The notes under the pieces: generated by a model
The model's input: only the letters and a program-made list of their open reading frames with translations
Told to the model about the DNA's origin: nothing
The model's database searches: none
Part shown: in pieces, positions 1-64,000 of the stretch
How positions within the stretch are numbered: the stretch's first letter is position 1
Layout: the number at the start of each line of letters is the position of its first letter
Assembly (NCBI GenBank): GCA_002269645.1
Contig: NIVC01000759.1
Span: forward strand, 124,001 to 188,000
Source: Macrostomum lignano
Taxonomy: Eukaryota
Reading direction: 5' to 3'
Length of the DNA: 64,000 nt
Made by a program: the position numbers and the translations under genes

Positions 1-950
1 CACCCAGACCTCTGTTGACCCATTATTGACCTCCCTGATGACCCACCAAGATCTCTGTTGACCCATTATTGACCTCCCTGATAACCCACCGAAGACCTCT
101 GTTGATTCATTATTGACCTCCCTGATGACCCACCCAGATCTCTGTTGACCCATTATTGACCTCCCTGATGATCCACCCAAGACCTCTGTTGACCCATTAT
201 TCATCTCCCTGATAACCCACCCAAGATCTCTGTTGATTCATTATTGACCTCCCTGGTGACCCACCCAAGACCTCTGTTGATTCATTATTGACCTCCCTGA
301 TGACCCACCCAGATCTCTGTTGACCCATTATTGACCTCCCTGATGACCCACCCAGATCTCTGTTGATTCATTATTGACCTCCCTGATGATCCACCCAGAT
401 CTCTGTTGATTCATTATTGACCTCCCTGATAACCCACCGAAGACCTCTGTTGATTCATTATTGACCTCCCTGATGACCCACCCAGATCTCTGTTGACCCA
501 TTATTGACCTCCCTGATGATCCACCCAAGACCTCTGTTGATTCATTATTGACCTCCCTGATGATCCACCCAGATCTCTGTTGATTCATTATTGACCTCCC
601 TGATGACCCACCCAGATCTCTGTTGATTCATTATTGACCTCCCTGATGATCCACCAAGATCTCTGTTGACCCATTATTGACCTCCCTGATGATCCACCCA
701 AGACCTCTGTTGACCCATTATTCATCTCCCTGATAACCCACCCAAGACCTCTGTTGATTCATTATTGACCTCCCTGATGACCCACCCAGATTTCTGTTGA
801 CCCATTTTTGACCTCTCTGATGACTCACCCAGACTTCTGTTGACCCATTTTTGACCTCTGTTGACCCATTTTTGACCTCTGATGACCGACCCAGACCTCT
901 GTTGACCCATTTTTGACCTCTGCTGACCCACCCCAGACCTCCATGCTGAC
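1..950. repeat. Tandem minisatellite, ~43-44 bp unit (CACCCAGATCTCTGTTGACCCATTATTGACCTCCCTGATGACC), probably in an upstream intron of the V-ATPase gene
   Basis: Unit read directly; minus-strand ORFs repeat every 29 aa (87 bp, two units); array decays after ~800. Confidence 0.95.
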
Positions 951-1274
951 TCACCCCTGACCTCCCTTCTGACCCACCCCTGACCTCTCTGCTTTCAGTA
1001 ATTAATAAGTCATATCGCAGCTATGTAAATTGCATTTATCAGTGATTTTTTGACAGTTTGATCTGACAAACCGTGAATTCGCATCCTATGTTGACTATGA
1101 TTATAAGCCCACCATTGCTTTATATCGAAGCCGCGTTTTAATGCTATTTAATGCCCTGTGCAGACCGGAGACTTTTCAACCTGTGATTTTCCTGTTACAC
1201 TGAATAAGAAAAGCTGGGGTTTCCGGCGCACCGGAAGTTAACTGGAAGCTGCGGCCTCGCCGGTGATCCCGCAG

Positions 1275-4200
1275 ATTCTTGGCCGGAGTGCTGCTTCGGG
1301 AGCGCCTGCCGGCCTTCGAGCGGATGCTCTGGCGCGTCTGCAGGGGCAACGTCTTCCTCAAGCAGGCCGACATTGACGTGCCGCTGGAGGACCCGGCCTC
1401 CGGTGACGAGGTGCTCAAGGCCGTTTTCATCGTGTTCTTCCAAGGCGACCAGCTCAAGAGCCGCGTGAAGAAGATCTGCGAGGGCTTCAGGGCCAGCCTG
1501 TACCCCTGCCCAGACAGCCAGGCTGAGCGCAGGGAGATGGCCATCTCCGTGATGACCCGCATCGAGGACCTCAACACCGTGCTCAACACCACCGTTGACC
1601 ACCGTCGCCGGCTGCTCATGTCGGCCGCCAAGAACCTGCGGCTCTGGTTCATCAAGGTCGGCAAGATCAAGGCCATCTACCACACGCTAAACATGTTCAA
1701 CGTTGAGGCCACCAGCAAGTGCCTCATTGGCGAGGCCTGGTGCGCGGTTGACGATCTGGACAAAATTCACCTGGCTCTGCGCAGGTGAGACTGCTCATTA
1801 ATCTGTGTCATGATTGCGCACCAGCTACTGTTAGTAGTGCAGTACAGTGTACAAATATGCGCACCAGCTACTGTCAGTAGTGCAGTACAGTGTACAAATA
1901 TGCGCACCAGCTACTGTCAGTAGTGCAGTACAGTGTACAAATATGCGCACCAGCTACTGTCAGTAGTGCAGTACAGTGTACAAATATGCGCACCAGCTAC
2001 TGTTAGTAGTGCAGTACAGTGTTTGGTGTACTAATGTGCGCACAAGCTACTGTCAGTAGTCCAGTACAGTGTATAGTGTACTAATGTGCGCACCAGCTAC
2101 TGTCAGTAGTGCAGTACAGTGTATAGTGTACTAATGTGCGCACAAGCTACTGTCAGTAGTCCAGTACAGTGTATAGTGTACTAATGTGCGCACCAGCTAC
2201 TGTCAGTAGTGCAACAGTGCCTGGCCGCCCATCCCGCAGAGGCACAGAGCGGGCCGGAAGCTCGGTGCCGCCCATCCTGAACCGGATGACCACCCGGGAG
2301 GCGCCGCCGACCTACTTCCGCGTCAACAAGCTGACGGTCGGCTTCCAGAACATCATCGACGCGTACGGCGTGGCCTCCTACCGCGAGGCGAACCCCACGC
2401 CATTCGCCGTCATCACCTTCCCGTTCCTCTTTGCCGTGATGTACGGCGACTTCGGGCACGGCGCCCTGATGTTCCTGGCGGCGCTGTGGATGGTGCTGCG
2501 CGAGCGCCAGCTGGCGCCCACCACCAAGGCCTCGGAGATCTGGGCCACCTTCTTCAACGGCCGCTACATCATCCTGCTGATGGGCCTGTTCTCCGTCTAC
2601 ACTGGCCTCATCTATAACGATGTGTTCTCGCACTCGGTGAACATCTTCGGCTCCGGCTGGAGCGTCAAGGGCCAGTTCAGCAACATGAGCATTGACCAGG
2701 TCGCTGTGGAGCTTCGCAATCACGAAAGCCTGCAGCTGAACCCCAACTCATCCGATGCCAAAGCCTGGCAGGGAAATCCCTACCCGTTTGGCCTGGATCC
2801 CATCTGGCAGGTGAGCGGGGCTCAGGTGTCTGCAGCTGGTGTGTCTGCAGCTGGTGTGTCTGCAGCCGGGGTGTCTGCAGCTGGGGTGTCTGCAGCTGGG
2901 GTGTCTGCAGCTGCGGTGTCTGCAGCTGGGGTGTTTGTAGCTGTGGTGTCTGCAGCTGGGGTGTCTGCAGCTGGGGTGTCTGTAGCTGTGGTGTCTGTAG
3001 CTGTGGTGTCTGTAGCTGGGGTGTCTGTAGCTGGGGTGTCTGTAGCTGGGATGTCTGCAGCTGAGGGTTGTCTGCAGCTGAGGGTTGTCTGCAGCTGGGA
3101 TGTCTGCAACTGGGTGTCTGCAGCTGGGACGTCTGCAGCTGGGTGTCTGCAGCTGGTGGGTGCCGTGACTGAAGCGACCCCTTACCCTCTCGCACACAGG
3201 TGTCGGTGAACAAGATAACCTTCAGCAACACGATCAAGATGAAGGCCTCCGTGGTGCTGGGCGTCATCCACATGGTTTTTGGCGTGTGCGTCGGCCTCAC
3301 CAACCACCTGTACAGACGGGATTTCTTGTCCGTGATTGGCGAGTTTGTGCCGCAGCTGCTGTTCATGATGGCCATGTTCGGCTACCTGGTGATCCTCATT
3401 GTGTACAAGTGGATCGCCTATTCCGGGCAAAACAGCAACTGCGCCCCCAACCTGCTTATTGGTGAGTCTGGGCTGTCTGCGACCCTGTCAGAGACTGTAT
3501 ATGACCCTGTCAGAGACTGTATATGACCCTGTCAGAGACTGTATGACCCTGTCAGAGACTGTATGACCCTGTCAGAGACTGTATATGACCCTTTCAGAGA
3601 CTGTATATGACCCTGTCAGAGACTGTATATGACCCTGTCAAAGACTGTATATGACCCTTTCAGAGACTGTATATGACCTTGTCAGAGACTGTATATGACC
3701 CTGTCAGAGACTGTATATGACCCTGTCAGAGACTGTATATGACCCTGTCAGAGACTGCGTATGACCTTGTCAGAGACTGTATATGACCCAGTCAGAGACT
3801 TGTATGACCCTGTCAGAGACTTGTATGACCCTGTCAGAGACTGTATATGACCCAGTCAGAGATTGTATATGAAACTGTCAGAGATTGTATATGAAACTGT
3901 CAAGGACTGTATATGACCCAGTCAGAGACTTGTATGACCCAGTCGGAGACTTGTATGACCCTGTCAGAGACTGTGTATGACCCTGTCAGAGACTATATGA
4001 CCCTGTCAGAGACTGTATATGAAACTGTCAAAGACTGTATATGATACTGTCAGAGACTGTATATGACCCTGTCAGAGATTGTATATGAAACTGTCAAGGA
4101 CTGTATATGATACTGTCAGAGACTGTATATGACCCTGTCAGAGATTGTATATGAAACTGTCAGAGATTGTATATGAAACTGTCAAGGACTGTATATGAAA

Positions 4201-6394
4201 CTGTCAGAGACTGTATATGACCCAGTCAGAGACTTGTATGACCCAGTCGGAGACTTGTATGACCCTGTCAGAGACTGTGTATGACCCTGTCAGAGACTAT
4301 ATGACCCTGTCAGAGACTGTATATGAAACTGTCAAAGACTGTATATGATACTGTCAGAGACTGTATATGACCCTGTCAGAGATTGTATATGAAACTGTCA
4401 AGGACTGTATATGATACTGTCAGAGACTGTATATGACCCTGTCAGAGATTGTATATGAAACTGTCAGAGATTGTATATGAAACTGTCAAGGACTGTATAT
4501 GAAACTGTCAGAGACTGTATATGACCCTGTCAGAGATTGTATATGAAACTGTCAAGGACTGTATATGAAACTGTCAAAGACTGTATATGATACTGTCAGA
4601 GACTGTATATGACCCTGTCAGAGATTGTATATGAAACTGTCAAGGACTGTATATGATACTGTCAGAGACTGTATATGACCCTGTCAGAGATATGTATATG
4701 AAACTGTCAGAGATTGAATATGAAACTGTCAAGGACTGTATATGATTCTGTCAGAGACTGTATATGACCCTGTCAGAGATTGTATATGAAACTGTCAAGG
4801 ACTGTATATGAAACTGTCAAAGACTGTATATGATACTGTCAGAGACTGTATATGACCCTGTCAGAGATTGTATATGAAACTGTCAAGGACTGTATATGAA
4901 ACTGTCAAAGACTGTATATGATACTGTCAGAGACTGTATATGACCCTGTCAGAGATTGTATATGAAACTGTCAAGGACTGTATATGATACTGTCAGAGAC
5001 TGTATATGACCCTGTCAGAGACTGTATATGAAACTGTCAGACTGTACATGGTTCTGTTAGAGCCTGTAAGTCACTGGCAGATTTTATTAACAGCTGTCCG
5101 AAAGTGCATAATGGTTGCCATGCAAATGCAGGGCAGTCAATTGCATACAATTCCATGCAAACACGCTACTGACAGTAGTTGACTTCGCCATCGCCACCCC
5201 TTGCCAGGCCTCATCAACATGTTCCTAGTCAAGTACCAAGATCCGCCAGAGAACTGCGATGTGATTTACCACGGCTACAAGCCTGTGCAGATCGTACTGC
5301 TCCTGCTCATCGTCATCTGCGTGCCCTGGATGCTGCTTACCAAGCCGCTGGTGCTCCGCGCCAGGCACAAGAACCGGCAGCACCAGCACCAGCTGCGCGG
5401 CCCGCCCGCCGCCACCCCGGTCGGCGACCAGACTGAGGTGACCCATCACCAGACCGTCGATATGGCTGGCCAACACGGAGCCGAGGAGGAGGAAGAAGTG
5501 AGGCTCTCCAATTCTCAGTTGCTGGGCCAGCCTCCCAGATCCTCAGTTGCTGGGCCAGCCTCCCAGTTCCTCAGTTGCTGGTCCAGCCTCCCAGATCCTC
5601 AGTTGCTGGGCCAGCCTCCCAGATCCCCAGTTGCTGGGCCAGCCTCCCAGATCCTCAGTTGCTGGGCCAGCCTCCCAGATCCTCAGTTGCTGGGCCAGCC
5701 TCCCAGATCCTCAGTTGCTGGGCCAGCCTCCCAGATCCTCAGTTGCTGGGCCAGCCTCCCAGATCCTCAGTTGCTGGGCCAGCCTCCCAGATCCCCAGTT
5801 GCTGGGCCAGCCTCCCAGATCCCCAGTTGCTGGGCCAGCCTCCCAGATCCTCAGTTGCTGGGCCAGCCTCCCAGTTCCTCAGTTGCTGGGCCAGCCTCCC
5901 AGATCCCCAGTTGCTGTGCCAGCCCTCAGGGCCCGAAGCTTTAAATTGCAAGATCTTACAGTTTCGAATTCCCCAATAAAGCGGTTTGGAGTCTGTCACA
6001 TCCGCTCTACCGCCCGCAGTTTGACATCGGCGAGATCTTCGTGCACCAGACGATCCACACGATCGAGTACTGCCTGGGCTGCATCTCCAACACGGCCAGC
6101 TACCTGCGCCTGTGGGCCCTGTCCCTGGCCCACGCCCAGCTGTCCGAGGTGCTGTGGACCATGGTGCTGGCCATCGGGCTCAAGCAGGAGGGCTTCGTCG
6201 GCTCCGTCATGCTGTTCTTCGTGTTCTTCTTCTGGGCCGTGCTGACTGTCTGCGTGCTGCTGCTGATGGAGGGCCTCTCCGCCTTCCTGCACGCGCTGCG
6301 CCTGCACTGGGTGGAGTTCATGAACAAGTTCTACCAGGGCGAGGGCCACAAGTTCGAGCCCTTCAATTTCAACTCTGTGGAGCCGGACGCCTGA
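1275..6394 (+). CDS. ATP6V0A: V-type H+-ATPase V0 subunit a, 3' part; exons 1275-1784, 2240-2810, 3200-3461, 5208-5497, 6020-6394; 5' exons lie outside the window
   Basis: Family motifs [89 protein letters not shown]. All four introns are GT-AG with compatible phases. TGA at 6392-6394. Confidence 0.96.
1816..2213. repeat. Intronic minisatellite, 43/53 bp unit containing the palindrome CTACTG-T-CAGTAG
   Basis: Read directly inside V-ATPase intron 1785-2239. Confidence 0.93.
2826..3155. repeat. Intronic minisatellite, 15 bp unit GTGTCTGCAGCTGGG
   Basis: Read directly inside intron 2811-3199. Confidence 0.93.
3481..5050. repeat. Intronic minisatellite, 22 bp unit GACCCTGTCAGAGACTGTATAT with variant units and higher-order structure
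   Basis: Read directly inside intron 3462-5207. Confidence 0.95.
5512..5925. repeat. Intronic minisatellite, 28 bp unit GCTGGGCCAGCCTCCCAGATCCTCAGTT
   Basis: Read directly inside intron 5498-6019; the ORFs repeat every 28 aa (3 units). Confidence 0.95.
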
Positions 6395-6640
6395 GGCCCC
6401 TCGAGCTGCTTTGGTAGATGCGACTGGCTGACTGTTTCCTAAGACTGTGTTGGGTTATGAGAACAAAGACTTGAGGCTATTTTTAAACTATATTTATCCA
6501 CACTGGGTGTTGTGCGTCAGGTTCCGGTCTTGAGTTTTGTCATTATTATTCAGTTATTTTTGCACTTGGATGTTTTCTAATTTATATTTAGCCCGCGTGT
6601 GTTGGAACTTGAAGTTTGGGGTCAGACTGGAGCTTGTAGT

Positions 6641-8316
6641 GTGTCAGACCTATATGGTTAGTGTCAGACCCATATGTTTAGTATCAGGCCCATATGGTTA
6701 GTGTCAGACCCATATGGTTAGTGTCAGACCTATATGGTTAGTGTCAGACCCATATGTTTAGTATCAGGCCCATATGGTTAGTGTCAGACCCATATGGTTA
6801 GTGTCAGACCTATATGGTTAGTGTCAGACCCATATGGTTAGTGTCAGACCCATATGATTAGTGTCAGACCCATATGGTTAGTGTCAGACCCATATGGTTA
6901 GTGTCAACCCCATATGGTTAGTGTCAGACCCATATGGTTAGTGTCAGACCCATATGGTTAGTGTCAGACCCATATGGTTAGTGTCAGACCCATATGGTTA
7001 GTGTCAAACCCATATGGTTAGTGTCAGACCCATATGGTTAGTGTCAGACCCATATGGTTAGTGTCAGACCCATATGATTAGTGTCAGACCCATATGGTTA
7101 GTGTCAGACCCATATGGTTAGTATCAGACCCATATGGTTAGTGTCAGACCCATATGGTTAGTGTCAGACCCATATGGTTAGTGTCAACCCCATATGGTTA
7201 GTGTCAGACCCATATGGTTAGTGTCAGACCCATATGGTTAGTGTCAACCCCATATGGTTAGTGTCAGACCCATATGGTTAGTGTCAGACCCATATGGTTA
7301 GTGTCAGACCCATATGGTTAGTGTCAGACCCATATGGTTAGTGTCAACCCCATATGGTTAGTGTCAGACCCATATGGTTAGTGTCAGACCCATATGGTTA
7401 GTGTCAGACCCATATGGTTAGTGTCAGACCCATATGGTTAGTGTCAGACCCATATGGTTAGTGTCAGACCCATATGGTTAGTGTCAGACCCATATGGTTA
7501 GTGTCAGACCCATATGGTTAGTGTCAGACCCATATGGTTAGTGTCAGACCCATATGGTTAGTGTCAGACCCATATGGTTAGTGTCAGACCCATATGGTTA
7601 GTGTCAGACCCATATGGTTAGCGTCAGACCCATATGGTTAGTGTCAGACCCATATGGTTAGTGTCAGACCCATATGGTTAGTGTCAGACCCATATGGTTA
7701 GCGTCAGACCCATATGGTTAGTGTCAGACCCATATGGTTAGTGTCAGACCCATATGGTTAGTGTCAGACCCATATGGTTAGTGTCAGACCCATATGGTTA
7801 GTGTCAGACCCATATGGTTAGTGTCAGACCCATATGGTTAGTGTCAGACCCATATGGTTAGTGTCAGACCCATATGGTTAGTGTCAGACCCATATGGTTA
7901 GTGTCAGACCCATATGGTTAGTGTCAGACCCATATTGTTAGTGTCAGACCCATATGGTTAGTGTCAGACCCATATGGTTAGTGTCAGACCCATATGGTTA
8001 GTGTCAGACCCATATGGTTAGTGTCAGACCCATATGGTTAGTGTCAGACCCATATGGTTAGTGTCAGACCCATATGGTTAGTGTCAGACCCATATGGTTA
8101 GTGTCAGACCCATATGGTTAGTGTCAGACCCATATGGTTAGTGTCAGACCCATATGGTTAGTGTCAGACCCATATGGTTAGTGTCAGACCCATATGGTTA
8201 GTGTCAAACCCATATGGTTAGTGTCAGACCCATATGGTTAGTGTCAAACCCATATGGTTAGTGTCAGACCCATATGGTTAGTGTCAGACCCATATGGTTA
8301 GTGTCAAGCCCATATG
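6641..8316. repeat. Highly homogeneous 20 bp satellite GTGTCAGACCCATATGGTTA, ~80 copies, downstream of the V-ATPase stop
   Basis: Read directly; each unit contains the palindrome CCATATGG. Confidence 0.97.
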
Positions 8317-8871
8317 TGTCAGGTTATGTGTTCAAGTGTCAGACGCATAGCGGCAGTTTCAATTCCCCAGCTCGTTACTTGGTCAAAATCAATCGTGTTA
8401 AACTCTCTCTCTCTGAAATGAAATTTTGCTGTCAGTTGTCTTCTGTCTGTCCCAGTGGCCCCAGTGCTTATTCAGTTGATTATTTGATTGAAATTTCCTC
8501 AATAATCCCCGTTTGTGTGTTTAATTATTCTGATTTACTCAAATACGGACGATTGATTGACTCCCTGACTCGCAAATTTAATCCAATTTTTCAGTTCCTC
8601 GTGTTTCAATCGCTTCCTCCGAAATTGCGCTGTTAAAATCCTTTGTGAAGCCCTAAAATATTTATTCACATATCTATTGTGATCTTTTGGTGTTCCAGCA
8701 TTCACTAAATATTAGAATATTTAATTAAATTATTATTTGTCATTACTATATTGATGTCAGCGTCTGTGCCAGTGTCTTAGCAAACTTTCTGCAATTTCAA
8801 CCGTTTCTTGCTTATTTATAAACTTTCTTTGCAGATTGGCGTGACTCAATAGTTTTTTCACAAGCTCTGCG

Positions 8872-9622
8872 GTGAACAGCCTGAGAATCAGGGTTGGCAG
8901 TGTGAGCTGCAGTGGGTTAGTATTTTGTGAATCAGGGTTGGCAGTGTGAGCTGCAGTGGGTGAGCAGGTTGTGAATCAGGGTTGGCAGTGTGAGCTGCAG
9001 TGGGTGAGCAGGTTGTGAATCAGGGTTGGCAGTGTGAGCTGCAGTGGGTGAGCAGCCTGAGAATCAGGGTTGGCAGTGTGAACTGCAGTGGGTGAGCATT
9101 TTGTGAATCAGGGTTGGCATTGTGAGCAGCCTGAGAATCAGGGTTGGCAGTGTGAGCTGCAGTGGGTGAGCAGGTTGTGAATCAGGGTTGGCATTGTGAG
9201 CAGCCTGAGAATCAGGGTTGGCAGTGTGAACTGCAGTGGGTGAGCATTTTGTGAATCAGGGTTGGCATTGTGAGCAGCCTGAGAATCAGGGTTGGCAGTG
9301 TGAGCTGCAGTGGGTGAGCATTTTGTGAATCAGGGTTGGCATTGTGAGCAGCCTGAGAATCAGGGTTGGCAGTGTGAGCTGCAGTGGGTGAGCAGGTTGT
9401 GAATCAGGGTTGGCAGTGTGAGCTGCAGTGGGTGAGCATTTTGTGAATCAGGGTTGGCAGTGTGAGCTGCAGTGGGTGAGCAGCCTGAGAATCAGGGTTG
9501 GCAGTGTGAACTGCAGTGAGTGAGCAGGTTGAGAATCAGGGTTGGCAGTGTGAGCTGCAGTGAGTGAGCATTTTGTGAATTTGGGTTGGCAGTGTGAGCT
9601 GCAGTGGGTGAGCAGCCTGAGA
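8872..9622. repeat. Minisatellite, ~44 bp unit GAATCAGGGTTGGCAGTGTGAGCTGCAGTGGGTGAGCAGGTTGT with shorter variants
   Basis: Read directly. Confidence 0.93.
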
Positions 9623-10158
9623 ATTTAAAAAGATTGATCAGAAAAGAAAGCAAGCCATTTCAAATTTGGAATCGGAAAGATTTTGCCGAAGTGCATAAGT
9701 TTGTCTTCATTGTATTGAGCAGTTCAATGTGTCTTGGATGGGCCATCGGAGGGGGTGGCACGAGGCTCGCACGGTGCATTAAAAATCACAGCAAAAGGTG
9801 GTTCGCAGCAGCAGAAATTCATGCAAAGCAGTGTTGAAACAGACAGCGCAGTGGAAACAAACAGAATAAAAAATTGAATTATGAACGCATCAACCCATTG
9901 GCGTCTTTACGGCATAGCAACAAAGATATTTGTAAATATTTTCATAACAGCATTTTTGTATCCAAAGCCAAAGCCGTCGTTGCTGCACAGGTGAAATTGC
10001 CATCGTTTTACGACGTAATGTGAATTGACAAAATATAATAGAAGTCAGAAAGAAGACCCGCACAAACTGGCACTGAGAGTTCTTACAAATAAGTTCTGGA
10101 GTCTGAATTTCTGGATCAGGGACCGGCCTTGGGCCAGAGACTGTTTGTTGATCACAAT

Positions 10159-11603
10159 CTGGGGCCAGAGGGTCTGGGATCGGAGGGTTTATGTCAGTCA
10201 GAGTCAGAGAGGGTCTGGGATCTGGGATCGGAGGGTTTATGTCAGAGTCTGGAGTCTGAGGGTCTGGGTCAGAGTCTGGGATCGGAGGTCTGGGTCAGAG
10301 TCTGGGATCGGAGGTCTGGGTCAGAGTCTGGGATCGGAGGTCTGGGTCAGAGTCTGGGATCGGAGGTCTGGGTCAGAGTCTGGGATCGGAGGTCTGGGTC
10401 AGAGTCTGGGATCGGAGGTCTGGGTCAGAGTCTGGGATCGGAGGTCTGGGTCAGAGTCTGGGAACGGAGGTCTGGGTCAGAGTCTGGGATCGGAGGTCTG
10501 GGTCAGAGTCTGGGATCGGAGGTCTGGGTCAGAGTCTGGGATCGGAGGTCTGGGTCAGAGTCTGGGATCGGAGATCTGGGTCAGAGTCTGGGATCGGAGG
10601 TCTGGGTCAGAGTCTGGGATCGGAGGTCTGGGTCAGAGTCTGGGATCGGAGGTCTGGGTCAGAGTCTGGGATCGGAGGTCTGGGTCAGAGTCTGGGATCG
10701 GAGGTCTGGGTCAGAGTCTGGGATCGGAGGTCTGGGTCAGAGTCTGGGATCGGAGGTCTGGGTCAGAGTCTGGGATCGGAGGTCTGGGTCAGAGTCTGGG
10801 ATCGGAGGTCTGGGTCAGAGTCTGGGAACGGAGGTCTGGGTCAGAGTCTGGGATCGGAGGTCTGGGTCAGAGTCTGGGATCGGAGGTCTGGGTCAGAGTC
10901 TGGGATCGGGGTCTGGGTCAGAGTCTGGGATCGGAGATCTGGGTCAGAGTCTGGGATCGGAGGTCTGGGTCAGAGTCTGGGATCGGAGGTCTGGGTCAGA
11001 GTCTGGGATCGGAGGTCTGGGTCAGAGTCTGGGATCGGAGGTCTGGGTCAGAGTCTGGGATCGGAGGTCTGGGTCAGAGTCTGGGATCGGAGGTCTGGGT
11101 CAGAGTCTGGGATCGGAGGTCTGGGTCAGAGTCTGGGATCGGAGGTCTGGGTCAGAGTCTGGGATCGGAGGTCTGGGTCAGAGTCTGGGAACGGAGGTCT
11201 GGGTCAGAGTCTGGGATCGGAGGTCTGGGTCAGAGTCTGGGATCGGGGTCTGGGTCAGAGTCTGGGATCGGAGGTCTGGGTCAGAGTCTGGGATCGGAGG
11301 TCTGGGTCAGAGTCTGGGATCGGGGTCTGGGTCAGAGTCTGGGATCGGAGGTCTGGGTCAGAGTCTGGGATCGGAGGTCTGGGTCAGAGTCTGGGATCGG
11401 AGGTCTGGGTCAGAGTCTGGGATCGGAGGTCTGGGTCAGAGTCTGGGATCGGAGGTCTGGGTCAGAGTCTGGGATCGGAGGTCTGGGTCAGAGTCTAGGA
11501 TCGGAGGTCTGGGTCAGAGTCTGGGATCGGGGGTCTGGGTCAGAGTCTGGGATCGGAGGTCTGGGTCAGAGTCTGGGATCGGAGGTCTGGTTCAGAGTCT
11601 GGG
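10159..11603. repeat. Minisatellite, 26 bp unit GGTCTGGGTCAGAGTCTGGGATCGGA
   Basis: Read directly; the 576- and 512-aa ORFs are 26-aa periodic translations of it. Confidence 0.97.
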
Positions 11604-12661
11604 GTCAGTCTGTGGTCATGCATGTACATGTAAGCGGGACATTTTGGGTTTCTCCAGAGAGGTCTAAAGAAACAATTCGCCCAGCTGCAGAGGAAAAATC
11701 ACGCTCAGTCTCAGTTTCTGTGGCACGCAGCGGCAGTCGCAGATTTGCTTGGTAAAATTGGAAAATAATAATCTAATTATTCTTGGTCAACTTAAGCAAC
11801 AGACAGAAGTTGGAGGGAGAAATGATGAGGCAACAGAGGCTGAAGGGAATTCTCCAGCCGCGGTGATCAGCGGCGGGACGCCACCGACCTCGAGGCTGAG
11901 GCGAACAGGCGGTGCGCGGCGCTGCTGGGGCGGCTGGGCAGGTGGGCGGGGCCGCGGCTGCTGCCGCTGACGACGGCCGACACGGCGGAGCGTCCGGGGC
12001 TGCGGGAATTTTATGAATATTTGGGTTGAATTCGTTTCATAATGCGGACAGAGTTCACACTACACTACTGATGCAGTAGCGATGCGTGAGTTTGCAATGA
12101 TATATTTGCTGCGTAATTTTGATAATCAGTCAATTAATGGTCGAATCTTGGGCGACAATGTCCCAGCGAAAAAAACCATGTATTAAGCAACCAAGCAATG
12201 GATAAATAAATGAATACGAGTACACAAGCCATTTATCAGTCAGTCAGTCAGTCGGTGCTAAGCTAGCAAGTGTCTGCAGTCACAGATTAGAGAATGAAAC
12301 GCTCCATCAGTCAAGTGTGGCGTGCAAGTTTGAACCAAACAAATACATTGTAAGACTGACGTGCACAAGAAACAGGTAATTGAAAATCAAAATCAGGATT
12401 AAAAAGCAGAAATCAAAGCTTTCAAAAGAATAGAAATTTTCCAGATCAAAACTTTACCGGCAATGTGTTTCAATTTTTTAGAATTTCTAGGAAATCGCGC
12501 AGCGCAAACTCTAATCATTGTATTTACTGAGCGGTTTGAGAAAAAACCTTTGAGTCCAGGCCGGCCGACCGAGATTGCTTAGAAGGACAACCTATTGATG
12601 GAGAGGTACGAAGTTTCGCTCCGCAGGAGACTGGGAAATCTGAAATTAGCCGCGTGCATTG

Positions 12662-13120
12662 GCCTCTGGCTTTGGCTTTGGCTTTGGCTTTGGCTTTGGC
12701 TTTGGCTTGGCTTTGGCTTTGGCCTTGGTTGGCTTTACTCGTAGCTCTGGCTCTGGCTTTGGCTTTGGCTCTGGCTCCGGCTTTGGCTTTGGCTTTTGCT
12801 TGGCTTTGGCTTTGGCTTTGGCTTTGGCTTTGGCTTTGGCTTTGGCTCTGGCTTTTGCTTTGGCTTTGGCTTTGGCTCTGGTTTTGGCTCTGGCTCTGAC
12901 TTTGGCTCTGGCTTTGGCTCTGGCTTTGGCCTTGGCTTTGGCTTTGGCTCTGGCTTTGGCTTGGCTTTGGCTTTGGCTTTGGCTTGGCTTTGGCTTTGGC
13001 TTTGGCTTCGACTCTGGCCTTTGCTTTGGCTTTGGCTTTGGCTTGGCTTTGGCTTGGCTTTGGCTTGGCTTTGGCTTTGGCTTTGGCTTTGGCTTGGCTT
13101 AGGCTTGGCTTTGGCTTTGG
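12662..13120. repeat. Degenerate hexamer microsatellite (GGCTTT/GGCTCT/GGCTT)n
   Basis: Read directly. Confidence 0.95.
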
Positions 13121-13696
13121 TTTTCTCACTCTCCCGCCGCGACTCTTGGTTTGATTCCGCGCGGCCAGGAGGTTTTGCGGTTCTCGCACATAATTAGGGA
13201 CAGCCCCCGAGGCACACAGAGTGCACATGCCTGACGATTTGAAAGTCAGGGCCGCTGTACACCCGTGTGAGCAAAGCCTGTGCTCGGGAGTCAGGGGAAT
13301 GGGCAGAATTGCCTCAGCGCTGGCTGTGGGCGGGTGTTGCACCAGGATGCCCGCAGCCCTCCTGTGAACATTGCTGATCTCATTTCGAAAACTTTGTTTG
13401 AACTCAAACTTTCAAGTTCGAGCTGGTTAATAGCACTCATGACGCAGGTTCATCAAACAAAAGTTAGTCATAGCGGCAAATCTTGGATCAAATAAATCTT
13501 GCGGGTTAGTCACGACAGAGCCAGCGTGTTATTAGCGAGACCTTAGGCGGCATACTTACATTACAGTGTAAGGGTTTGGAGGGCTTGGCTGGGGGGCTGC
13601 TTCTGGCCCAGCCCTACATGGCTATGAGACGGATGGGACTCGATTTCCTGAAATATTTTTGTTGTCAGTATGCAAAATTCGACACTGAACAACTAG

Positions 13697-15887
13697 TCTG
13701 ACCCAGCTTTGATACAGGTCTGACCCAGTTTTGATACAGGTCTGACCCAGTTTTGATACAGGTCTGACCCAGCTTTGATACAGGTGTGACCCAGTCTTGA
13801 GACAGGTCTGACCCAGCTTTGATACAGGTCTGACCCAGTTTTGATACAGGTCTGACCCAGTTTTGATACAGGTCTGACCCAGCTTTGATACAGGTCTGAC
13901 CCAGTTTTGATACAGGTCTGACTCAGTTTTGATACAGGTCTGACCCAGCTTTGATACAGGTGTGACCCAGCTTTGATACAGGTCTGACCCAGTCTTGAGA
14001 CAGGTCTGACCCAGCTTTGATACAGGTGTGACCCAGCTTTGATACAGGTCTGACCCAGTCTTGAGACAGGTCTGACCCAGCTTTGATACAGGTCTGACCC
14101 AGCTTTGATACAGGTCTGACCCAGTCTTGAGACAGGTCTGACCCAGCTTTGATACAGGTCTGACCCAGTTTTGATACAGGTCTGACCCAGTTTTGATACA
14201 GGTCTGACCCAGTTTTGATACAGGTCTGACCCAGCTTTGATACAGGTGTGACCCAGCTTTGATACAGGTCTGACCCAGTCTTGAGACAGGTCTGACCCAG
14301 CTTTGATACAGGTGTGACCCAGCTTTGATACAGGTCTGACCCACTCTTGAGACAGGTCTGACCCAGCTTTGATACAGGTCTGACCCAGTTTTGATACAGG
14401 TCTGACCCAGCTTTGATACAGGTCTGACCCAGCTTTGATACAGGTGTGACCCAGTCTTGAGACAGGTCTGACCCAGCTTTGATACAGGTCTGACCCAGCT
14501 TTGATACAGGTGTGACCCAGTCTTGAGACAGGTCTGACCCAGCTTTGATACAGGTCTGACTCAGTTTTGATACAGGTCTGACCCAGTTTTGATACAGGTC
14601 TGACCCAGTTTTGATACAGGTCTGACCCAGTTTTGATACAGGTCTGACCCAGCTTTTATACAGGTGTGACCCAGCTTTGATACAGGTCTGACCCAGTTTT
14701 GATACAGGTCTGACCCAGTTTTGATACAGGTCTGACCCAGCTTTGATACAGGTCTGACCCAGCTTTGATACAGGTGTGACCCAGTCTTGAGACAGGTCTG
14801 ACCCAGCTTTGATACAGGTCTGACCCAGCTTTGATACAGGTGTGACCCAGTCTTGAGACAGGTCTGACCCAGCTTTGATACAGGTCTGACCCAGTTTTGA
14901 TACAGGTCTGACCCAGTTTTGATACAGGTCTGACCCAGCTTTGATACAGGTCTGACCCAGTTTTGATACAGGTCTGACCCAGCTTTGATACAGGTCTGAC
15001 CCAGTTTTGATACAGGTCTGACCCAGCTTTTATACAGGTCTGACCCAGTTTTGATACAGGTCTGACCCAGCTTTTATACAGGTCTGACCCAGTTTTGATA
15101 CAGGTCTGACCCAGTTTTGATACAGTTCTGACCCAGTTTTGATACAGTTCTGACCCAGCTTTGATACAGGTCTGACCCAGCTTTAATACAGGTCTGACCC
15201 AGCTTTGATACAGGTCTGACCCAGCTTTGATACAGGTCTGACCCAGTTTTGATACAGGTGTGACCCAGTCTTGAGACAGGTCTGACCTAGCTTTGATACA
15301 GGTCTGACCCAGCTTTGATACAGGTGTGACCCAGTCTTGAGACAGGTCTGACCCAGCTTTGATACAGGTCTGACCCAGTTTTGATACAGGTCTGACCCAG
15401 TTTTGATACAGGTCTGACCCAGCTTTGATACAGGTGTGACCCAGTCTTGAGACAGGTCTGACCCAGCTTTGATACAGGTCTGACCCAGTTTTGATACAGG
15501 TCTGACCCAGTTTTGATACAGGTCTGACCCAGCTTTGATACAGGTCTGACCCAGTTTTGATACAGGTCTGACCCAGTTTTGATACAGGTCTGACCCAGCT
15601 TTGATACAGGTCTGACCCAGCTTTGATACAGGTCTGACTCAGTTTTGATACAGGTCTGACCCAGCTTTGATACAGGTGTGACCCAGCTTTGATACAGGTC
15701 TGACCCAGTCTTGAGACAGGTCTGACCCAGCTTTGATACAGGTGTGACCCAGCTTTGATACAGGTCTGACTCAGCTTTGATACAGGTCTGACCCAGTTTT
15801 GATACAGGTCTGACCCAGCTTTAATACAGGTCTGACCCAGCTTTGATACAGGTCTGGCCCAGTCTTGAGACAGGTGTGACCCAGTCA
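13697..15887. repeat. Minisatellite, 22 bp unit GACCCAGCTTTGATACAGGTCT, ~100 copies
   Basis: Read directly; minus-strand ORFs repeat every 22 aa. Confidence 0.97.
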
Positions 15888-15900
15888 CAGGGGTGACTCG

Positions 15901-16190
15901 GCACAGGTGTTCTTACCCTGTGTGGACACAGGTGTTATTAACCGGTGTGGACACAGGTGTTATTAACCGGTGTGGACACAGGTGTTACTACCCGGCGTGT
16001 ACACAGGTGTTATTAACCGGTGTGGACACAGGTGTTACTAACCGGTGTGGACACAGGTGTTATTAACCGGTGTTGGACACAGGTGTTATTAACCGGTGTG
16101 GACACAGGTGTTATTAACCGGTGTGGACACAGGTGTTATTAACCGGTGTGGACACAGGTGTTATTAACCGGTGTTGGACACAGGTGTTCA
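15901..16190. repeat. Minisatellite, 25 bp unit GGACACAGGTGTTATTAACCGGTGT
   Basis: Read directly; it abuts the 22 bp array. Confidence 0.92.
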
Positions 16191-16370
16191 TACCCTATGT
16201 GGGTACAGGTGCTCTGTGAACCCGGTGTACCCGGTAGCGCTGTGACCATGCAGTACCCAGAAACGCTGCAAGCCTGCTCAGATTCTCTTCAAAAAAAGAG
16301 CGGACTTGCAAAGAATTTCTCTCGCAAGAAGCAGCAAATCCCCCACCCCAGAAACAGCTGCCGCTCAGCC

Positions 16371-18205
16371 TCACTTCTCCGACTGGCTCCGCTTCGCGCC
16401 GCCGCCCTCAGCCGTTCCGGCGGTCGCCGATTTCTGCACGAACGCATCGAAGTGCCTCGACGGCAGGCTGGGCAGCAGCAGGTGGCCCGGCGGCGCTTCC
16501 TGACCGGCAGGCGGCGGCTGCTGCGGCCGCGGTTGCCCTGGCAACAAGCCGTCGGTACCAGCCGATGTGGGGTTGCTGGAGTCTGGAGTGGATGGGTTTA
16601 AGGATTTTTATCGGTTGTTTTCACATACTGGACTCAATGGTGTCGATTCTGCACCTCTTGACCCCCTATTAGTTCTGCGCCTCTTGACCTCCAATTAGCC
16701 GATTCTGCACCTCTTGACCTCCAATTAGCCGATTCTACACCTCTTGACCTCCAATTAGCCGATTGTGCACCTCTTGACCTCCAATTAGCCGATTGTGCAC
16801 CTCTTGACACCTCAGCATACTTCGTGCCTCACCCCTCCTCCGCTCCTTGGACTCTTGCATCCGCCGCAGGAAGGTGCGTGAGCTGTCCGCGATCTCCTTG
16901 CCGTCCAGCTGGCCGAGACTGTCCGACAGAACCACTACACGGTCGCGGTACTTCTTGGCTTGGCACACAGGGCTGCCGCTGAGCTCCAGGCGCTTCAGGT
17001 ACCGCCAGCTGCGAAGGCAAACCGTCAGGTCGACGAAGTCGGACACCTGCGGCCGGGTGGGGGCTTGCGATTCAGCCAGGTTGACGACTCGCCATCTCCT
17101 GCTTCCATTGCCACTCTGATGTTTGCATCATCACTATATTGTCATTGTCAATACTCTCAATGCACTCTACTGTCACAATAGTCACTCGATCATCTTTATT
17201 CCCACTCTGATGTTTGCATCATCACTATATTGTCATTGTCAATACTCTCAATGCACTCTACTGTCACAATAGTCACTCGATCATCTTTATTGCCACTCTA
17301 ATGCCTCAGTTGTCACTCTCCCGTTCAATTGCCACTCTTTATGCTGCCTCTATTGAATCCTGTCACTGCTATTGTAACTCTGCGTGTGTCATTCAGCTGT
17401 CACCATTGTCACACTGCCTTCTATAGTCACTTCATATTTACTGTTACCAATGGACTGTCCTTCAAATGTATCCAGCAGCCCTCAACAGACCTGACGAACC
17501 GCCGCGAGCTTACCTGGTTGTCGGAGCACAGGAACTGCACCAGCTGGCTGAGACACTCGAACTGGACGAGGTCGTCAATGGAGTTGCCGGACACGCAGAG
17601 GACCTGCAGGCAGCTGCCCAGAGAAAGGAGGCTGCGCGGATCGAACAGGAGCTTCTCGCCCGGCGGCAGCCGCTGGTTCTCAACGTGCAACTCTTGAAGG
17701 CTCTGCAGCCTCTCGAGGCCTTCCACCACGGTGAGCTGGTTGCCTCCGAGGTACAGCTTGGTGAGCCGAGGCAGGAGGTGCAGGTGGTCCAGTTTCCTGA
17801 TCCGGTTGTTCTGCAAGTACAGGTGAGTCAGAGCTGCGTTGCCATGCAGCTGAGGCACCGTCAGGAGCTCGTTGTCATAGAGGTACAAAACCAGCAGGCT
17901 GCGGCACTGTGAGATGTCGTCTCCCTGAGGGTCGCATTTTTCATGAGTTATAGTTCTCCGGAGGAACAGCATGGTTTTTTAGAGATGGCAAATAAAAAGG
18001 CTATAGAATATAGATTATAAATAAAGAATACTTTGAGAAGAGCGACATAGTAATACATATGCATGCTTACCACGTCGTCAATGCTTTTATTCTCCAGGTA
18101 GAGATGAGTGACCCGCCTAGCAAATTGTTCAAGCGTTTCGTCGTGTCTTTTTTTATGAAAGCCGGTGCTGGCTCTGGCCATCAGCTCCAAGGTAACCAGA
18201 ACCAT
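16371..18205 (-). CDS. PPP1R42: Leucine-rich repeat protein PPP1R42/LRRC67 (TLRR); exons 18205-18071, 17924-17514, 17046-16833, 16582-16371
   Basis: MVLVTLELMAR...VTHLYLENKSID; LTHLYLQNNRI; LYLGGNQLTVVEGLE; ELHVENQRLPPGEKLLFDPRSL; PVCQAKKYRDRVVVLS..LDGKEI match the recalled PPP1R42 sequence. GT-AG introns have phases 0, 0, 1. Confidence 0.88.
16651..16808. repeat. 30 bp tandem repeat (CTCTTGACCTCCAATTAGCCGATTCTGCAC) in PPP1R42 intron 3
   Basis: Four full copies read at 16681-16800 plus degenerate flanks. Confidence 0.9.
17111..17300. repeat. 91 bp tandem duplication in PPP1R42 intron 2
   Basis: Copies start at 17111 and 17202. Confidence 0.88.
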
Positions 18206-20584
18206 TTTTATCCTTTTGTTTTTTATTTATTCGGGTGGTAGTTATAGAATTCTTTTTTTTTGCTTTCTGAAGGAATTAGAAAGTCAAAAATATTTCGCTG
18301 ATTCATTATTGTTGATAATAAAAAGAGATAGAAAATTCGAGAAAAATCATTACATAAGTGTTAGGTTTTTGAGTTTCAATTTACAAAATAAATTATATTC
18401 TATAGACATAGTCATTTTCATCATGAGTAACTTTTTATTCACTGTAGACATGGCTGGACCTGGATGTCTTTCACTTTATTTTACAAGTATTTTACAAATG
18501 GCTTGTAGTGCACACGAAATTGTCTAACTGATATAAATTTGTAATGCATAAAAATTCGTTAAAAAATAAACTCCTATCAAATGCAAAACTGCTCCTCGAA
18601 ATTTCGTAAAAGTTATGTTCTAAAATTGCTGTTTAGTTTTTACTAGATACCTACCGACAGACCACTTTTAGTATAGTCTAGAGCGTTATGGACAAACATA
18701 CAAACAAACAAAAAAATATTAGAGATTTAGTATATTTAGAAGATGTAATGGTCAAACTGAAGAGCGAATATATTGAATCGAAAAAGAGAAAAAGCAAAAG
18801 TTAAATTTTGTTACTGCAAGTGCCTGGCACGATTTATACGAGCAAATAGTATATGAAAAATAAAATAGAATGTAGAAGCAAAATCTCATACACTGTAGTA
18901 TAGAAATTAAAATGTATAAAATTTCAAGTCAAAATTACAATGTGCCTCAAAATGTTTATTATTAGAAAATAAAATAAAATAATTATAACTGTCAGAATAT
19001 TTTTTTAAATTAATAGTTTTTGCTTTATCGAAAAAGAGTAATTTAAACAATAGAAAACTGGAACAGTTCGTTATAATAAAAACTTGATAATAGATTTTGT
19101 AAGAAATCCGTCATTTGTAACGATTGCTATATCATTCAGCCAAGCTGCGAATAATAAGTCCGAACATGTCTGAAATATGCGAGGAATATACTGTAAAGTT
19201 CGATTCCTCAGAATTTTATTTCAATTCCAAAATTCATTTGCTACTTAAATATGGACATTTTTCAATTAACCCGGCCTTGGAGACAGGGGGAAAATAAAAA
19301 CTAAAAAAAGAAAGTAGAGCCGTTAGATTTAGTCGCATAATTAGCATGTTCGATGCATATAAATAATGGAAATGGACACTATTGAAACTTACTTACTTTT
19401 ATTTTTCGTGCACCAACTGCCAACACTGTTTTCATTTTGCATAGTATTGAGTTGGGCTTTTCAATAGACAAAATTGGTGAAAAAATCTGCATTAGGGGCC
19501 TAGAATAATCCATCTATTCAAAATGACTAAAAAGATAGTAAAAATATAAATGTTGGCTTAATGTTGCTTGCTTGTGGGTCTCTAGTAGCATTTACCATTA
19601 ATATAGCTTGATAAACTTGTGAATATAGCATTTAAGAATCTGGATACCCTGGATTGGAGTGATATATTTGACATTTAGTGATATTTATTTAGTTCTAAAA
19701 AATAAAGTCAAATACTTATCTTATCAATAAATTTTAAGGGAGAACCAACAAAATACTCTATAGATAAAGTCTATTAATCTATTATACAATAAAAAAACAA
19801 AGCATTATTAGGTTTTAATATTTTCTATCAACTTTTATAGACTAGGCCTACTATTAAAATGTTCTTAATAATAATATTTTAAAGATAAAAGTTTCACTAT
19901 TATCTTGTTGATATTTTTTGTTTATTTGTTTAAATTCTAGCTTATTTTTAAACATAACTTGTATTTTTTAATTGTATAGATATTGATAATGATAGCTAAT
20001 AATGATACAATAAAAATAGTATTGCTACTAGTGAAGGTCTTTCGTTTCTACTAAAGATATTGTCATAGGCAAAACTATAAGCTGAATCTGAAATTCAGAT
20101 TTAGATTCTACCTTCTAAATCACCAAATTTGCATAGAACCTATACTTGTCACACAGATAGAGGTAATTGTTTTCTATAGGCATATTGTACCATAGGTAGT
20201 ACCTATTTTACTATACTATTATCTTAGCTACTATCATCATTAAACACTAATAAAAAAGCAAGACTTGCTATGCATTATATGTGTTATATTGTTAGGACAA
20301 CTATTTCTGGGGCATCATTGCTATCACAAGGGTTGCCCTCACAAGGTCCCCTAGAGGGTCATCTAATGATGCCACATTAATGCAGTTTCTTTCAAACTAA
20401 AATTGGCACATTAAATTAGTTGCATTAGTCAATTTTACCACCAACTTGTATTGCTACAAGTTGGTTACTAAACTAGCCATTGTGATTGGCTTTAGGTGCT
20501 TACCCTATTGGAGTCACTGGGGCGAATTTTGTCACCAATCCAATTAATGGATTTATTCACCAAAGGCATTGTGACACTTTCCAG

Positions 20585-21664
20585 TCCACAGACCCAGCAG
20601 TGAGCACATCACAGTGGCAGCAGCTCTCCGGCCTGCACCGCCAGCTGCTTGCCGATTTGGCCGCTGGCGCTGATGCCGAAGCCGCAGCTGCGGCAGTCGC
20701 GGCGGCCTCCACAGGCGACGCCGACGTCGAAGCTGCAGCCGAGGCGGTGGCCACAGCGGCAGCGCAGGCGGACGCATCCCGCTCGCAGGTCTGGCTGGCG
20801 CTGACACGCCGGGTGGAGGCCGCTGCTGCGCCTCAGGGACTAAACTGGGCCGCCACCAGCTGTTGCGCCAGCCTGGTTGCCGTGCTGTCGAAGAGCTCCG
20901 GCGCCGCCGAAGAATCGCCGCCGCGCCCGCAGGACGACGCCGACGCCGATGATGACGCCGCCGCGGACGCTGAGGCTGGTATGGCGGCCTCGCTGGACTT
21001 CCACTCCATGGTGACATCCATGCTGCCCGATGATGCCGGTGACGCCCTGGACTCCGACCGGGTGAGCACCGAGGCTCTGGTGCAGCAGCTCAAGAGCCTC
21101 CTTGAATGCGGCGACGGCGGCAGCGGCTCCGACAGCGACGCCGCGGCCGAGGAAGTCGACGAGGTGGACGGGGCGGCCGCGGCGGACTATCAGCTGCCAG
21201 GCGGGGTCGGCGGGGTGCTGCTGTCGCCCAGCCAGCAGGAGTTGCTGCAGTTCCGGGCGGAGAACGGCGAGGACCTCAGCCAGCTGTCGGCTGGCGCGCT
21301 GAATGAGTACCTCAACGAGCTGGAGTGCCTCATTTCTGAGCTCAACGACACCCTAGTTACGGAGCTCGCGCGGCGGGACGAACTGGCGCTGGACCGTGAG
21401 GTCAAAGAGCAGTTCATCAATCTGCTCACCGCCGTGCAGGCTAAGAAGCGCGAGTCCCGCCAGCAGCTCCATCAGCAGCATCAGCAGCCGCAGCACATGG
21501 CCTTCACCACCCTGCCACTGCGGAAGCGGGGCCTGAGCGACACGGAGCACCTGCAGACCCTCAATGGCATCCTCCGAGCCATGCTGCTCAATGCGCCCGA
21601 GGTGTCCAGCCTCCTCACCGACTACATCCTGCGGGTGTACGCGCCCATCCTGCCCGAGGCCTGA
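20585..21664 (+). CDS. FEZ: FEZ/UNC-76 family kinesin adaptor; one long coding exon, N-terminal start unresolved
   Basis: LVTELARRDELALDREVKEQFINLLTAVQAK and LQTLNGILRAM....EVSSLLTDYILRV match the FEZ1/FEZ2 coiled coil and C-terminus; SQVWLALT resembles the EEVWDALT motif. First in-frame ATG is only at 20981. Confidence 0.85.
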   Translation, partial: STDPAVSTSQWQQLSGLHRQLLADLAAGADAEAAAAAVAAASTGDADVEAAAEAVATAAAQADASRSQVWLALTRRVEAAAAPQGLNWAATSCCASLVAVLSKSSGAAEESPPRPQDDADADDDAAADAEAGMAASLDFHSMVTSMLPDDAGDALDSDRVSTEALVQQLKSLLECGDGGSGSDSDAAAEEVDEVDGAAAADYQLPGGVGGVLLSPSQQELLQFRAENGEDLSQLSAGALNEYLNELECLISELNDTLVTELARRDELALDREVKEQFINLLTAVQAKKRESRQQLHQQHQQPQHMAFTTLPLRKRGLSDTEHLQTLNGILRAMLLNAPEVSSLLTDYILRVYAPILPEA

Positions 21665-22036
21665 TATTCCAACCCCGTCTCCCTCCTTCATCTCTTCATC
21701 ATTCAGGCTTCATCCTGTTCCCATTTGCTTCTAGAGCTTGCTGCTTTGACTCGGCACCGTATTTGGCAAAGCAGTGGGTTTCGAGTTCAATATTATTGAC
21801 ACCCAGCTGTTATTTGCCTGTCTTGCTCTGACTATTTACATTGCAATGCTTGTAAAGCAGGTACTATTTAACTCTTTTGTGTTTCCTCCAATATTAGTGC
21901 TGGCCTGGTCATTGGGGGCACCAGTCTACTTCCAGATCTGTCAGCCAGCTTGAAGCTTAAAGCCGACTGAAACAGTGTTGAAAAATGAAGTCCGAAACAA
22001 TAAGTGAGACATTCGTGGCACCTTTATTCATTCCTA

Positions 22037-23103
22037 CAATACAATACAATAAATACAATGGCCACCGGCCACAAGTGGTCAGGAAAGGGGGGGACATTGT
22101 CAAAAAGCACGCTTAGCTGCGCAGTCTCTGATGAAGGTAGCGCCATTGATCTGATCAGGCGCCCTGGCGTCTTCTGTCAGACAGTCGACGAACCTCCGGG
22201 TCCGCGCCTGCCCCCGCCGGAACGGGCCCTGCTGCGTGTACAGCAAGACCTCCTGCAGCGGCTCCGGGCAGTAGGACTCGGCGCGAATGACGTGGCCCGC
22301 CAGCTTCAGGCGGCGCTGTCGCAGGGTCACGCTGGGAGGGATCAGCTTGGCCCGCTGGTAGAGAGCCTGGTTGGTGACGTGTTCGGCGTGACGGTGCACG
22401 CTGAAGGCAGCGCGCAGCAGGCTGGAGTGCGCCGCGTCCAGCTGGCGCTCCAGCACATCCGTCATGGTCCAGGTCTCGGCGTTGTAGAAGAGCACCGTTT
22501 CCACCACCGCCTGGAACAGTCTGGTTCTCAGCTGGTCTGGCAGGGCGTCGCTTTGGAGCACGATGCGCACTGAGCGGAAAGCCGCCCACGCAAGCCCTCT
22601 GCGACGCCGCAGGTCCTCCTGGACGCTGGGCACGAGACCACCAAGGTACCGGAACTGCTCACATCGGGGGAGCGGTGCTGCCGTTGCGCTGTCCATGCTG
22701 GGAAGGCGGATGACCGCTGGCAGATCGGCTGGCACAGTCAGGACCTCCGTCTTCTTGGCGTTGATCTTAAGGCCAACCTTCGCAGCGGCAGCAGCTAGGC
22801 CGTCGAGGAGGCGTTGAGCACCAGCAGCAGTGGATGCCAGCAGGGCGAGGTCATCAGCATATCCGAGGACTGCCAGCCGCTTCTCCGGGTGCCGGCTGCT
22901 CGTTCGCCTGCATAGGATGTAGCCGTCCGAGTTGTCCGGTAGTCCTGTCCGCAGCACCCAGTCCAAGATGAGGATGAACAGGAAGGGAGCGAGGGTGTCT
23001 CCTTGCAGGACTCCGGATGAGGTGGTGAAGAAGTCGGAAAGGCCGTCAGGTGTGATCACAGCAGCGTGCGTGTCGTGGTAGAGCGCCATCACTGCTGCAA
23101 TCA
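22037..23103 (-). mobile_element. 5'-truncated RTE-clade-like non-LTR retrotransposon (RT C-terminal half, open frame)
   Basis: GVLQGDTLAPFLF, YADDL and RRLKLAGHVIR motifs; (TATTG)n 3' tail; 11-bp TSD ATTCATTCCTA at 22026-22036 and 23104-23114. Confidence 0.9.
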
Positions 23104-23295
23104 ATTCATTCCTAAAACCAAGCTGAAACAAAAGACCAAGCGTTACTGACAGCTCTCTAGCCTACTAATTTCACCACCTGCCACATCTGCTTCAAGGATT
23201 TCTCCTCATTACTTCGACCCATTTGATTTATGACTTTGCAGTGAATCTCATTCTTATTTGATTCTGCGTGCAGGATTGCTGATCTGGCACGCCCA

Positions 23296-24421
23296 AGCGT
23301 GCAGAATTGATGTTGTCTATGGCAAATTATCCTTTAGGTCTAATGCATCTTACGTGCAGGATTGCACTTTATTTTTAGACAACAAGGAAATAACGAGTGA
23401 AAATTGGTTAATATCATTACTAGTTTTTCGCTTGCGATCAGATGCTACTCAAATACAAATTCAATGACGTTGGTGTCACCATTGGCTCGAATCTTCAAAT
23501 TCTTCCGATTTTCCGGAATAAATCGCACACAGCGCACCGAGCCCGACGTAGGATCGTTGATAACGTCAACTGGGTCACTTGCCTCAGTGCCTACAACTTG
23601 AGGGTCGGCCGTAGTAGCCACCTCCACGGCAGCCGTTAGTTGATGGCTCATAGCACAGATCGCTTGCTCTCGTTTATTCCCTCGTCGAATGTAGCTCCTC
23701 AGGCTTCCTCAATCCAGCATAAAAGTACCTCACGAATTTAGCTATATCATCCACAGAGGCAACTTTGAGATACAGTTGTACACCATTGTCAGTCAGAAAC
23801 TTCTCGAAACGACCGACGGAAGCCAATTCCTTTGCAATGGTTGATTGACACTGATTCTCACGTTCAACTTGCTGAGCAAGGCTCTCCAGTTCATCCAGAC
23901 TTGCATTCGACATCGGGTCAGTCGCTAGCAGCTTCTCTAAATCGGTGTCAGCAATTGCATCCAACATGGGCAGCAGCCATTCGTTCTCTCTTTCCCACTT
24001 GCTAGAAATGGCTGCAATTGCCACCTCTTCGGATGACAAACCGTCGACGGTTGCGTATCGCATGTCCATAAGCGGAGGAAGAATCGACGGGTTGATTAGA
24101 GAAACCATTGCTTTGTTTTTATAGTGGCAACTAGCTTTAATTGTAATCTCCTTTCGTTACCCCCTCCCCTCACCATCTCCAGCGTGCAAGATTGATTTTG
24201 TCTATGGTTAAAATGTGGGGGCTTCGCCCCCACGCCCCCAGCGGGGGCTCTGCCCCCGCACCCCCGCTAGCAGCGGGTAATGTCTATAGTAATATCAATT
24301 ATAACCTTTTTTGGGCAGAATGTAAAATGAAAGAATCACATAAGAATGAGATTCATGCACGCCAACTCGTGCGTCTATGGCAAAGAGCACTCGTGCGCTT
24401 CGCGCACTCGTGCTTTTGCCA
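23296..24421 (-). mobile_element. Putative Crypton (tyrosine-recombinase) transposon relic; N-terminal ORF fragment 24108-23674 plus adjacent hairpins
   Basis: SLDELESLAQQVER...STIAKELASVGRFEKFL...DDIAKFVRYFYAGLRK resembles the N-terminus of Crypton/DUF3504 (KCTD1/ZMYM-type) proteins; no catalytic YR region is seen. Imperfect 27-bp direct repeats at 23296-23322 and 24181-24207. Confidence 0.45.
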
Positions 24422-26377
24422 ATGACGCACTCGTTAGCGTTCAAGAATCCTAACAATCTTTACCGAACTGAGACTTTCTAGTCACACTGATTGGCACATT
24501 TTGCACCCTACATACATTACTGGCCTTTTGCCTCCACAGTATTGATTTTTTCCAGTCAATTTTTGCTTATTAATAACTAATCGATCGATGATTTATTTGC
24601 ATTGTGCTTTGGATAATTTTTTAGCTGTGTTGTCTCTGGTGCAACTTGAAAACTGCTTAACGTGGATAATCAGCTTCAACAATGAATCTTTATAAGCCTT
24701 ATGTGCGCCTGCTTGCCTATTATAAATATACAGAACCAAGGCCCAGTTCTGATAATGGCCTCGCTTGCTAGTAGTGCTATAGAGATGGCCCAGCAGTGCT
24801 TTCGGTCCTGTTGAATGCTTTCCGGGGCATCGAGGAATCCGTTCGAGAAATCGCGAGGCGAGATTTCCTTGCACCAATCACATCCAATTTCACTTGAGCT
24901 TGAGCTGGCTATCTATCATTATGGATGGCGGTCCAATAAGACTTGTCGAATTACATTGTTAATGCTTAATGCACCAGACAATAAACTGGTTTCGATCTTG
25001 TCTGGTTCGTCCATCAAATTACGGACGGATTTATTCCGTCAAGTTTAACGATAAATCTCCAGTTGTTGCGAAACCAGCCTAAATGAATGACACCTTGTCC
25101 TTGGACCCGATGCTTATTGAAAGGAATGCTAATTCTGGAATTCTTTAAAGCTAAAGGCAGTAGCATCGCATTTTACTCGTGTCTGCTAAGACGAAATATC
25201 AAGAAAAAAAGTCTCAAAGTTTGTGATAGAAAACTATTGTCCAGCCGCACTGAGAATCTTCCGCCGTTCGTCTTGCAACCCGCAGTTTTATTTCAAATTA
25301 AACTGTCCCGTCTTTCATCAGGCATAGAAGAGTATTCAGTTTTGTGGATAGTTTCAGATTCTAAAATTAAAGAATAACAAAAAATATTTTGGGCGTTTTC
25401 GAAAAGAATAATTCAAAGCCAGAAATTCCAGATATCAAGAAGATGCCGCTCAGTTCACAGTCAAATATACTACTCTTAGCGTACTACTGTCAACAGCTGA
25501 TCCATTTCTGCTTTCTGCACTGTTTCTAAGGTGAATCTTTGGGCCTTCAGTCGATGAAAAAAGTCTTAGCGCGGAGTTAATGGTATATAGAAGCTCAGGA
25601 GTGGCTAAAAAATAAAAAATATGGATTCAAACAGTTTATAAGTTTATAAAATTTTCAGAGTTTTGCTTGCATTGAGGAGTAACTCGGAATAAAAGTTCAA
25701 AACACGAGTTGTTATCAAGAATGTTAACTACTACCGCTGTCTACATGTTTAGAAAAAACAATGAAGAGAGAGAAATACACTACAAAAATTTGTAATAATT
25801 TTAAATCGATATCGAATTCAATTTTGACAAACCGGACTTTAAAATTGGCTGTCAATATTTTTTCTAAAACGAGTTTTCAAGTTTAACCAATTTGCACTCT
25901 GTTATGACGGAACTCAAGCAGTTTGCATTTCGTCTGAGACGAAGACTAGTAAGTGCTCTCATAGAAGAGTAGCTATAGGAGCAAACCAGCAGTCATGCTT
26001 TGGCTCTCGGCAGAATTTAGGGGGTCGCTTAGATGTATTGGGCGGAACTGTATCCAGTGGTTGGCTTTTCCACCACTAGAAGTCTTGGGATATCCTATGG
26101 TCAAAATCAACAACAGTTGAACTATCAAAGTTCCAAATGGCCAACGTCTTTTCTGATATCGAGCTTTTATAAAAGAATCGGTTTGACAAAAAAATAAGAA
26201 ATTATATAAAAGACGAGGGGAAATTACACAAGAATAGCAAATAAAATAACAAAAGAAGCTGTAAAATAAACAAAAAAAATTCCATCGATAACATGTTTCC
26301 GATTTGTTTAGAAAAAAGTTGCCGTTTATCAAATTATCGATCAAAAGACACACCAGGACAAAGTAAAATCAAACTCT

Positions 26378-29300
26378 TCAATAAGCCAAAGCCTCCAGGT
26401 GAAGTCCCATTTCATCCAGTTTGTCAATTAAATCCAATGCATGCCTGGTCGAACCAGCATCTGTAATAAAATTTCAGTTTTTGTACATCACGAAGTACTT
26501 TTGCGGATTCCAGACATCCCTTAAATAAGTTTCGAAAAAATTACTAACCATTTGGTGTGTTCATTTCAATGTACTGTTCCTCACGAGTCGAACGGAACGT
26601 TGACTTCAATGACGAAAAGATCCTGTCAATGATCTGGAAAGCCTCTTGCTGCTGCTCGTCGTCGCTGGAGTTGGTCGCATCCGCATAGCTCTCATTCAGC
26701 AGAACCACAAAGATGTTCAGCACTATGAACACGATCGTGAATGTGTAGGAGAAGAACAGGATCTTGTACAGTGCGCTGCGGCTGTCTTCAAAAGTGGCAT
26801 TGAACTTTCCCAGCATCACGGACAGCTGTGTGATCATCGTCTGCATCAGACTGCGGTACTCTCCGTCCACGGGTCCCAGAACCAGATTGGCGATGAAGGC
26901 GAAGGCCAAGAAGATTACGAGAAACACCCAGAAGAACGACCTCAGCTCCGACAGTGAGTTCCTCAGAGTGCCCGACAGGTGGGCCAGACTGCGAGAGTAG
27001 CGGACCAGGTTGAGAAAGCCGATCTGGACAAGGAACATGGCGATGCCGAGGCAGTAGTAGAACGACTCGTCGAAGAACATGACAGTTTCCAGATTGCCAG
27101 AGTTGGAGTTCTGCATGGACTCCAGGGCTGCAACTGTGGCGAAGCTGCGCAGCAGAAGAAACACGAGGCCGGCAATCATGGTGAGGTTTGTGAGCAGGTG
27201 CGACACATTCCACGGATTGGAGAAGTGTTTTGAGAAGCCCTGAAGCCAACAAGACCGCAGTTGCAGTAGCAGCAGTACCAGAGTGATTGCAGCGGCCAGC
27301 AGCTCAGCAAACAGTCGAAGGGCTCCGCTGGCGCCGATGTACCGGTAAAGGCTCGTTGATCGCAGACTGGCGGAGCTCAAGGCACCGCCGAACGGAGGCA
27401 GCTCGGTCAGGATGGACACGGATGTAAAGAAGTTGGTGTCAGGGTAGAACAAGCTGCATTCAAGCAGCACTGCTCGTGTGTAGTTATCAATCCAATGGCA
27501 ATGCGTGGCCTCTTGCAGGAGCGAGAGGGCTTTGGAGAAGTTGTTTGGCAGGTCGAGCACGTAGCCCCTTCCGCTGTATGAGTTGTACGTGCCCCATGTT
27601 GGCCACGGGGTGACCGTTCTGGCGTGGAATGCAGCGTCAAGGCCGCTCCCAGTGTGGTTGCAGGGCAGTTGGGTGCGCCAGCCGATGCCGTAGCAGCTGC
27701 GATCCTCAGTGCTCGCACTGTACTCGGCAGACACTGCCAGAGAGACGCGCCACACGGGACGCACCCTGAGCTGTCGCAGCTTCACGCGACCCAACCGAAA
27801 GCCAACACCATCGGAGATGAACTTCTGCTCAGCTTCACTCAATGGTTGGCCATTCGCAGCCACAGTCGGATAGAGATTCGGTAGAACCGTGTGGTTCAGC
27901 CAGGTGTGAATGTCCTCCCACTTCTGCACCTGGAGTTCGTCAGGGAAGTGCAAACATAAGAAAACAGTGAAAGAAAACAGCTAGCACAGCTCTTATCCCA
28001 ATATTGCAAAAAGGGCCTTATTGCAAACCTTGTCAAGGCTGAACTGAGGACTCGGCTGGTTCACGGTAAGCCGCATCTTCAAGCCGTTGTTCAGGTGAAA
28101 CACGACCGGATCCATGGAGCCATAGCAGACGCAGTACAAAAGGAACAGGTACGCAAGGTTCAGGCCGATGCTGATCGCTGTTGACTTTGCCTTCTTGCGG
28201 AGTGCGTCGTTCGACTGCGATGCGAGGACGTCTTGGAGAAGCATGAACTTCTCTGAAATTTGATGAATAATAACATATTTCTACAGCATAAAAGAAAGTA
28301 TTTCAGAACACTCAAAATCTCACCTCGACCGTCATGAACCTCGCGAACTCGGACGCTGTGGGCATCCATGGAGTCGTAGTCCTTCCTCATCAGCAGAGCC
28401 AGCACCAACCCGACAGCCAACACTTTCAGCGGCTGGAGAAGCAACACCGTCTCAAAGAAGGAAAAGAAAAACGCAAGCAACCAGCCTTCCGACTTCTCCT
28501 TGCCCCAGTCCATTGCATAGAAGACAATGAACACGCCGGCAGTGAGCACACTTAAAACGAGAAGCACCCAACCAACGTACTGGCACCAGTGAGGCAGATA
28601 GAATTTAGAGATCCAGGTCTTCTCTTCCTCCTCAGACTCAGTCTCATCCTCGGTCGTCGCCGCATCGCTGTTGATGACGCGCCGACTTCGACTCGACTGA
28701 GGTCGGTACCGCTGCGCAGGTTCGATATGTTGCGGCTGTCGCTTGGACTTGAGAAACAGCAGGACAGTCGCCATGGACACGGGCAGCACTGTGAGCGCAC
28801 CGAGTATTGAAGTGATGAGGGAGCCGTAGGAAACCTTCACCGGTCCGATTCGGAAGGCCTCCGACGAGCTGTCGGCGACTTCGTACCTGCAGGAATCAGA
28901 CAGGGCAAATCAAGCACGAGGTTGATGGATTTCATTTTACTACTTGTACTCTTTATCCTCATTGTAAAAATGAGATACGTTAAAGTTGAATACACCAAGT
29001 TCGCTCATACCACATGGCATTGGCAATCATCGTCATGAAGAGTAGACTCCAGCACACTCCGAGACGCTGCAATCGACTGAAGTTTGTGTCCACTTTCCGT
29101 CGCAGCATTGAAAACCAGATGTGGTCATCCTGCATCCGTCTGCTCAGGTGATTGCGGACGAGGTTCTTTGAGAACTTGAGGTCGATCGATGAGGCGCAGT
29201 TGACAGCAGAGTCGATGCCCGGACTCAACCAGTCTTCAATCACAAAGATGTACTTGTTGTCATTGGTGCAGTCAGTGACGATCAGGCGACTGACGTACCA

Positions 29301-32300
29301 TCGGCCGGCACCGGACTCGGTCTTGTCAAATGTCAGACAGATGGATCGAATGTCACCCAGATGCGCTTTAGTCGTCATCAGGAAGTTGTCAACACCTCCG
29401 CTTTCAAAGTTCTGTAAGGTTCGAATTGTAACTAATCTGAAAATCAGTTTACCTTGAATCAAAAAATTCGGAAAGTAAAAAAACAAGAAGCTGACCCGTC
29501 TCTCTCCGTCATCCAGAGTTCTCAGTAGCTCGCTCGCATTCAGGCCTTTAACTGAGATGAAGACTCCAACAGGGACTTCATAGCCTCTTTTCGACCCGTT
29601 GAACACCTCAATTTTGTAGACGAAGCCCTTCTGCTCCCGCTCGTCTTTCAGGGGCAAAAATTGAAACTGAAATGAAAGACGACTCACAGTAAGTCAACTG
29701 GTTTACAAGACATAAAACACGACTCATCAGAGCTGGGCTGACTGCTCACCTTCTGTGCGTCCCGCAGGTCCATTCGTCTCAGTAACACTGCCAGAGGAAT
29801 GAACAGAACCCACAGAACGATCACAACAGACAGCACTGCCCTGCTTTCGCTCAGCTTGCCCTGCCAGTTTTCGAACAGCTCGCCGAAGTCGATCGTGTTG
29901 GGCACGAATGAGATTCCAGCTCCGATGCTGCCGAATAGGTTCACCTTGAAAGCCGGCATCGCCACCGCCGTCTGCTCGCTTGCCTGAAAGTTAGAGTGAT
30001 CGATTTGCAAATCAGACTCGAATTCTAGCTCTAAAATTGTGATCTCGACTGTCACTTAAGTCGTCTTACCTGGCACTTGGAGCTATCCAACAGGCGCCAC
30101 TTGTCGACCCCGCTGTCCCATGCGTAGCACTGTTGAGTGGAGATTCCCAGATGATACAGCAAGGTGCAGTTGCTGCAAGTCAGTGAGCCAGACGAGTCCC
30201 TTGAGCAGCCGAGCTTCCTCACTCCTACGAACACCGTTTGGTTAATTGAGAACATATCAGCTGGAATGAAAATCAGCTCCTTTGTTGCGGTGTCATTGTC
30301 GAGTTGAGTGACTGCGGCACTACTCGGTGGAGAGTGTAGTTAAGAGGATCTGGCGCGGTGCCTTCGTGCAGGAAAACTTCGAGCTGATGTCCAGCATCGG
30401 GTTGGATGACGAGCTGGACGACCTCTCCTGTTGCATTGAAGCTGTGATACATCATGAGCCACTTGTCAGTGGGAGTCTTAGCCACTCTGAGCAGCGGTAC
30501 CTGAGCTCCGGCCAGCTGCATCTCATAGGTCGGAGAAGAGGAAGCTGACCGCCTTGATCGCCCACGGGATGGTGGAAAGTCGTAAAAGCTGCATCCTTGC
30601 GATCGTCCACGAAGGAAAGACGTTGTGACTTTGGACTCCGACTGGCTCCAGTGGTACGGATCGGCTGCGCTCATCATGAATGTGATGTTGCATTTGCCGG
30701 ACGGATCTGCCGCGCTGAACCTGGGCAGTGAGACGCTTCCAATATCAGTTCGGATTTTCGCACCTGTAACATTCCCATTAGTTGTGTCCTGTGAGACGCC
30801 TGCAAGTACGAATCCGGGTCGAATTTGAGTGAACTGATCGACCAACTTCAACTGAAGAAGTGCGATGGTGTCGATACAGTTCAGAGTTTTTATCATGATT
30901 CGCTTTACGGAGTCGCGATCGGTGTAGTTATCGGCATAGAAGACTGATGCATTCCAGATACTGAGGCCAGCATCAATTAGTTGGTCTGGAATGTCTTCTT
31001 TTTCTTGTGGCGAGAGATTATTTATCTTTTCGAAGGCTTCATCGCTGAGTTTTGACAAAATCTCAGCGGCGATCTCCTAAAATAAGAAAGATTTTCGTTT
31101 TTGTATTGTAGCTCGTATTTAACAAATCATTTGACTTCATAGATATTTTGAGTGTCTTTGCTGTCGTCTCTTTTGCAATTAATAGAAAATGTTTGCAGAC
31201 AACCATTGGCGTCTGCAAAATGGATTTTGACTTAAAAACACAATATAGTCATCAGCTTAATCCCCATACGCAAAAAAATTGTGAACCGCGAAAAGGGACT
31301 AGTTATTCGAGGTAAGGTATAATGAAATGAGAATTTTCGCTTGCTTTTCGAGCCATGTTAATCTTGCTTCTTCATATTGCTTCTGATCATCAAAGTCATC
31401 ATTTTGTTTGAGCCAGACTGATTGCGGTAGTCAAAAAGCTAAATTGGTTGCAGATCAATAAAATTCGACATGCAGATTTGCCAAGTTCAACTGTAGAATA
31501 CGAAAAAGAATACCTTTGGGCATCGCATTCTTGTTGGGTTCTCAAAAACGCCTCTTTCACTGCTAAGGTGAGATGGAATACTATTGTATCGATATTTGGA
31601 CGAACCAAGTGACTTCATCCTTAACTGAACCGTTTAACCATTTAAAAAGCTTCAGTTTATCCAAACATGCTTTTTTAGATGGTGTTTGACTGAATTTAAT
31701 ACCAAGTGTAGCTATTTTTCGGTTAACTATTGATGCATCGTTTGCATGTGTCCAAAGGGCCTCAAATTTTTGGAATATAAGAGCTTCGCTGAAAACAAAC
31801 GAGAAATGTCTGTCTTACCTGACCAGCAATGTCCAGCTGCGAAGGAATTTTCACTCCATGCATCAGCAAGCCGGATGTGATCCCGAGTCCAGAAGTTGTA
31901 TTTAAAAAAACAGGGATGAAGCTAAGAAACTTCCAACGGAGCTGAAATTATTAATTTGCTACCTATCTTGAACAGGTTTTTATATCAGGATAATGTAAAT
32001 CGATAATAAAAAATCTTAAGTTTGATCAGCTCTAAAATTGATTATCAAGCTCAGCTTAAAGGTAATTATTTTTATTGTTTTTTTGTTATCCCATGTTATC
32101 CTGTTTAACTCCTGGAATACCTGAACTTTGATTTCTGCTGGTGACCGTAAAACAGTTTTACCTCTGAAATCTTCGCAAGAAAACTTCCTTCAACGTCCTC
32201 TTCGTAAGAATCTAGCAGCAATGCAACTGATTGCATGGCAACTAAAGCCGCCTCGAGGTCGCCAACTGAGATATGCTTTGCTACAATTGAACTGTTGCCA

Positions 32301-35300
32301 CTCAATAGGTTTTCCAACATTGCTGTCAGCTCGCTTGTTGACAGAGCCAGTTTATGGATCTAAGGATTGCATTAGTGCGGTAAATTTCTTTTTATAGTCA
32401 GTCAGAAAAGAGGGAACTCAAATGTAAGAATAATATATTTACATACTTACCGAGAAGGTAAAATTGTAGTATTGCTGCGCTCCAAATGAATCTGAAACTA
32501 CGAATTGAACAACAGCCCAGCTACTGTCACCCAGCGGCAGCATCACTCTTGGACTAACAGCATTCGTCGAGCTGAATAAACTGTAGCGCTTGCCAGATTG
32601 CGGTAAAATTAGCATTGATTCGTAAAGTAGGGGAGCCACCGCTGCGCCGAACTCCGTCCAATTTTTGCATAGCAGCTGCACATTTGTCTTTCTGGAAATT
32701 ACTGAAGAAATTCATTGATTTTTTATTAGCTCTGTTTCATTTACTGAAAAAAAGGAAAAAAATTAAAACTTTTCGAATGTCCCCTTATACCTCCAGGAGG
32801 ATCCACGCGACAGGTACCACCTACTGGAGGCCCATTCACGGTTATGTTGGCAACAAGGTTTGAAATCTCTTGACCCAGATTCCACAGCTGTCCCATCACT
32901 CTGTAGTAGGAGCTCTCCATCAGTGTGCCAGCCGAAATCGAGAGCTCCTGGCCATCGCTGCTTGACTGGCGAGTTCCCTCGATCTCGTATCCGCTGACAC
33001 CGAGCCGAACAATCGTCAAGTTGCTGCTCACGGTAAAGAACTTGTGGCCACAGTTCTGCTCGCACACAAGTCTGTAGACAAGCGGCCTCTTGGCGACAAC
33101 TTTGGCTCCGCAGTTCTGCTCGCAATCAAGTCGGCCTACAGGCTTCGGCTGTGACTCAACAAACACAGTCTTTGATTGCCAAACCTCTCTGGTGTCTTTT
33201 GTAAGACGGACTCGGAACACATAGCTTGCGTTCGGAACAAGATCGAACGAGTTCACAGTGAGGGATCCCGCAATGGATGCGTTTCCCAAGTACACGACAC
33301 CGGGTCCGTTACCGAAGCAGCCTCTCAGTTCCGAGAGCGCTCTGGCTTCAGTCTGCGATGGGATGCTGATGGTGTTGGCTGAGTCTGACTCTTCAGGTCT
33401 GAAGCAGCTCCACTGAAACGTCATGCCGCTAAGATCTCCATCTTCCACGTCAAAGTCCGTGGCCGTCGCAGACGCATTTAGCACGAAGGTCTGATTGAAT
33501 GAAACATATTCCGGACCAGTAATAGCTTCTAGACTCAATGGAGTCTTTGAGACGTTCAGCAATATCCACGCAGTCTCTGCCATAGCAGCATCCACAGTCA
33601 GCTCGGCAGTGAATGAGACATTGTACAGCCCGTATGGCAACACCCGACGCTGAACCAAGCACTGATCGGAGTTGTCAGTGCACAGAGGAAGTTCGATAGA
33701 TGATTGTACAGCAATGATGGTCCAGTATGTGCTGATGTTGGTCAGCTTGGAGCAGTTGTATGGCGCCACGGCAGTAAGGTTAACCTGCTCGGACCTTCTC
33801 TTTGTCAGCACTGATGTCACTTGCAATGGAGATGCGTCCAAGTCAAACAGTCTCAGCCTTGGCTTGTAGCAAGGGATGTCAATCACGGTTGCGAATGTTT
33901 GCGCCGAGTCATTGCTCACGTTGTTAAAAGCGAAAACAAAAACGGGTATCACGCCAACAACAGGGAAAACGCGTTTCCATTTGATCTGTAGGTCGTTTTG
34001 AGTAATTATTGTGTAAGTCGCGTTATTTCTTGTTGCGATCGACCGACACGATTCTGATACACCAAATATCTCGTTCGGATTTTCTGAAGCATTGTAGTAT
34101 ACTTCAATGCATGTTTCATAAGCCACTCTAGTCATGTCAAGCATGAATTCGGTCGGCATTCCGATCCAAACCGTTCGGTTTGTGCTGAGGTTGGCTATTC
34201 TTACAGAATCAAGCAGTAAATTAAGGGAAAAGTTTGCTGTTACTCCATTGACACAGACAGGACTTCTGCACCACATGCTTACAAGTTGTATTCCGATTGC
34301 CTCAGCTGGGTACTGGAAAGAGACCGATATATTAGAGCTACCAGTCAAACTCTGAGCAAAAATTCGTTTGGAGCCAAATATAGAAAATTGAAAATCACAT
34401 AAAACAAGTCCTGCTTCCATCGATGGTAAATTGTTAAGAACAAACTGGACCATTTCGTAGGGCCAAAGAACGCTTTGTCTGTAGGTGACGGATACGTTGA
34501 TCAGTGGATTCAAAACAACGATTGGGTTGATCTGAGCTGTTTTCCAACTCACTGGGTTCGAGGCGTTGACTATAACAGTGTAGTTTCCTGCAGTTGAGTA
34601 CGAGTGCGCCAGCACAATCTCATTGCTCGAGGCGTACTTGCTCGGGTGAAAGGTAACACTGTTTGGGGTGGAGTCACCAAATCTTGTTGTCAATTCGACT
34701 GAAGTTCCATTGGACACTCGTATGGTAATACTCAAGTTTTGACCAGGCTGGACAAACACGTGACTGGCATTGGCTGTAAGTCCTGACACTGGCTCATTGC
34801 ACACCACTGTTGAGTTTTTGGCGTACTGACTCACTAGATTCCAGCAGCGAACTGACAGAGTCATTTCCTCAGCGATGAGGTTCGGAGGACACTCAAGAGT
34901 CACAGTTTCGGTGGATTTTGATGCTGAAACGTTTTGGAACTGATTCAGTAGACTGAACTCTGGTCCTGCAGCAAGGTTAACTTTGCAGCTCACATTTGTA
35001 GGTACTGCTCCGGTGTGGGTCACCGGAAAGTAAATGGTCGGCGTTGCGGCATGAAAATATGCCGACTGAGCCACTGCAGCGATAGGATTCTGCACAATAA
35101 TTCCTGATACAGTTGAGCTCTCGTTGTTCATTGGGCTAGAAGCCAGAACGTGAATGTCATAAACTCCAGGTGCATTGAATGTGTGGGTGATGTTAATGGG
35201 CTGTGCATAGGACACAGGCTCAGGATGCACAATCACTTGGCTTGTACCATCAGTCATTTTCACCGTGTAGGTGACATCAGTACCATTTTGAACAGTGAGC

Positions 35301-38300
35301 TGCAGTGGAAACTGCTCACTTGTGAGCAATACAGATTTATTGATTTTGATTTCAACGCCCTCGATTTCAAATGGTGTGTAGAGCCGAAGCTCAAAGTTTT
35401 TCGAGTACGCACCACCTGTGTTCGTGCAGCGAACATTTGATGTAACAACCGATTTTCCAGGTTCATAAATGTAAGAAATGCTTGGTGGTTCGTCATAATA
35501 AATAAAAAAATTGGAGTACGTCTCTTTTCTGTTCGAATAGAGTGTAACTGTGCATGTGACTTTGAGAAACGATCCTGGCTTCTCATTTACGAAACCAAAA
35601 AAGAAAGTCACATTGTTTGGAGCTGGTAAACGTTCGTAATACGCTTCAACTTTAAGTGCCGCTGCTGGTGCAGGACTGACAAGAAAAGTTCCATTCGCAT
35701 TGAACTCACTAATATTACTTCGGCAGTAAACATTGTAGCTGAATTCCCGATATTGGCCGGAATATAGATAGGTGATACTTATATTTTGTCCTCTGAAGCT
35801 GTCCAAAGAACCATTTTTCCTCCAATTCCAAGTAGTATTTATGCTCTCTTCAAGTGAAATGTCGCAATCAACGTATGTTCCATATTTCCAACTAATCAGA
35901 AATGTGTAGCTCTTGTCTGGTAACACAACCAACTCATTTGTTATTGTTTGGTTAATGATAGGGAGACCTGAAAGATACATAGGATAAATATTTAACTTGA
36001 ACAGAGCTACGATAACAACAACTGTACATAAATGTACGAGTATATCTTAAGTTTGTGTTGGATCCTTTTATTCTTACCTTCACGAATAAATGGTTTCGGA
36101 GCGTCGATACACCTTCTGTTGTTAGCCAAATTTTCATCAATAAAGCTTGGTGACACCCAGTTGATCATGTCTGCACAAATCGTCATGTTCCGGTGGGTAC
36201 TATTAATGCACTGGTCAAATTTAAGTATAAAAGCAACAGTGCACTGCATCGTCATTGTAGCACCAGATTGTAGACCCAGTTGAGTGTCCTTATCAGCGCA
36301 CTTTGCACTCTCCATTATCGAAATAACTGTGCCTAGGTCATCTGTGAAGTGCAGTGTAACATATGGCGAAAAGTTGATACTCGAAGAAACGACTGGATCG
36401 ATCCTCGAGCCGCCGGAATTTCGAACCAAAAACTCGATTGTCTCGTTGTGCCGGTATTCTGGGATCCAGGGATTAAATTTTAGGCCCGGAATCACCGTCA
36501 TTGCATCCAGGGAAATATCCGAAACTAAAATAATTGCAAAGTAACAGCGCTCGTAGAATTTTTATTATTTATTCCAAGCTGCATTTGTTTAAGGAATGTA
36601 AAAGCGAAAAAAGAATAAACTTACAGATATCACAGTAAGTTGCAACTGACTGACAAGCAATGTTATTGCTGAGGTATACCTCGGTGTAAGTTGAATTCAC
36701 AGAATTCCTAAACAAGATGCACAAGTGTGTTGTCGTGTTGCATTGGGTCTGATTAACTTCGAATTGAGGAGACTGAACGCTGAAAGAGAAATTGTCCCCC
36801 TGCGAGTAATGCGCCTTGAAAATTGCTTCGTTTGTGACCAGCAGGGGAATTTTCAAAACAGAGTCGTCAAGGCACCTCTGTATTAAGACATCATCTGTCC
36901 CAAAGCTCGTGCAGTCGCTCGTGACAAAGTGCAACGTCACGTTGAAGTTGACGTCGCTCGATAATTCCAGAATGGGGAAGCTAGCATTGTTGACGCGAAC
37001 TGTTAGGTTGTAGGCAACAACCACATTCTTGTGCCTTTCAATTGGGTTCGGAGTCAAACTCGTCAAATTAGCTTTTAGCAGCTCCGTGTCACATTCTGGC
37101 TGACAGGTTTTATAGCCATCGATATCCAAACAGAGTGCATTGTTGTTTGGGTTCATATCACGGACTGTTTCGTTCTCTGTAGCCAATAATCCTATGCATA
37201 GATAAGATGAAGACCAACACTGACCTCCCTTTGGTGTAACAAAGTCAGTAGAGATGTCAAACTCAAACTCTTCGTACAGTTTGTGACCAGCATGTAGGTC
37301 CCCTTGAATTAGCGTCACAGGGTTGTGCTTGAAGTAAAAGATCGGGTCAGCGGGAGGATAGACCGCTGACGATTTGTTGAGAAAGTACGTGAAGAAGTTT
37401 GCCAAAACTTTAGGCGGAGAGGAAGCTGGAATATCGGCATTTCCACGGAAATGCTTCATTCTTACGGTAGCTACATAGCGACTTGACATGCCTCTTATCG
37501 GATCTATTTCAAACGTAGCGTTTATAAAGATGACGCTCATGTCGATTGTAATATTGCAGACGGATAAACTCTGATCTGGTAGATTAGCACAGCTGCACTG
37601 TGGTGTGAGTAAATCTCCTCTTGGAACGCACGCTGTTCGGTTCTCACTAGAGCAATCAAAATCCGTAGTGCAGGGGTCACCTACATTACCAGGCTCGATG
37701 TCTGAAGTGGTGGAAAAGGACACAAAATGGCTCGTTCTAATACGTCAAACAAAATTGAAAAACTAATTTTTCTTCTTTTTAAAGGCGTAAAACTAGGAAA
37801 AGAAATTACCATCTAGGATCATCTTCGGCGCAAACAGCCGCATTCGAACCGACACACCGCTGTCGGCAGGCAGGTCTGGCATCCATCGAGGAGCTCCGTT
37901 CGAATCTGCTGCCAGCTTGATCAGATTTTTGCCATCGCACTGACTTTGCCACCACGGTGAGAGCGGCTGGGCACAAGACAGGTTTGAGAACAGGCCGAAC
38001 TGAGCGTTGTTCAGCTCAACAAAGGTGTACTCGTCCAGAGTTCCCGTCCGGCAGTCTTTCGCGTGCATCGGGTAGCCGCCCGCTCGAGACCCGACCCACC
38101 ACTCTTTGCACTCGACATACTTGCCGAGTCCCTGCGAGTTCGTGGCCTCCAGCCTCAGTGCCAGCGGCCACTGACTTGCAAAGTATGTCGGCAGCAGCTC
38201 GAGGAAGTCGAGTCCGGTCCAGAAGCTCATCTGGTCAGCTTGCGTGAAGTTGAAGTCCATGGCGGGTCGGTCCAGAGCGAATCCAGTGCGGTAGTCGACT

Positions 38301-41300
38301 GGGGCGCGTCCGGTCTCCAGGTTCGGGGACAATTTTTGGTACACGACCAGGGAGTTTCGGAAGCAGGGCAGGGTGGCGGATCCGAGGTAGGGGTGCTCGA
38401 ACGTCACTGATTGTGATTCGTTGCACAGAATGTCGGTCATGCCTGAAATAGAGTTTTTTAGCTCGTACTGAATGCAGTTCTAGACTGGGTATTTAGCTCG
38501 AATGTATTCATTCTCGTCTGTATAGTGACATACTCTTAATTGGCACAGATGACGCATAGACGTCCAGCTTAATTCCGATTTCAGCGGAAGAATTTCTGCT
38601 AACGCGTAGCTTGTCGGTGTAGGCCACATTTACAATCGGGTAGTTGACAGGCACCAAAACTGAGTGGCTTGGGAGACGAAACGGACCCTGAAGTGAAGCA
38701 TTGTAAAGCCTGTATGGATCTCATTTTGCTATAGACTGGTTAAAGGGAGTGAAAATTTTTTATCATCAATACTTATCATTCATTTATTATGATTCGTACC
38801 TCCAATAGCCTTGAAAGATGAGCAAATTGTACAAAAGTAGCAGTGCAAACCGTGGGACGCAAGGAAAACTTAATTTTTATGCTTCTTAGTGTGTGGGCAG
38901 GGCTCCCAACTTCCTAGAAAAGTTCAATTAAAGTCAAATATATTTAGTAAGCTACTATAGCTAAGACTTGTTAGATTTGCTTTCCGGTTGCTTTTGAGTG
39001 CACCTGCAGACCAGAGCGCCATCCTACAGGCGAGAGCCTGATAGCAAGTACAGCAGAGATGTTGCCGTTTCGCTGATCCTGAGCATGCACGCGGGTACGT
39101 GAGTAAATGCGATCCAGCCATTTCCATAAAGTCGATGGTCGATGGTCGATGTTCGTTACTGGTCTTTTTAGAAGCTGAATGTTTAAAATGGTGTTATTTT
39201 ACTTGGCTTCGCAGTGACCTTAGCCTCTGCTAAGCTCAATGATAATACGAGTATAATGATATTTGATTACACCTGCCTCAATGGGCAGATGTGAAATCGA
39301 CAGCTCAGCCGAAGCTATTGCGTGGGGCATCTGAAGGCTGCGTACGGCTGTTCAGTCCAATGTCTTGGGGTCGCTACACACACCCTCAATTACCCCAGCT
39401 AATGCTGGCACCCATTTTACAGCTGGGTGAACTGAAGCAATGCAGAGTTTAGTGTCTGGCTCAAGGACACAAATTGTACCGAGAGGGTCGAGAATCGAAC
39501 CCCCGACCTTTCCGCCGTGAGTCCGACGCTCTAACCACTAGGCTACAACCGTGCTGATTTTGGGGAAGTATGCCATTCTGCCCAGTAGTGTGATTATCAC
39601 TAAAATTCAGCAACCAATACCGTCTTGGCTCGTACTTATAATTTTCTAGTTTTGTAGGCTCGAATAGTTTGACTGGCAAATAATTACTCTCTTTGAGCAC
39701 AGTCAATAAATGTGGGTTGTCTGACATTTTACAAGATGCAAGTCCAAAATTGGGGAAGACAGACAGCAGGGTACATAGATAACCATTTAAATATACTTTT
39801 CCATTCCTAATTATATATGCTTAGAAATAAGACATAAGGGCATCAATACTACAATATTTAGTTATCGAACTGCCTGAGTTTCCGTATCAGGGGAGTATTT
39901 CGTGAAATATCTCACCGGCTCTCCAAGGCCCAGGTCGTTAGAAGTTCGATCCCATTGTCCCGTGTTGTAGTTATAAAACTCAAATAGTAAGTCTGTCATG
40001 CTGGTATTTTTGTCACTGAGAATCCGTATATTGAGGAGCAGATACTTTGCCGCGAACTGCATCTGCCAGTGCATAAATTTATAGAAGCAAATTTCTAAAC
40101 AAATGCCCTGTAATACTGCTCAGCAAATAAGTCATTATTGTATTTCTGAGACAGCTTACAGTCACGGAAGTTCCTTTCCAATATCCTGAGCCTGAAAGGG
40201 GCAGGCCCGCAGCAGAAATCTTTGATGGCACGAGCTCCGTGGCTGTGAAAGTCCTCAGTGCCTCGTTCGGGTCTATAAATAGAGAAGCGGGAGTTTTCGC
40301 ATTGTGCGCCGTGTTTCCGTACGCATGCGACTGGTGAACAGCATAAACAGCTAATAAGCTGAAATCTGTACATCAAGATGGCAGATAAATTTAATACTTT
40401 CTAACCCAGCTCTATTGATAAAAATGCATAGCATAGCAAATCTTGCTAAATTGATCTATTCTCAGCAACAGTCAAAAGTTCCGCCCTCCAAGCGAGATGA
40501 ATTTTTCTCACGTATTGCGAGTGACGCAACTTACGGCACTCGCGAAGCTTATTGTCACTTGTAGCGCAGCCACACCGAGCAGGCACCGTTAGTCAATTGA
40601 AAGAACAGCTACAGCTGCGCACTCTGCGCTGGCCTCCCCGGTCCCCAGACATGAATCCCATCGAGCATGTCTGCGACTTCCTAAAACGCAGCATTCGAAA
40701 AGAAAATCCACCACAGAATATTGCGGAGCTGCGTCATGCCATTGAAAACGATTGGCAGCAGCAGCTTCCCCAGGACTTTCTGTGACGCCTCATCCTGGGG
40801 ATTTCACCCTCTCTTGGAGGGTGAAACTTTTCACTGTTGCTGAGTATTATCACCGGAGCCTTTCACTAGACGCCTATATTACTCACGTCGGCAGTGTACC
40901 AAGACACCCGTGAAGCTGCCAGCAGTAGCTGTCCTGAACGAGTAAAAAGTCCGTAAGTTCTTCCTCAGCAAGTTGTACGATTGGTCGGCCTGTTGAAATA
41001 CGTAGCTACATCCAGCAACTGCGGAGCCTTCAGAACAGCTGCTGGCCGCATCAAACAGGTTGTTGATAGCGGAGAGCTGGCCTACAGAATCAGTGCTGTG
41101 TGTTGCGTAGGACTTATCCAGCACGGGCGAGAAATACGGCTCGTCACAGGTCCTGTTGCGTCGTCGAGCTACGGACGGAGAGGCGAGCATCTAAGCTTAG
41201 TACCTGATACTTATCTGGCTGATAGAATGCGAAATTACATTTTTATAAGCTTTGGAAGCAGTCAAAAATGTAATACTCTATCACCTGGCGTCACTTCACA

Positions 41301-44300
41301 AATTGTGTGAGCGAGATTGGCTGGATTATCACTGGTCACCCAGCTTAGGTTGCTGAGTGCAGCCGTTGCGAGCACATCCTGAGTGCTTAGCTTCCCTTTA
41401 GGCCAGAGGCTCCAAGTCAGTGTCGAGAAGTCGCTCTCACGAACCCATCCACTTCCTGTGTTCGCAAGTCCGAGGTGAAAAACGAAGTCGTTGTTGAGGG
41501 ACCCGCTGTACTGGAGAGCTGCCATAATGGCAATATCGTTGTCCTCGAAGGAATGCGGCAGGAAAATGCGGCCTCTGTCAGCCCAGCGGATGCCGTGGCA
41601 AAGTTCTTGACTGAGGGTCCGGTGCCTTGGCGGCTCCTTGCTGGCGAAATAGCACATGCCGTTGAAGTATACTGAGGACTGGGGGCATTCTGAGTGAGAA
41701 GTGTGAAGGCGGAATTTTCATTAGTGCAGACTGCACACCCAGGTTCAAATTTAGCCCAGTGATGCAAACGGCCTTTGCCACTTTTAAATTTAGTTCAACA
41801 ATCACGCGTTTTCCTATCCAACTCTGCTGAATGATCTTGGGACCGGTCTGCTCCGGTGTGAGTTGGCTATGATTTTCTGCTAATCCATGGGCGGAGTTCC
41901 TGATGGGACCTGCGGAGTCGCAGCTTTTCACGAGCAAGGGTTCTAGGTTCTTTGCTCACCGCTAGTACGAGTAGAGGTGAATCTAAGTTGTAGGTGGGCC
42001 CACAGCAAATGTCTTTTGAAGTGGCATTAGGCCTTCATAACATTTTCATAAATTTACATTTTTACTAGTACTACAAAGGGTTGCTAATTGTCCGCCGAAA
42101 TGGCAATGACTGACAAGCAACTGGCAAGCTACAAAGTGACTTTCTCAAGTACATTTTTGGCTTTTAACTTAATTTTAGACCAAATTTATTAGAGATCTTG
42201 AGCAACGAAAATCTGAAGCACTTTTTGTAGCTTTTCACTATTCAACATGTAGCTTGTCACTGTTCAAACTTGCAACTTGTCACTATTCAACATGTAGCTT
42301 GTCACTGTTCAAACTTGCAACTTGTCACTATTCAACATGTAGCTTGTCACTGTTCAAACTTGCAACTTGTCACTATTCAACATGTAGCTTGTCACTGTTC
42401 AAACTTGCAACTTGTCACTATTCAACATGTAGCTTGTCACTATTCAAACTTGCAACTTGTCACTATCAACATGTAGCTTGTCACTATTCAAACTTGCAAC
42501 TTGTCACTATTTAACATGTAGCTTGTCACTATTCAACATGTAGCTTGTCACTGTTCAAACTTGCAACTTGTCACTATTCAACATGTAGCTTGTCACTGTT
42601 CAAACTTGCAACTTGTCACTATTCAACATGTAGCTTGTCACTGTTCAAAATTGCAACTTGTCACTATTCAACATGTAGCTTGTCACTGTTCAATATGTAG
42701 TTTGCCAACTTTTCATCTTGTAGTTTGTCACTGTTCAACCTGTAGCTTGTTACAATTGTCAAGTCTATGCACCGCCCCCAGATGGGCATACATATTTTTC
42801 CACTCCTCTCCACAAAAGAAGCGCCTACGCTGCGCGGAACTTCCATGTGGCAATGGCGAAATAGGGAAGTCATTAGACAATAGGTAGGAAAGGCAGCTTT
42901 TTGCAGTTTCTTCTTTCCAACTTTCTCATACCCAGGCATAAAGTTTCTAAGGAATTTAGCTCGTACAAGGATGGAATCTCCCACCAAAAATTTCTGTTGA
43001 CGTCATCGTACGCTGTTGAGCCAGTGGTGTGCAGAAGCTCCCAAACGGAGCGGGTCTACGGACGCATTCTCATGCGAAAAAGTCATGAAAACTCCGGCTT
43101 CGGTAAAGAAATACTTTGAAGCGGGGTGAAACACTTCAATGCTTTTGAATTTTTTACTTGAACGGCCCCCGATGCAAGAAGCTTTGTCTAATCTGAGGCT
43201 GGCTGCAGCTGCATAAAAATGCAGAGGTGTCCCCCCAATAGCTTCTGTAACAATGAAGAGCGAAGAAAATTTTCTCGCTGAATTTAGCCTTAACCAGGAA
43301 GAAATTTTTCTGTACGGGGTCTAAATAATACATTTCTGAAATTTTAAACTGGATTAGTCGACATGCGGTAGCATCAGCTAATTGAAGCATTAATTGAAGC
43401 ACATTTACTTAACAACTCTTGTGTATGTAGCCGGGTTCTACACGCCAAACCGCGTCTTGTCAGTTTATTATCGTTTGGTGGCAGTGTGAACGATCGAACT
43501 AGTGTGATAATCGCGGCGCCGCTCTAAAGGCCATGTAGACCAATCCCTGAATCCCCGATTCGCATGACTACCTTTTCAACTTCGAGTATGTGTCCTAAAA
43601 CAGGATAGCTAGACCTGTCTGTGACTTTCCAGATATTAAAAGCTGACTGCCTTTCCTAAGATTTCTGCGATAATGCCTCGATCCTGCGCGTTCTGAGGCA
43701 CCAGCTGGGGTAAGATGATAAGACCCTGATCGTCTTGAATGATAAATTAAAATTTTCTTATTATTATTGCTCAATGCTGCTGACGTTGAATCTGCGAAGA
43801 TTGGTTGAGGGCCACAGAATACTTTCCCAAATTATGCTCTGTTTACAATTAAGCTGCTCTACACACCAGAGGCTACCCAGAGGTAAAAAATGTGGTAGCA
43901 ATTATTTACATTGCGACATTCTTCACTTACTTAGTAAAGTAGATTTCCCCACTCTTCTCTCCCTCCCGTTGCCGTACTCGACGCATTTCGCTGGCGTTTT
44001 TTTACCGTAACATCTCATTGTTTGGCTCCAACTAATTTTTGCTGCAGACCATCAATTGGGTAAGGAGTTTACTTGAGTATCTTAAAGGAATTATTTGGCG
44101 CTTAAATTGTAATTTATTACATATGTTGTGGGCTGCGCCTCGCAATGGCCTTGCCCCGACCTCTGCGCTCTCCGCCCCTCATCTCCCTGCCACTGGTTTT
44201 TTCTGGCTTGCCCCCTCCGTCTAAAGCTGCTATTCACTTTTTGTTCTCATTTTCATCAGCCCACATTTTCATTGGCTGGCTTATTTTCATCTCTCTCTCT

Positions 44301-47148
44301 CGCGTGGGCTACTCCAATCATGTGTCTCGCCGCGGAGGCACCTGATTGGCTAGCCTTCCCTCTCGCCCTTCAACTCTGTGAGTTTTGCCCCCACCCCCAG
44401 CCCTGCGTGGCTAAGCCCACCCCAGTCCCCTGCTCAGTGCTCACCCAGTATTTATGTGCACGCGCGGCCTTCGCACGGCCCTCGCCCTCCCTGCTCTCTC
44501 TCTACAACTCTAGCTCTACGCGTGTTTGAGTGAAAGTGAAGCTTGAAATTGAAATACAGTCAACTGAGGCTGAGATATTAGAGGCCACGCCTGCCTGCAT
44601 GAGTGCGACAAGTTGACCCCGCCCGGTAAGACAGCATTCGCTTTCGTTAATTTGTCCCGTCTTCATTATTCACCTACCTCGCCACCGTCTTCCTTCGGGT
44701 CTGCGAAGTGTCTGTACGCCTCCAGACCCGTGCTCACCTCTGCTGTGGCTGCTGAGTGGCTACCTGCTCACAGCCTCCTCATCCGCATATCTCTCTCTCC
44801 GTGGGGCTGGCCGAGTGTCTGTACGCTCCCAGCCTCTCCACCTCCACCTCGAAGTATCCGTACGCCTCGGGGGTCGCCACTTTCTCGCCTATCCCACCCG
44901 GCAAGCTCTGGGCAGTCCAGTACCCGAACCCCTGATCACCCCGTCTGCGGTCCGCACGGACGGAAGCAGAAAATACAACACATATGAGAAGACGGGTGCC
45001 CTTAAGTTCTATATAAACTCGTAAAAAGAATTTTTCTAATAAAATAAAGAAAACGCGATTTTGAAATAATTTTAAGCGCATCTACGAGTATGCGTGTCAC
45101 AGTGTGTTTGGGGTGACGTCGGCATTGCGGGTTGGGGGGTTGTTGCTTGGCAACTAGCGTTTAAAACCCCAACTTGTGCTCTGTCAGCGGTGTTGCTCAC
45201 CTACTCAATTTTTTCAAGTTGTATTCTCGTAGTACTCTTTGTGTTTTTCGTAAATGTTAAACCACCTAATGACAACTACGTCATTCGTCGTACAAGGCGT
45301 GCGCCCCTGCTCGTTTCTTTGTGCTCCTTCACGTTCTGCTGTTTCTGTCTTCGTCACTTCGCCTAACTCCAAAGCAATGTTTTTAAAAACATCATTCTAA
45401 TATGCATTTTCGGTGCATCTTTGAAAAGCTATATTTTAGTAAAAGGGGCTGTAGCAGCAGTATGTCTCACCGTCTGCCAGACAGCCGAAAAAAGTGAATT
45501 CCACAGCCTCGCAAGTTTTGATGTCAAATCTGACTCGAGCTTTCCAAGCATTGACCGTGGAATTCAGGCTGAGCATAGCAACTGTTGAATCCATCGGAGC
45601 CGTTACGTTCTGACAATGGTTATCAATATGGCAGCTTGCATCAGTGACATATATTTACATAGCCAGTTCATTTTTGGCAAAAAATGAAATTTTTTTGGAA
45701 CTCCTAAATCGACAGAGCATGTGTCGAGAACTCACGAATAAGTAACCGGCACTTTCACCGTTCTTGCTGAGAAATGTCACTTCAACCACCTGGCTGTCTG
45801 TGCAGTTGATTCCGCCAACTGACACATTGGTCACGTGATAAAGGTCCATAAAGTCGACATCCTGACCGGCTGTTGTCTTCACTGTAAAGGTCGCACCTTC
45901 CACAAGCAGGTTAGGATTGGCGAGCTGATAAACTTCGATTGGTGGACACTCTGCAATGGATAGGTTTGGCATTTGCGTACTTATGCCAGGGTCAGTACAT
46001 ATTTTTACCTCAAGGGCCAGATTTGGAACCTCAGCATGACTGCGGGCCGGAGGGGAGAGAAGAGACGGAATAAACAAGGCAGAAAGGAGAAAGGAGAGAA
46101 AGGAGGAGGCGAGGGAATAAAGAAGAGAGAAGCAAAGAGAAGTAAGGAGAGGAGAGGAGAGGAGATAAGAGAAGAGAGAAGAGAGGAGATTAGAGAGGAG
46201 ATTGAGAGAAGAGTGCTGAGAAGAAATATAATTCTTGAGGAGGCTGAACTGCTACTGTAAGTTTCAACGGACCCGAGGGCCGGATAGAGAGGCTTTGCGG
46301 GCCGCATGTGTCCCGCGGGCCGGAGTTTGCCGACACCTAATTATACCGAGTTTACTCAAAGGAAAATGTTGCTCCTTTCCATTCAGTTTTGTCAAATGTG
46401 CAATAAAATTCATAAAAGACTAAAGAAATTAAAAAGGCATTTGAGTATTTATGATGAGTTTTTGCCTCAGAGGAAACTTTGAGAGGCACTTACCGATCGG
46501 CAGACCGATGAACTCAATCTTCAGCGACTTGTTTCCAACAAAATCAAGTGGCGTGAGCTTCAAGACCCTGGCCCGAATGTTGCCCAGCGACAGGTGGTAG
46601 GTTTGGTCGAGCATGTCGCTGCTATTGATGCCCGGGAGCACGGCGGGCGCACTGCTGCCCAGCGGGTAGCTCCTCAGTGCCGAGTTGAGCGACTCGCCGA
46701 ACTCTAGTTGAAATGTTCTGACGTAGATTTCTGGCGAATCCTGCGCAATCACGTAGCCCGAGATTTCGTTGACGATGTCAAAGATGAACAGCAGGTAGTT
46801 GGATGTTGAGTAACCGTTGCTGTACGGCAGGTTGCTTAGAAGTGACCTGTTCAAGTACCAGTTGAGCTTCACTGCCACAGGCGGGAACTCGGGGTAGGCA
46901 GAATTCATGGCCCTGACTTGGTGGGGACCATAGGACACCAGCGGAGGAGCACCTAAAAATGAGTTACACCAACCAAATATGAAGTGCAGAAAATGGAAAG
47001 GTATAATAAAGTTTGTGTGCCGAAAAATCTTTTTCTTTTAGACTAGAACATTAGAAGGAATTAATTTTCTCTCACTCATATCGGACCCGGCTGCAGAGCT
47101 CTCCTCAAGCAGCAGCAGCCATAGAAGAAATGCCAATCCAGTGGCCAT
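26378..47148 (-). CDS. PKD1L: Polycystin-1-like (PKD1L/REJ-type, 11-TM) gene, copy 1. Resolved exons: 47148-47076, 46952-46494, 45950-45736, 45609-45471, [unresolved], 41689-41285, 41168-40887, ~40337-40160, ~40090-39880, ~38710-38535, 38442-37810, 37701-36625, 36524-36078, 35967-32791, 32701-32451, 32359-32162, 31941-31819, 31076-30070, 29983-29750, 29666-29496, 29411-29011, 28886-28324, 28252-28029, 27929-26549, 26460-26378
   Basis: Signal-like N-terminus, PKD-type repeats (AHSYSTAGNYTVIVNASNPVS), REJ (GGTCRVDPP), PLAT (YKIEVFNG...LGDIRSI...WYVSRLIVTD...EDWL), polycystin motif (WIDNYTRAVLLECSLFYPDTNFF) and TM6 channel block. Junction phases are compatible where checked. One 1-nt frameshift at ~30298. 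Confidence 0.85.
26549..27929 (-). CDS. Copy 1 TOP/polycystin cation-channel exon
   Basis: TRAVLLECSLFY; pore region QLSVMLGKFN; S6 IVLNIFVVLLNESY. Confidence 0.92.
32791..35967 (-). CDS. Copy 1 giant exon (3177 nt): PKD-like Ig repeats and REJ domain
   Basis: Open 1058-codon frame bounded by AG/GT; HTFNAPGVYDIHVLASS and HSYSTAGNYTVIVNASN; FNQTFVLNASAT..DFD..FQWSC. Confidence 0.85.
37810..38442 (-). CDS. Copy 1 exon encoding a divergent fibrinogen-related (FReD) domain
   Basis: VVYQK...DYRTGF...FWTGLDFLELL...LRLEATN...YVE...WWQSQC..NL...RW...VRMRLFAP follows the order of fibrinogen C-terminal motifs. Confidence 0.6.
39240..39554 (-). mobile_element. tRNA-derived SINE in a polycystin intron
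   Basis: A box TAGCCTAGTGGTTAGAGCG and B box GGTTCGATTC, followed by body GTGTCCTTGAG...CACCCAGCTGTAAAATGGGT typical of conserved-central-domain SINEs; ATT-rich tail. Confidence 0.75.
40459..40846 (+). mobile_element. Internally deleted Tc1/mariner element
   Basis: WPPRSPDMNPIEHV transposase motif (ORF 40552-40785); ~45-bp imperfect TIRs CTCAGCAACAGTCAAAAGTT... and ...AACTTTTCACTGTTGCTGAG with TA at the ends. Confidence 0.85.
41285..41689 (-). CDS. Copy 1 exon encoding a C-type-lectin-like domain
   Basis: CPQSSVYFNGMCYF...SQELC...GRIFLPHSFEDND...FHLGL...W...W..G...ICE; phase-1 AG/GT borders. Confidence 0.65.
42241..42700. repeat. 45 bp minisatellite made of two related 22/23 bp subunits (TTCAACATGTAGCTTGTCACTG + TTCAAACTTGCAACTTGTCACTA)
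   Basis: Read directly; ORFs repeat every 15 aa. Confidence 0.93.
44124..44980. mobile_element. Solo LTR, 857 bp
   Basis: Inverted termini TGTTGT...ACAACA; 4-bp TSD CATA at 44120-44123 and 44981-44984; no internal coding region. Confidence 0.75.
45987..46339. mobile_element. Degenerate hAT/Charlie-like MITE with an internal GA-rich tract
   Basis: Ends CAGGGTCAG...AAGGGCCAGAT...GCGGGCCG and GCGGGCCGCATG...CCCGCGGGCCGGAGTTTGCCGACACC resemble MER58/MER45-type termini; no clean TSD. Confidence 0.55.
46494..46952 (-). CDS. Copy 1 exon 2: F5/8 type C (discoidin)-like domain
   Basis: YVRTFQLEFG and IRARVLKLTPLDFVGNKSLKIEFIG resemble the discoidin C-terminal strands (IxARYIRIxPxxW...LRxELYG). Confidence 0.6.
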
Positions 47149-47559
47149 GCAGTTCCTGCTGGCCTTCATATGCCGGTTCTGCAGTTTTTTCGAATAGCTT
47201 AGAGACTGTCTTTCTGTTAAAATTACCTGAGCGACTGGATTTGCTATTCCCACAGTCGACGGATAGAGTCGACATTTGTATCGTCCGGAGCATGACATTG
47301 TTATTCTGGTAACTCAGCAACAGCCAACCGTAGTGAGTAAGGAGAACCGGGGGCGTTCCTTGGACCCCCATTGGACAGACTCTAGCTACTCTGAGTCTAC
47401 CTCATAGCCTGTTCTGTGATCCTCATAACACCATGCATGAAAAACTTAAGGAAATGTTGCATGCGACCTTTTAGTTCCAATGCGTTGCCATGGATTTTAT
47501 TGAGGGGGGGGGGGTAAAATCCAACAATTTTATTACTAAAATTTCTCCAATATTTGAGG

Positions 47560-50500
47560 TGTAAATAGCATCATTTTCGCTCTCGCGTGCGCGTGAACTT
47601 GTGTTTTATGCTCAGTGTACAATCGCTTGTGTACATTGCAAAATCAAAGATAAAATATTTCACTTCGTGTTTTCTCGGACTTGCTCAAACCTGCCTTTTG
47701 CCTAGTTTACATTGGTGGCAGCGGTCTCTAAATCAAGCCCGCTTACCCATGGCGCACGCAAATGCACTTTTGCCACCCAAGTTTTCGTGTGCTGACGACA
47801 CCGACATCAACATTCAGATTCAGAGTGGAACGATGCTAAAAAGGCTTCAAAAATCAAGCTTCTTCTGTGTGGCGAAGCGTTGGTGTTCGTCTGGGACCTG
47901 TCAGAGGACGAGAAGAAAAGCTTCAAGAGTATAAAAACCAAACTCGTCCAGTTCTACAGCAGCAAGGAAAACTCCTACCGCGCCATGTCGGAGTTTGAGA
48001 GCCGAAAAAACGACGTCAGGGAGAATCATTGAGGGAGCTGTGCTTGGCTCTTAAGCTTCTGTATCGGAAGGCACGCCCTGAACACGCTCAAACGGTGAGA
48101 GACTGCGAAGTACGACACCGAATGCTGACACTGCTGCCTAGAGAGATTCGCGAAGCCTTACTGAAAGAGCCCTATTGCGACGAAGTCAGCCCTGAACAGT
48201 TGGCGGACCCCGAGCCACGACTCTGCAGAGAATAGGCAGCAAAGGAGCCTCTGAAAGCGTTGCAGTGACATCGGTTAGTAATCAAGTGTCTGATCGGCTG
48301 GAGCAGATGCAGGAGCAGCTGGCAGACCTGGCCGCGACAGTCGCCACGATCAGCAGCCGGGGAAGTCAACGTGGAAGAGGAAGAGGAGCCGGACGCAAAG
48401 ACAGCCGAGGAAGATGTTTCAACTGCGCTCAGCCCGGCCATTTTGCTGCTCAGTGCCCCAGCATGAAGGCCGCACCAACCACGCCGTCCGTGTGCAGCCG
48501 CTGCTCAGGCAGAGGACACCGAGCCGAGGTCTGCCCGACACCAGCTTCGGGAAAACTTCTGAGGACTGGTGACCGTGGGCCATCACCAGCCCTGCCTAGC
48601 AAGGCCCAAACCGCTTCTATCTTCCTTCCCGGCAGCATTGCTGGCCGGCCCTGCAGGTGGCTGTTCGACACCGGCGCGCAGGTGACGCTTGTATCAGCTG
48701 CTCAACTCTAGGAATCGCTGCTCGGCTGCATCCATCTCTCAGTTCTCCGGTCGGTATCGACGGTCGACGCTTGGAGTCCCCAGGGAAGTGCAACGCTAGC
48801 CATACAGCTGGACGGTCTACCACCAACAGAGCATCAGGTGACGGTGGTCGCCGACATCCAGCCAGAATGCGTACTCGGCTTGGATGCCATCGGCAAGATG
48901 TGCTCAAGTTTCAGCGTGGACCTCCTGACGTCTTCTGTCCAACTGGGGCCAACCAGGATCCCCATTTTCCCTGACAGGAGCCCCACGGCAGCCTGCCGAG
49001 TGGTGCCCACCGCGGTGATCGCCAGAGTTGCCAGCACCGTGACCGTCCCTGCCCGCAGCCGTGTCATAATCCCGGTCAAGGTGCCATCGTCCGTCGAGCA
49101 GGGTCTGTTCGAGCCCAGCTCTGATTTCGTCGACAAGATGGGCCTGCTGCCGAACAGGGCACTCGTGGTGTCCAGCGCTGATGGCAACCTGCCGGTGGGC
49201 GTCTGCAACCTGAGCACCGACCCGGTAGTGCTCTACCAAAACCAGACAATCGGGAACTTCGACTCTGCGGAACCTCATGGATCTGGCGAAGAACCTGATG
49301 AAGAGGTTGGCTTCAAAATCAACCCTGAGCTAAGTACGAGCGTATGTCGCAACGCAAGCTAATCGAAGTCCTCCTCAGCAAGCACGAGAAAGCATTCGCC
49401 AGTAATGAGTTCAATCTGGGAACAACACACCTGCTGCAGCACGTGATCAACCTGGAGCCCGGCAGTCGCCCTATCAAGCACAGGCAGCGGACAGTCCCGC
49501 TGAACTTCCGCCAGCAAGTGGATAACAAGATCAGTGAGATGCTGCGTCACGGAATCATCGAGCCATCGTGTAGTCCATGGGCGAGCAACCTGCTCGTTGT
49601 TAGCAAGAAAAACAACGAGATCCGAATCTGCACCGACTGGAGAAGCCTCAACTCGTGCACCGTGAAGGACGCCTACCCGCTGCCTCCCCTGTCGGTTGCT
49701 CTAGACGCACTTACGGGATGCAGTTGGTTCAGCACACTCGATCTCCGGCAAGGGTTCCTGCAGGTCGAGCTACGTGAACAGGATCGAGAGAAGACCGCAT
49801 TTGACTCAACGCTGGGCCTGATGCAGTACAGGAAGCTTGGATTCGGCCTCTGTAACGCTCCAGCAACCTTTCAGCGGCTGATGGATCTAACAATGGCTAG
49901 TCTGAACTGGACCGAAGTGCTCACGTACATGGACGATCTGATTTTGTTCAGCCCGACGTTTGAAAAACACGCCCAAACCTTGGAGCAGGTCCTCGAAAGA
50001 CTGCAGTCAGCGGTCCTTAAGCTGAAAAAGCGCAAGAGCTGCTTCTGCTTCCAAGAAGTAGAGTACCTGGGCCACAACATCTCTGCCGAGGCTATTCAAT
50101 CAACTCAGGAGAAGATCAGTGCCAACCAGTTCATCCCAACGCCTGATTGTGCCGAAGACGTTCGCCGACTCGTCGGTATGCTGGGCTTCTATCGGCGATT
50201 CGTCCCAAACTTTGCCAGCATCGCTAATCCGCTTCATCAGGTGACTCAGAAGGGACGGCAGTTTCGGTGGACATCAGAGTGCGAAGTGGCGCTACAGAAG
50301 CTGAAGTCAGCGCTCTCGGCGCCTCCACTGCTGAAGCTGCCGGACTTCTCCAAAGGATTCCGTCTGTGCTGTGACAGCAGCGCGGCGTGGCCATCGCGGG
50401 TGTCCTCAGCCAGCTGCACGAAGGCGTTGAATGTCCCGTAGCATACGCGTCGCGAGTCCTGAACAAGTCAGAGCGGAATTACTCGACAACGCACCGAGAG

Positions 50501-50953
50501 CTTCTTGCAATGGTGTGGGCAATGAAGCACTTCCGAAACTACCCGTGGGAGATGGTGCAGGTGGACATTAAGGGGCCCCTGCCTACGACCGAGGCTGGCC
50601 TCAAGCACATCATCTGCTTCACGGATGTGTTTTCAAAGTGGGTCAAGGCGACGGCAGTGACAAACATCGAAGCCCGCACGGTGGCTGAGGCAATGCTGCG
50701 TAGTGTGATTCTTCGCCATGGGTCGCCTGGAATCATCCATTCCAATCAAGGTCGTCAATTCGAAAGCGAGGTCTTCAAAGAACTGTGCAAGCGGCTCGAT
50801 ATTCGCAAGACAAGGACGACCCCGTTTCATCCAAGCGGCAACCCAGTGGTCGAGCGGTTTAACAGAACATTGGGCGACATGCTGGCGGCCTACTGCATGG
50901 AACAGCACGACAAGTGGGCGGACTTCCTGCCGTATGTCATCTGGGCGATATGA
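47560..50953 (+). mobile_element. Decayed Ty3/Gypsy LTR retrotransposon: 5' LTR, PBS, gag, protease, RT, partial RNase H and integrase core; 3' end missing
   Basis: LTR 47560-47711 (TGTAAA...TTTACA); PBS TGGTGGCAGCGGT at 47713-47725; two CCHC knuckles (CFNCAQPGHFAAQC, CSRCSGRGHRAEVC); FDTGA; SPWASN, YMDD; VAYASRVL; [26 protein letters not shown]. Several frameshifts and stops. Confidence 0.92.
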
Positions 50954-51279
50954 TTTGCAAAAAAAACTCATATTTATAATTATATTAATAATTTATCTGC
51001 CTCTAGAAAAGATCCCAAACAAACCAGAAACTGAAAAAGGATCAATTTCTCGAGTGCAAGAATCCACGAAAAAGCAGACATGTGATCTTGATTATACGAT
51101 ATGTTTATTTAAATAGTTTTTAAGGAAACTACAGACATTAAATATTTTATAGACTTCATAAAGACTCGAGAAAGCCGAATAAGCAGAATCAATAAGCTTC
51201 TAATTTTGAAAAGAACTCTACTGGACACTCTACATAGTGACAGACTGACAAAAGGATAGAAAATAATATATGGCTGCTA

Positions 51280-51702
51280 CACTCAGCAACATTGAACACT
51301 GACTGGGGAGAGTGCAGACCACGCGCATCCCGCATCGGTCACAGGTCAGTAAAAACTTACGTCTAGAGAGAGGCTACTCGATTTACTCTGGCTAACGTAC
51401 TGTACTCGCGATGGTCCCGTCAGATGACAGACTGTGAGGGATGGCGCGCTGTCAGCATGCTGGAAGCCGGCATGCCAGTTCGGGCTGCTGTCTGTCCACT
51501 CTGTGCGGTGCAAACTGGAGTCTACAGAGAAAGTCTAGAGAGGCAGGCAGATGTAACACACGAAAGTATTAAAATTCAGTGCGAACAACAGATTATTGTT
51601 CCTGAAAACAACTAGCTCTTTTTCAGAACGACAGTTACGTAGCAAGCCCCATCGGACCCGCGGCGTTTTGGGTGTTTTGGGTGTTTTCAATGTTGCTGAG
51701 TG
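51280..51702 (+). mobile_element. Tc1/mariner deletion derivative
   Basis: Perfect 17-bp TIR CACTCAGCAACATTGAA; TA on the left flank; internal MTDCEGWRAVSMLEAGM resembles a Tc1 transposase N-terminus. Confidence 0.75.
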
Positions 51703-51818
51703 GAGTGTGGAAGGTGTGCTCAGACAGAAAACGGGGCAAACTAAACTAGTAAAAGAAAAATAAATATTTGTTTTTAGGTTCATTATGTTTTTTTAAACTG
51801 ATCTTGCTCTCATGTAAC

Positions 51819-54800
51819 TCAACGAAGTCGGCTTCCAACGTGCCACTGCAGTTCTTCAATTCTCTCCATCAGGGACGCAGCTCGACCGTCCAAACCTGGG
51901 CAAGTGGTATTTTTAGAACGATTTGGAAAGCGCTGTTAAGCGAAATTCTTCTTATCAAGTTGCTTACTAATCAAATACTTCGTCAAATCTACTGACCTCA
52001 AAGTCAGTTTCATTCTGTCCAAACAGGGTTACTACGAGTATATAAAGGAAAAATTTCGACATGTCCAATTTCCAGCTTTTTCAGAAGCCAGCTTCTGAAG
52101 CGCACCTTTGTAATAAGCGAAAATAAAATGGTCTGTCCTAGCTTGGAATTCGGTGAGGATAATATATGAGCAAAAAAAGCTAAAGGCTTTTAAAAACAGG
52201 AACATACCATTTGGATTGTCTGAATCAATGTACTGTGCGCGACGCTCCGAATGAAAAACGGACTTGAAAGTCTGAAAAACGGTGTCGATGACCTGGAAAG
52301 CCTCTTGCTGCTGCTCGTCGTCGCTGGAGTTGGTCGCATCCGCATAGCTCTCATTCAGCAGAACCACAAAGATGTTCAGCACTATGAACACGATCGTGAA
52401 TGTGTAGGAGAAGAACAGGATCTTGTACAGTGCGCTGCGGCTGTCTTCAAAAGTGGCATTGAACTTTCCCAGCATCACGGACAGCTGTGTGATCATCGTC
52501 TGCATCAGACTGCGGTACTCTCCGTCCACGGGTCCCAGAACCAGATTGGCGATGAAGGCGAAGGCCAAGAAGATTACGAGAAACACCCAGAAGAATGACC
52601 TCAGCTCCGACAGCGAGTTCCTCAGAGTGCCCGACAGGTGGGCAAGACTGCGGGAGTAGCGGACCAGGTTGAGAAAGCCGATCTGGACGAGAAACATGGC
52701 GATGCCGAGGCAGTAGTAGAACGACTCGTCGAAGAACATGACAGTTTCCAGATTGCCAGAGTTGGAGTTCTGCATGGACTCCAGGGCTGCAACTGTGGCG
52801 AAGCTGCGCAGCAGAAGAAACACGAGGCCGGCAATCATGGTGAGGTTTGTGAGCAGGTGCGACACATTCCACGGATTGGAGAAGTGTTTTGAGAAGCCCT
52901 GAAGCCAACAAGACCGCAGTTGCAGCAGCAACAGTACCAGAGTGATTGCAGCGGCCAGCAGCTCAGCACACAGTCGAAGGGCTCCGCTGGCGCCGATGTA
53001 CCGGTAAAGGCTCGTTGATCGCAGACTGGCGGAGCTCAAGGCACCGCCGAACGGAGGCAGCTCGGTCAGGATGGACACGGATGTAAAGAAGTTGGTGTCA
53101 GGGTAGAACAAGCTGCATTCAAGCAGCACTGCTCGTGTGTAGTTATCAATCCAATGACAATGCGTGGCCTCTTGCAGGAGCGAGAGGGCTTTGGAGAAGT
53201 TGTTTGGCAGGTCGAGCACGTAGCCCCTTCCGCTGTATGAGTTGTACGTGCCCCATGTTGGCCACGGGGTGACCGTTCTGGCGTGGAATGCAGCGTCAAG
53301 GCCGCTCCCAGTGTGGTTGCAGGGCAGTTGGGTGCGCCAGCCGATGCCGTAGCAGCTGCGATCCTCAGTGCTCGCACTGTACTCGGCAGACACTGCCAGA
53401 GAGTCGCGCCACACGGGACGCACCCTGAGCTGTCGCAGCTTCACGCGACCCAACCGGAAGCCAACACCATCGGAGATGAACTTCTGCTCAGCTTCACTCA
53501 ATGGTTGGCCATTCGCTGCGACAGTCGGATAGAGATTCGGTAGAACCGTGTGGTTCAGCCAGGTGTGAATGTCCTCCCATTTCTGCACCTGGAATTCGTC
53601 AGGGAAGTGCAAACATAAGAAACAGGGAGCACAGCTTTTATCCCAATATTGCAAAAAGGCCTTATTGCAAACCTTGTCAAGGCTGAACTGAGGACTCGGC
53701 TGGTTCACGGTAAGCCGCATCTTCAAGCCGTTGTTCAGGTGAAACACGACCGGATCCATGGAGCCATAGCAGACGCAGTACAAAAGGAACAGGTACGCAA
53801 GGTTCAGGCCGATGCTGATCGCTGTTGACTTTGCCTTCTTGCGGAGTGCGTCGTTCGACTGCGAAGCGAGGACGTCTTGGAGAAGCATGAACTTCTCTGA
53901 AATTTGATGAATAATAACATATTTCTACAGCATAAAAGAAAGTATTTCAGAACACTCAAAATCTCACCTCGACCGTCATGAATCTCGCGAACTCGGACGC
54001 TGTGGGCATCCATGGAGTCGTAGTCCTTCCTCATCAGCAGAGCCAGTACCAACCCGACAGCCAACACTTTCAGCGGCTGGAGAAGCAACACCGTCTCAAA
54101 GAAGGAAAAGAAAAACGCAAGCAACCAGCCTTCCGACTTCTCCTTGCCCCAGTCCATTGCATAGAAGACAATGAACACGCCGGCAGTGAGCACACTTAAA
54201 ACGAGAAGCACCCAACCAACGTACTGGCACCAGTGAGGCAGAGAGAATTTAGAGATCCAGGTCTTCTCTTCCTCCTCAGACTCAGTCTCATCCTCGGTCG
54301 TCGCCGCATCGCTGTTAATAACGCGCCGACTTCGATTCGACTGAGGTCGGTACCGCTGCGCAGCTTCGGTATGTTGCGACTGTCGCTTGGACTTGAGAAA
54401 CAGCAGGACAGTCGCCATGGACACGGGCAGCACTGTGAGCGCACCGAGTATTGAAGTGATGAGGGAGCCGTAGGAAACCTTCACCGGTCCGATTCGGAAG
54501 GCCTCCGACGAGCTGTCGGCGACTTCGTACCTGCAGGAATCAGGCAGGGCAAATCAAGCAAGAGGTTGCTGGATTTCATTTTACTACTTGTACTCTTTAT
54601 ACTCATTGTAAAAATGAGATACGTTGAAGTTGAATACACTCATACCACATGGCATTGGCAATCATCGTCATGAAGAGTAGACTCCAGCACACTCCGAGAC
54701 GCTGCAATCGACTGAAGTTTGTGTCCACTTTCCGTCGCAGCATTGAGAACCAGATGTGGTCATCCTGCATCCGTCTGCTCAGGTGATTGCGGACGAGGTT

Positions 54801-57800
54801 CTTTGAGAACTTGAGGTCGATCGATGAGGCGCAGTTGACAGCAGAGTCGATGCCCGGACTCAACCAGTCTTCAATCACAAAGATGTACTTGTTGTCGTTG
54901 GTGCAGTCAGTGACGATCAGGCGACTGACGTACCATCGGCCGGCACCGGACTCGGTCTTGTCAAATGTCAGACAGATGGATCGAATGTCACCCAGATGCG
55001 CTTTAGTCGTCATCAGGAAGTTGTCAACACCTCCGCTTTCAAAGTTCTGTAAGGTTCGAATTGTAACTAATCTGAAAATCAGTTTACCTTGAGTCAAAAA
55101 ATTCGGAAAGTAAAAAAACAAGAAGCTGACCCGTCTCTCTCCGTCATCCAGAGTTCTCAGTAGCTCGCTCGCATTCAGGCCTTTAACTGAGATGAAGACT
55201 CCAACAGGGACTTCATAGCCTCTTTTCGACCCGTTGAATACCTCGATTTTGTAGACGAAGCCCTTCTGCTCCCGCTCGTCTTTCAGGGGCAAAAATTGAA
55301 ACTGAAATGAGAGATGACTCACAGTAAGTCAACTGGTTTACAAGACATAAAACACGACTCATCAGAGCTGGGCTGACTGCTCACCTTCTGTGCGTCCCGC
55401 AGGTCCATTCGTCTCAGTAACACTGCCAGAGGAATGAACAGAACCCACAGAACGATCACAACAGACAGCACTGCCCTGCTTTCGCTCAGCTTGCCCTGCC
55501 AGTTTTCGAACAGCTCGCCGAAGTCGATCGTGTTGGGCACGAATGAGATTCCAGCTCCGATGCTGCCGAATAGGTTCACCTTGAAAGCCGGCCTCGCCAC
55601 CGCCGTCTGCTCGCTTGCCTGAAAGTTAGAGTGATCGATTTGCAAATCAGACTCGAATTCTAGCTCTAAAATTGTGAGCTCGACTGTCACTTAAGTCGTC
55701 TTACCTGGCACTTGGAGGTGTCCAACAGGCGCCACTCGTCGACCCCGCTGTCCCATGCGTAGCACTGTTGAGTGGAGATTCCCAGATGATACAGCAAGGT
55801 GCAGTTGCTGCAAGTCAGTGAGCCAGACGAGTCCCTTGAGCAGCCGAGCTTCCTCACTCCTACGAACACCGTTTGGTTAATTGAGAACATATCAGCTGGA
55901 ATGAAAATCAGCTCCTTTGTTGCGGTGTCATTGGTCGAGTTGAGTGACTGCGGCACTACTCGGTGGAGAGTGTAGTTAAGAGGATCTGGCGCGGTGCCTT
56001 CGTGCAGGAAAACTTCGAGCTGATGTCCAGCATCGGGTTGGATGACGAGCTGGACGACCTCTCCTGTTGCATTGAAGCTGTGATACATCATGAGCCACTT
56101 ATCAGTAGGAGTCTTAGCCACTCTGAGCAGCGGTACCTGAGCTCCGGCCAGCTGCATCTCATAGGTCGGAGAAGAGGAAGCTGACCGCCTTGATCTGCCA
56201 TGGGATGGTGGAAAGTCGTAAAATCTGCATCCTTGCGATCGTCCACGAAGGAAAGACGTTGTGACTTTGGACTCCGACTGACTCCAGTGGTACGGATCGG
56301 CTGCGCTCATCATGAACGTGATGTTGCATTTGCCGGACGGATCTGCCGCGCTAAACCTCGGCAGTGAGACGCTTCCCATATCTGTTTCCACCTTCGCTCC
56401 AGTGACATTTGCATCCTGAACGTCCTGTGTTATGCCCATTAGAGCGAAGCCGGGTTCGACCTTCGTGAAGTTGCTGACAGACTCAAGTGCTAGAAGCCCG
56501 ATAGAGTCAATACAGTCGAGTGTCTTCAGCATAACACCTTTGACGATGCTGCGGTTACTGTAGTTGCCAGCCCAAAATCCAGAGGCATTCCAAATGCTCA
56601 GCCCTGATTTGAGTTGATTGTCCTGAATTTCTTCGCTGGCTTTGTGCGACAGGTTCGCTCTTTCGATACGCGCTTGCTCGATGACTTTTCTCAAAGTTTT
56701 TGCTGCAAGTTCCTATAGCGATCGCGGAAAAGAAAATGCAAAAGTTCGAACTTTGCGTATTGTAGTTTAATTGAAAATTATTACCTGTCCAACGACATCC
56801 AACTGGCTTGATGTATTCACCCCAAGTCGCAGCAGGCTTGTTGTCATTTGCAATGCATCCGAGGAGAAGTTAAACGGAAAGGCGTCAACAAACTTTAAAT
56901 ATTTCAGTCTCATCTGCAATATTTTACAGGATAGCCAAATTTTCTCTTTCAGTATTGACAATTTCACTGAACGGAAAATTAAAATTTTTCATTGATTACC
57001 GTCGCCATCTGCAGCTGGAATGCGGCCAGATCGTCTGGAGACAATGCTGCTCCTTGGGCATCTTCGTTCCAAGCATTCATGGCCAGCGCGATTGACTTCA
57101 AAGTGACTGCCGCGGCGCTGTAGTCACCGGAGGACAAGAACCTGCTGACTATCGAATTGGCAGGATCCAGTAGGCCTTCTAAATCAGAAAGCAACTCGCT
57201 TGATGTGCCCGTCAGAGCCGAAATCTAAAACATTGACAGCATTTCTTGTTCTAGTGGTTCTTTCTAGACCAAAAATTTGACTAAAGATTCAGTGAGCAAG
57301 GCTTTCAGACTGACTGAAATGTTGACGGTGAAGATCGCCTCTGCGTAAAAAGAATCCGTGATTTTAAACTCAATGGTGCCCAAGCCGTTGCTTGCTCCGA
57401 CAGGCAGCAAAACAGTTGGAAAACTGGCGCTACTGGAGTCGAATCGAGTCGGCGACTCAGTCGGATTCCACCGGAAGAGTGTTGCCGAGTACGCCAGTGG
57501 AGCAACGAATGCTCCGAATTCCGTCCAGTTGGCGCAGGTCAGATGGGCCAGCGTCCTTATGTTAACCACTGAAGTAAATATAGATGAAATACATACAGGA
57601 GACCAGATCTGTTTCAGAGTTGAGTCACACAATGCTTGCGATCCAATAAAAATTGTCATAAAGGTCAGAAAATCTTAAGGAATGGTAAACTTTTCTCATC
57701 TTTAATAAGACGCTGCACAAAATAAAAATAGATAGGTGCAAAGCAATCTGCAAAACTGGTATTAAATTGCTAGCACATACCTCCAGGAGGATCCACGCGA

Positions 57801-60800
57801 CAGGTACCACCTACTGGAGGCCCATTCACGGTTATGTTGGCAACAAGGTATGAAGTCTCTTGACCCAGATTCCACAGCTGTCCCATCACTCTGTAGTAGG
57901 AGCTCTCCATCAGTGTGCCAGCCGAAATCGAGAGCTCCTGGCCATCGCTGCTTGACTGGCGAGTTCCCTCGATCTCGTCTCCGCTGACACCGAGCCGAAC
58001 AATCGTCAAGTTGCTGCTCACGGTAAAGAACTTGTGGCCACAGTTCTGCTCGCACACAAGTCTGTAGACGAGCGGTCTCTTGGCGACAACTTTGGCTCCG
58101 CAGTTCTGCTCGCAATCAAGTCGGCCTACGGGCTTCGGTTGTGACTCAACAAACACAGTCTTTGATTGCCAAACCTCTCTGGTGTCTTTTGTAAGACGGA
58201 CTCGGAACACATAGCTTGCGTTCGGAACAAGATCGAATGAGTTCACAGTGAGGGATCCCGCAATGGATGCGTTTCCCGAGTATACGACACCGGGTCCGTT
58301 ACCGAAGCAGCCTCTCAGCTCTGAGAGCGCTCTGGCTTCAGTCTGCGATGGGATGCTGATGGTGTTGGCTGAGTCTGACTCTTCAGGCCTAAAGCAGCTC
58401 CACTGAAACGTCATGCCGCTAAGATCTCCATCTTCCACGTCAAAGTCCGTGGCCGTCGCAGACGCATTTAGCACGAAGGTCTGATTGAATGAAACATATT
58501 CCGGACCAGTAATAGCTTCTAGACTCAATGGAGTCTTTGAGACGTTCAGCAATATCCACGCAGTCTCTGCCATAGCAGCATCCACAGTCAGCTCGGCAGT
58601 GAATGAGACATTGTACAGCCCGTATGGCAACATCCGACGCTGAACCAAGCACTGATCGGAGTTGTCAGTGCACAGAGGAAGCTGGGTAGATGATTGTTCA
58701 GCAATGATGGTCCAGTATGTGCTGATGTTGGTCAGCTTGGAGCAGTTGTATGGCGCCACGGCAGTGAGGTTGATTTGCTCGGACCTCCTGATTGTCTGCA
58801 CTGATGACACTTGCAATGAAGATGAGTCCGAGTCGAACAGTCTCAGCCTTGGCTTGTAGCAAGGGATGTCAATCACGGTGGCAAATGTTTGCGCCGAGTC
58901 ATTGCTCACATTGTTGTAGGCGAAAATCAAGACAGAATGGACGCCTACTTTTGATAGATCTCGCTTCCAGGTGATTCGCAAGTTAGAGGGACTGACCTGT
59001 GTATAGGCTGGACTGTTCGGTGTTGCGATGGAACGGCAGGAATTATGCGCACCGAAAATTTCATTAATTAGGCTGGTCTGATTGTAGTACATGTGAATGC
59101 AGGTATCGTTTGGGAAACTTGTCATATCAAGCACGAATTCGACCGGCGTGCCAAGCCAAACCGTCCCGTTCGTGCTAAAGTTGGCTATTTTTACAGAGTC
59201 CTTGAGCACAACTATTGAAAAGTTCCGCTCGAGACCATCAATGCTCAATGGGTTCCAGCAGCTCATGCTCACACGCTGAGTTCCAATGGCTTCTACCGAA
59301 TATTCGAATGTCACAACTGCGTTTGAGCTGTCCGTCAGGTTTTCGATGAAGATTCTTTTCGATCCGTATGTGGAGAACTCGAAATCGCAAACAACGAGAC
59401 CAGCTTGCATATTGGGCTCATTGTTGATGACGAACTCAGCCCCCTCAAACGGCCACAGAACGCTTTGTCTGTAGGTGACGGATACGTTGACCAGTGGATT
59501 CAGTACAACGATAGGACTGATCTGAGCTGTTTGCCAACTCACTGGATTCGAGGCGTTGACTATAACAGTGTAGTTTCCTGCAGTTGAGTACGAGTGCGCC
59601 AGCACAGTCTCATTGCTCGAGGCGTACTTGCTCGGGTGAAAGGTAACGCTGTTTGGGGTGGAGTCACCAAATCTTGTTGTGAATTCGACTGAAGTTCCAT
59701 TGGACACTCGTATGGTAATACTCAAGTTTTGACCAGGCTGGACAAACACGTGACTGGCATTGGCTGTAAGTCCTGACACTGGCTCATTGCACACCACTGT
59801 TGAGTTTTTTGCGTACTGACTCACTAGATTCCAGCAGCGAACTGACAGAGTCATTTCCTCAGTAATGAGGTGCGGAGGACACTCAAGAGTCACAGTTTCA
59901 GTGGATTTTGATGCTGAAACGTATTGGAACTGATTCAGTAGACTGAACTGTGGTCCTGCAGCAAGGTTAACTTTGCAGCTCACATTTGTAGGTACTGCTC
60001 CGGTGTGGGTCACTGGAAAGTAAATGGTCGGTGTTGCGGTATGAAAATATGCCGACTGAGCCACTGCAGCGATAGGATTCTGCACAAGAATTCCTGATAC
60101 AGTTGAGCTCTCGTTGTTCATTGGGCTAGAAGCCAGAACGTGGATGTCATAAACTCCAGGAGCATTGAATGTGTGGGTGATGTTAATGGGCTGTGCATAG
60201 GACACAGGCTCAGGATGCACAATCACTTGGCTTGTACCATCAGTCATGTTCACCGTGTAGGTGACATCAGTACCATTTTGAACAGTGAGCTGCAGTGGAA
60301 ACTGCTCACTTGTGAGCAATACAGATTTATTGATTTTGATTTCAACGCCCTCGATTTCAAATGGTGTGTAGAGCCGAAGCTCAAAGTTTTTCGAGTACGC
60401 ACCACCTGGGTTTGTGCAGCGAACATTTGATGTAACAACCGATTTTCCAGGTTGATAGATGTAAGAAAAGCTAAGCGGAACTTCAAAGTAAAATTTGATG
60501 TCCTGATAAGATTGTGCTGCGCCTGAATAAAAGGTAAAGGTACAGTTTAGTTTTAAGTATCCTTGAGCTGCAGTTAGCGTACCAAATACAAAGGTAACAT
60601 TGTTTGGTTCCGGCAAGCGCTCGTACGAAGTTGTGATGTTTAACAAGCTGGCTGGATTCGGACTGACCAGGATAAGTTTTGTTTCTTCAAATTGGCTTAT
60701 TTCATTGCTGCAACTGTAGTTAACTAAGTATTCGCCATACGGCTGATTTAGCACGTGACTGACGGTAAATCTATATTTGCGGTAGCTGTCAATGCTTCCA

Positions 60801-63800
60801 TTTCGCTTCCAATTCCATGTGGCGTTGTACCCGTCCTGGATGAATATGACGCAATCCATGTAGGTGCCGGAAATCCAATAGAGCTCAAAAGTAGCCGCGA
60901 CGTTAGATAAAGTAAATTGCGGATTCTTTGCTTTTGGCCCAGTAATTTTAAGACCTGAAATTTTAATTTAATCTCTTTTTATAATTTAGTTCATAGATTT
61001 TCTTACCCTGGGATATTACTAACAATGAGTTAAAGGAGGGGCACAGCAAACCTTACCTGCGCAATCAAAAACTTTTGATATTGTGATGTCCTTCCAGTTG
61101 TTTTCTAAATTTGTGTCCACGTAGCTCGGATTGTCGGAATTGATCATCCCAACACGCAAAGTCACCTGCTCCGTCGTGCACTGCTGGAAGGTTAATAGGA
61201 ATGCAGCATCGCATATAACATTGGCAATCTGACCGACCAGCTGAATTCCTTGAGTTCGATCCTTTTCGATGCAGTTGATTCCTTCCATAACTAGCGGAGC
61301 AGTGGATGCATTTTGAAATAGGAATGAAATGTTGGGTTCGAAATTGATGCTGGGAGACAGCACGGGGTCGATCTTCGACCCGCTGAGCAGTCGAACTCCA
61401 AATGAGAAAGACGCGGTGTGGCGATACTCCGGAACCCACGGGTCGGTTGCATTGGGAAGCAGCGCTACAGTCTCCAGCGCAGCGTCCGAAACTGAAATCA
61501 AATTTATTGCTTTCTGCAATTAGCTACTTACGGGATAGATTGAATAATTTTTCGACAATCTATAAAACAAAGAACTATATCAATAATCCAAATGCATTCT
61601 AAGCAAAAGTCAAAAGTTCCATCCTCCCAAGATTGCGCGAGGCTGTTATGTATAAACGTATTTATAATCTTATTCTTTAAATACAATTTAATCCTTTGCG
61701 AGAACTTACTAATCGTGCAAAATGTCTCAACCGGATGGCATGCCAAGCTGTTGCTGATGTTGCTCTCCGAGTAGGACGAGTTCACTGAACTCGTTAGCAG
61801 GACACAGAAATGCGTCGTCTTGTTGCACTGATTTTGGCTTATTTCAAAAAGTGGAGCGTGGACGCTGACAGAAAAAGTGTCTCCGCTAGTGTACCCGCTC
61901 TTGAACACTGACTCGTTTGTGGTTTTCAACTCCACGTTAAATACAGAATTGGACAGGCAGAGTTTAGTTTGGCTTTCACTGCCTTCCAGATTCTGACAGT
62001 CACTTGTTACCAGATACAACAGTGCCATAAAGTTGTTTTCATACTCTGAACTCATTATAGGGCTGTTGAGATTCTTAACGAGTACCGAGAGATGGTACGA
62101 CACGGAAACATTTTCATGTCTCACCAAAGGATTCGGACTCAAATGGAACAATGTAAAATTGGATATTTCCGTGTCTCCTATTGGCTGACACACCTTCACG
62201 CTGTCAATGTCCATGCAGAAAGCGTTATTAGTCGGGTCGGAGTCGCGCACCGTTTCATTTTCCGACGCGCTGAAGCCGATGCACAGGTAGGACGCTGAGA
62301 CGCACTGGCCTCCTTCCGGCATCGTGAAGTTGGCGGTTATGACGAACTCAAACTCCTCATAAAGCTTATATGAGCCTTGCAGGTTGCCTTCAATGACAGT
62401 CACAGGGTTGTGTTGGAGGTAAAACTCCTGGTCAACTGGAGGATACACGCTTGACGACTTGTTCAGAAAGTAAGAGAAAAAATTCGCCAGAACTGTTGGC
62501 GGAGCAGCCTCTGGAATGTCGGCGCTGCCACTTGCGTGCTTCAGACGGATTGTTGCCGTGTACCGACTGGCGCAGCCGCGAACCGGCACTGGGTCGAAAG
62601 TAACGTTAAAAGCAACGATGCTCATGTCCACCGTGATGGTGCAGACTGGCTGGCCCTGGTCTTGAAGATTCGCGCAGCCGCACTGAGGCGTGAGCGCTGA
62701 GCCACGAGGAATGCACACGGTCATATTCTCACTTGAGCACTCGGCATCCATAGTGCACGCATCGCTCACCTGGCCTGATTCTGTTGCTGAATTCGAATCG
62801 AGATAGGTAAAGGCAAATGAGTTGAGCAATAATTAATGAACCAGAGAGTCTAGCTATATAACGCAACTTTGAGTGTAAACAGTGTGTTTCTCACCCTTTG
62901 GGATCATCTTCGGCGCAAACAGCCGCATTCGAACCGACACACCGTTGTCGGCAGGCAGGTCTGGCATCCATCGAGGAGCTCCATTTGAATCTGCTGCCAG
63001 CTTGACAAGATTTTTGCCATCGCACTGACTTTGCCACCACGGTGAGAGCGGCTGGGCACAAGACAGGTTTGAGAACAGGCCGAACTGAGCGTTGTTCAGC
63101 TCAACAAAGGTGTACTCGTCCAGAGTTCCCGTCCGGCAGTCTTTCGCGTGCATCGGGTAGCCGCCCGCTCGAGACCCGACCCACCACTCTTTGCACTCGA
63201 CATACTTGCCGAGTCCCTGCGAGTTCGTGGCCTCCAGCCTCAGTGTCAGCGGCCACTGACTCGCAAAGTATGTCGGCAGCAGCTCGAGGAAGTCGAGTCC
63301 GGTCCAGAAGCTCATCTGGTCAGCTTGCGTGAAGTTGAAGTCCATGGCGGGTCGGTCCAGAGCGAATCCAGTGCGGTAGTCGACTGGGTGCGTCCGGTCT
63401 CCAGGTTCGGGGACAGCTTCTGGTACACGACCAGGGAGTTTCGGAAGCAAGGCAGGGTGGCGGATCCGAGGTAGGGGTGCTCGAGCGTTACTGATTGAGT
63501 GCCATTGCAGATTGCCTGATCAATCACTGTAATGCGCATTGTCAAATAAACAAATGGATCTGAAGTCATTATGAATTTATGTTGCTGGTAATAATGGAAG
63601 CAATTACAAGCTTTGGCATCTTGCCTGTTAGGTTTTTCGCTCGGACGAAAAGATCCATTTTGATTCCTAAGCTGCGATCCCACGTTGTCGTCAACCGCAG
63701 TTTGTCCGTGTAGGCCAGGTTAACGATGAGGTAGTACACCGGGGTGAAAATTGTCGACTTCGGTATCTTTACTGGAGCCTGGAACAGAGTTTCAGGACAT

Positions 63801-64000
63801 GCGATTAAAGCCAACTCTCTGCTCTCTGTTGAAGTCACTTTTTAGTCAATGAAGAATAAATTAATAATATTCCTAATATTCTTAATAATAATAATATTTT
63901 TGGTACTGAAGCCAATTTTCATTGGTTTTATTTAAACTGAAGGTCGATTCACTAACAGCATAGCTTGCTTGCGATTAACGTCATGACGCGTCTGGTGGAA
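51819..64000 (-). CDS. PKD1L: Polycystin-1-like gene, copy 2 (5' part beyond the window). Exons include ~63526-62895 (FReD, frameshifted), 60954-57781, 56712-55705, 55618-55385, 55301-55131, 55046-54646, 54530-53968, 53896-53673, 53588-52208, 51895-51819
   Basis: Same exon order and domains as copy 1, offset by ~25.0-25.7 kb; channel, PLAT, REJ and FReD segments are nearly identical to copy 1. A 1-nt deletion lies at ~63388. Confidence 0.85.

Follow-up and report, generated by a model that had tools for sequence, protein, structure and literature searches.

Within a 64,000-nucleotide window of the Macrostomum lignano genome (GCA_002269645.1, NIVC01000759.1:124001-188000), two tandem polycystin-1-like genes form a patchwork of near-identical and strongly diverged blocks. 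This pattern is very probably best explained by interlocus gene conversion that is limited by homology and has recurred among old paralogues. The mosaic would then be a very clean case of a familiar process and not a new process.

Copy 1 (c1, 26378-46938) and copy 2 (c2, 51819-64000, of the same gene type and with its 5' part beyond the window edge) are direct repeats, both on the minus strand and offset by 25.6 kb in a blastn comparison of the two. From its 5' side, c1 consists of N-terminal exons, exons F, B and C and the big exon D (PKD repeats and REJ), followed by exons E, E2, E3 and X, TM1, PLAT, the TM exons, the channel exon and the terminal exon. Pfam matches in c1 comprise PKD (PF00801, 4.5e-24) and REJ (PF02010, 6.5e-35; 2.6e-46 in P0011) in exon D, PLAT/LH2 after the first TM helix (PF01477, 2.8e-8; 7.1e-9 in P0011), a C-terminal Polycystin_dom (PF20519, 7.3e-34) and the TRP-like channel region PKD_channel (PF08016, 3.5e-21). 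Pfam matched nothing in exons F, B and C and gave no match to the GPS autoproteolysis motif in exon X or P0011, and upstream of TM1 the gene models splice ...KCQ onto ASEQTAV..., the HL-T motif being absent. The polycystin-1 (PKD1/REJ) assignment thus rests on the four other features. Judged from these predicted domains, c1 and c2 are members of the polycystin-1-like (PKD1/REJ-type) family, and their best outside matches are vertebrate polycystin-1, at only 26-28% identity. Like PKD1, PKD1L1-3, PKDREJ and sea-urchin REJ (PMC1934368), they have PKD repeats, REJ and a PLAT domain after the first TM, together with the C-terminal Polycystin_dom and PKD_channel; unlike that family, they have no GPS match in Pfam and carry lineage-specific N-terminal modules.

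The 5' extent of c1 was estimated from ORFs at 41262-41657 and 46429-46938, which resemble the N-terminus of P0015 by eye, and from a blastn match of L001 to 46085-46316; its tail and terminal exon are given by models P0016/P0018. c2 was located by mapping P0004 and P0006 with tblastn and k-mers, and its tail and terminal exon are matched exactly by P0024. The spacer between c2 and c1 contains a Ty3/gypsy-type retroelement remnant on the plus strand (48265-51116), with Pfam matches to zf-CCHC, aspartyl protease, RVT_1, RNase H and rve. It lies outside the repeat unit.

When c1 is compared with c2, blastn returns four near-identical blocks: 26624-30750 versus 52283-56386 (97.99% over 4128 bp), 32787-33939 versus 57777-58930 (96.6%), 34461-35482 versus 59451-60472 (97.0%) and 37816-38413 versus 62901-63497 (97.5%). 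Beyond these there is one weak 75% match only. Block borders were defined, in c1 coordinates, by a MAFFT global alignment and a two-state HMM, which separates near-identical blocks (p = 0.014-0.030) from intervening ones (p = 0.36-0.48 or unalignable). The patchwork that a sequence-only reading had described is therefore recovered by blastn, MAFFT and the HMM. The first near-identical block (26634-30740; c2 52293-56376; minus strand, as are all blocks; p = 0.014) runs from within exon X (its 3' part) through TM1, PLAT and the TM exons to the channel and includes at least six introns; its coding sites have pS 0.037 and pN 0.005. The second (32787-33919; c2 57777-58909; p = 0.030, pS 0.077) is the REJ part of exon D and terminates exactly at the exon D donor site. 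The third (34467-35478; c2 59457-60468; p = 0.029, pS 0.065) holds PKD repeats of exon D, and the fourth (37816-38400; c2 62901-63484; p = 0.021) is essentially exon F.

Diverged tracts alternate with these blocks. The one at 35479-37815 (c2 60469-62900; p = 0.44, pS 0.75-0.86) holds the 5' part of exon D, exons C and B and three introns, at 40-55% amino acid identity. Inside exon D, 33920-34466 (c2 58910-59456; p = 0.41, pS 0.91) is in frame and of equal length in both copies, covering about 174 codons or approximately two PKD-like modules, and its amino acid identity is 55%. The tract at 30741-32786 (c2 56377-57776; p = 0.48, pS 0.73-0.78), in which c1 exceeds c2 by 646 bp, comprises an intron, exons E, E2 and E3 and the 5' third of exon X, at 35-50% amino acid identity. 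Finally, the tail (26378-26633; c2 51819-52292) consists of the cytoplasmic tail, the last intron and the terminal exon. The alternation is far beyond chance: the copies are identical over as many as 362 bp in a row, compared to a permutation maximum of 83 bp (n = 2000), and of 111 windows of 100 columns each, 61 reach an identity of 95% or more, compared to at most one in the permutations.

The two copies switch eight times within 12 kb, each time sharply to within about 5-15 bp. Not every switch lies inside an exon: five are mid-exon (26634, 30745, 33920, 34466 and 35479), including the case in which SVLWP is followed by YEMVQF in one copy and FEGAEF in the other, and three are at splice sites. 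The latter are 32787, the donor of exon D, and the two ends of the exon F block, which starts 29 nt after the acceptor (38413) and ends 6 nt before the donor (37816). That three of the eight tract ends lie at splice sites beside unalignable introns is as expected for homology-limited tracts. Within 200 bp of a switch the near-identical blocks diverge by 3.1%, versus 1.6% elsewhere in them (P = 3.5e-4), and they also differ in divergence among themselves (chi-square P = 4e-4).

Neutral sites follow the same pattern. The near-identical blocks have a pS of 0.051, and pooling of the diverged coding segments gives 0.80 (saturated); among the eight diverged segments, seven have pS 0.73-0.91 (saturated), and the 33-codon tail has 0.41. 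dS is non-uniform along the gene, so the uniform dS that would have refuted the sequence-only reading is not observed. Six introns of the channel block, some of them probable, differ at 14 of 491 sites (p = 0.029), which is about the divergence of the silent sites; identity hence reflects recency and not protein-level constraint, in line with the earlier argument that near-identical introns speak against protein-level selection alone. Neither flank can be aligned between c1 and c2, nor can the terminal exon, the upstream intron or the introns inside diverged blocks. Since flanks and terminal exon have diverged, the duplication itself is old, as had also been proposed. Across all blocks dN/dS is 0.04-0.62, with its lowest value (0.04) in the channel core. 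In the variable blocks c2-c3 dN/dS is 0.11-0.62, the c1-c2 comparison being saturated there, and positive selection (dN/dS > 1) was found in none of the variable modules wherever it is measurable. The GC-biased-conversion signal is weak.

A third paralogue (c3) was taken from other scaffolds of GCA_002269645.1 (Mlig_3_7), where it is present as two subgenome copies (L001 and L002) that diverge by about 1%; no c1-like neighbour lies within 10 kb of it on these scaffolds. The homologue searches returned no sequences from other Macrostomum species, and the comparison covers three paralogue lineages of this one species. Distances for c1-c2, c1-c3 and c2-c3 are, in this order,.52,.52 and.008 in the 5' intron;.44,.46 and.18 in B-C-D5';.028,.193 and.196 in the PKD block;.41,.40 and.027 in D-mid;.030,.029 and.024 in REJ;.51,.50 and.15 in E-X5';.014,.013 and.017 in the channel; and.50,.55 and.53 in the tail. 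In the PKD block c1 is near-identical to c2 and c3 is 19% different, c2 is 97.3% identical to c3 at 33920-34466, the first near-identical block is about 98.5% identical to c3 as well, and in the tail all three genes diverge from one common point. Block-wise trees change topology along the gene: most variable blocks give ((c2,c3),c1), the one 1-kb PKD block gives ((c1,c2),c3), and the tree is a star in the channel, in REJ and in exon F. Informative sites in the PKD block number 178 (c1=c2) versus 14 versus 11, and its site patterns differ from those of the other variable blocks (Fisher P = 4e-120). Going along the gene, c2 flips from c3-like to c1-like and back to c3-like exactly at the c1-c2 switch points. 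c2 is visibly a chimera with a copy-1-type PKD block in a copy-3-type background, and this amounts to the module shuffling suggested before. c1 is unchanged in the blocks flanking the PKD block; on parsimony this is compatible with conversion, the direction of which would be from c1 to c2. Shared polymorphism also speaks for exchange: at 12 positions there is a difference both within c1/c2 and between the two c3 subgenome copies, versus 1.16 expected (P = 1e-9), and 11 of the 12 have the same two bases in both pairs. c2-c3 dS falls into tiers of 0.03-0.08, 0.14-0.23, 0.45-0.69 and 1.55. Thus, the exchange is layered and three-way and has several ages. Of the recent segmental conversion in the sequence-only reading, the recency at neutral sites holds, but one two-gene event does not account for the data.

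The process may be pictured as follows. c1 and c2 are old paralogues in a family with at least one more member (c3) elsewhere in the genome, each having near-identical subgenome copies. Tracts of about 0.6-4 kb would repeatedly have been copied from one paralogue to another during ectopic homologous recombination repair. Because the process needs homology, conversion would continue solely in blocks that are still near-identical, namely the PLAT/11-TM/channel core with its introns, REJ, some PKD and exon F, and would halt where homology collapses, at diverged introns, the tail and the edges of modules that escaped long ago. By now such stretches would be too different to pair and would persist as gene-specific ectodomain or tail modules; some selective reason for their persistence might be surmised. 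The outcome would be several receptors with one common channel core and differing outer and C-terminal parts. As conversion cannot initiate at 55-60% identity, the model requires either that homogenisation has gone on without a break ever since the duplication or that there are intermediates which were not sampled. Divergence in the near-identical blocks (1.4-3%) is close to that between L001 and L002 and to that reported for the subgenomes of the species (2.2% genome-wide, 1.1% in CDS; PMC10733133), and the exchange may thus be older or younger than the genome duplication. Parsimony over the three lineages suggests non-reciprocal conversion as the molecular mechanism.

Reciprocal exchange, in which repeated unequal crossing-over or double crossovers among tandem or dispersed paralogues create chimeras, as in globin fusion genes, and change copy number, is unlikely. 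It fits direct repeats 25.6 kb apart and a c2 that combines c3-type with c1-type sequence, and a short double crossover is inseparable from a conversion tract by sequence alone. However, tracts of 0.6-1.1 kb that alternate eight times in 12 kb would need many precisely paired crossovers, crossovers with c3 on its different scaffolds would cause rearrangements, and the common blocks are of several ages. Ancestral near-identity, with a recent duplication that gave c1 and c2 and diverged blocks brought in afterwards from other, unsampled paralogues, is very improbable. The four near-identical blocks are broadly alike in divergence (1.4-3.0%), and the c2-c3 patches B-mid, C and D5' have no donor among the sequences seen, both of which would suit it. 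Yet the near-identical blocks are of unequal age, imports from 55%-identical donors would meet the same homology problem, and with flanks, terminal exon and upstream intron unalignable, the recent duplication would have to have both its ends inside the gene and would then itself be a conversion. Virtually no chance is left to selection alone, meaning extreme purifying selection on the near-identical blocks and rapid positive selection elsewhere after a recent duplication. The channel core is indeed the most constrained part, but introns and synonymous sites of the near-identical blocks are as similar as the proteins, synonymous sites of the diverged blocks are saturated (the short tail excepted) and their introns unalignable, and dN/dS is below 1 wherever measurable; the neutral-site data refute this explanation.

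Quite improbable, too, is an assembly or polishing artefact, in which paralogue reads were mis-joined or cross-polished among three near-identical subgenomes, yielding spurious near-identity or spurious linkage between blocks. Collapsed, mosaic or chimeric paralogous sequence is a known feature of assemblies of M. lignano, for which 93% of read pairs are reported to map to multiple places (PMC10733133). Moreover, each copy has one 1-bp homopolymer frameshift of the kind that errors in long reads typically cause: a deletion at 30297 in c1 (C versus CC; minus strand) shifts the frame of exon X, which is intact in c2, c3 and all protein models, and one at 63385 in c2 (CCC versus CCCC; minus strand) shifts that of exon F, which is intact in UniProt models P0006/P0008 (GRTPVDY). 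Against an artefact, the near-identical blocks of c1 and c2 differ at 131 sites with a silent-site excess and a dN/dS of about 0.19, indicating that these differences evolved and are not random errors or the product of collapse. The UniProt M. lignano models, which were not called on this window and whose source assembly is not established, agree with the genes: P0001 matches c1 at 1711 of 1712 aligned residues, and P0006 has 24 mismatches to c2 in 2529, about half of them at approximately set exon ends. They reproduce the linkage across all covered switches, six for c1 and seven for c2, and the block borders are common to c3 on its other scaffolds. Given the known assembly collapse, SNP-level patterns in these blocks are possibly partly consensus artefacts. 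This could apply to the higher divergence at block edges, to private clusters and to the shared polymorphisms. Clustering of site patterns is significant in the REJ block (P = 0.002) and not in the channel block (P = 0.14).

Exon F had been labelled a fibrinogen-related domain (FReD), which its motifs FWTGLD... and ...WW..C loosely resemble. It has no match in Pfam at E<=5, Fibrinogen_C included, none among PDB sequences at E<=10 and, in 1.84e9 representatives, no homologue from beyond the family, which leaves the label unsupported. A single-sequence AlphaFold2 model reached pLDDT 41, too poor for fold comparison.

Snail FREPs and antigen-variation cassettes are diversifying families built by conversion. 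The M. lignano genes resemble them in that modules have moved among family members on a common scaffold. Unlike these families, c1-c3 bear no sign of positive selection, with dN/dS staying between 0.04 and 0.62; three lineages are seen, silent donor cassettes are not, and c1/c2 have no detectable fibrinogen domain. The proposed analogy to diversifying receptor arrays is therefore unproven.

Gamma-globin and opsin genes are examples of mosaic interlocus conversion in tandem paralogues. Further cases are HMA4 of Arabidopsis halleri (bioRxiv 10.1101/2025.10.29.685298), the GOT1 paralogues of Tigriopus (PMC3728101) and Caenorhabditis paralogues (PMC3966223). As in these three, homogenised tracts that include silent sites and introns alternate with persistent islands of divergence, tract ends are sharp and gene trees conflict from one part of the gene to the next. 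In contrast to them, the difference between tracts in M. lignano is extreme, about 98.5% identity versus saturated dS within one exon, and 12 kb contain eight switches; the paralogue lineages number at least three, and the genome has three subgenome copies. Human PKD1 and its six 16p13.1 pseudogenes (PMC2564946) are likewise a polycystin-1 gene and nearby duplicates that exchange sequence by conversion. The human copies are young truncated pseudogenes, whereas the M. lignano partners are old, full-length and apparently under purifying selection, with exchange confined to blocks.

The window carries two polycystin-1-like genes in direct tandem on the minus strand, copy 1 (c1) at about 26378-46938 and copy 2 (c2) from 51819 to beyond 64000. 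According to Pfam, a 3.2-kb exon (big exon D) encodes PKD repeats together with a REJ domain, the last large exon encodes Polycystin_dom and PKD_channel, and a PLAT domain is also present; P0011, a full-length relative, shows the same domain order. The architecture is of the polycystin-1 (PKD1/REJ) type, apart from the GPS motif, which was not detectable with Pfam in exon X or in P0011. UniProt holds counterparts of both c1 (P0001/P0002) and c2 (P0008/P0023/P0024), while P0004/P0006/P0021/P0022 most likely represent a slightly different c2 copy, a subgenome copy. Each gene of the window has a 1-bp homopolymer deletion that breaks the frame, at 30297 in c1 (C vs CC) and at 63385 in c2 (CCC vs CCCC). 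UniProt c2 models keep an intact reading frame at the c2 position. The two frameshifts look like assembly errors; the alternative is very recent, real pseudogenisation. The 4.9-kb spacer between the genes contains a Ty3/gypsy-type remnant (48265-51116, plus strand; zinc knuckle, aspartyl protease, RT, RNase H and integrase in several ORFs), which is absent from the copy-2/copy-1 repeat unit. An intron in the N-terminal part of c1 holds a 45-bp tandem repeat of about 12 copies (42227-42757).

Blastn, global alignment and a two-state HMM agree on four blocks in which c1 and c2 are near-identical (p = 0.014-0.030): the channel block at 26634-30740, the REJ block at 32787-33919, the PKD block at 34467-35478 and exon F at 37816-38400 (c1 coordinates). 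Between and around these blocks p rises to 0.36-0.48, and the introns of those stretches do not align. The longest identical run measures 362 bp, compared to at most 83 bp in 2000 permutations, so that the mosaic pattern is far beyond chance. The patchwork described in the sequence-only reading is thus recovered concordantly by three methods. Its claim that the switches, whose transitions are about 5-15 bp wide, lie in the middle of exons holds for five of the eight, which are well within exons, but not for the three at splice sites. Of these three, 32787 coincides with the big-exon donor, 37816 precedes a donor by 6 nt and 38413 follows an acceptor by 29 nt. Because the latter two sit at splice sites, the fourth block is essentially one exon between unalignable introns.

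Nei-Gojobori estimates separate the two classes of blocks sharply. The near-identical blocks (2101 codons) have a pS of 0.051 and a pN of 0.010, whereas the diverged blocks (1103 codons) have a saturated pS of 0.80, a pN of 0.33 and an amino-acid identity of 35-55%. In seven of the eight diverged coding segments pS is 0.73-0.91, and in the 33-codon tail it is 0.41. dS is thus clearly non-uniform along the gene, and the uniform dS that would speak against an old duplication with recent segmental conversion is not what we found. The argument that the channel-block introns speak against protein-level selection alone is upheld as well: in six introns or probable introns of that block, 14 of 491 sites differ, a level equal to that of silent sites. 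The identity of the near-identical blocks reflects recency, not constraint. Moreover, their remaining differences are skewed to silent changes (dN/dS about 0.19), which shows that c1 and c2 have each evolved in their own right and that the pair is no collapsed duplicate. Readings that invoke only selection are ruled out by the neutral sites, and a simple false tandem duplication of haplotypes is ruled out by the diverged flanks and the saturated blocks.

Coding third-position GC ranges over 0.47-0.81 in the shared blocks of both copies; the diverged blocks have 0.35-0.55 in c1 and 0.47-0.61 in c2, with c1 below c2 in all of them save the short tail. Intron GC is 37.5% in the shared block vs 28% and 34% in diverged blocks. 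These differences may represent a weak signal of GC-biased conversion, but singleton changes are mostly GC to AT (84 vs 52).

A third paralogue (c3) allowed block-wise trees. Homologue searches with the big exon of copy 1 and with the channel exon returned only models of the c1 and c2 genes; the concatenated copy-2 query found c3, which was reached via P0007 cluster members that led to the NCBI models BOX15_Mlig017700g7 and g9, names that hint at a family of about nine loci. Exact-protein matching of P0001, P0004 and two ORFs of the window yielded no contigs. Assembly Mlig_3_7 contains two c3 loci, L001 (NIVC01000759.1) and L002 (NIVC01000874.1). The two differ by about 1%, which fits the subgenome copies described for M. 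lignano (2.2% different genome-wide, 1.1% in CDS; PMC10733133). c3 (L001 10001-27324, L002 10001-25390) is alignable over the whole unit; its 5' intron is 99% identical to that of c2 and its 3' flank is unalignable. Unlike c2, it has no copy-1-like neighbour within 10 kb downstream.

The topology given by pairwise distances (in the order c1-c2, c1-c3, c2-c3) varies block by block: 5' intron,.52,.52,.008; exon F,.021,.033,.026; B-C-D5',.44,.46,.18; PKD block,.028,.193,.196; D-mid,.41,.40,.027; REJ block,.030,.029,.024; E-X5',.51,.50,.15; channel,.014,.013,.017; tail and 3' flank,.50,.55,.53. Discordance between blocks is therefore what the trees with another paralogue, proposed as a check, revealed. 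Since the site counts are very unbalanced, a 3SEQ-like maximum-excursion statistic was uninformative and was replaced by block-wise site counts and a Fisher test. In the PKD block c1 groups with c2 at 178 informative sites vs 14 and 11 for the other pairings, while 1492 of the 1720 sites in the other variable blocks join c2 to c3 (Fisher P = 4e-120). Along the gene c2 changes from c3-like to c1-like and back to c3-like, exactly at the c1-c2 switch points. The simplest reading of these site patterns would be one c1-to-c2 conversion of about 1 kb. The position in the tail at which the shared channel block ends is common to c1, c2 and c3.

More than one event is recorded. The c2-c3 dS values fall into tiers of 0.03-0.08, 0.14-0.23, 0.45-0.69 and, in the tail, 1.55. 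The dS between the c1-type and c3-type PKD block is 0.45, while the flanking c1-specific blocks are saturated, which indicates that the PKD block underwent an exchange of intermediate age in addition to the recent one. Among themselves, the four near-identical blocks of c1 and c2 are unequal in divergence (chi-square P = 4e-4), and divergence within 200 bp of the switches is twice that of the block interiors. A clustering test of site patterns was significant in the REJ block only. Sites that vary between c1 and c2 and also between both c3 copies number 12 vs 1.16 expected (P = 1e-9), with the same two bases at 11 of them, and the c1 models P0016/P0018 carry c2-type residues at the three channel positions where the c1 of the window differs. 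Ongoing exchange is compatible with these SNP-level signals, which are at the same time the observations that consensus errors could most easily affect, as most M. lignano reads multi-map.

Two clusters of differences in the channel block are private to c2 (30465-30723, 10 sites, and 28673-28735, 6 sites; c1 coordinates), with c1 and c3 identical at both, which suggests short extra tracts or an unsampled donor. P0004 differs from the c2 of the window at 5 residues within 18 just 3' of the channel-block boundary (window 52206-52300); elsewhere it mismatches only in two short stretches, 338-342 and 483-485, which resemble gene-model differences. The tail differences are a local hotspot at a switch point.

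The process most likely to produce this pattern would be homology-dependent ectopic repair that copies tracts between paralogues. Conversion would persist only in stretches of still high identity and would stop with the loss of homology, at diverged introns, in the tail and at the edges of modules that have long since escaped it and become frozen. The objection that recombination would have to act at 55% identity falls away, because the shared blocks need never have been so dissimilar. A plausible contributor would be selection against homogenisation of the variable ectodomain modules and of the tail. RNA-mediated conversion, considered for exon F, was rejected as the channel block retains its introns. 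Three observations speak against an assembly artefact: the differences between the near-identical blocks are biased to silent sites, UniProt models that were not called on the window reproduce the block linkage across six c1 and seven c2 switch points, and a third gene has identical block borders at L001 and L002.

We consider it improbable that the patchwork as a whole is maintained as a design rather than arising as a by-product. Under such a design, conversion controlled by selection would keep one PLAT/11-TM/channel core family-wide and across subgenome copies, a common core that would imply a common channel partner, while ectodomain modules and the cytoplasmic tail would stay distinct and be swapped now and then. 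If so, the worm would possess a small combinatorial repertoire of receptors, sensory or on the sperm surface, and the difference hotspot 3' of the channel block would mark partner or signalling specificity. The analogy to diversifying receptor arrays lacks positive selection, the signal that defines them: every block has a dN/dS below 1, with 0.04 for the channel and 0.11-0.62 for the ectodomain. Nor is the "FReD" label that had been given to exon F supported. Exon F has no Pfam match at E<=5, no PDB match at E<=10 and no homologue outside its polycystin family among 1.84 billion representatives, and its AlphaFold2 single-sequence model is too poor for use, which leaves the label an unverified resemblance.

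Interlocus conversion of this mosaic kind, in which divergent islands persist, is well documented, for example in HMA4 of Arabidopsis halleri (10.1101/2025.10.29.685298), GOT1 of Tigriopus (PMC3728101) and Caenorhabditis paralogues (PMC3966223), and the locus is a very clear case of it. Human PKD1 trades sequence with its pseudogenes (PMC2564946), and the sea urchin has large PKD1/REJ families (PMC1934368). A literature search gave no match for the name of the gene cluster. The value of the locus lies in practical work on M. lignano and in illustrating how gene families evolve, and it is no conceptual advance. A probe, RNAi trigger or guide RNA placed in channel, REJ or exon-F sequence, and likewise any read mapped there, will hit all members and their subgenome copies; the only paralogue-specific targets are exons B and C, D-5', D-mid, E-X and the tail. 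Whole-gene trees, orthology calls and dN/dS scans of the family are wrong unless done block by block. Furthermore, the family forms a natural domain-swap series, with one channel core and differing ectodomains and tails, and offers gene-conversion theory an unusually clean homology-limited case with frozen divergence islands in a genome with three subgenome copies.

Outside the polycystin genes, window positions 1-17303 form a dense field of at least 12 unrelated minisatellite arrays that cover most of the 17 kb, with periods of 43/87, 43-50, 15, 22, 28, 20, 44/88, 26, 6, 22, 25, 30 and 91 bp and up to about 99 copies. It is followed by a leucine-rich-repeat ORF (17427-17972, minus strand), an ORF for a FEZ-like protein (20486-21664, plus strand; PF07763, 7.7e-22) and a reverse-transcriptase fragment (22100-23131, minus strand).

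What the first reader, a model, noticed from the sequence alone, without database searches (positions are those of the whole stretch)
36625..47148. Polycystin-1-like channel subunit carrying a lectin/pattern-recognition cassette (discoidin + C-type lectin + fibrinogen domain)
Seen: phase-compatible exons lead from a signal-like N-terminus through discoidin-like exons (46952-46494, 45950-45471, ~38710-38535), a CTL exon (41689-41285) and a FReD exon (38442-37810) into PKD/REJ/GAIN/PLAT/11-TM exons. Known: PKD1-family ectodomains carry CTL, WSC, LRR or SUEL domains, while FReD, CTL and F5/8C domains are typical invertebrate glycan and microbe recognition modules. I do not recall FReD or discoidin domains in polycystins. 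Inference: a family of ligand-gated sensor channels whose outer domains recognise glycans (prey, mate, microbes or substrate).
Basis: partly seen in the sequence, partly recalled or inferred. Interest (0 to 1): 0.78.

Follow-up and report, generated by a model that had tools for sequence, protein, structure and literature searches.

The report
Flatworm polycystin-1-like gene with lectin-fold ectodomain
A Macrostomum lignano (flatworm) gene encodes a roughly 3,950-residue polycystin-1-like channel subunit whose outer part carries very diverged copies of three lectin-type folds (discoidin-like, C-type-lectin-like, fibrinogen-related), a domain mix I did not find reported for polycystins; the usual sugar- and calcium-binding motifs are missing.

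Summary
The window is Macrostomum lignano DNA: UniProt models match it at 96-100%.

**Gene model.** On the minus strand, 23 exons (47169 to 26547) join into one 3,951-codon reading frame. Every junction is GT-AG and there is no stop codon. The order is signal peptide, ten N-terminal exons, PKD repeats, REJ, TM1, PLAT, polycystin domain, PKD channel, with about 11 TM segments.

**Domain calls.** Pfam and PDB sequence searches find nothing in the N-terminal exons.
- FReD exon: hhalign 95%, E 4e-8; all four FReD cysteines align.
- CTL exon: 62%, E 7e-5.
- First discoidin-like exon: 53%, E 1.3e-4.

The other two "discoidin" exons match none of the three families. No GPS/GAIN domain is detected. 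The FReD Ca2+ loop and the CTLD EPN/QPD motif are absent.

**Linkage.** Public models join the FReD exon to the polycystin body. The link from exons e1-e4 to the rest is inferred, not shown by a transcript.

**Verdict.** This is a new variant of a known kind. Glycan sensing and ligand gating are untested.

The parts
47076..47169 (-). Exon 1: start codon and signal-peptide-like N-terminus (MKASRNCMATGLAFLLWLLLLEESSAAG...), donor GTGAGA, ends in phase 1
   Evidence: sequence read directly. Signal peptide judged by eye only.
46494..46952 (-). Exon e1 (aa 32-184): discoidin/F5_8C-like beta-sandwich module, without the two flanking cysteines
   Evidence: No Pfam hit. Profile of window + P0001 against PDB: the full-length hit is lactadherin C2, E=0.9. 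hhalign against 6 PDB-validated discoidin domains: 53.5%, E 1.3e-4, 115 columns, score 32.0; best of 60 shuffles 18.7. Specific to this family. 65% identical to P0001.
45471..45950 (-). Exons e2a (45950-45736) and e2b (45609-45471), aa 185-302: Cys-bounded module of unassigned fold, split by a 126-nt intron
   Evidence: In-frame stop if read as one exon. Splice sites. Conserved in P0001/P0002. No discoidin, CTLD or FReD signal.
41285..41689 (-). Exon ctl (aa 303-437): C-type-lectin-like domain (long form: C0-C0' and C1-C4 cysteines, WIGL-like 'FHLGL'); no EPN/QPD, no C2-C3 disulfide
   Evidence: No Pfam hit. Profile against PDB: the only hits are the DC-SIGNR CTLD, E about 4. hhalign against 7 PDB-validated CTLDs: 62%, E 7.4e-5, score 31.6; shuffle maximum 16.8. 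Alignment. Specific.
40887..41168 (-). Exon e4 (aa 438-531): four-Cys module, fold unassigned (PAN/apple-like pattern by eye, not tested)
   Evidence: Conserved at the end of P0001/P0002. Splice sites. Matches none of the three families.
38534..40350 (-). Exons e5 (40350-40160), e6 (40062-39916) and x (38687-38534), aa 532-695: module of unassigned fold. The e6-to-x intron holds a tRNA-SINE-like insertion.
   Evidence: Splice sites and phases. Codon-usage LLR +12.9, +8.7 and +13.6 in frame, negative in the other two frames; 99th percentile of intron windows is 4.8. The x exon is conserved in gene B at 40% aa identity. No discoidin signal.
37810..38442 (-). Exon fred (aa 696-906): very diverged fibrinogen-related domain. 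Both FReD disulfide pairs and the GFG, FWxG and CA..WW..C..NL motifs are kept. The Ca2+ loop (DxDxD) and part of the P subdomain are deleted.
   Evidence: No Pfam or PDB sequence hit. HMM of 18 real FReDs with hmmsearch --max: 16.3 bits, p 2.6e-7; best of 2000 shuffles 7.0. hhalign 95%, E 4e-8, 131 columns. MAFFT with 22 FReDs aligns all 4 Cys. Single-sequence AF2 model (pLDDT 40.7): 46 of the top 50 Foldseek PDB hits are FReDs, best E 0.04. AF2 with family MSA: pLDDT 74-86 for residues 10-134, below 50 for 135-193, TM about 0.6 to FGL1, fibrinogen and ficolin; this test is circular.
36078..37701 (-). Exons n7 (37701-36625) and n8 (36524-36078), aa 907-1414: Cys-rich, N-glycosylation-sequon-rich ectodomain region with no family assignment
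   Evidence: Junctions match UniProt model P0003. No Pfam hit. 41-55% aa identity to gene B, dS saturated, pN 0.27-0.39.
32791..35967 (-). Large exon (aa 1415-2473): PKD repeats and most of the REJ domain
   Evidence: Pfam PKD 5.3e-24, REJ 6.7e-35.
30070..32701 (-). Exons rej2, g1, g2, g3 (aa 2474-2944): end of REJ and a GAIN-position region with a degenerate GPS-like motif (C.AWD..W..C, no HL/T). A 44-nt mini-intron lies at 30323-30280.
   Evidence: REJ C-terminus 4.8e-8, no GPS hit. Junctions.
29011..30028 (-). TM1 exon (30028-29750) and two PLAT exons (29666-29496, 29411-29011)
   Evidence: Pfam PLAT 2.8e-8. TM1 at aa 3009-3027. Junctions.
26547..28886 (-). Exons tmA, tmB and chan (aa 3228-3951): TM2-TM5/6, polycystin (TOP) domain, 6-TM PKD channel. 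The stop codon is at 26546-26544.
   Evidence: Pfam Polycystin_dom 7.6e-34, PKD_channel 3.6e-21, Ion_trans 1.5e-9. Hydropathy.
52206..63778 (-). Gene B: tandem paralogue, with an x-like exon, FReD-like exon, and the body through to the channel. Its 5' part lies beyond the window end. It has a 1-nt frameshift in the FReD exon near 63390.
   Evidence: UniProt models P0004 and P0126 correspond to this paralogue (P0004 is 96% identical to the gene A FReD exon) and join the FReD exon to the body through the channel.

Best explanation
**What it is (shown).** Gene A (47169 to 26547, minus strand, 23 exons, 3,951 aa) is a Macrostomum lignano member of the polycystin-1 (PKD1-like / REJ) family. It has a signal peptide and a mosaic ectodomain of about 3,000 aa, followed by TM1, PLAT, TM2-5, the TOP/polycystin domain and a 6-TM channel.

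**N-terminal modules (remote homology).** The N-terminal third of the ectodomain is built largely from domain-sized exons or exon groups bounded by phase-1 junctions. Its modules, in order:
- a discoidin-like module
- an unassigned module
- a CTLD-like module
- a 4-Cys module
- an unassigned module
- a diverged FReD

These are followed by a Cys-rich region, PKD repeats and REJ.

**How it most likely works (inferred from family knowledge).** As in other PKD1-like proteins, it probably assembles with PKD2-like subunits (1:3) into a sensory cation channel, on cilia of sensory neurons or on sperm. The ectodomain would act as the ligand, adhesion or mechanical sensor. Alternatively it could act as an intrinsic agonist that contacts the TOP domain, as shown for the human PC-1 N-terminus with its CTL domain (PMC7728438).

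**Likely ligands (inferred).** The lectin-fold modules have lost the canonical Ca2+ and sugar-binding motifs. They are therefore more likely to mediate protein or non-canonical ligand contacts than classical lectin binding.
For: **Origin.** P0003 is 99% identical; P0004 is 96%.

**One gene.**
- All 22 introns are GT-AG, the ORF is uninterrupted, and phases are compatible.
- Codon-usage LLR is positive in frame for every N-terminal exon and negative in the other frames.
- The only good signal peptide is in exon 1.
- P0001 and P0002 join e1-e2-ctl-e4 and stop exactly at the e4 splice donor, so they appear to be 3'-truncated models rather than complete proteins, which is compatible with further exons downstream.
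- P0003, P0004 and P0126 join FReD, n7, n8, PKD and REJ; P0004 continues through TM1 and PLAT, and P0126 on to the channel.

**Family.** Pfam finds PKD, REJ, PLAT, Polycystin_dom and PKD_channel. Hydropathy gives about 11 TM segments.

**Modules.**
- The hhalign matrix is cleanly diagonal: scores 57.9, 31.6 and 32.0 on the diagonal, 9-14 off it.
- Old paralogues A and B show pN well below the saturated pS in x, n7 and n8, so these regions are under constraint.

**Mechanism precedents.** PMC7728438; sea-urchin REJ lectin domains in PMC1934368; planarian PKD1L genes in sensory neurons in PMC11448475.
Against: - No transcript evidence for the e4, e5, e6, x junctions. e5 and e6 have no homologue available.
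- Gene B's public model (P0126) shows no e1-e4 equivalents upstream, and P0001/P0002 show no polycystin body. The e1-e4 cassette could therefore be a separate gene.
- The CTLD and discoidin assignments are only 53-62% hhalign probability, against small template alignments.
- Pfam at E<=10 sees none of the three lectin folds.
- The FReD P subdomain is not confidently modelled.
- Function, partner subunit and expression site are entirely inferred.
Confidence: 0.7

Rival explanations
1. Two genes. Exons sig-e1-e2-ctl-e4 (47169-40887) encode a separate secreted lectin-fold protein, of the kind modelled by P0001/P0002. The polycystin gene would begin further downstream, around e5/e6/x.
For: P0001 and P0002 contain only e1-e4. 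The gene B model P0126 has no such cassette upstream of its x-like exon. The e4-to-e5 (536 nt) and e6-to-x (1,228 nt) introns are longer than the gene's typical 90-120 nt. Read-through of the e4 donor hits a stop after two codons.
Against: P0001 and P0002 end exactly at the e4 donor without the read-through residues, so they look like truncated models. e5 carries no start codon or signal peptide, and e6's Met is followed by a poor signal sequence. The phases e4, e5, e6, x, FReD all fit, and codon usage of e5 and e6 is above the 99th percentile of intron windows. There is no AATAAA in the e4-to-e5 intron. A type-I polycystin needs a signal peptide, and the only good one is in exon 1.
Confidence: 0.2
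2. The lectin-fold resemblances are chance or convergent, and the N-terminal exons are lineage-specific domains unrelated to FReD, CTLD or discoidin.
For: No Pfam hit at E<=10. No PDB phmmer hit. phmmer of the FReD exon against 1.84 billion proteins finds only its own M. lignano copies. The CTLD and discoidin hhalign probabilities are only 62% and 53%.
Against: For FReD: p 2.6e-7 against a real-FReD HMM, hhalign 95%, four Cys and six motif positions invariant across 23 sequences, and FReDs dominate Foldseek hits even for the MSA-free model. For CTLD and discoidin: scores are about twice the best shuffle, the alignments are in register over the full domain, only the predicted family appears among 177,635 PDB sequences, and the matrix is diagonal.
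Confidence: 0.05
3. Gene A is a decaying pseudogene copy, so the odd N-terminal exons have no function.
For: Gene B has a frameshift in its FReD exon. There is a possible 1-nt indel or 44-nt mini-intron at 30323-30280 in both copies. TE insertions lie in the introns.
Against: Gene A has 3,951 codons without a stop across 23 exons and all splice sites are intact. Coding-type codon usage holds in every exon. pN is well below pS between the old paralogues. A proven 41-nt intron next door makes the 44-nt intron plausible.
Confidence: 0.05

Closest known systems
Human PKD1 / PKD1L2 / PKD1L3 and sea-urchin REJ proteins (polycystin-1 family)
   Same: PKD repeats, REJ, TM1-PLAT, about 11 TM, TOP/polycystin domain and PKD channel. 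A mosaic N-terminal ectodomain that includes a C-type-lectin-like domain, as in hPKD1, hPKD1L2 and SpREJ1-3 (PMC1934368). The ectodomain can act as an intrinsic agonist in PC-1 (PMC7728438).
   Different: It adds a FReD-like and a discoidin-like module, which the reports I could search do not describe. It has no detected LRR, WSC, SUEL, LDL-A or EGF modules. GPS is not detected and HL/T is absent. The CTLD lacks EPN/QPD.
Planarian PKD1-like genes (Schmidtea pkd1L-1, pkd1L-2; PMC11448475)
   Same: Flatworm PKD1-like proteins with REJ, PLAT, polycystin domain and channel. They are expressed in sensory neurons and give the most plausible physiological setting.
   Different: That paper reports no extra N-terminal modules for the planarian proteins (Pfam-based figure). 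The M. lignano modules are invisible to Pfam too, so the comparison is open.
Fibrinogen-related domain lectins (ficolins, tachylectin 5A, FIBCD1, mollusc FREPs, FGL1, angiopoietins)
   Same: A/B subdomain core, both disulfides, and the GFG, FWLG and CA..WW..C..NL motifs. Foldseek's best matches are FGL1, fibrinogen alphaEC, angiopoietin-2 and M-ficolin.
   Different: 17-28% identity. 'GGW' is deleted. The Ca2+ loop (FSTxDxDxD) is deleted and about 12 residues of the P subdomain are deleted. It sits inside a membrane protein ectodomain, not at the C-terminus of a secreted oligomer.
Discoidin / F5_8 type C domains (FV and FVIII C2, lactadherin C2, DDR1, neuropilin b1, retinoschisin)
   Same: For e1, the alignment is in register over about 115 columns, including the WLQVDL-like, VTG..TQG-like and ARFVRI.P...LR.EL.G-like strands.
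   Different: No N- or C-terminal cysteine within the exon. About 19% identity. Below Pfam detection.

Membership tests
Polycystin-1 (PKD1-like) family | REJ domain in the ectodomain | tested here: met
   Pfam REJ 6.7e-35 plus the C-terminal part at 4.8e-8
Polycystin-1 (PKD1-like) family | GAIN/GPS domain immediately before TM1, with an HL/T cleavage site | tested here: inconclusive
   No Pfam GPS hit. A C.AWD..W..C motif is present at the right position, but the CxC-HLT part reads 'AFKVNLF'. The fold was not tested.
Polycystin-1 (PKD1-like) family | PLAT domain in the first intracellular loop after TM1 | tested here: met
   Pfam PLAT 2.8e-8. TM1 is at aa 3009-3027, followed by the PLAT exons at aa 3038-3227.
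Polycystin-1 (PKD1-like) family | 11 TM segments, the last six forming a TRP-like channel with a TOP/polycystin domain | tested here: met
   Polycystin_dom 7.6e-34, PKD_channel 3.6e-21, Ion_trans 1.5e-9. Ten hydropathy peaks plus a weaker one at aa ~3205-3226; this is a hydropathy scan only.
Polycystin-1 (PKD1-like) family | Assembly with a PKD2-like subunit; channel activity | not testable with these tools
   No partner gene lies in the window. Needs co-expression and electrophysiology.
Fibrinogen-related domain (Pfam Fibrinogen_C, PF00147) | Match to the curated family profile above threshold | tested here: not met
   No Pfam hit even at E<=10. phmmer against PDB and against 1.84e9 proteins finds no FReD.
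Fibrinogen-related domain (Pfam Fibrinogen_C, PF00147) | Homology detectable by unfiltered HMM or profile-profile comparison with real members | tested here: met
   16.3 bits, p 2.6e-7, shuffle maximum 7.0. hhalign 95%, E 4e-8.
Fibrinogen-related domain (Pfam Fibrinogen_C, PF00147) | Two conserved disulfides (A-domain pair; CA....WW...C pair) and the GFG / FWLG motifs | tested here: met
   C6, C26, C156 and C168 align with the four FReD cysteines. G53, F54, W74, G76, C156, A157, W163, W164, C168 and L173 are invariant in the 23-sequence alignment.
Fibrinogen-related domain (Pfam Fibrinogen_C, PF00147) | Ca2+-binding loop (DxDxD) and intact P subdomain that forms the ligand pocket | tested here: not met
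   7-residue deletion of the loop and 12-residue deletion further on. pLDDT is below 50 for residues 135-193 even with the family MSA.
Fibrinogen-related domain (Pfam Fibrinogen_C, PF00147) | FReD three-dimensional fold | tested here: inconclusive
   MSA-free AF2 model has pLDDT 40.7, yet 46 of the top 50 Foldseek hits are FReDs at E 0.04-0.5. The family-MSA model gives TM about 0.6, E 1.6e-8, but that test is circular.
C-type lectin-like domain (Pfam Lectin_C, PF00059) | Profile match | tested here: inconclusive
   Pfam finds none. hhalign against 7 real CTLDs: 62%, E 7.4e-5, score 31.6 against shuffle maximum 16.8. Profile against PDB returns only the DC-SIGNR CTLD, E about 4.
C-type lectin-like domain (Pfam Lectin_C, PF00059) | Cysteine framework (C1-C4, C2-C3; C0-C0' in long form) and WIGL motif | tested here: inconclusive
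   C0, C0', C1, C4 and 'FHLGL' are present. C2 and C3 are both absent.
C-type lectin-like domain (Pfam Lectin_C, PF00059) | Ca2+/carbohydrate site (EPN or QPD, plus WND) | tested here: not met
   The aligned positions read KLS (window) or QSQ (P0001). The WND position reads W.TSDN.
Discoidin / F5_8_type_C (PF00754) | Profile match (exon 46952-46494) | tested here: inconclusive
   Pfam finds none. hhalign 53.5%, E 1.3e-4, score 32.0 against shuffle maximum 18.7. HMM 2.9 bits for the window and 6.3 bits for P0001. Lactadherin C2 at E 0.9 in PDB.
Discoidin / F5_8_type_C (PF00754) | N- and C-terminal cysteines closing the barrel | tested here: not met
   No Cys in the exon. The next Cys is the second residue of the following exon.
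Discoidin / F5_8_type_C (PF00754) | Profile match for exons 45950-45471 and 40350-38534 | tested here: not met
   hhalign scores 13.8 and 9.4, at background level. The PDB search gives unrelated hits.

The most novel reading that the evidence does not exclude
Macrostomum has a lineage-specific set of PKD1-like sensory channels that recruited immune-type recognition folds (discoidin, CTLD, FReD) and stripped them of their Ca2+ and sugar sites. The FReD-like module would then act as a new kind of ligand sensor or tethered agonist, functionally coupled to the channel half. The reason for raising this is the conversion pattern. Gene conversion between the two old paralogues has kept four tracts 97-100% identical: the FReD core, parts of the PKD and REJ regions, and the channel half. 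The other ectodomain exons have diverged to 37-55% aa identity.
Probability: 0.1. Interest if true: 0.7.

Novelty: new variant of a known kind. Interest (0 to 1): 0.45.

Why it matters
Polycystin-1-family proteins are thought to sense their environment through mosaic ectodomains. What those ectodomains bind is a long-standing open question. A flatworm member with FReD-like and discoidin-like modules would widen the known module repertoire, which so far includes LRR, WSC, CTL, SUEL, LDL-A, EGF and PKD.

It also shows that such modules can be so diverged that Pfam-based architecture surveys miss them entirely. M. lignano is a transgenic-capable model, so expression, knock-down and ligand tests are feasible.

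The significance is limited for three reasons. Domain shuffling in metazoan ectodomains is common. The modules lack canonical binding motifs. Nothing functional is known.

Tried and rejected
- **Pfam hmmscan** of every N-terminal open frame, of the spliced 906-aa N-terminus and of P0001/P0002, at E<=1-10: nothing relevant.
- **phmmer against PDB** for the FReD, CTL and e5-e6-x pieces: nothing, or unrelated hits.
- **phmmer of the FReD exon against 1.84e9 representatives:** only M. lignano's own copies, so no deeper natural MSA could be built.
- **Spliced query:** The remaining remote jobs were therefore run on single exons or an alignment headed by one.
- **Single-sequence AF2 of the FReD exon:** pLDDT 40.7, unusable as a model. 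Its Foldseek hit list was still informative.
- **The look-up of encoding contigs for P0001 and P0002:** not on record. I could not inspect paralogue loci to see whether a polycystin body follows their e4.
- **Discoidin reading of e2 and e5-e6-x:** rejected at sequence-profile level.
- **Frameshift near 30300:** I first took the frame change as a frameshift or pseudogene sign. A GT-AG 44-nt intron fits, and a clear 41-nt intron lies 250 nt away. The UniProt model reads it through with one extra base, so an indel remains possible.
- **Literature searches** for FReD or discoidin in polycystins found nothing relevant.
- **Template sequences:** The sequence I labelled MBP-A turned out to be MBP-C.
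Full report
**Origin and layout**

The window is eukaryotic. A search with the translated exons returns Macrostomum lignano UniProt models at 99% (P0003) and 96-100% (P0004 and P0003), so the DNA comes from this free-living flatworm.

The finding lies on the minus strand. Downstream of it, Pfam recognises PKD repeats (5.3e-24), REJ (6.7e-35), PLAT (2.8e-8), Polycystin_dom (7.6e-34) and PKD_channel (3.6e-21). The channel half of the claim is therefore solid.

**Gene model**

- 45950-45471 contains an in-frame stop. It is split by a 126-nt intron into 45950-45736 and 45609-45471, which also fits the paralogue P0001.
- The '~38710' exon starts at 38687, in phase 0. The tandem copy uses the same acceptor.

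Three further exons are required:
- 41168-40887, which is conserved at the end of P0001 and P0002.
- 40350-40160 and 40062-39916.

With these, ten N-terminal exons give a 906-aa ORF. The whole gene is 23 exons, all GT-AG, 11,853 nt, 3,951 codons, with no stop.

A codon-usage log-likelihood was trained on the Pfam- or homology-supported exons against the gene's introns. It is positive in the proposed frame and negative in the other two frames for every untrained N-terminal exon. For e5 and e6, which have no homologue, the scores are +12.9 and +8.7; the 99th percentile of intron windows is 4.8.

Hydropathy gives TM1 before PLAT and about ten further TM segments around the TOP domain. Pfam finds no GPS domain, and the GPS-like motif lacks HL/T.

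**Linkage evidence**

Three UniProt models join the FReD-like exon to downstream parts of the gene:
- P0003, for gene A, continues to n7, n8, PKD and REJ.
- P0004 continues through TM1 and PLAT into the next TM region.
- P0126 continues to the channel.
- P0004 and P0126 correspond to gene B.

P0001 and P0002 are paralogues at 50-65% identity. They join e1, e2, CTL and e4, and they stop exactly at the e4 donor.

Nothing available shows e4 spliced to e5, e6 and x. That step rests on four things: phase, ORF continuity, codon usage, and the fact that the only good signal peptide is in exon 1. I put the one-gene model at about 0.75-0.8. The link from x/FReD to the channel is above 0.95.

**Are the lectin folds real?**

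Standard tools say no:
- No Pfam hit at E<=10.
- No PDB phmmer hit.
- phmmer of the FReD exon against 1.84 billion representatives finds only M. lignano's own copies.

I therefore tested each prediction against real family members.

*FReD.* I fetched real FReDs with a fibrinogen-gamma query.
- An HMM of 18 of them, run with hmmsearch --max, scores the exon at 16.3 bits (p 2.6e-7). The best of 2,000 shuffles is 7.0.
- hhalign gives 95% probability, E 4e-8, over 131 columns.
- A MAFFT alignment with 22 FReDs puts all four FReD cysteines and the GFG, FWxG and CA..WW..C..NL residues in invariant columns.
- The MSA-free AF2 model is poor (pLDDT 40.7). Even so, 46 of its top 50 Foldseek PDB hits are FReD structures.
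- With the family MSA, which makes the test circular, residues 10-134 reach pLDDT 74-86 and TM is about 0.6 to FGL1, fibrinogen and ficolin. The P subdomain stays below 50.
- The Ca2+ loop (DxDxD) and part of the P subdomain are deleted.

*CTLD.*
- A two-sequence profile finds only DC-SIGNR CTLDs in the PDB, at E about 4.
- hhalign against seven PDB-validated CTLDs gives 62%, E 7.4e-5, score 31.6. The shuffle maximum is 16.8.
- The long-form cysteines C0/C0', C1 and C4 and a WIGL-like motif are present. C2/C3 and EPN/QPD are absent.

*Discoidin.*
- For e1, the only full-domain PDB hit is lactadherin C2, E 0.9.
- hhalign against six validated discoidin domains gives 53.5%, E 1.3e-4, score 32.0. 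The shuffle maximum is 18.7.
- The flanking cysteines are missing.
- e2 and e5-e6-x show background scores only.

*Specificity.* A 6x3 hhalign matrix is cleanly diagonal. Scores are 57.9, 31.6 and 32.0 on target and 9-14 everywhere else.

**Paralogy**

A tandem copy, gene B (at least 63778 to 52206), runs off the window end. A and B are old paralogues. Synonymous sites are saturated in x, n7, n8, rej2 and g1, with pN 0.27-0.46. Four tracts are 97-100% identical at the nucleotide level, introns included:
- the FReD core
- about 1 kb of the PKD repeats
- about 1 kb of REJ
- everything from the GAIN end to the stop codon

This is gene conversion. The A/B identity of the FReD core is therefore not independent evidence of constraint on it.

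**Mechanism**

Shown: the domain architecture of a PKD1-like channel subunit with a novel ectodomain mix.

Inferred from family knowledge:
- assembly with PKD2-like subunits into a sensory cation channel;
- an ectodomain acting as sensor or intrinsic agonist (PMC7728438);
- a likely site in ciliated sensory neurons (planarian PKD1L genes, PMC11448475) or in sperm (REJ proteins, PMC1934368).

'Ligand-gated' and 'glycan-recognising' are not supported by sequence, because the canonical binding motifs are gone.

**Novelty and verdict**

The papers I could search list CTL, SUEL, EGF, WSC, LRR and PKD modules in PKD1-family ectodomains. None mentions FReD or discoidin. The public M. lignano models exist but carry no such annotation. 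I could not query InterPro architectures.

It is a new variant of a known kind, of moderate interest.

Noticed in passing
window 26660-30720, 32800-33850, 34450-35500, 37870-38330 (gene A), against 52206-63500 (gene B): The two tandem polycystin paralogues are ancient: dS is saturated in several exons. They share four sharply bounded gene-conversion tracts of 97-100% nt identity, introns included. The tracts alternate with blocks of 50-65% identity.
   Followed up: partly
window ~63384-63393 (gene B FReD exon): A 1-nt deletion (frameshift) relative to gene A and to UniProt model P0004, apparently in a short run of C. It is either an assembly error or a disabling mutation of this copy.
   Followed up: partly
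window 30029-30069 and 30280-30323: Mini-introns of 41 and 44 nt with GT-AG ends. The UniProt model of the paralogue reads the second one through with one extra base, so it may instead be a 1-nt indel shared by both copies.
   Followed up: partly
window 48196-50950 (+): Gypsy-type LTR retrotransposon ORFs (CCHC gag, RT, RNase H, integrase) sit between the two polycystin genes. A LINE-type RT fragment lies at 22103-23161 (-).
   Followed up: partly
window 1-16200: V-ATPase subunit a gene (exons at 1267-1785, 2160-2900, 5945-6391, + strand). Its introns and the downstream flank to ~16.2 kb are packed with long satellite arrays of 15-88-nt units, e.g. 6641-8316, 10221-11603 and 13696-15884.
   Followed up: partly
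window 17430-17978 (-) and 20486-21661 (+): An LRR-repeat coding exon and a FEZ-like (fasciculation and elongation protein zeta) coding exon lie between the V-ATPase gene and the polycystin gene.
   Followed up: partly
window ~39355-39820 and 42227-42757: Intron contents of gene A. One is a tRNA-SINE-like insertion, whose ORF translation carries the widespread 'VVRASDSRRKGRGFDSRP' motif. The other is a 45-nt satellite of about 12 copies.
   Followed up: no
window 40887-41168 (exon e4): A four-cysteine module conserved in P0001 and P0002, with a C..C(x8)C..C spacing reminiscent of PAN/apple domains. Its fold was not tested.
   Followed up: no
window 36078-37701 (exons n7, n8): About 500 aa of Cys-rich, N-glycosylation-sequon-rich ectodomain with no detectable family. 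It begins with an EGF-like Cys cluster. It has diverged fast between the paralogues (41-55% aa identity) but is still under constraint.
   Followed up: partly
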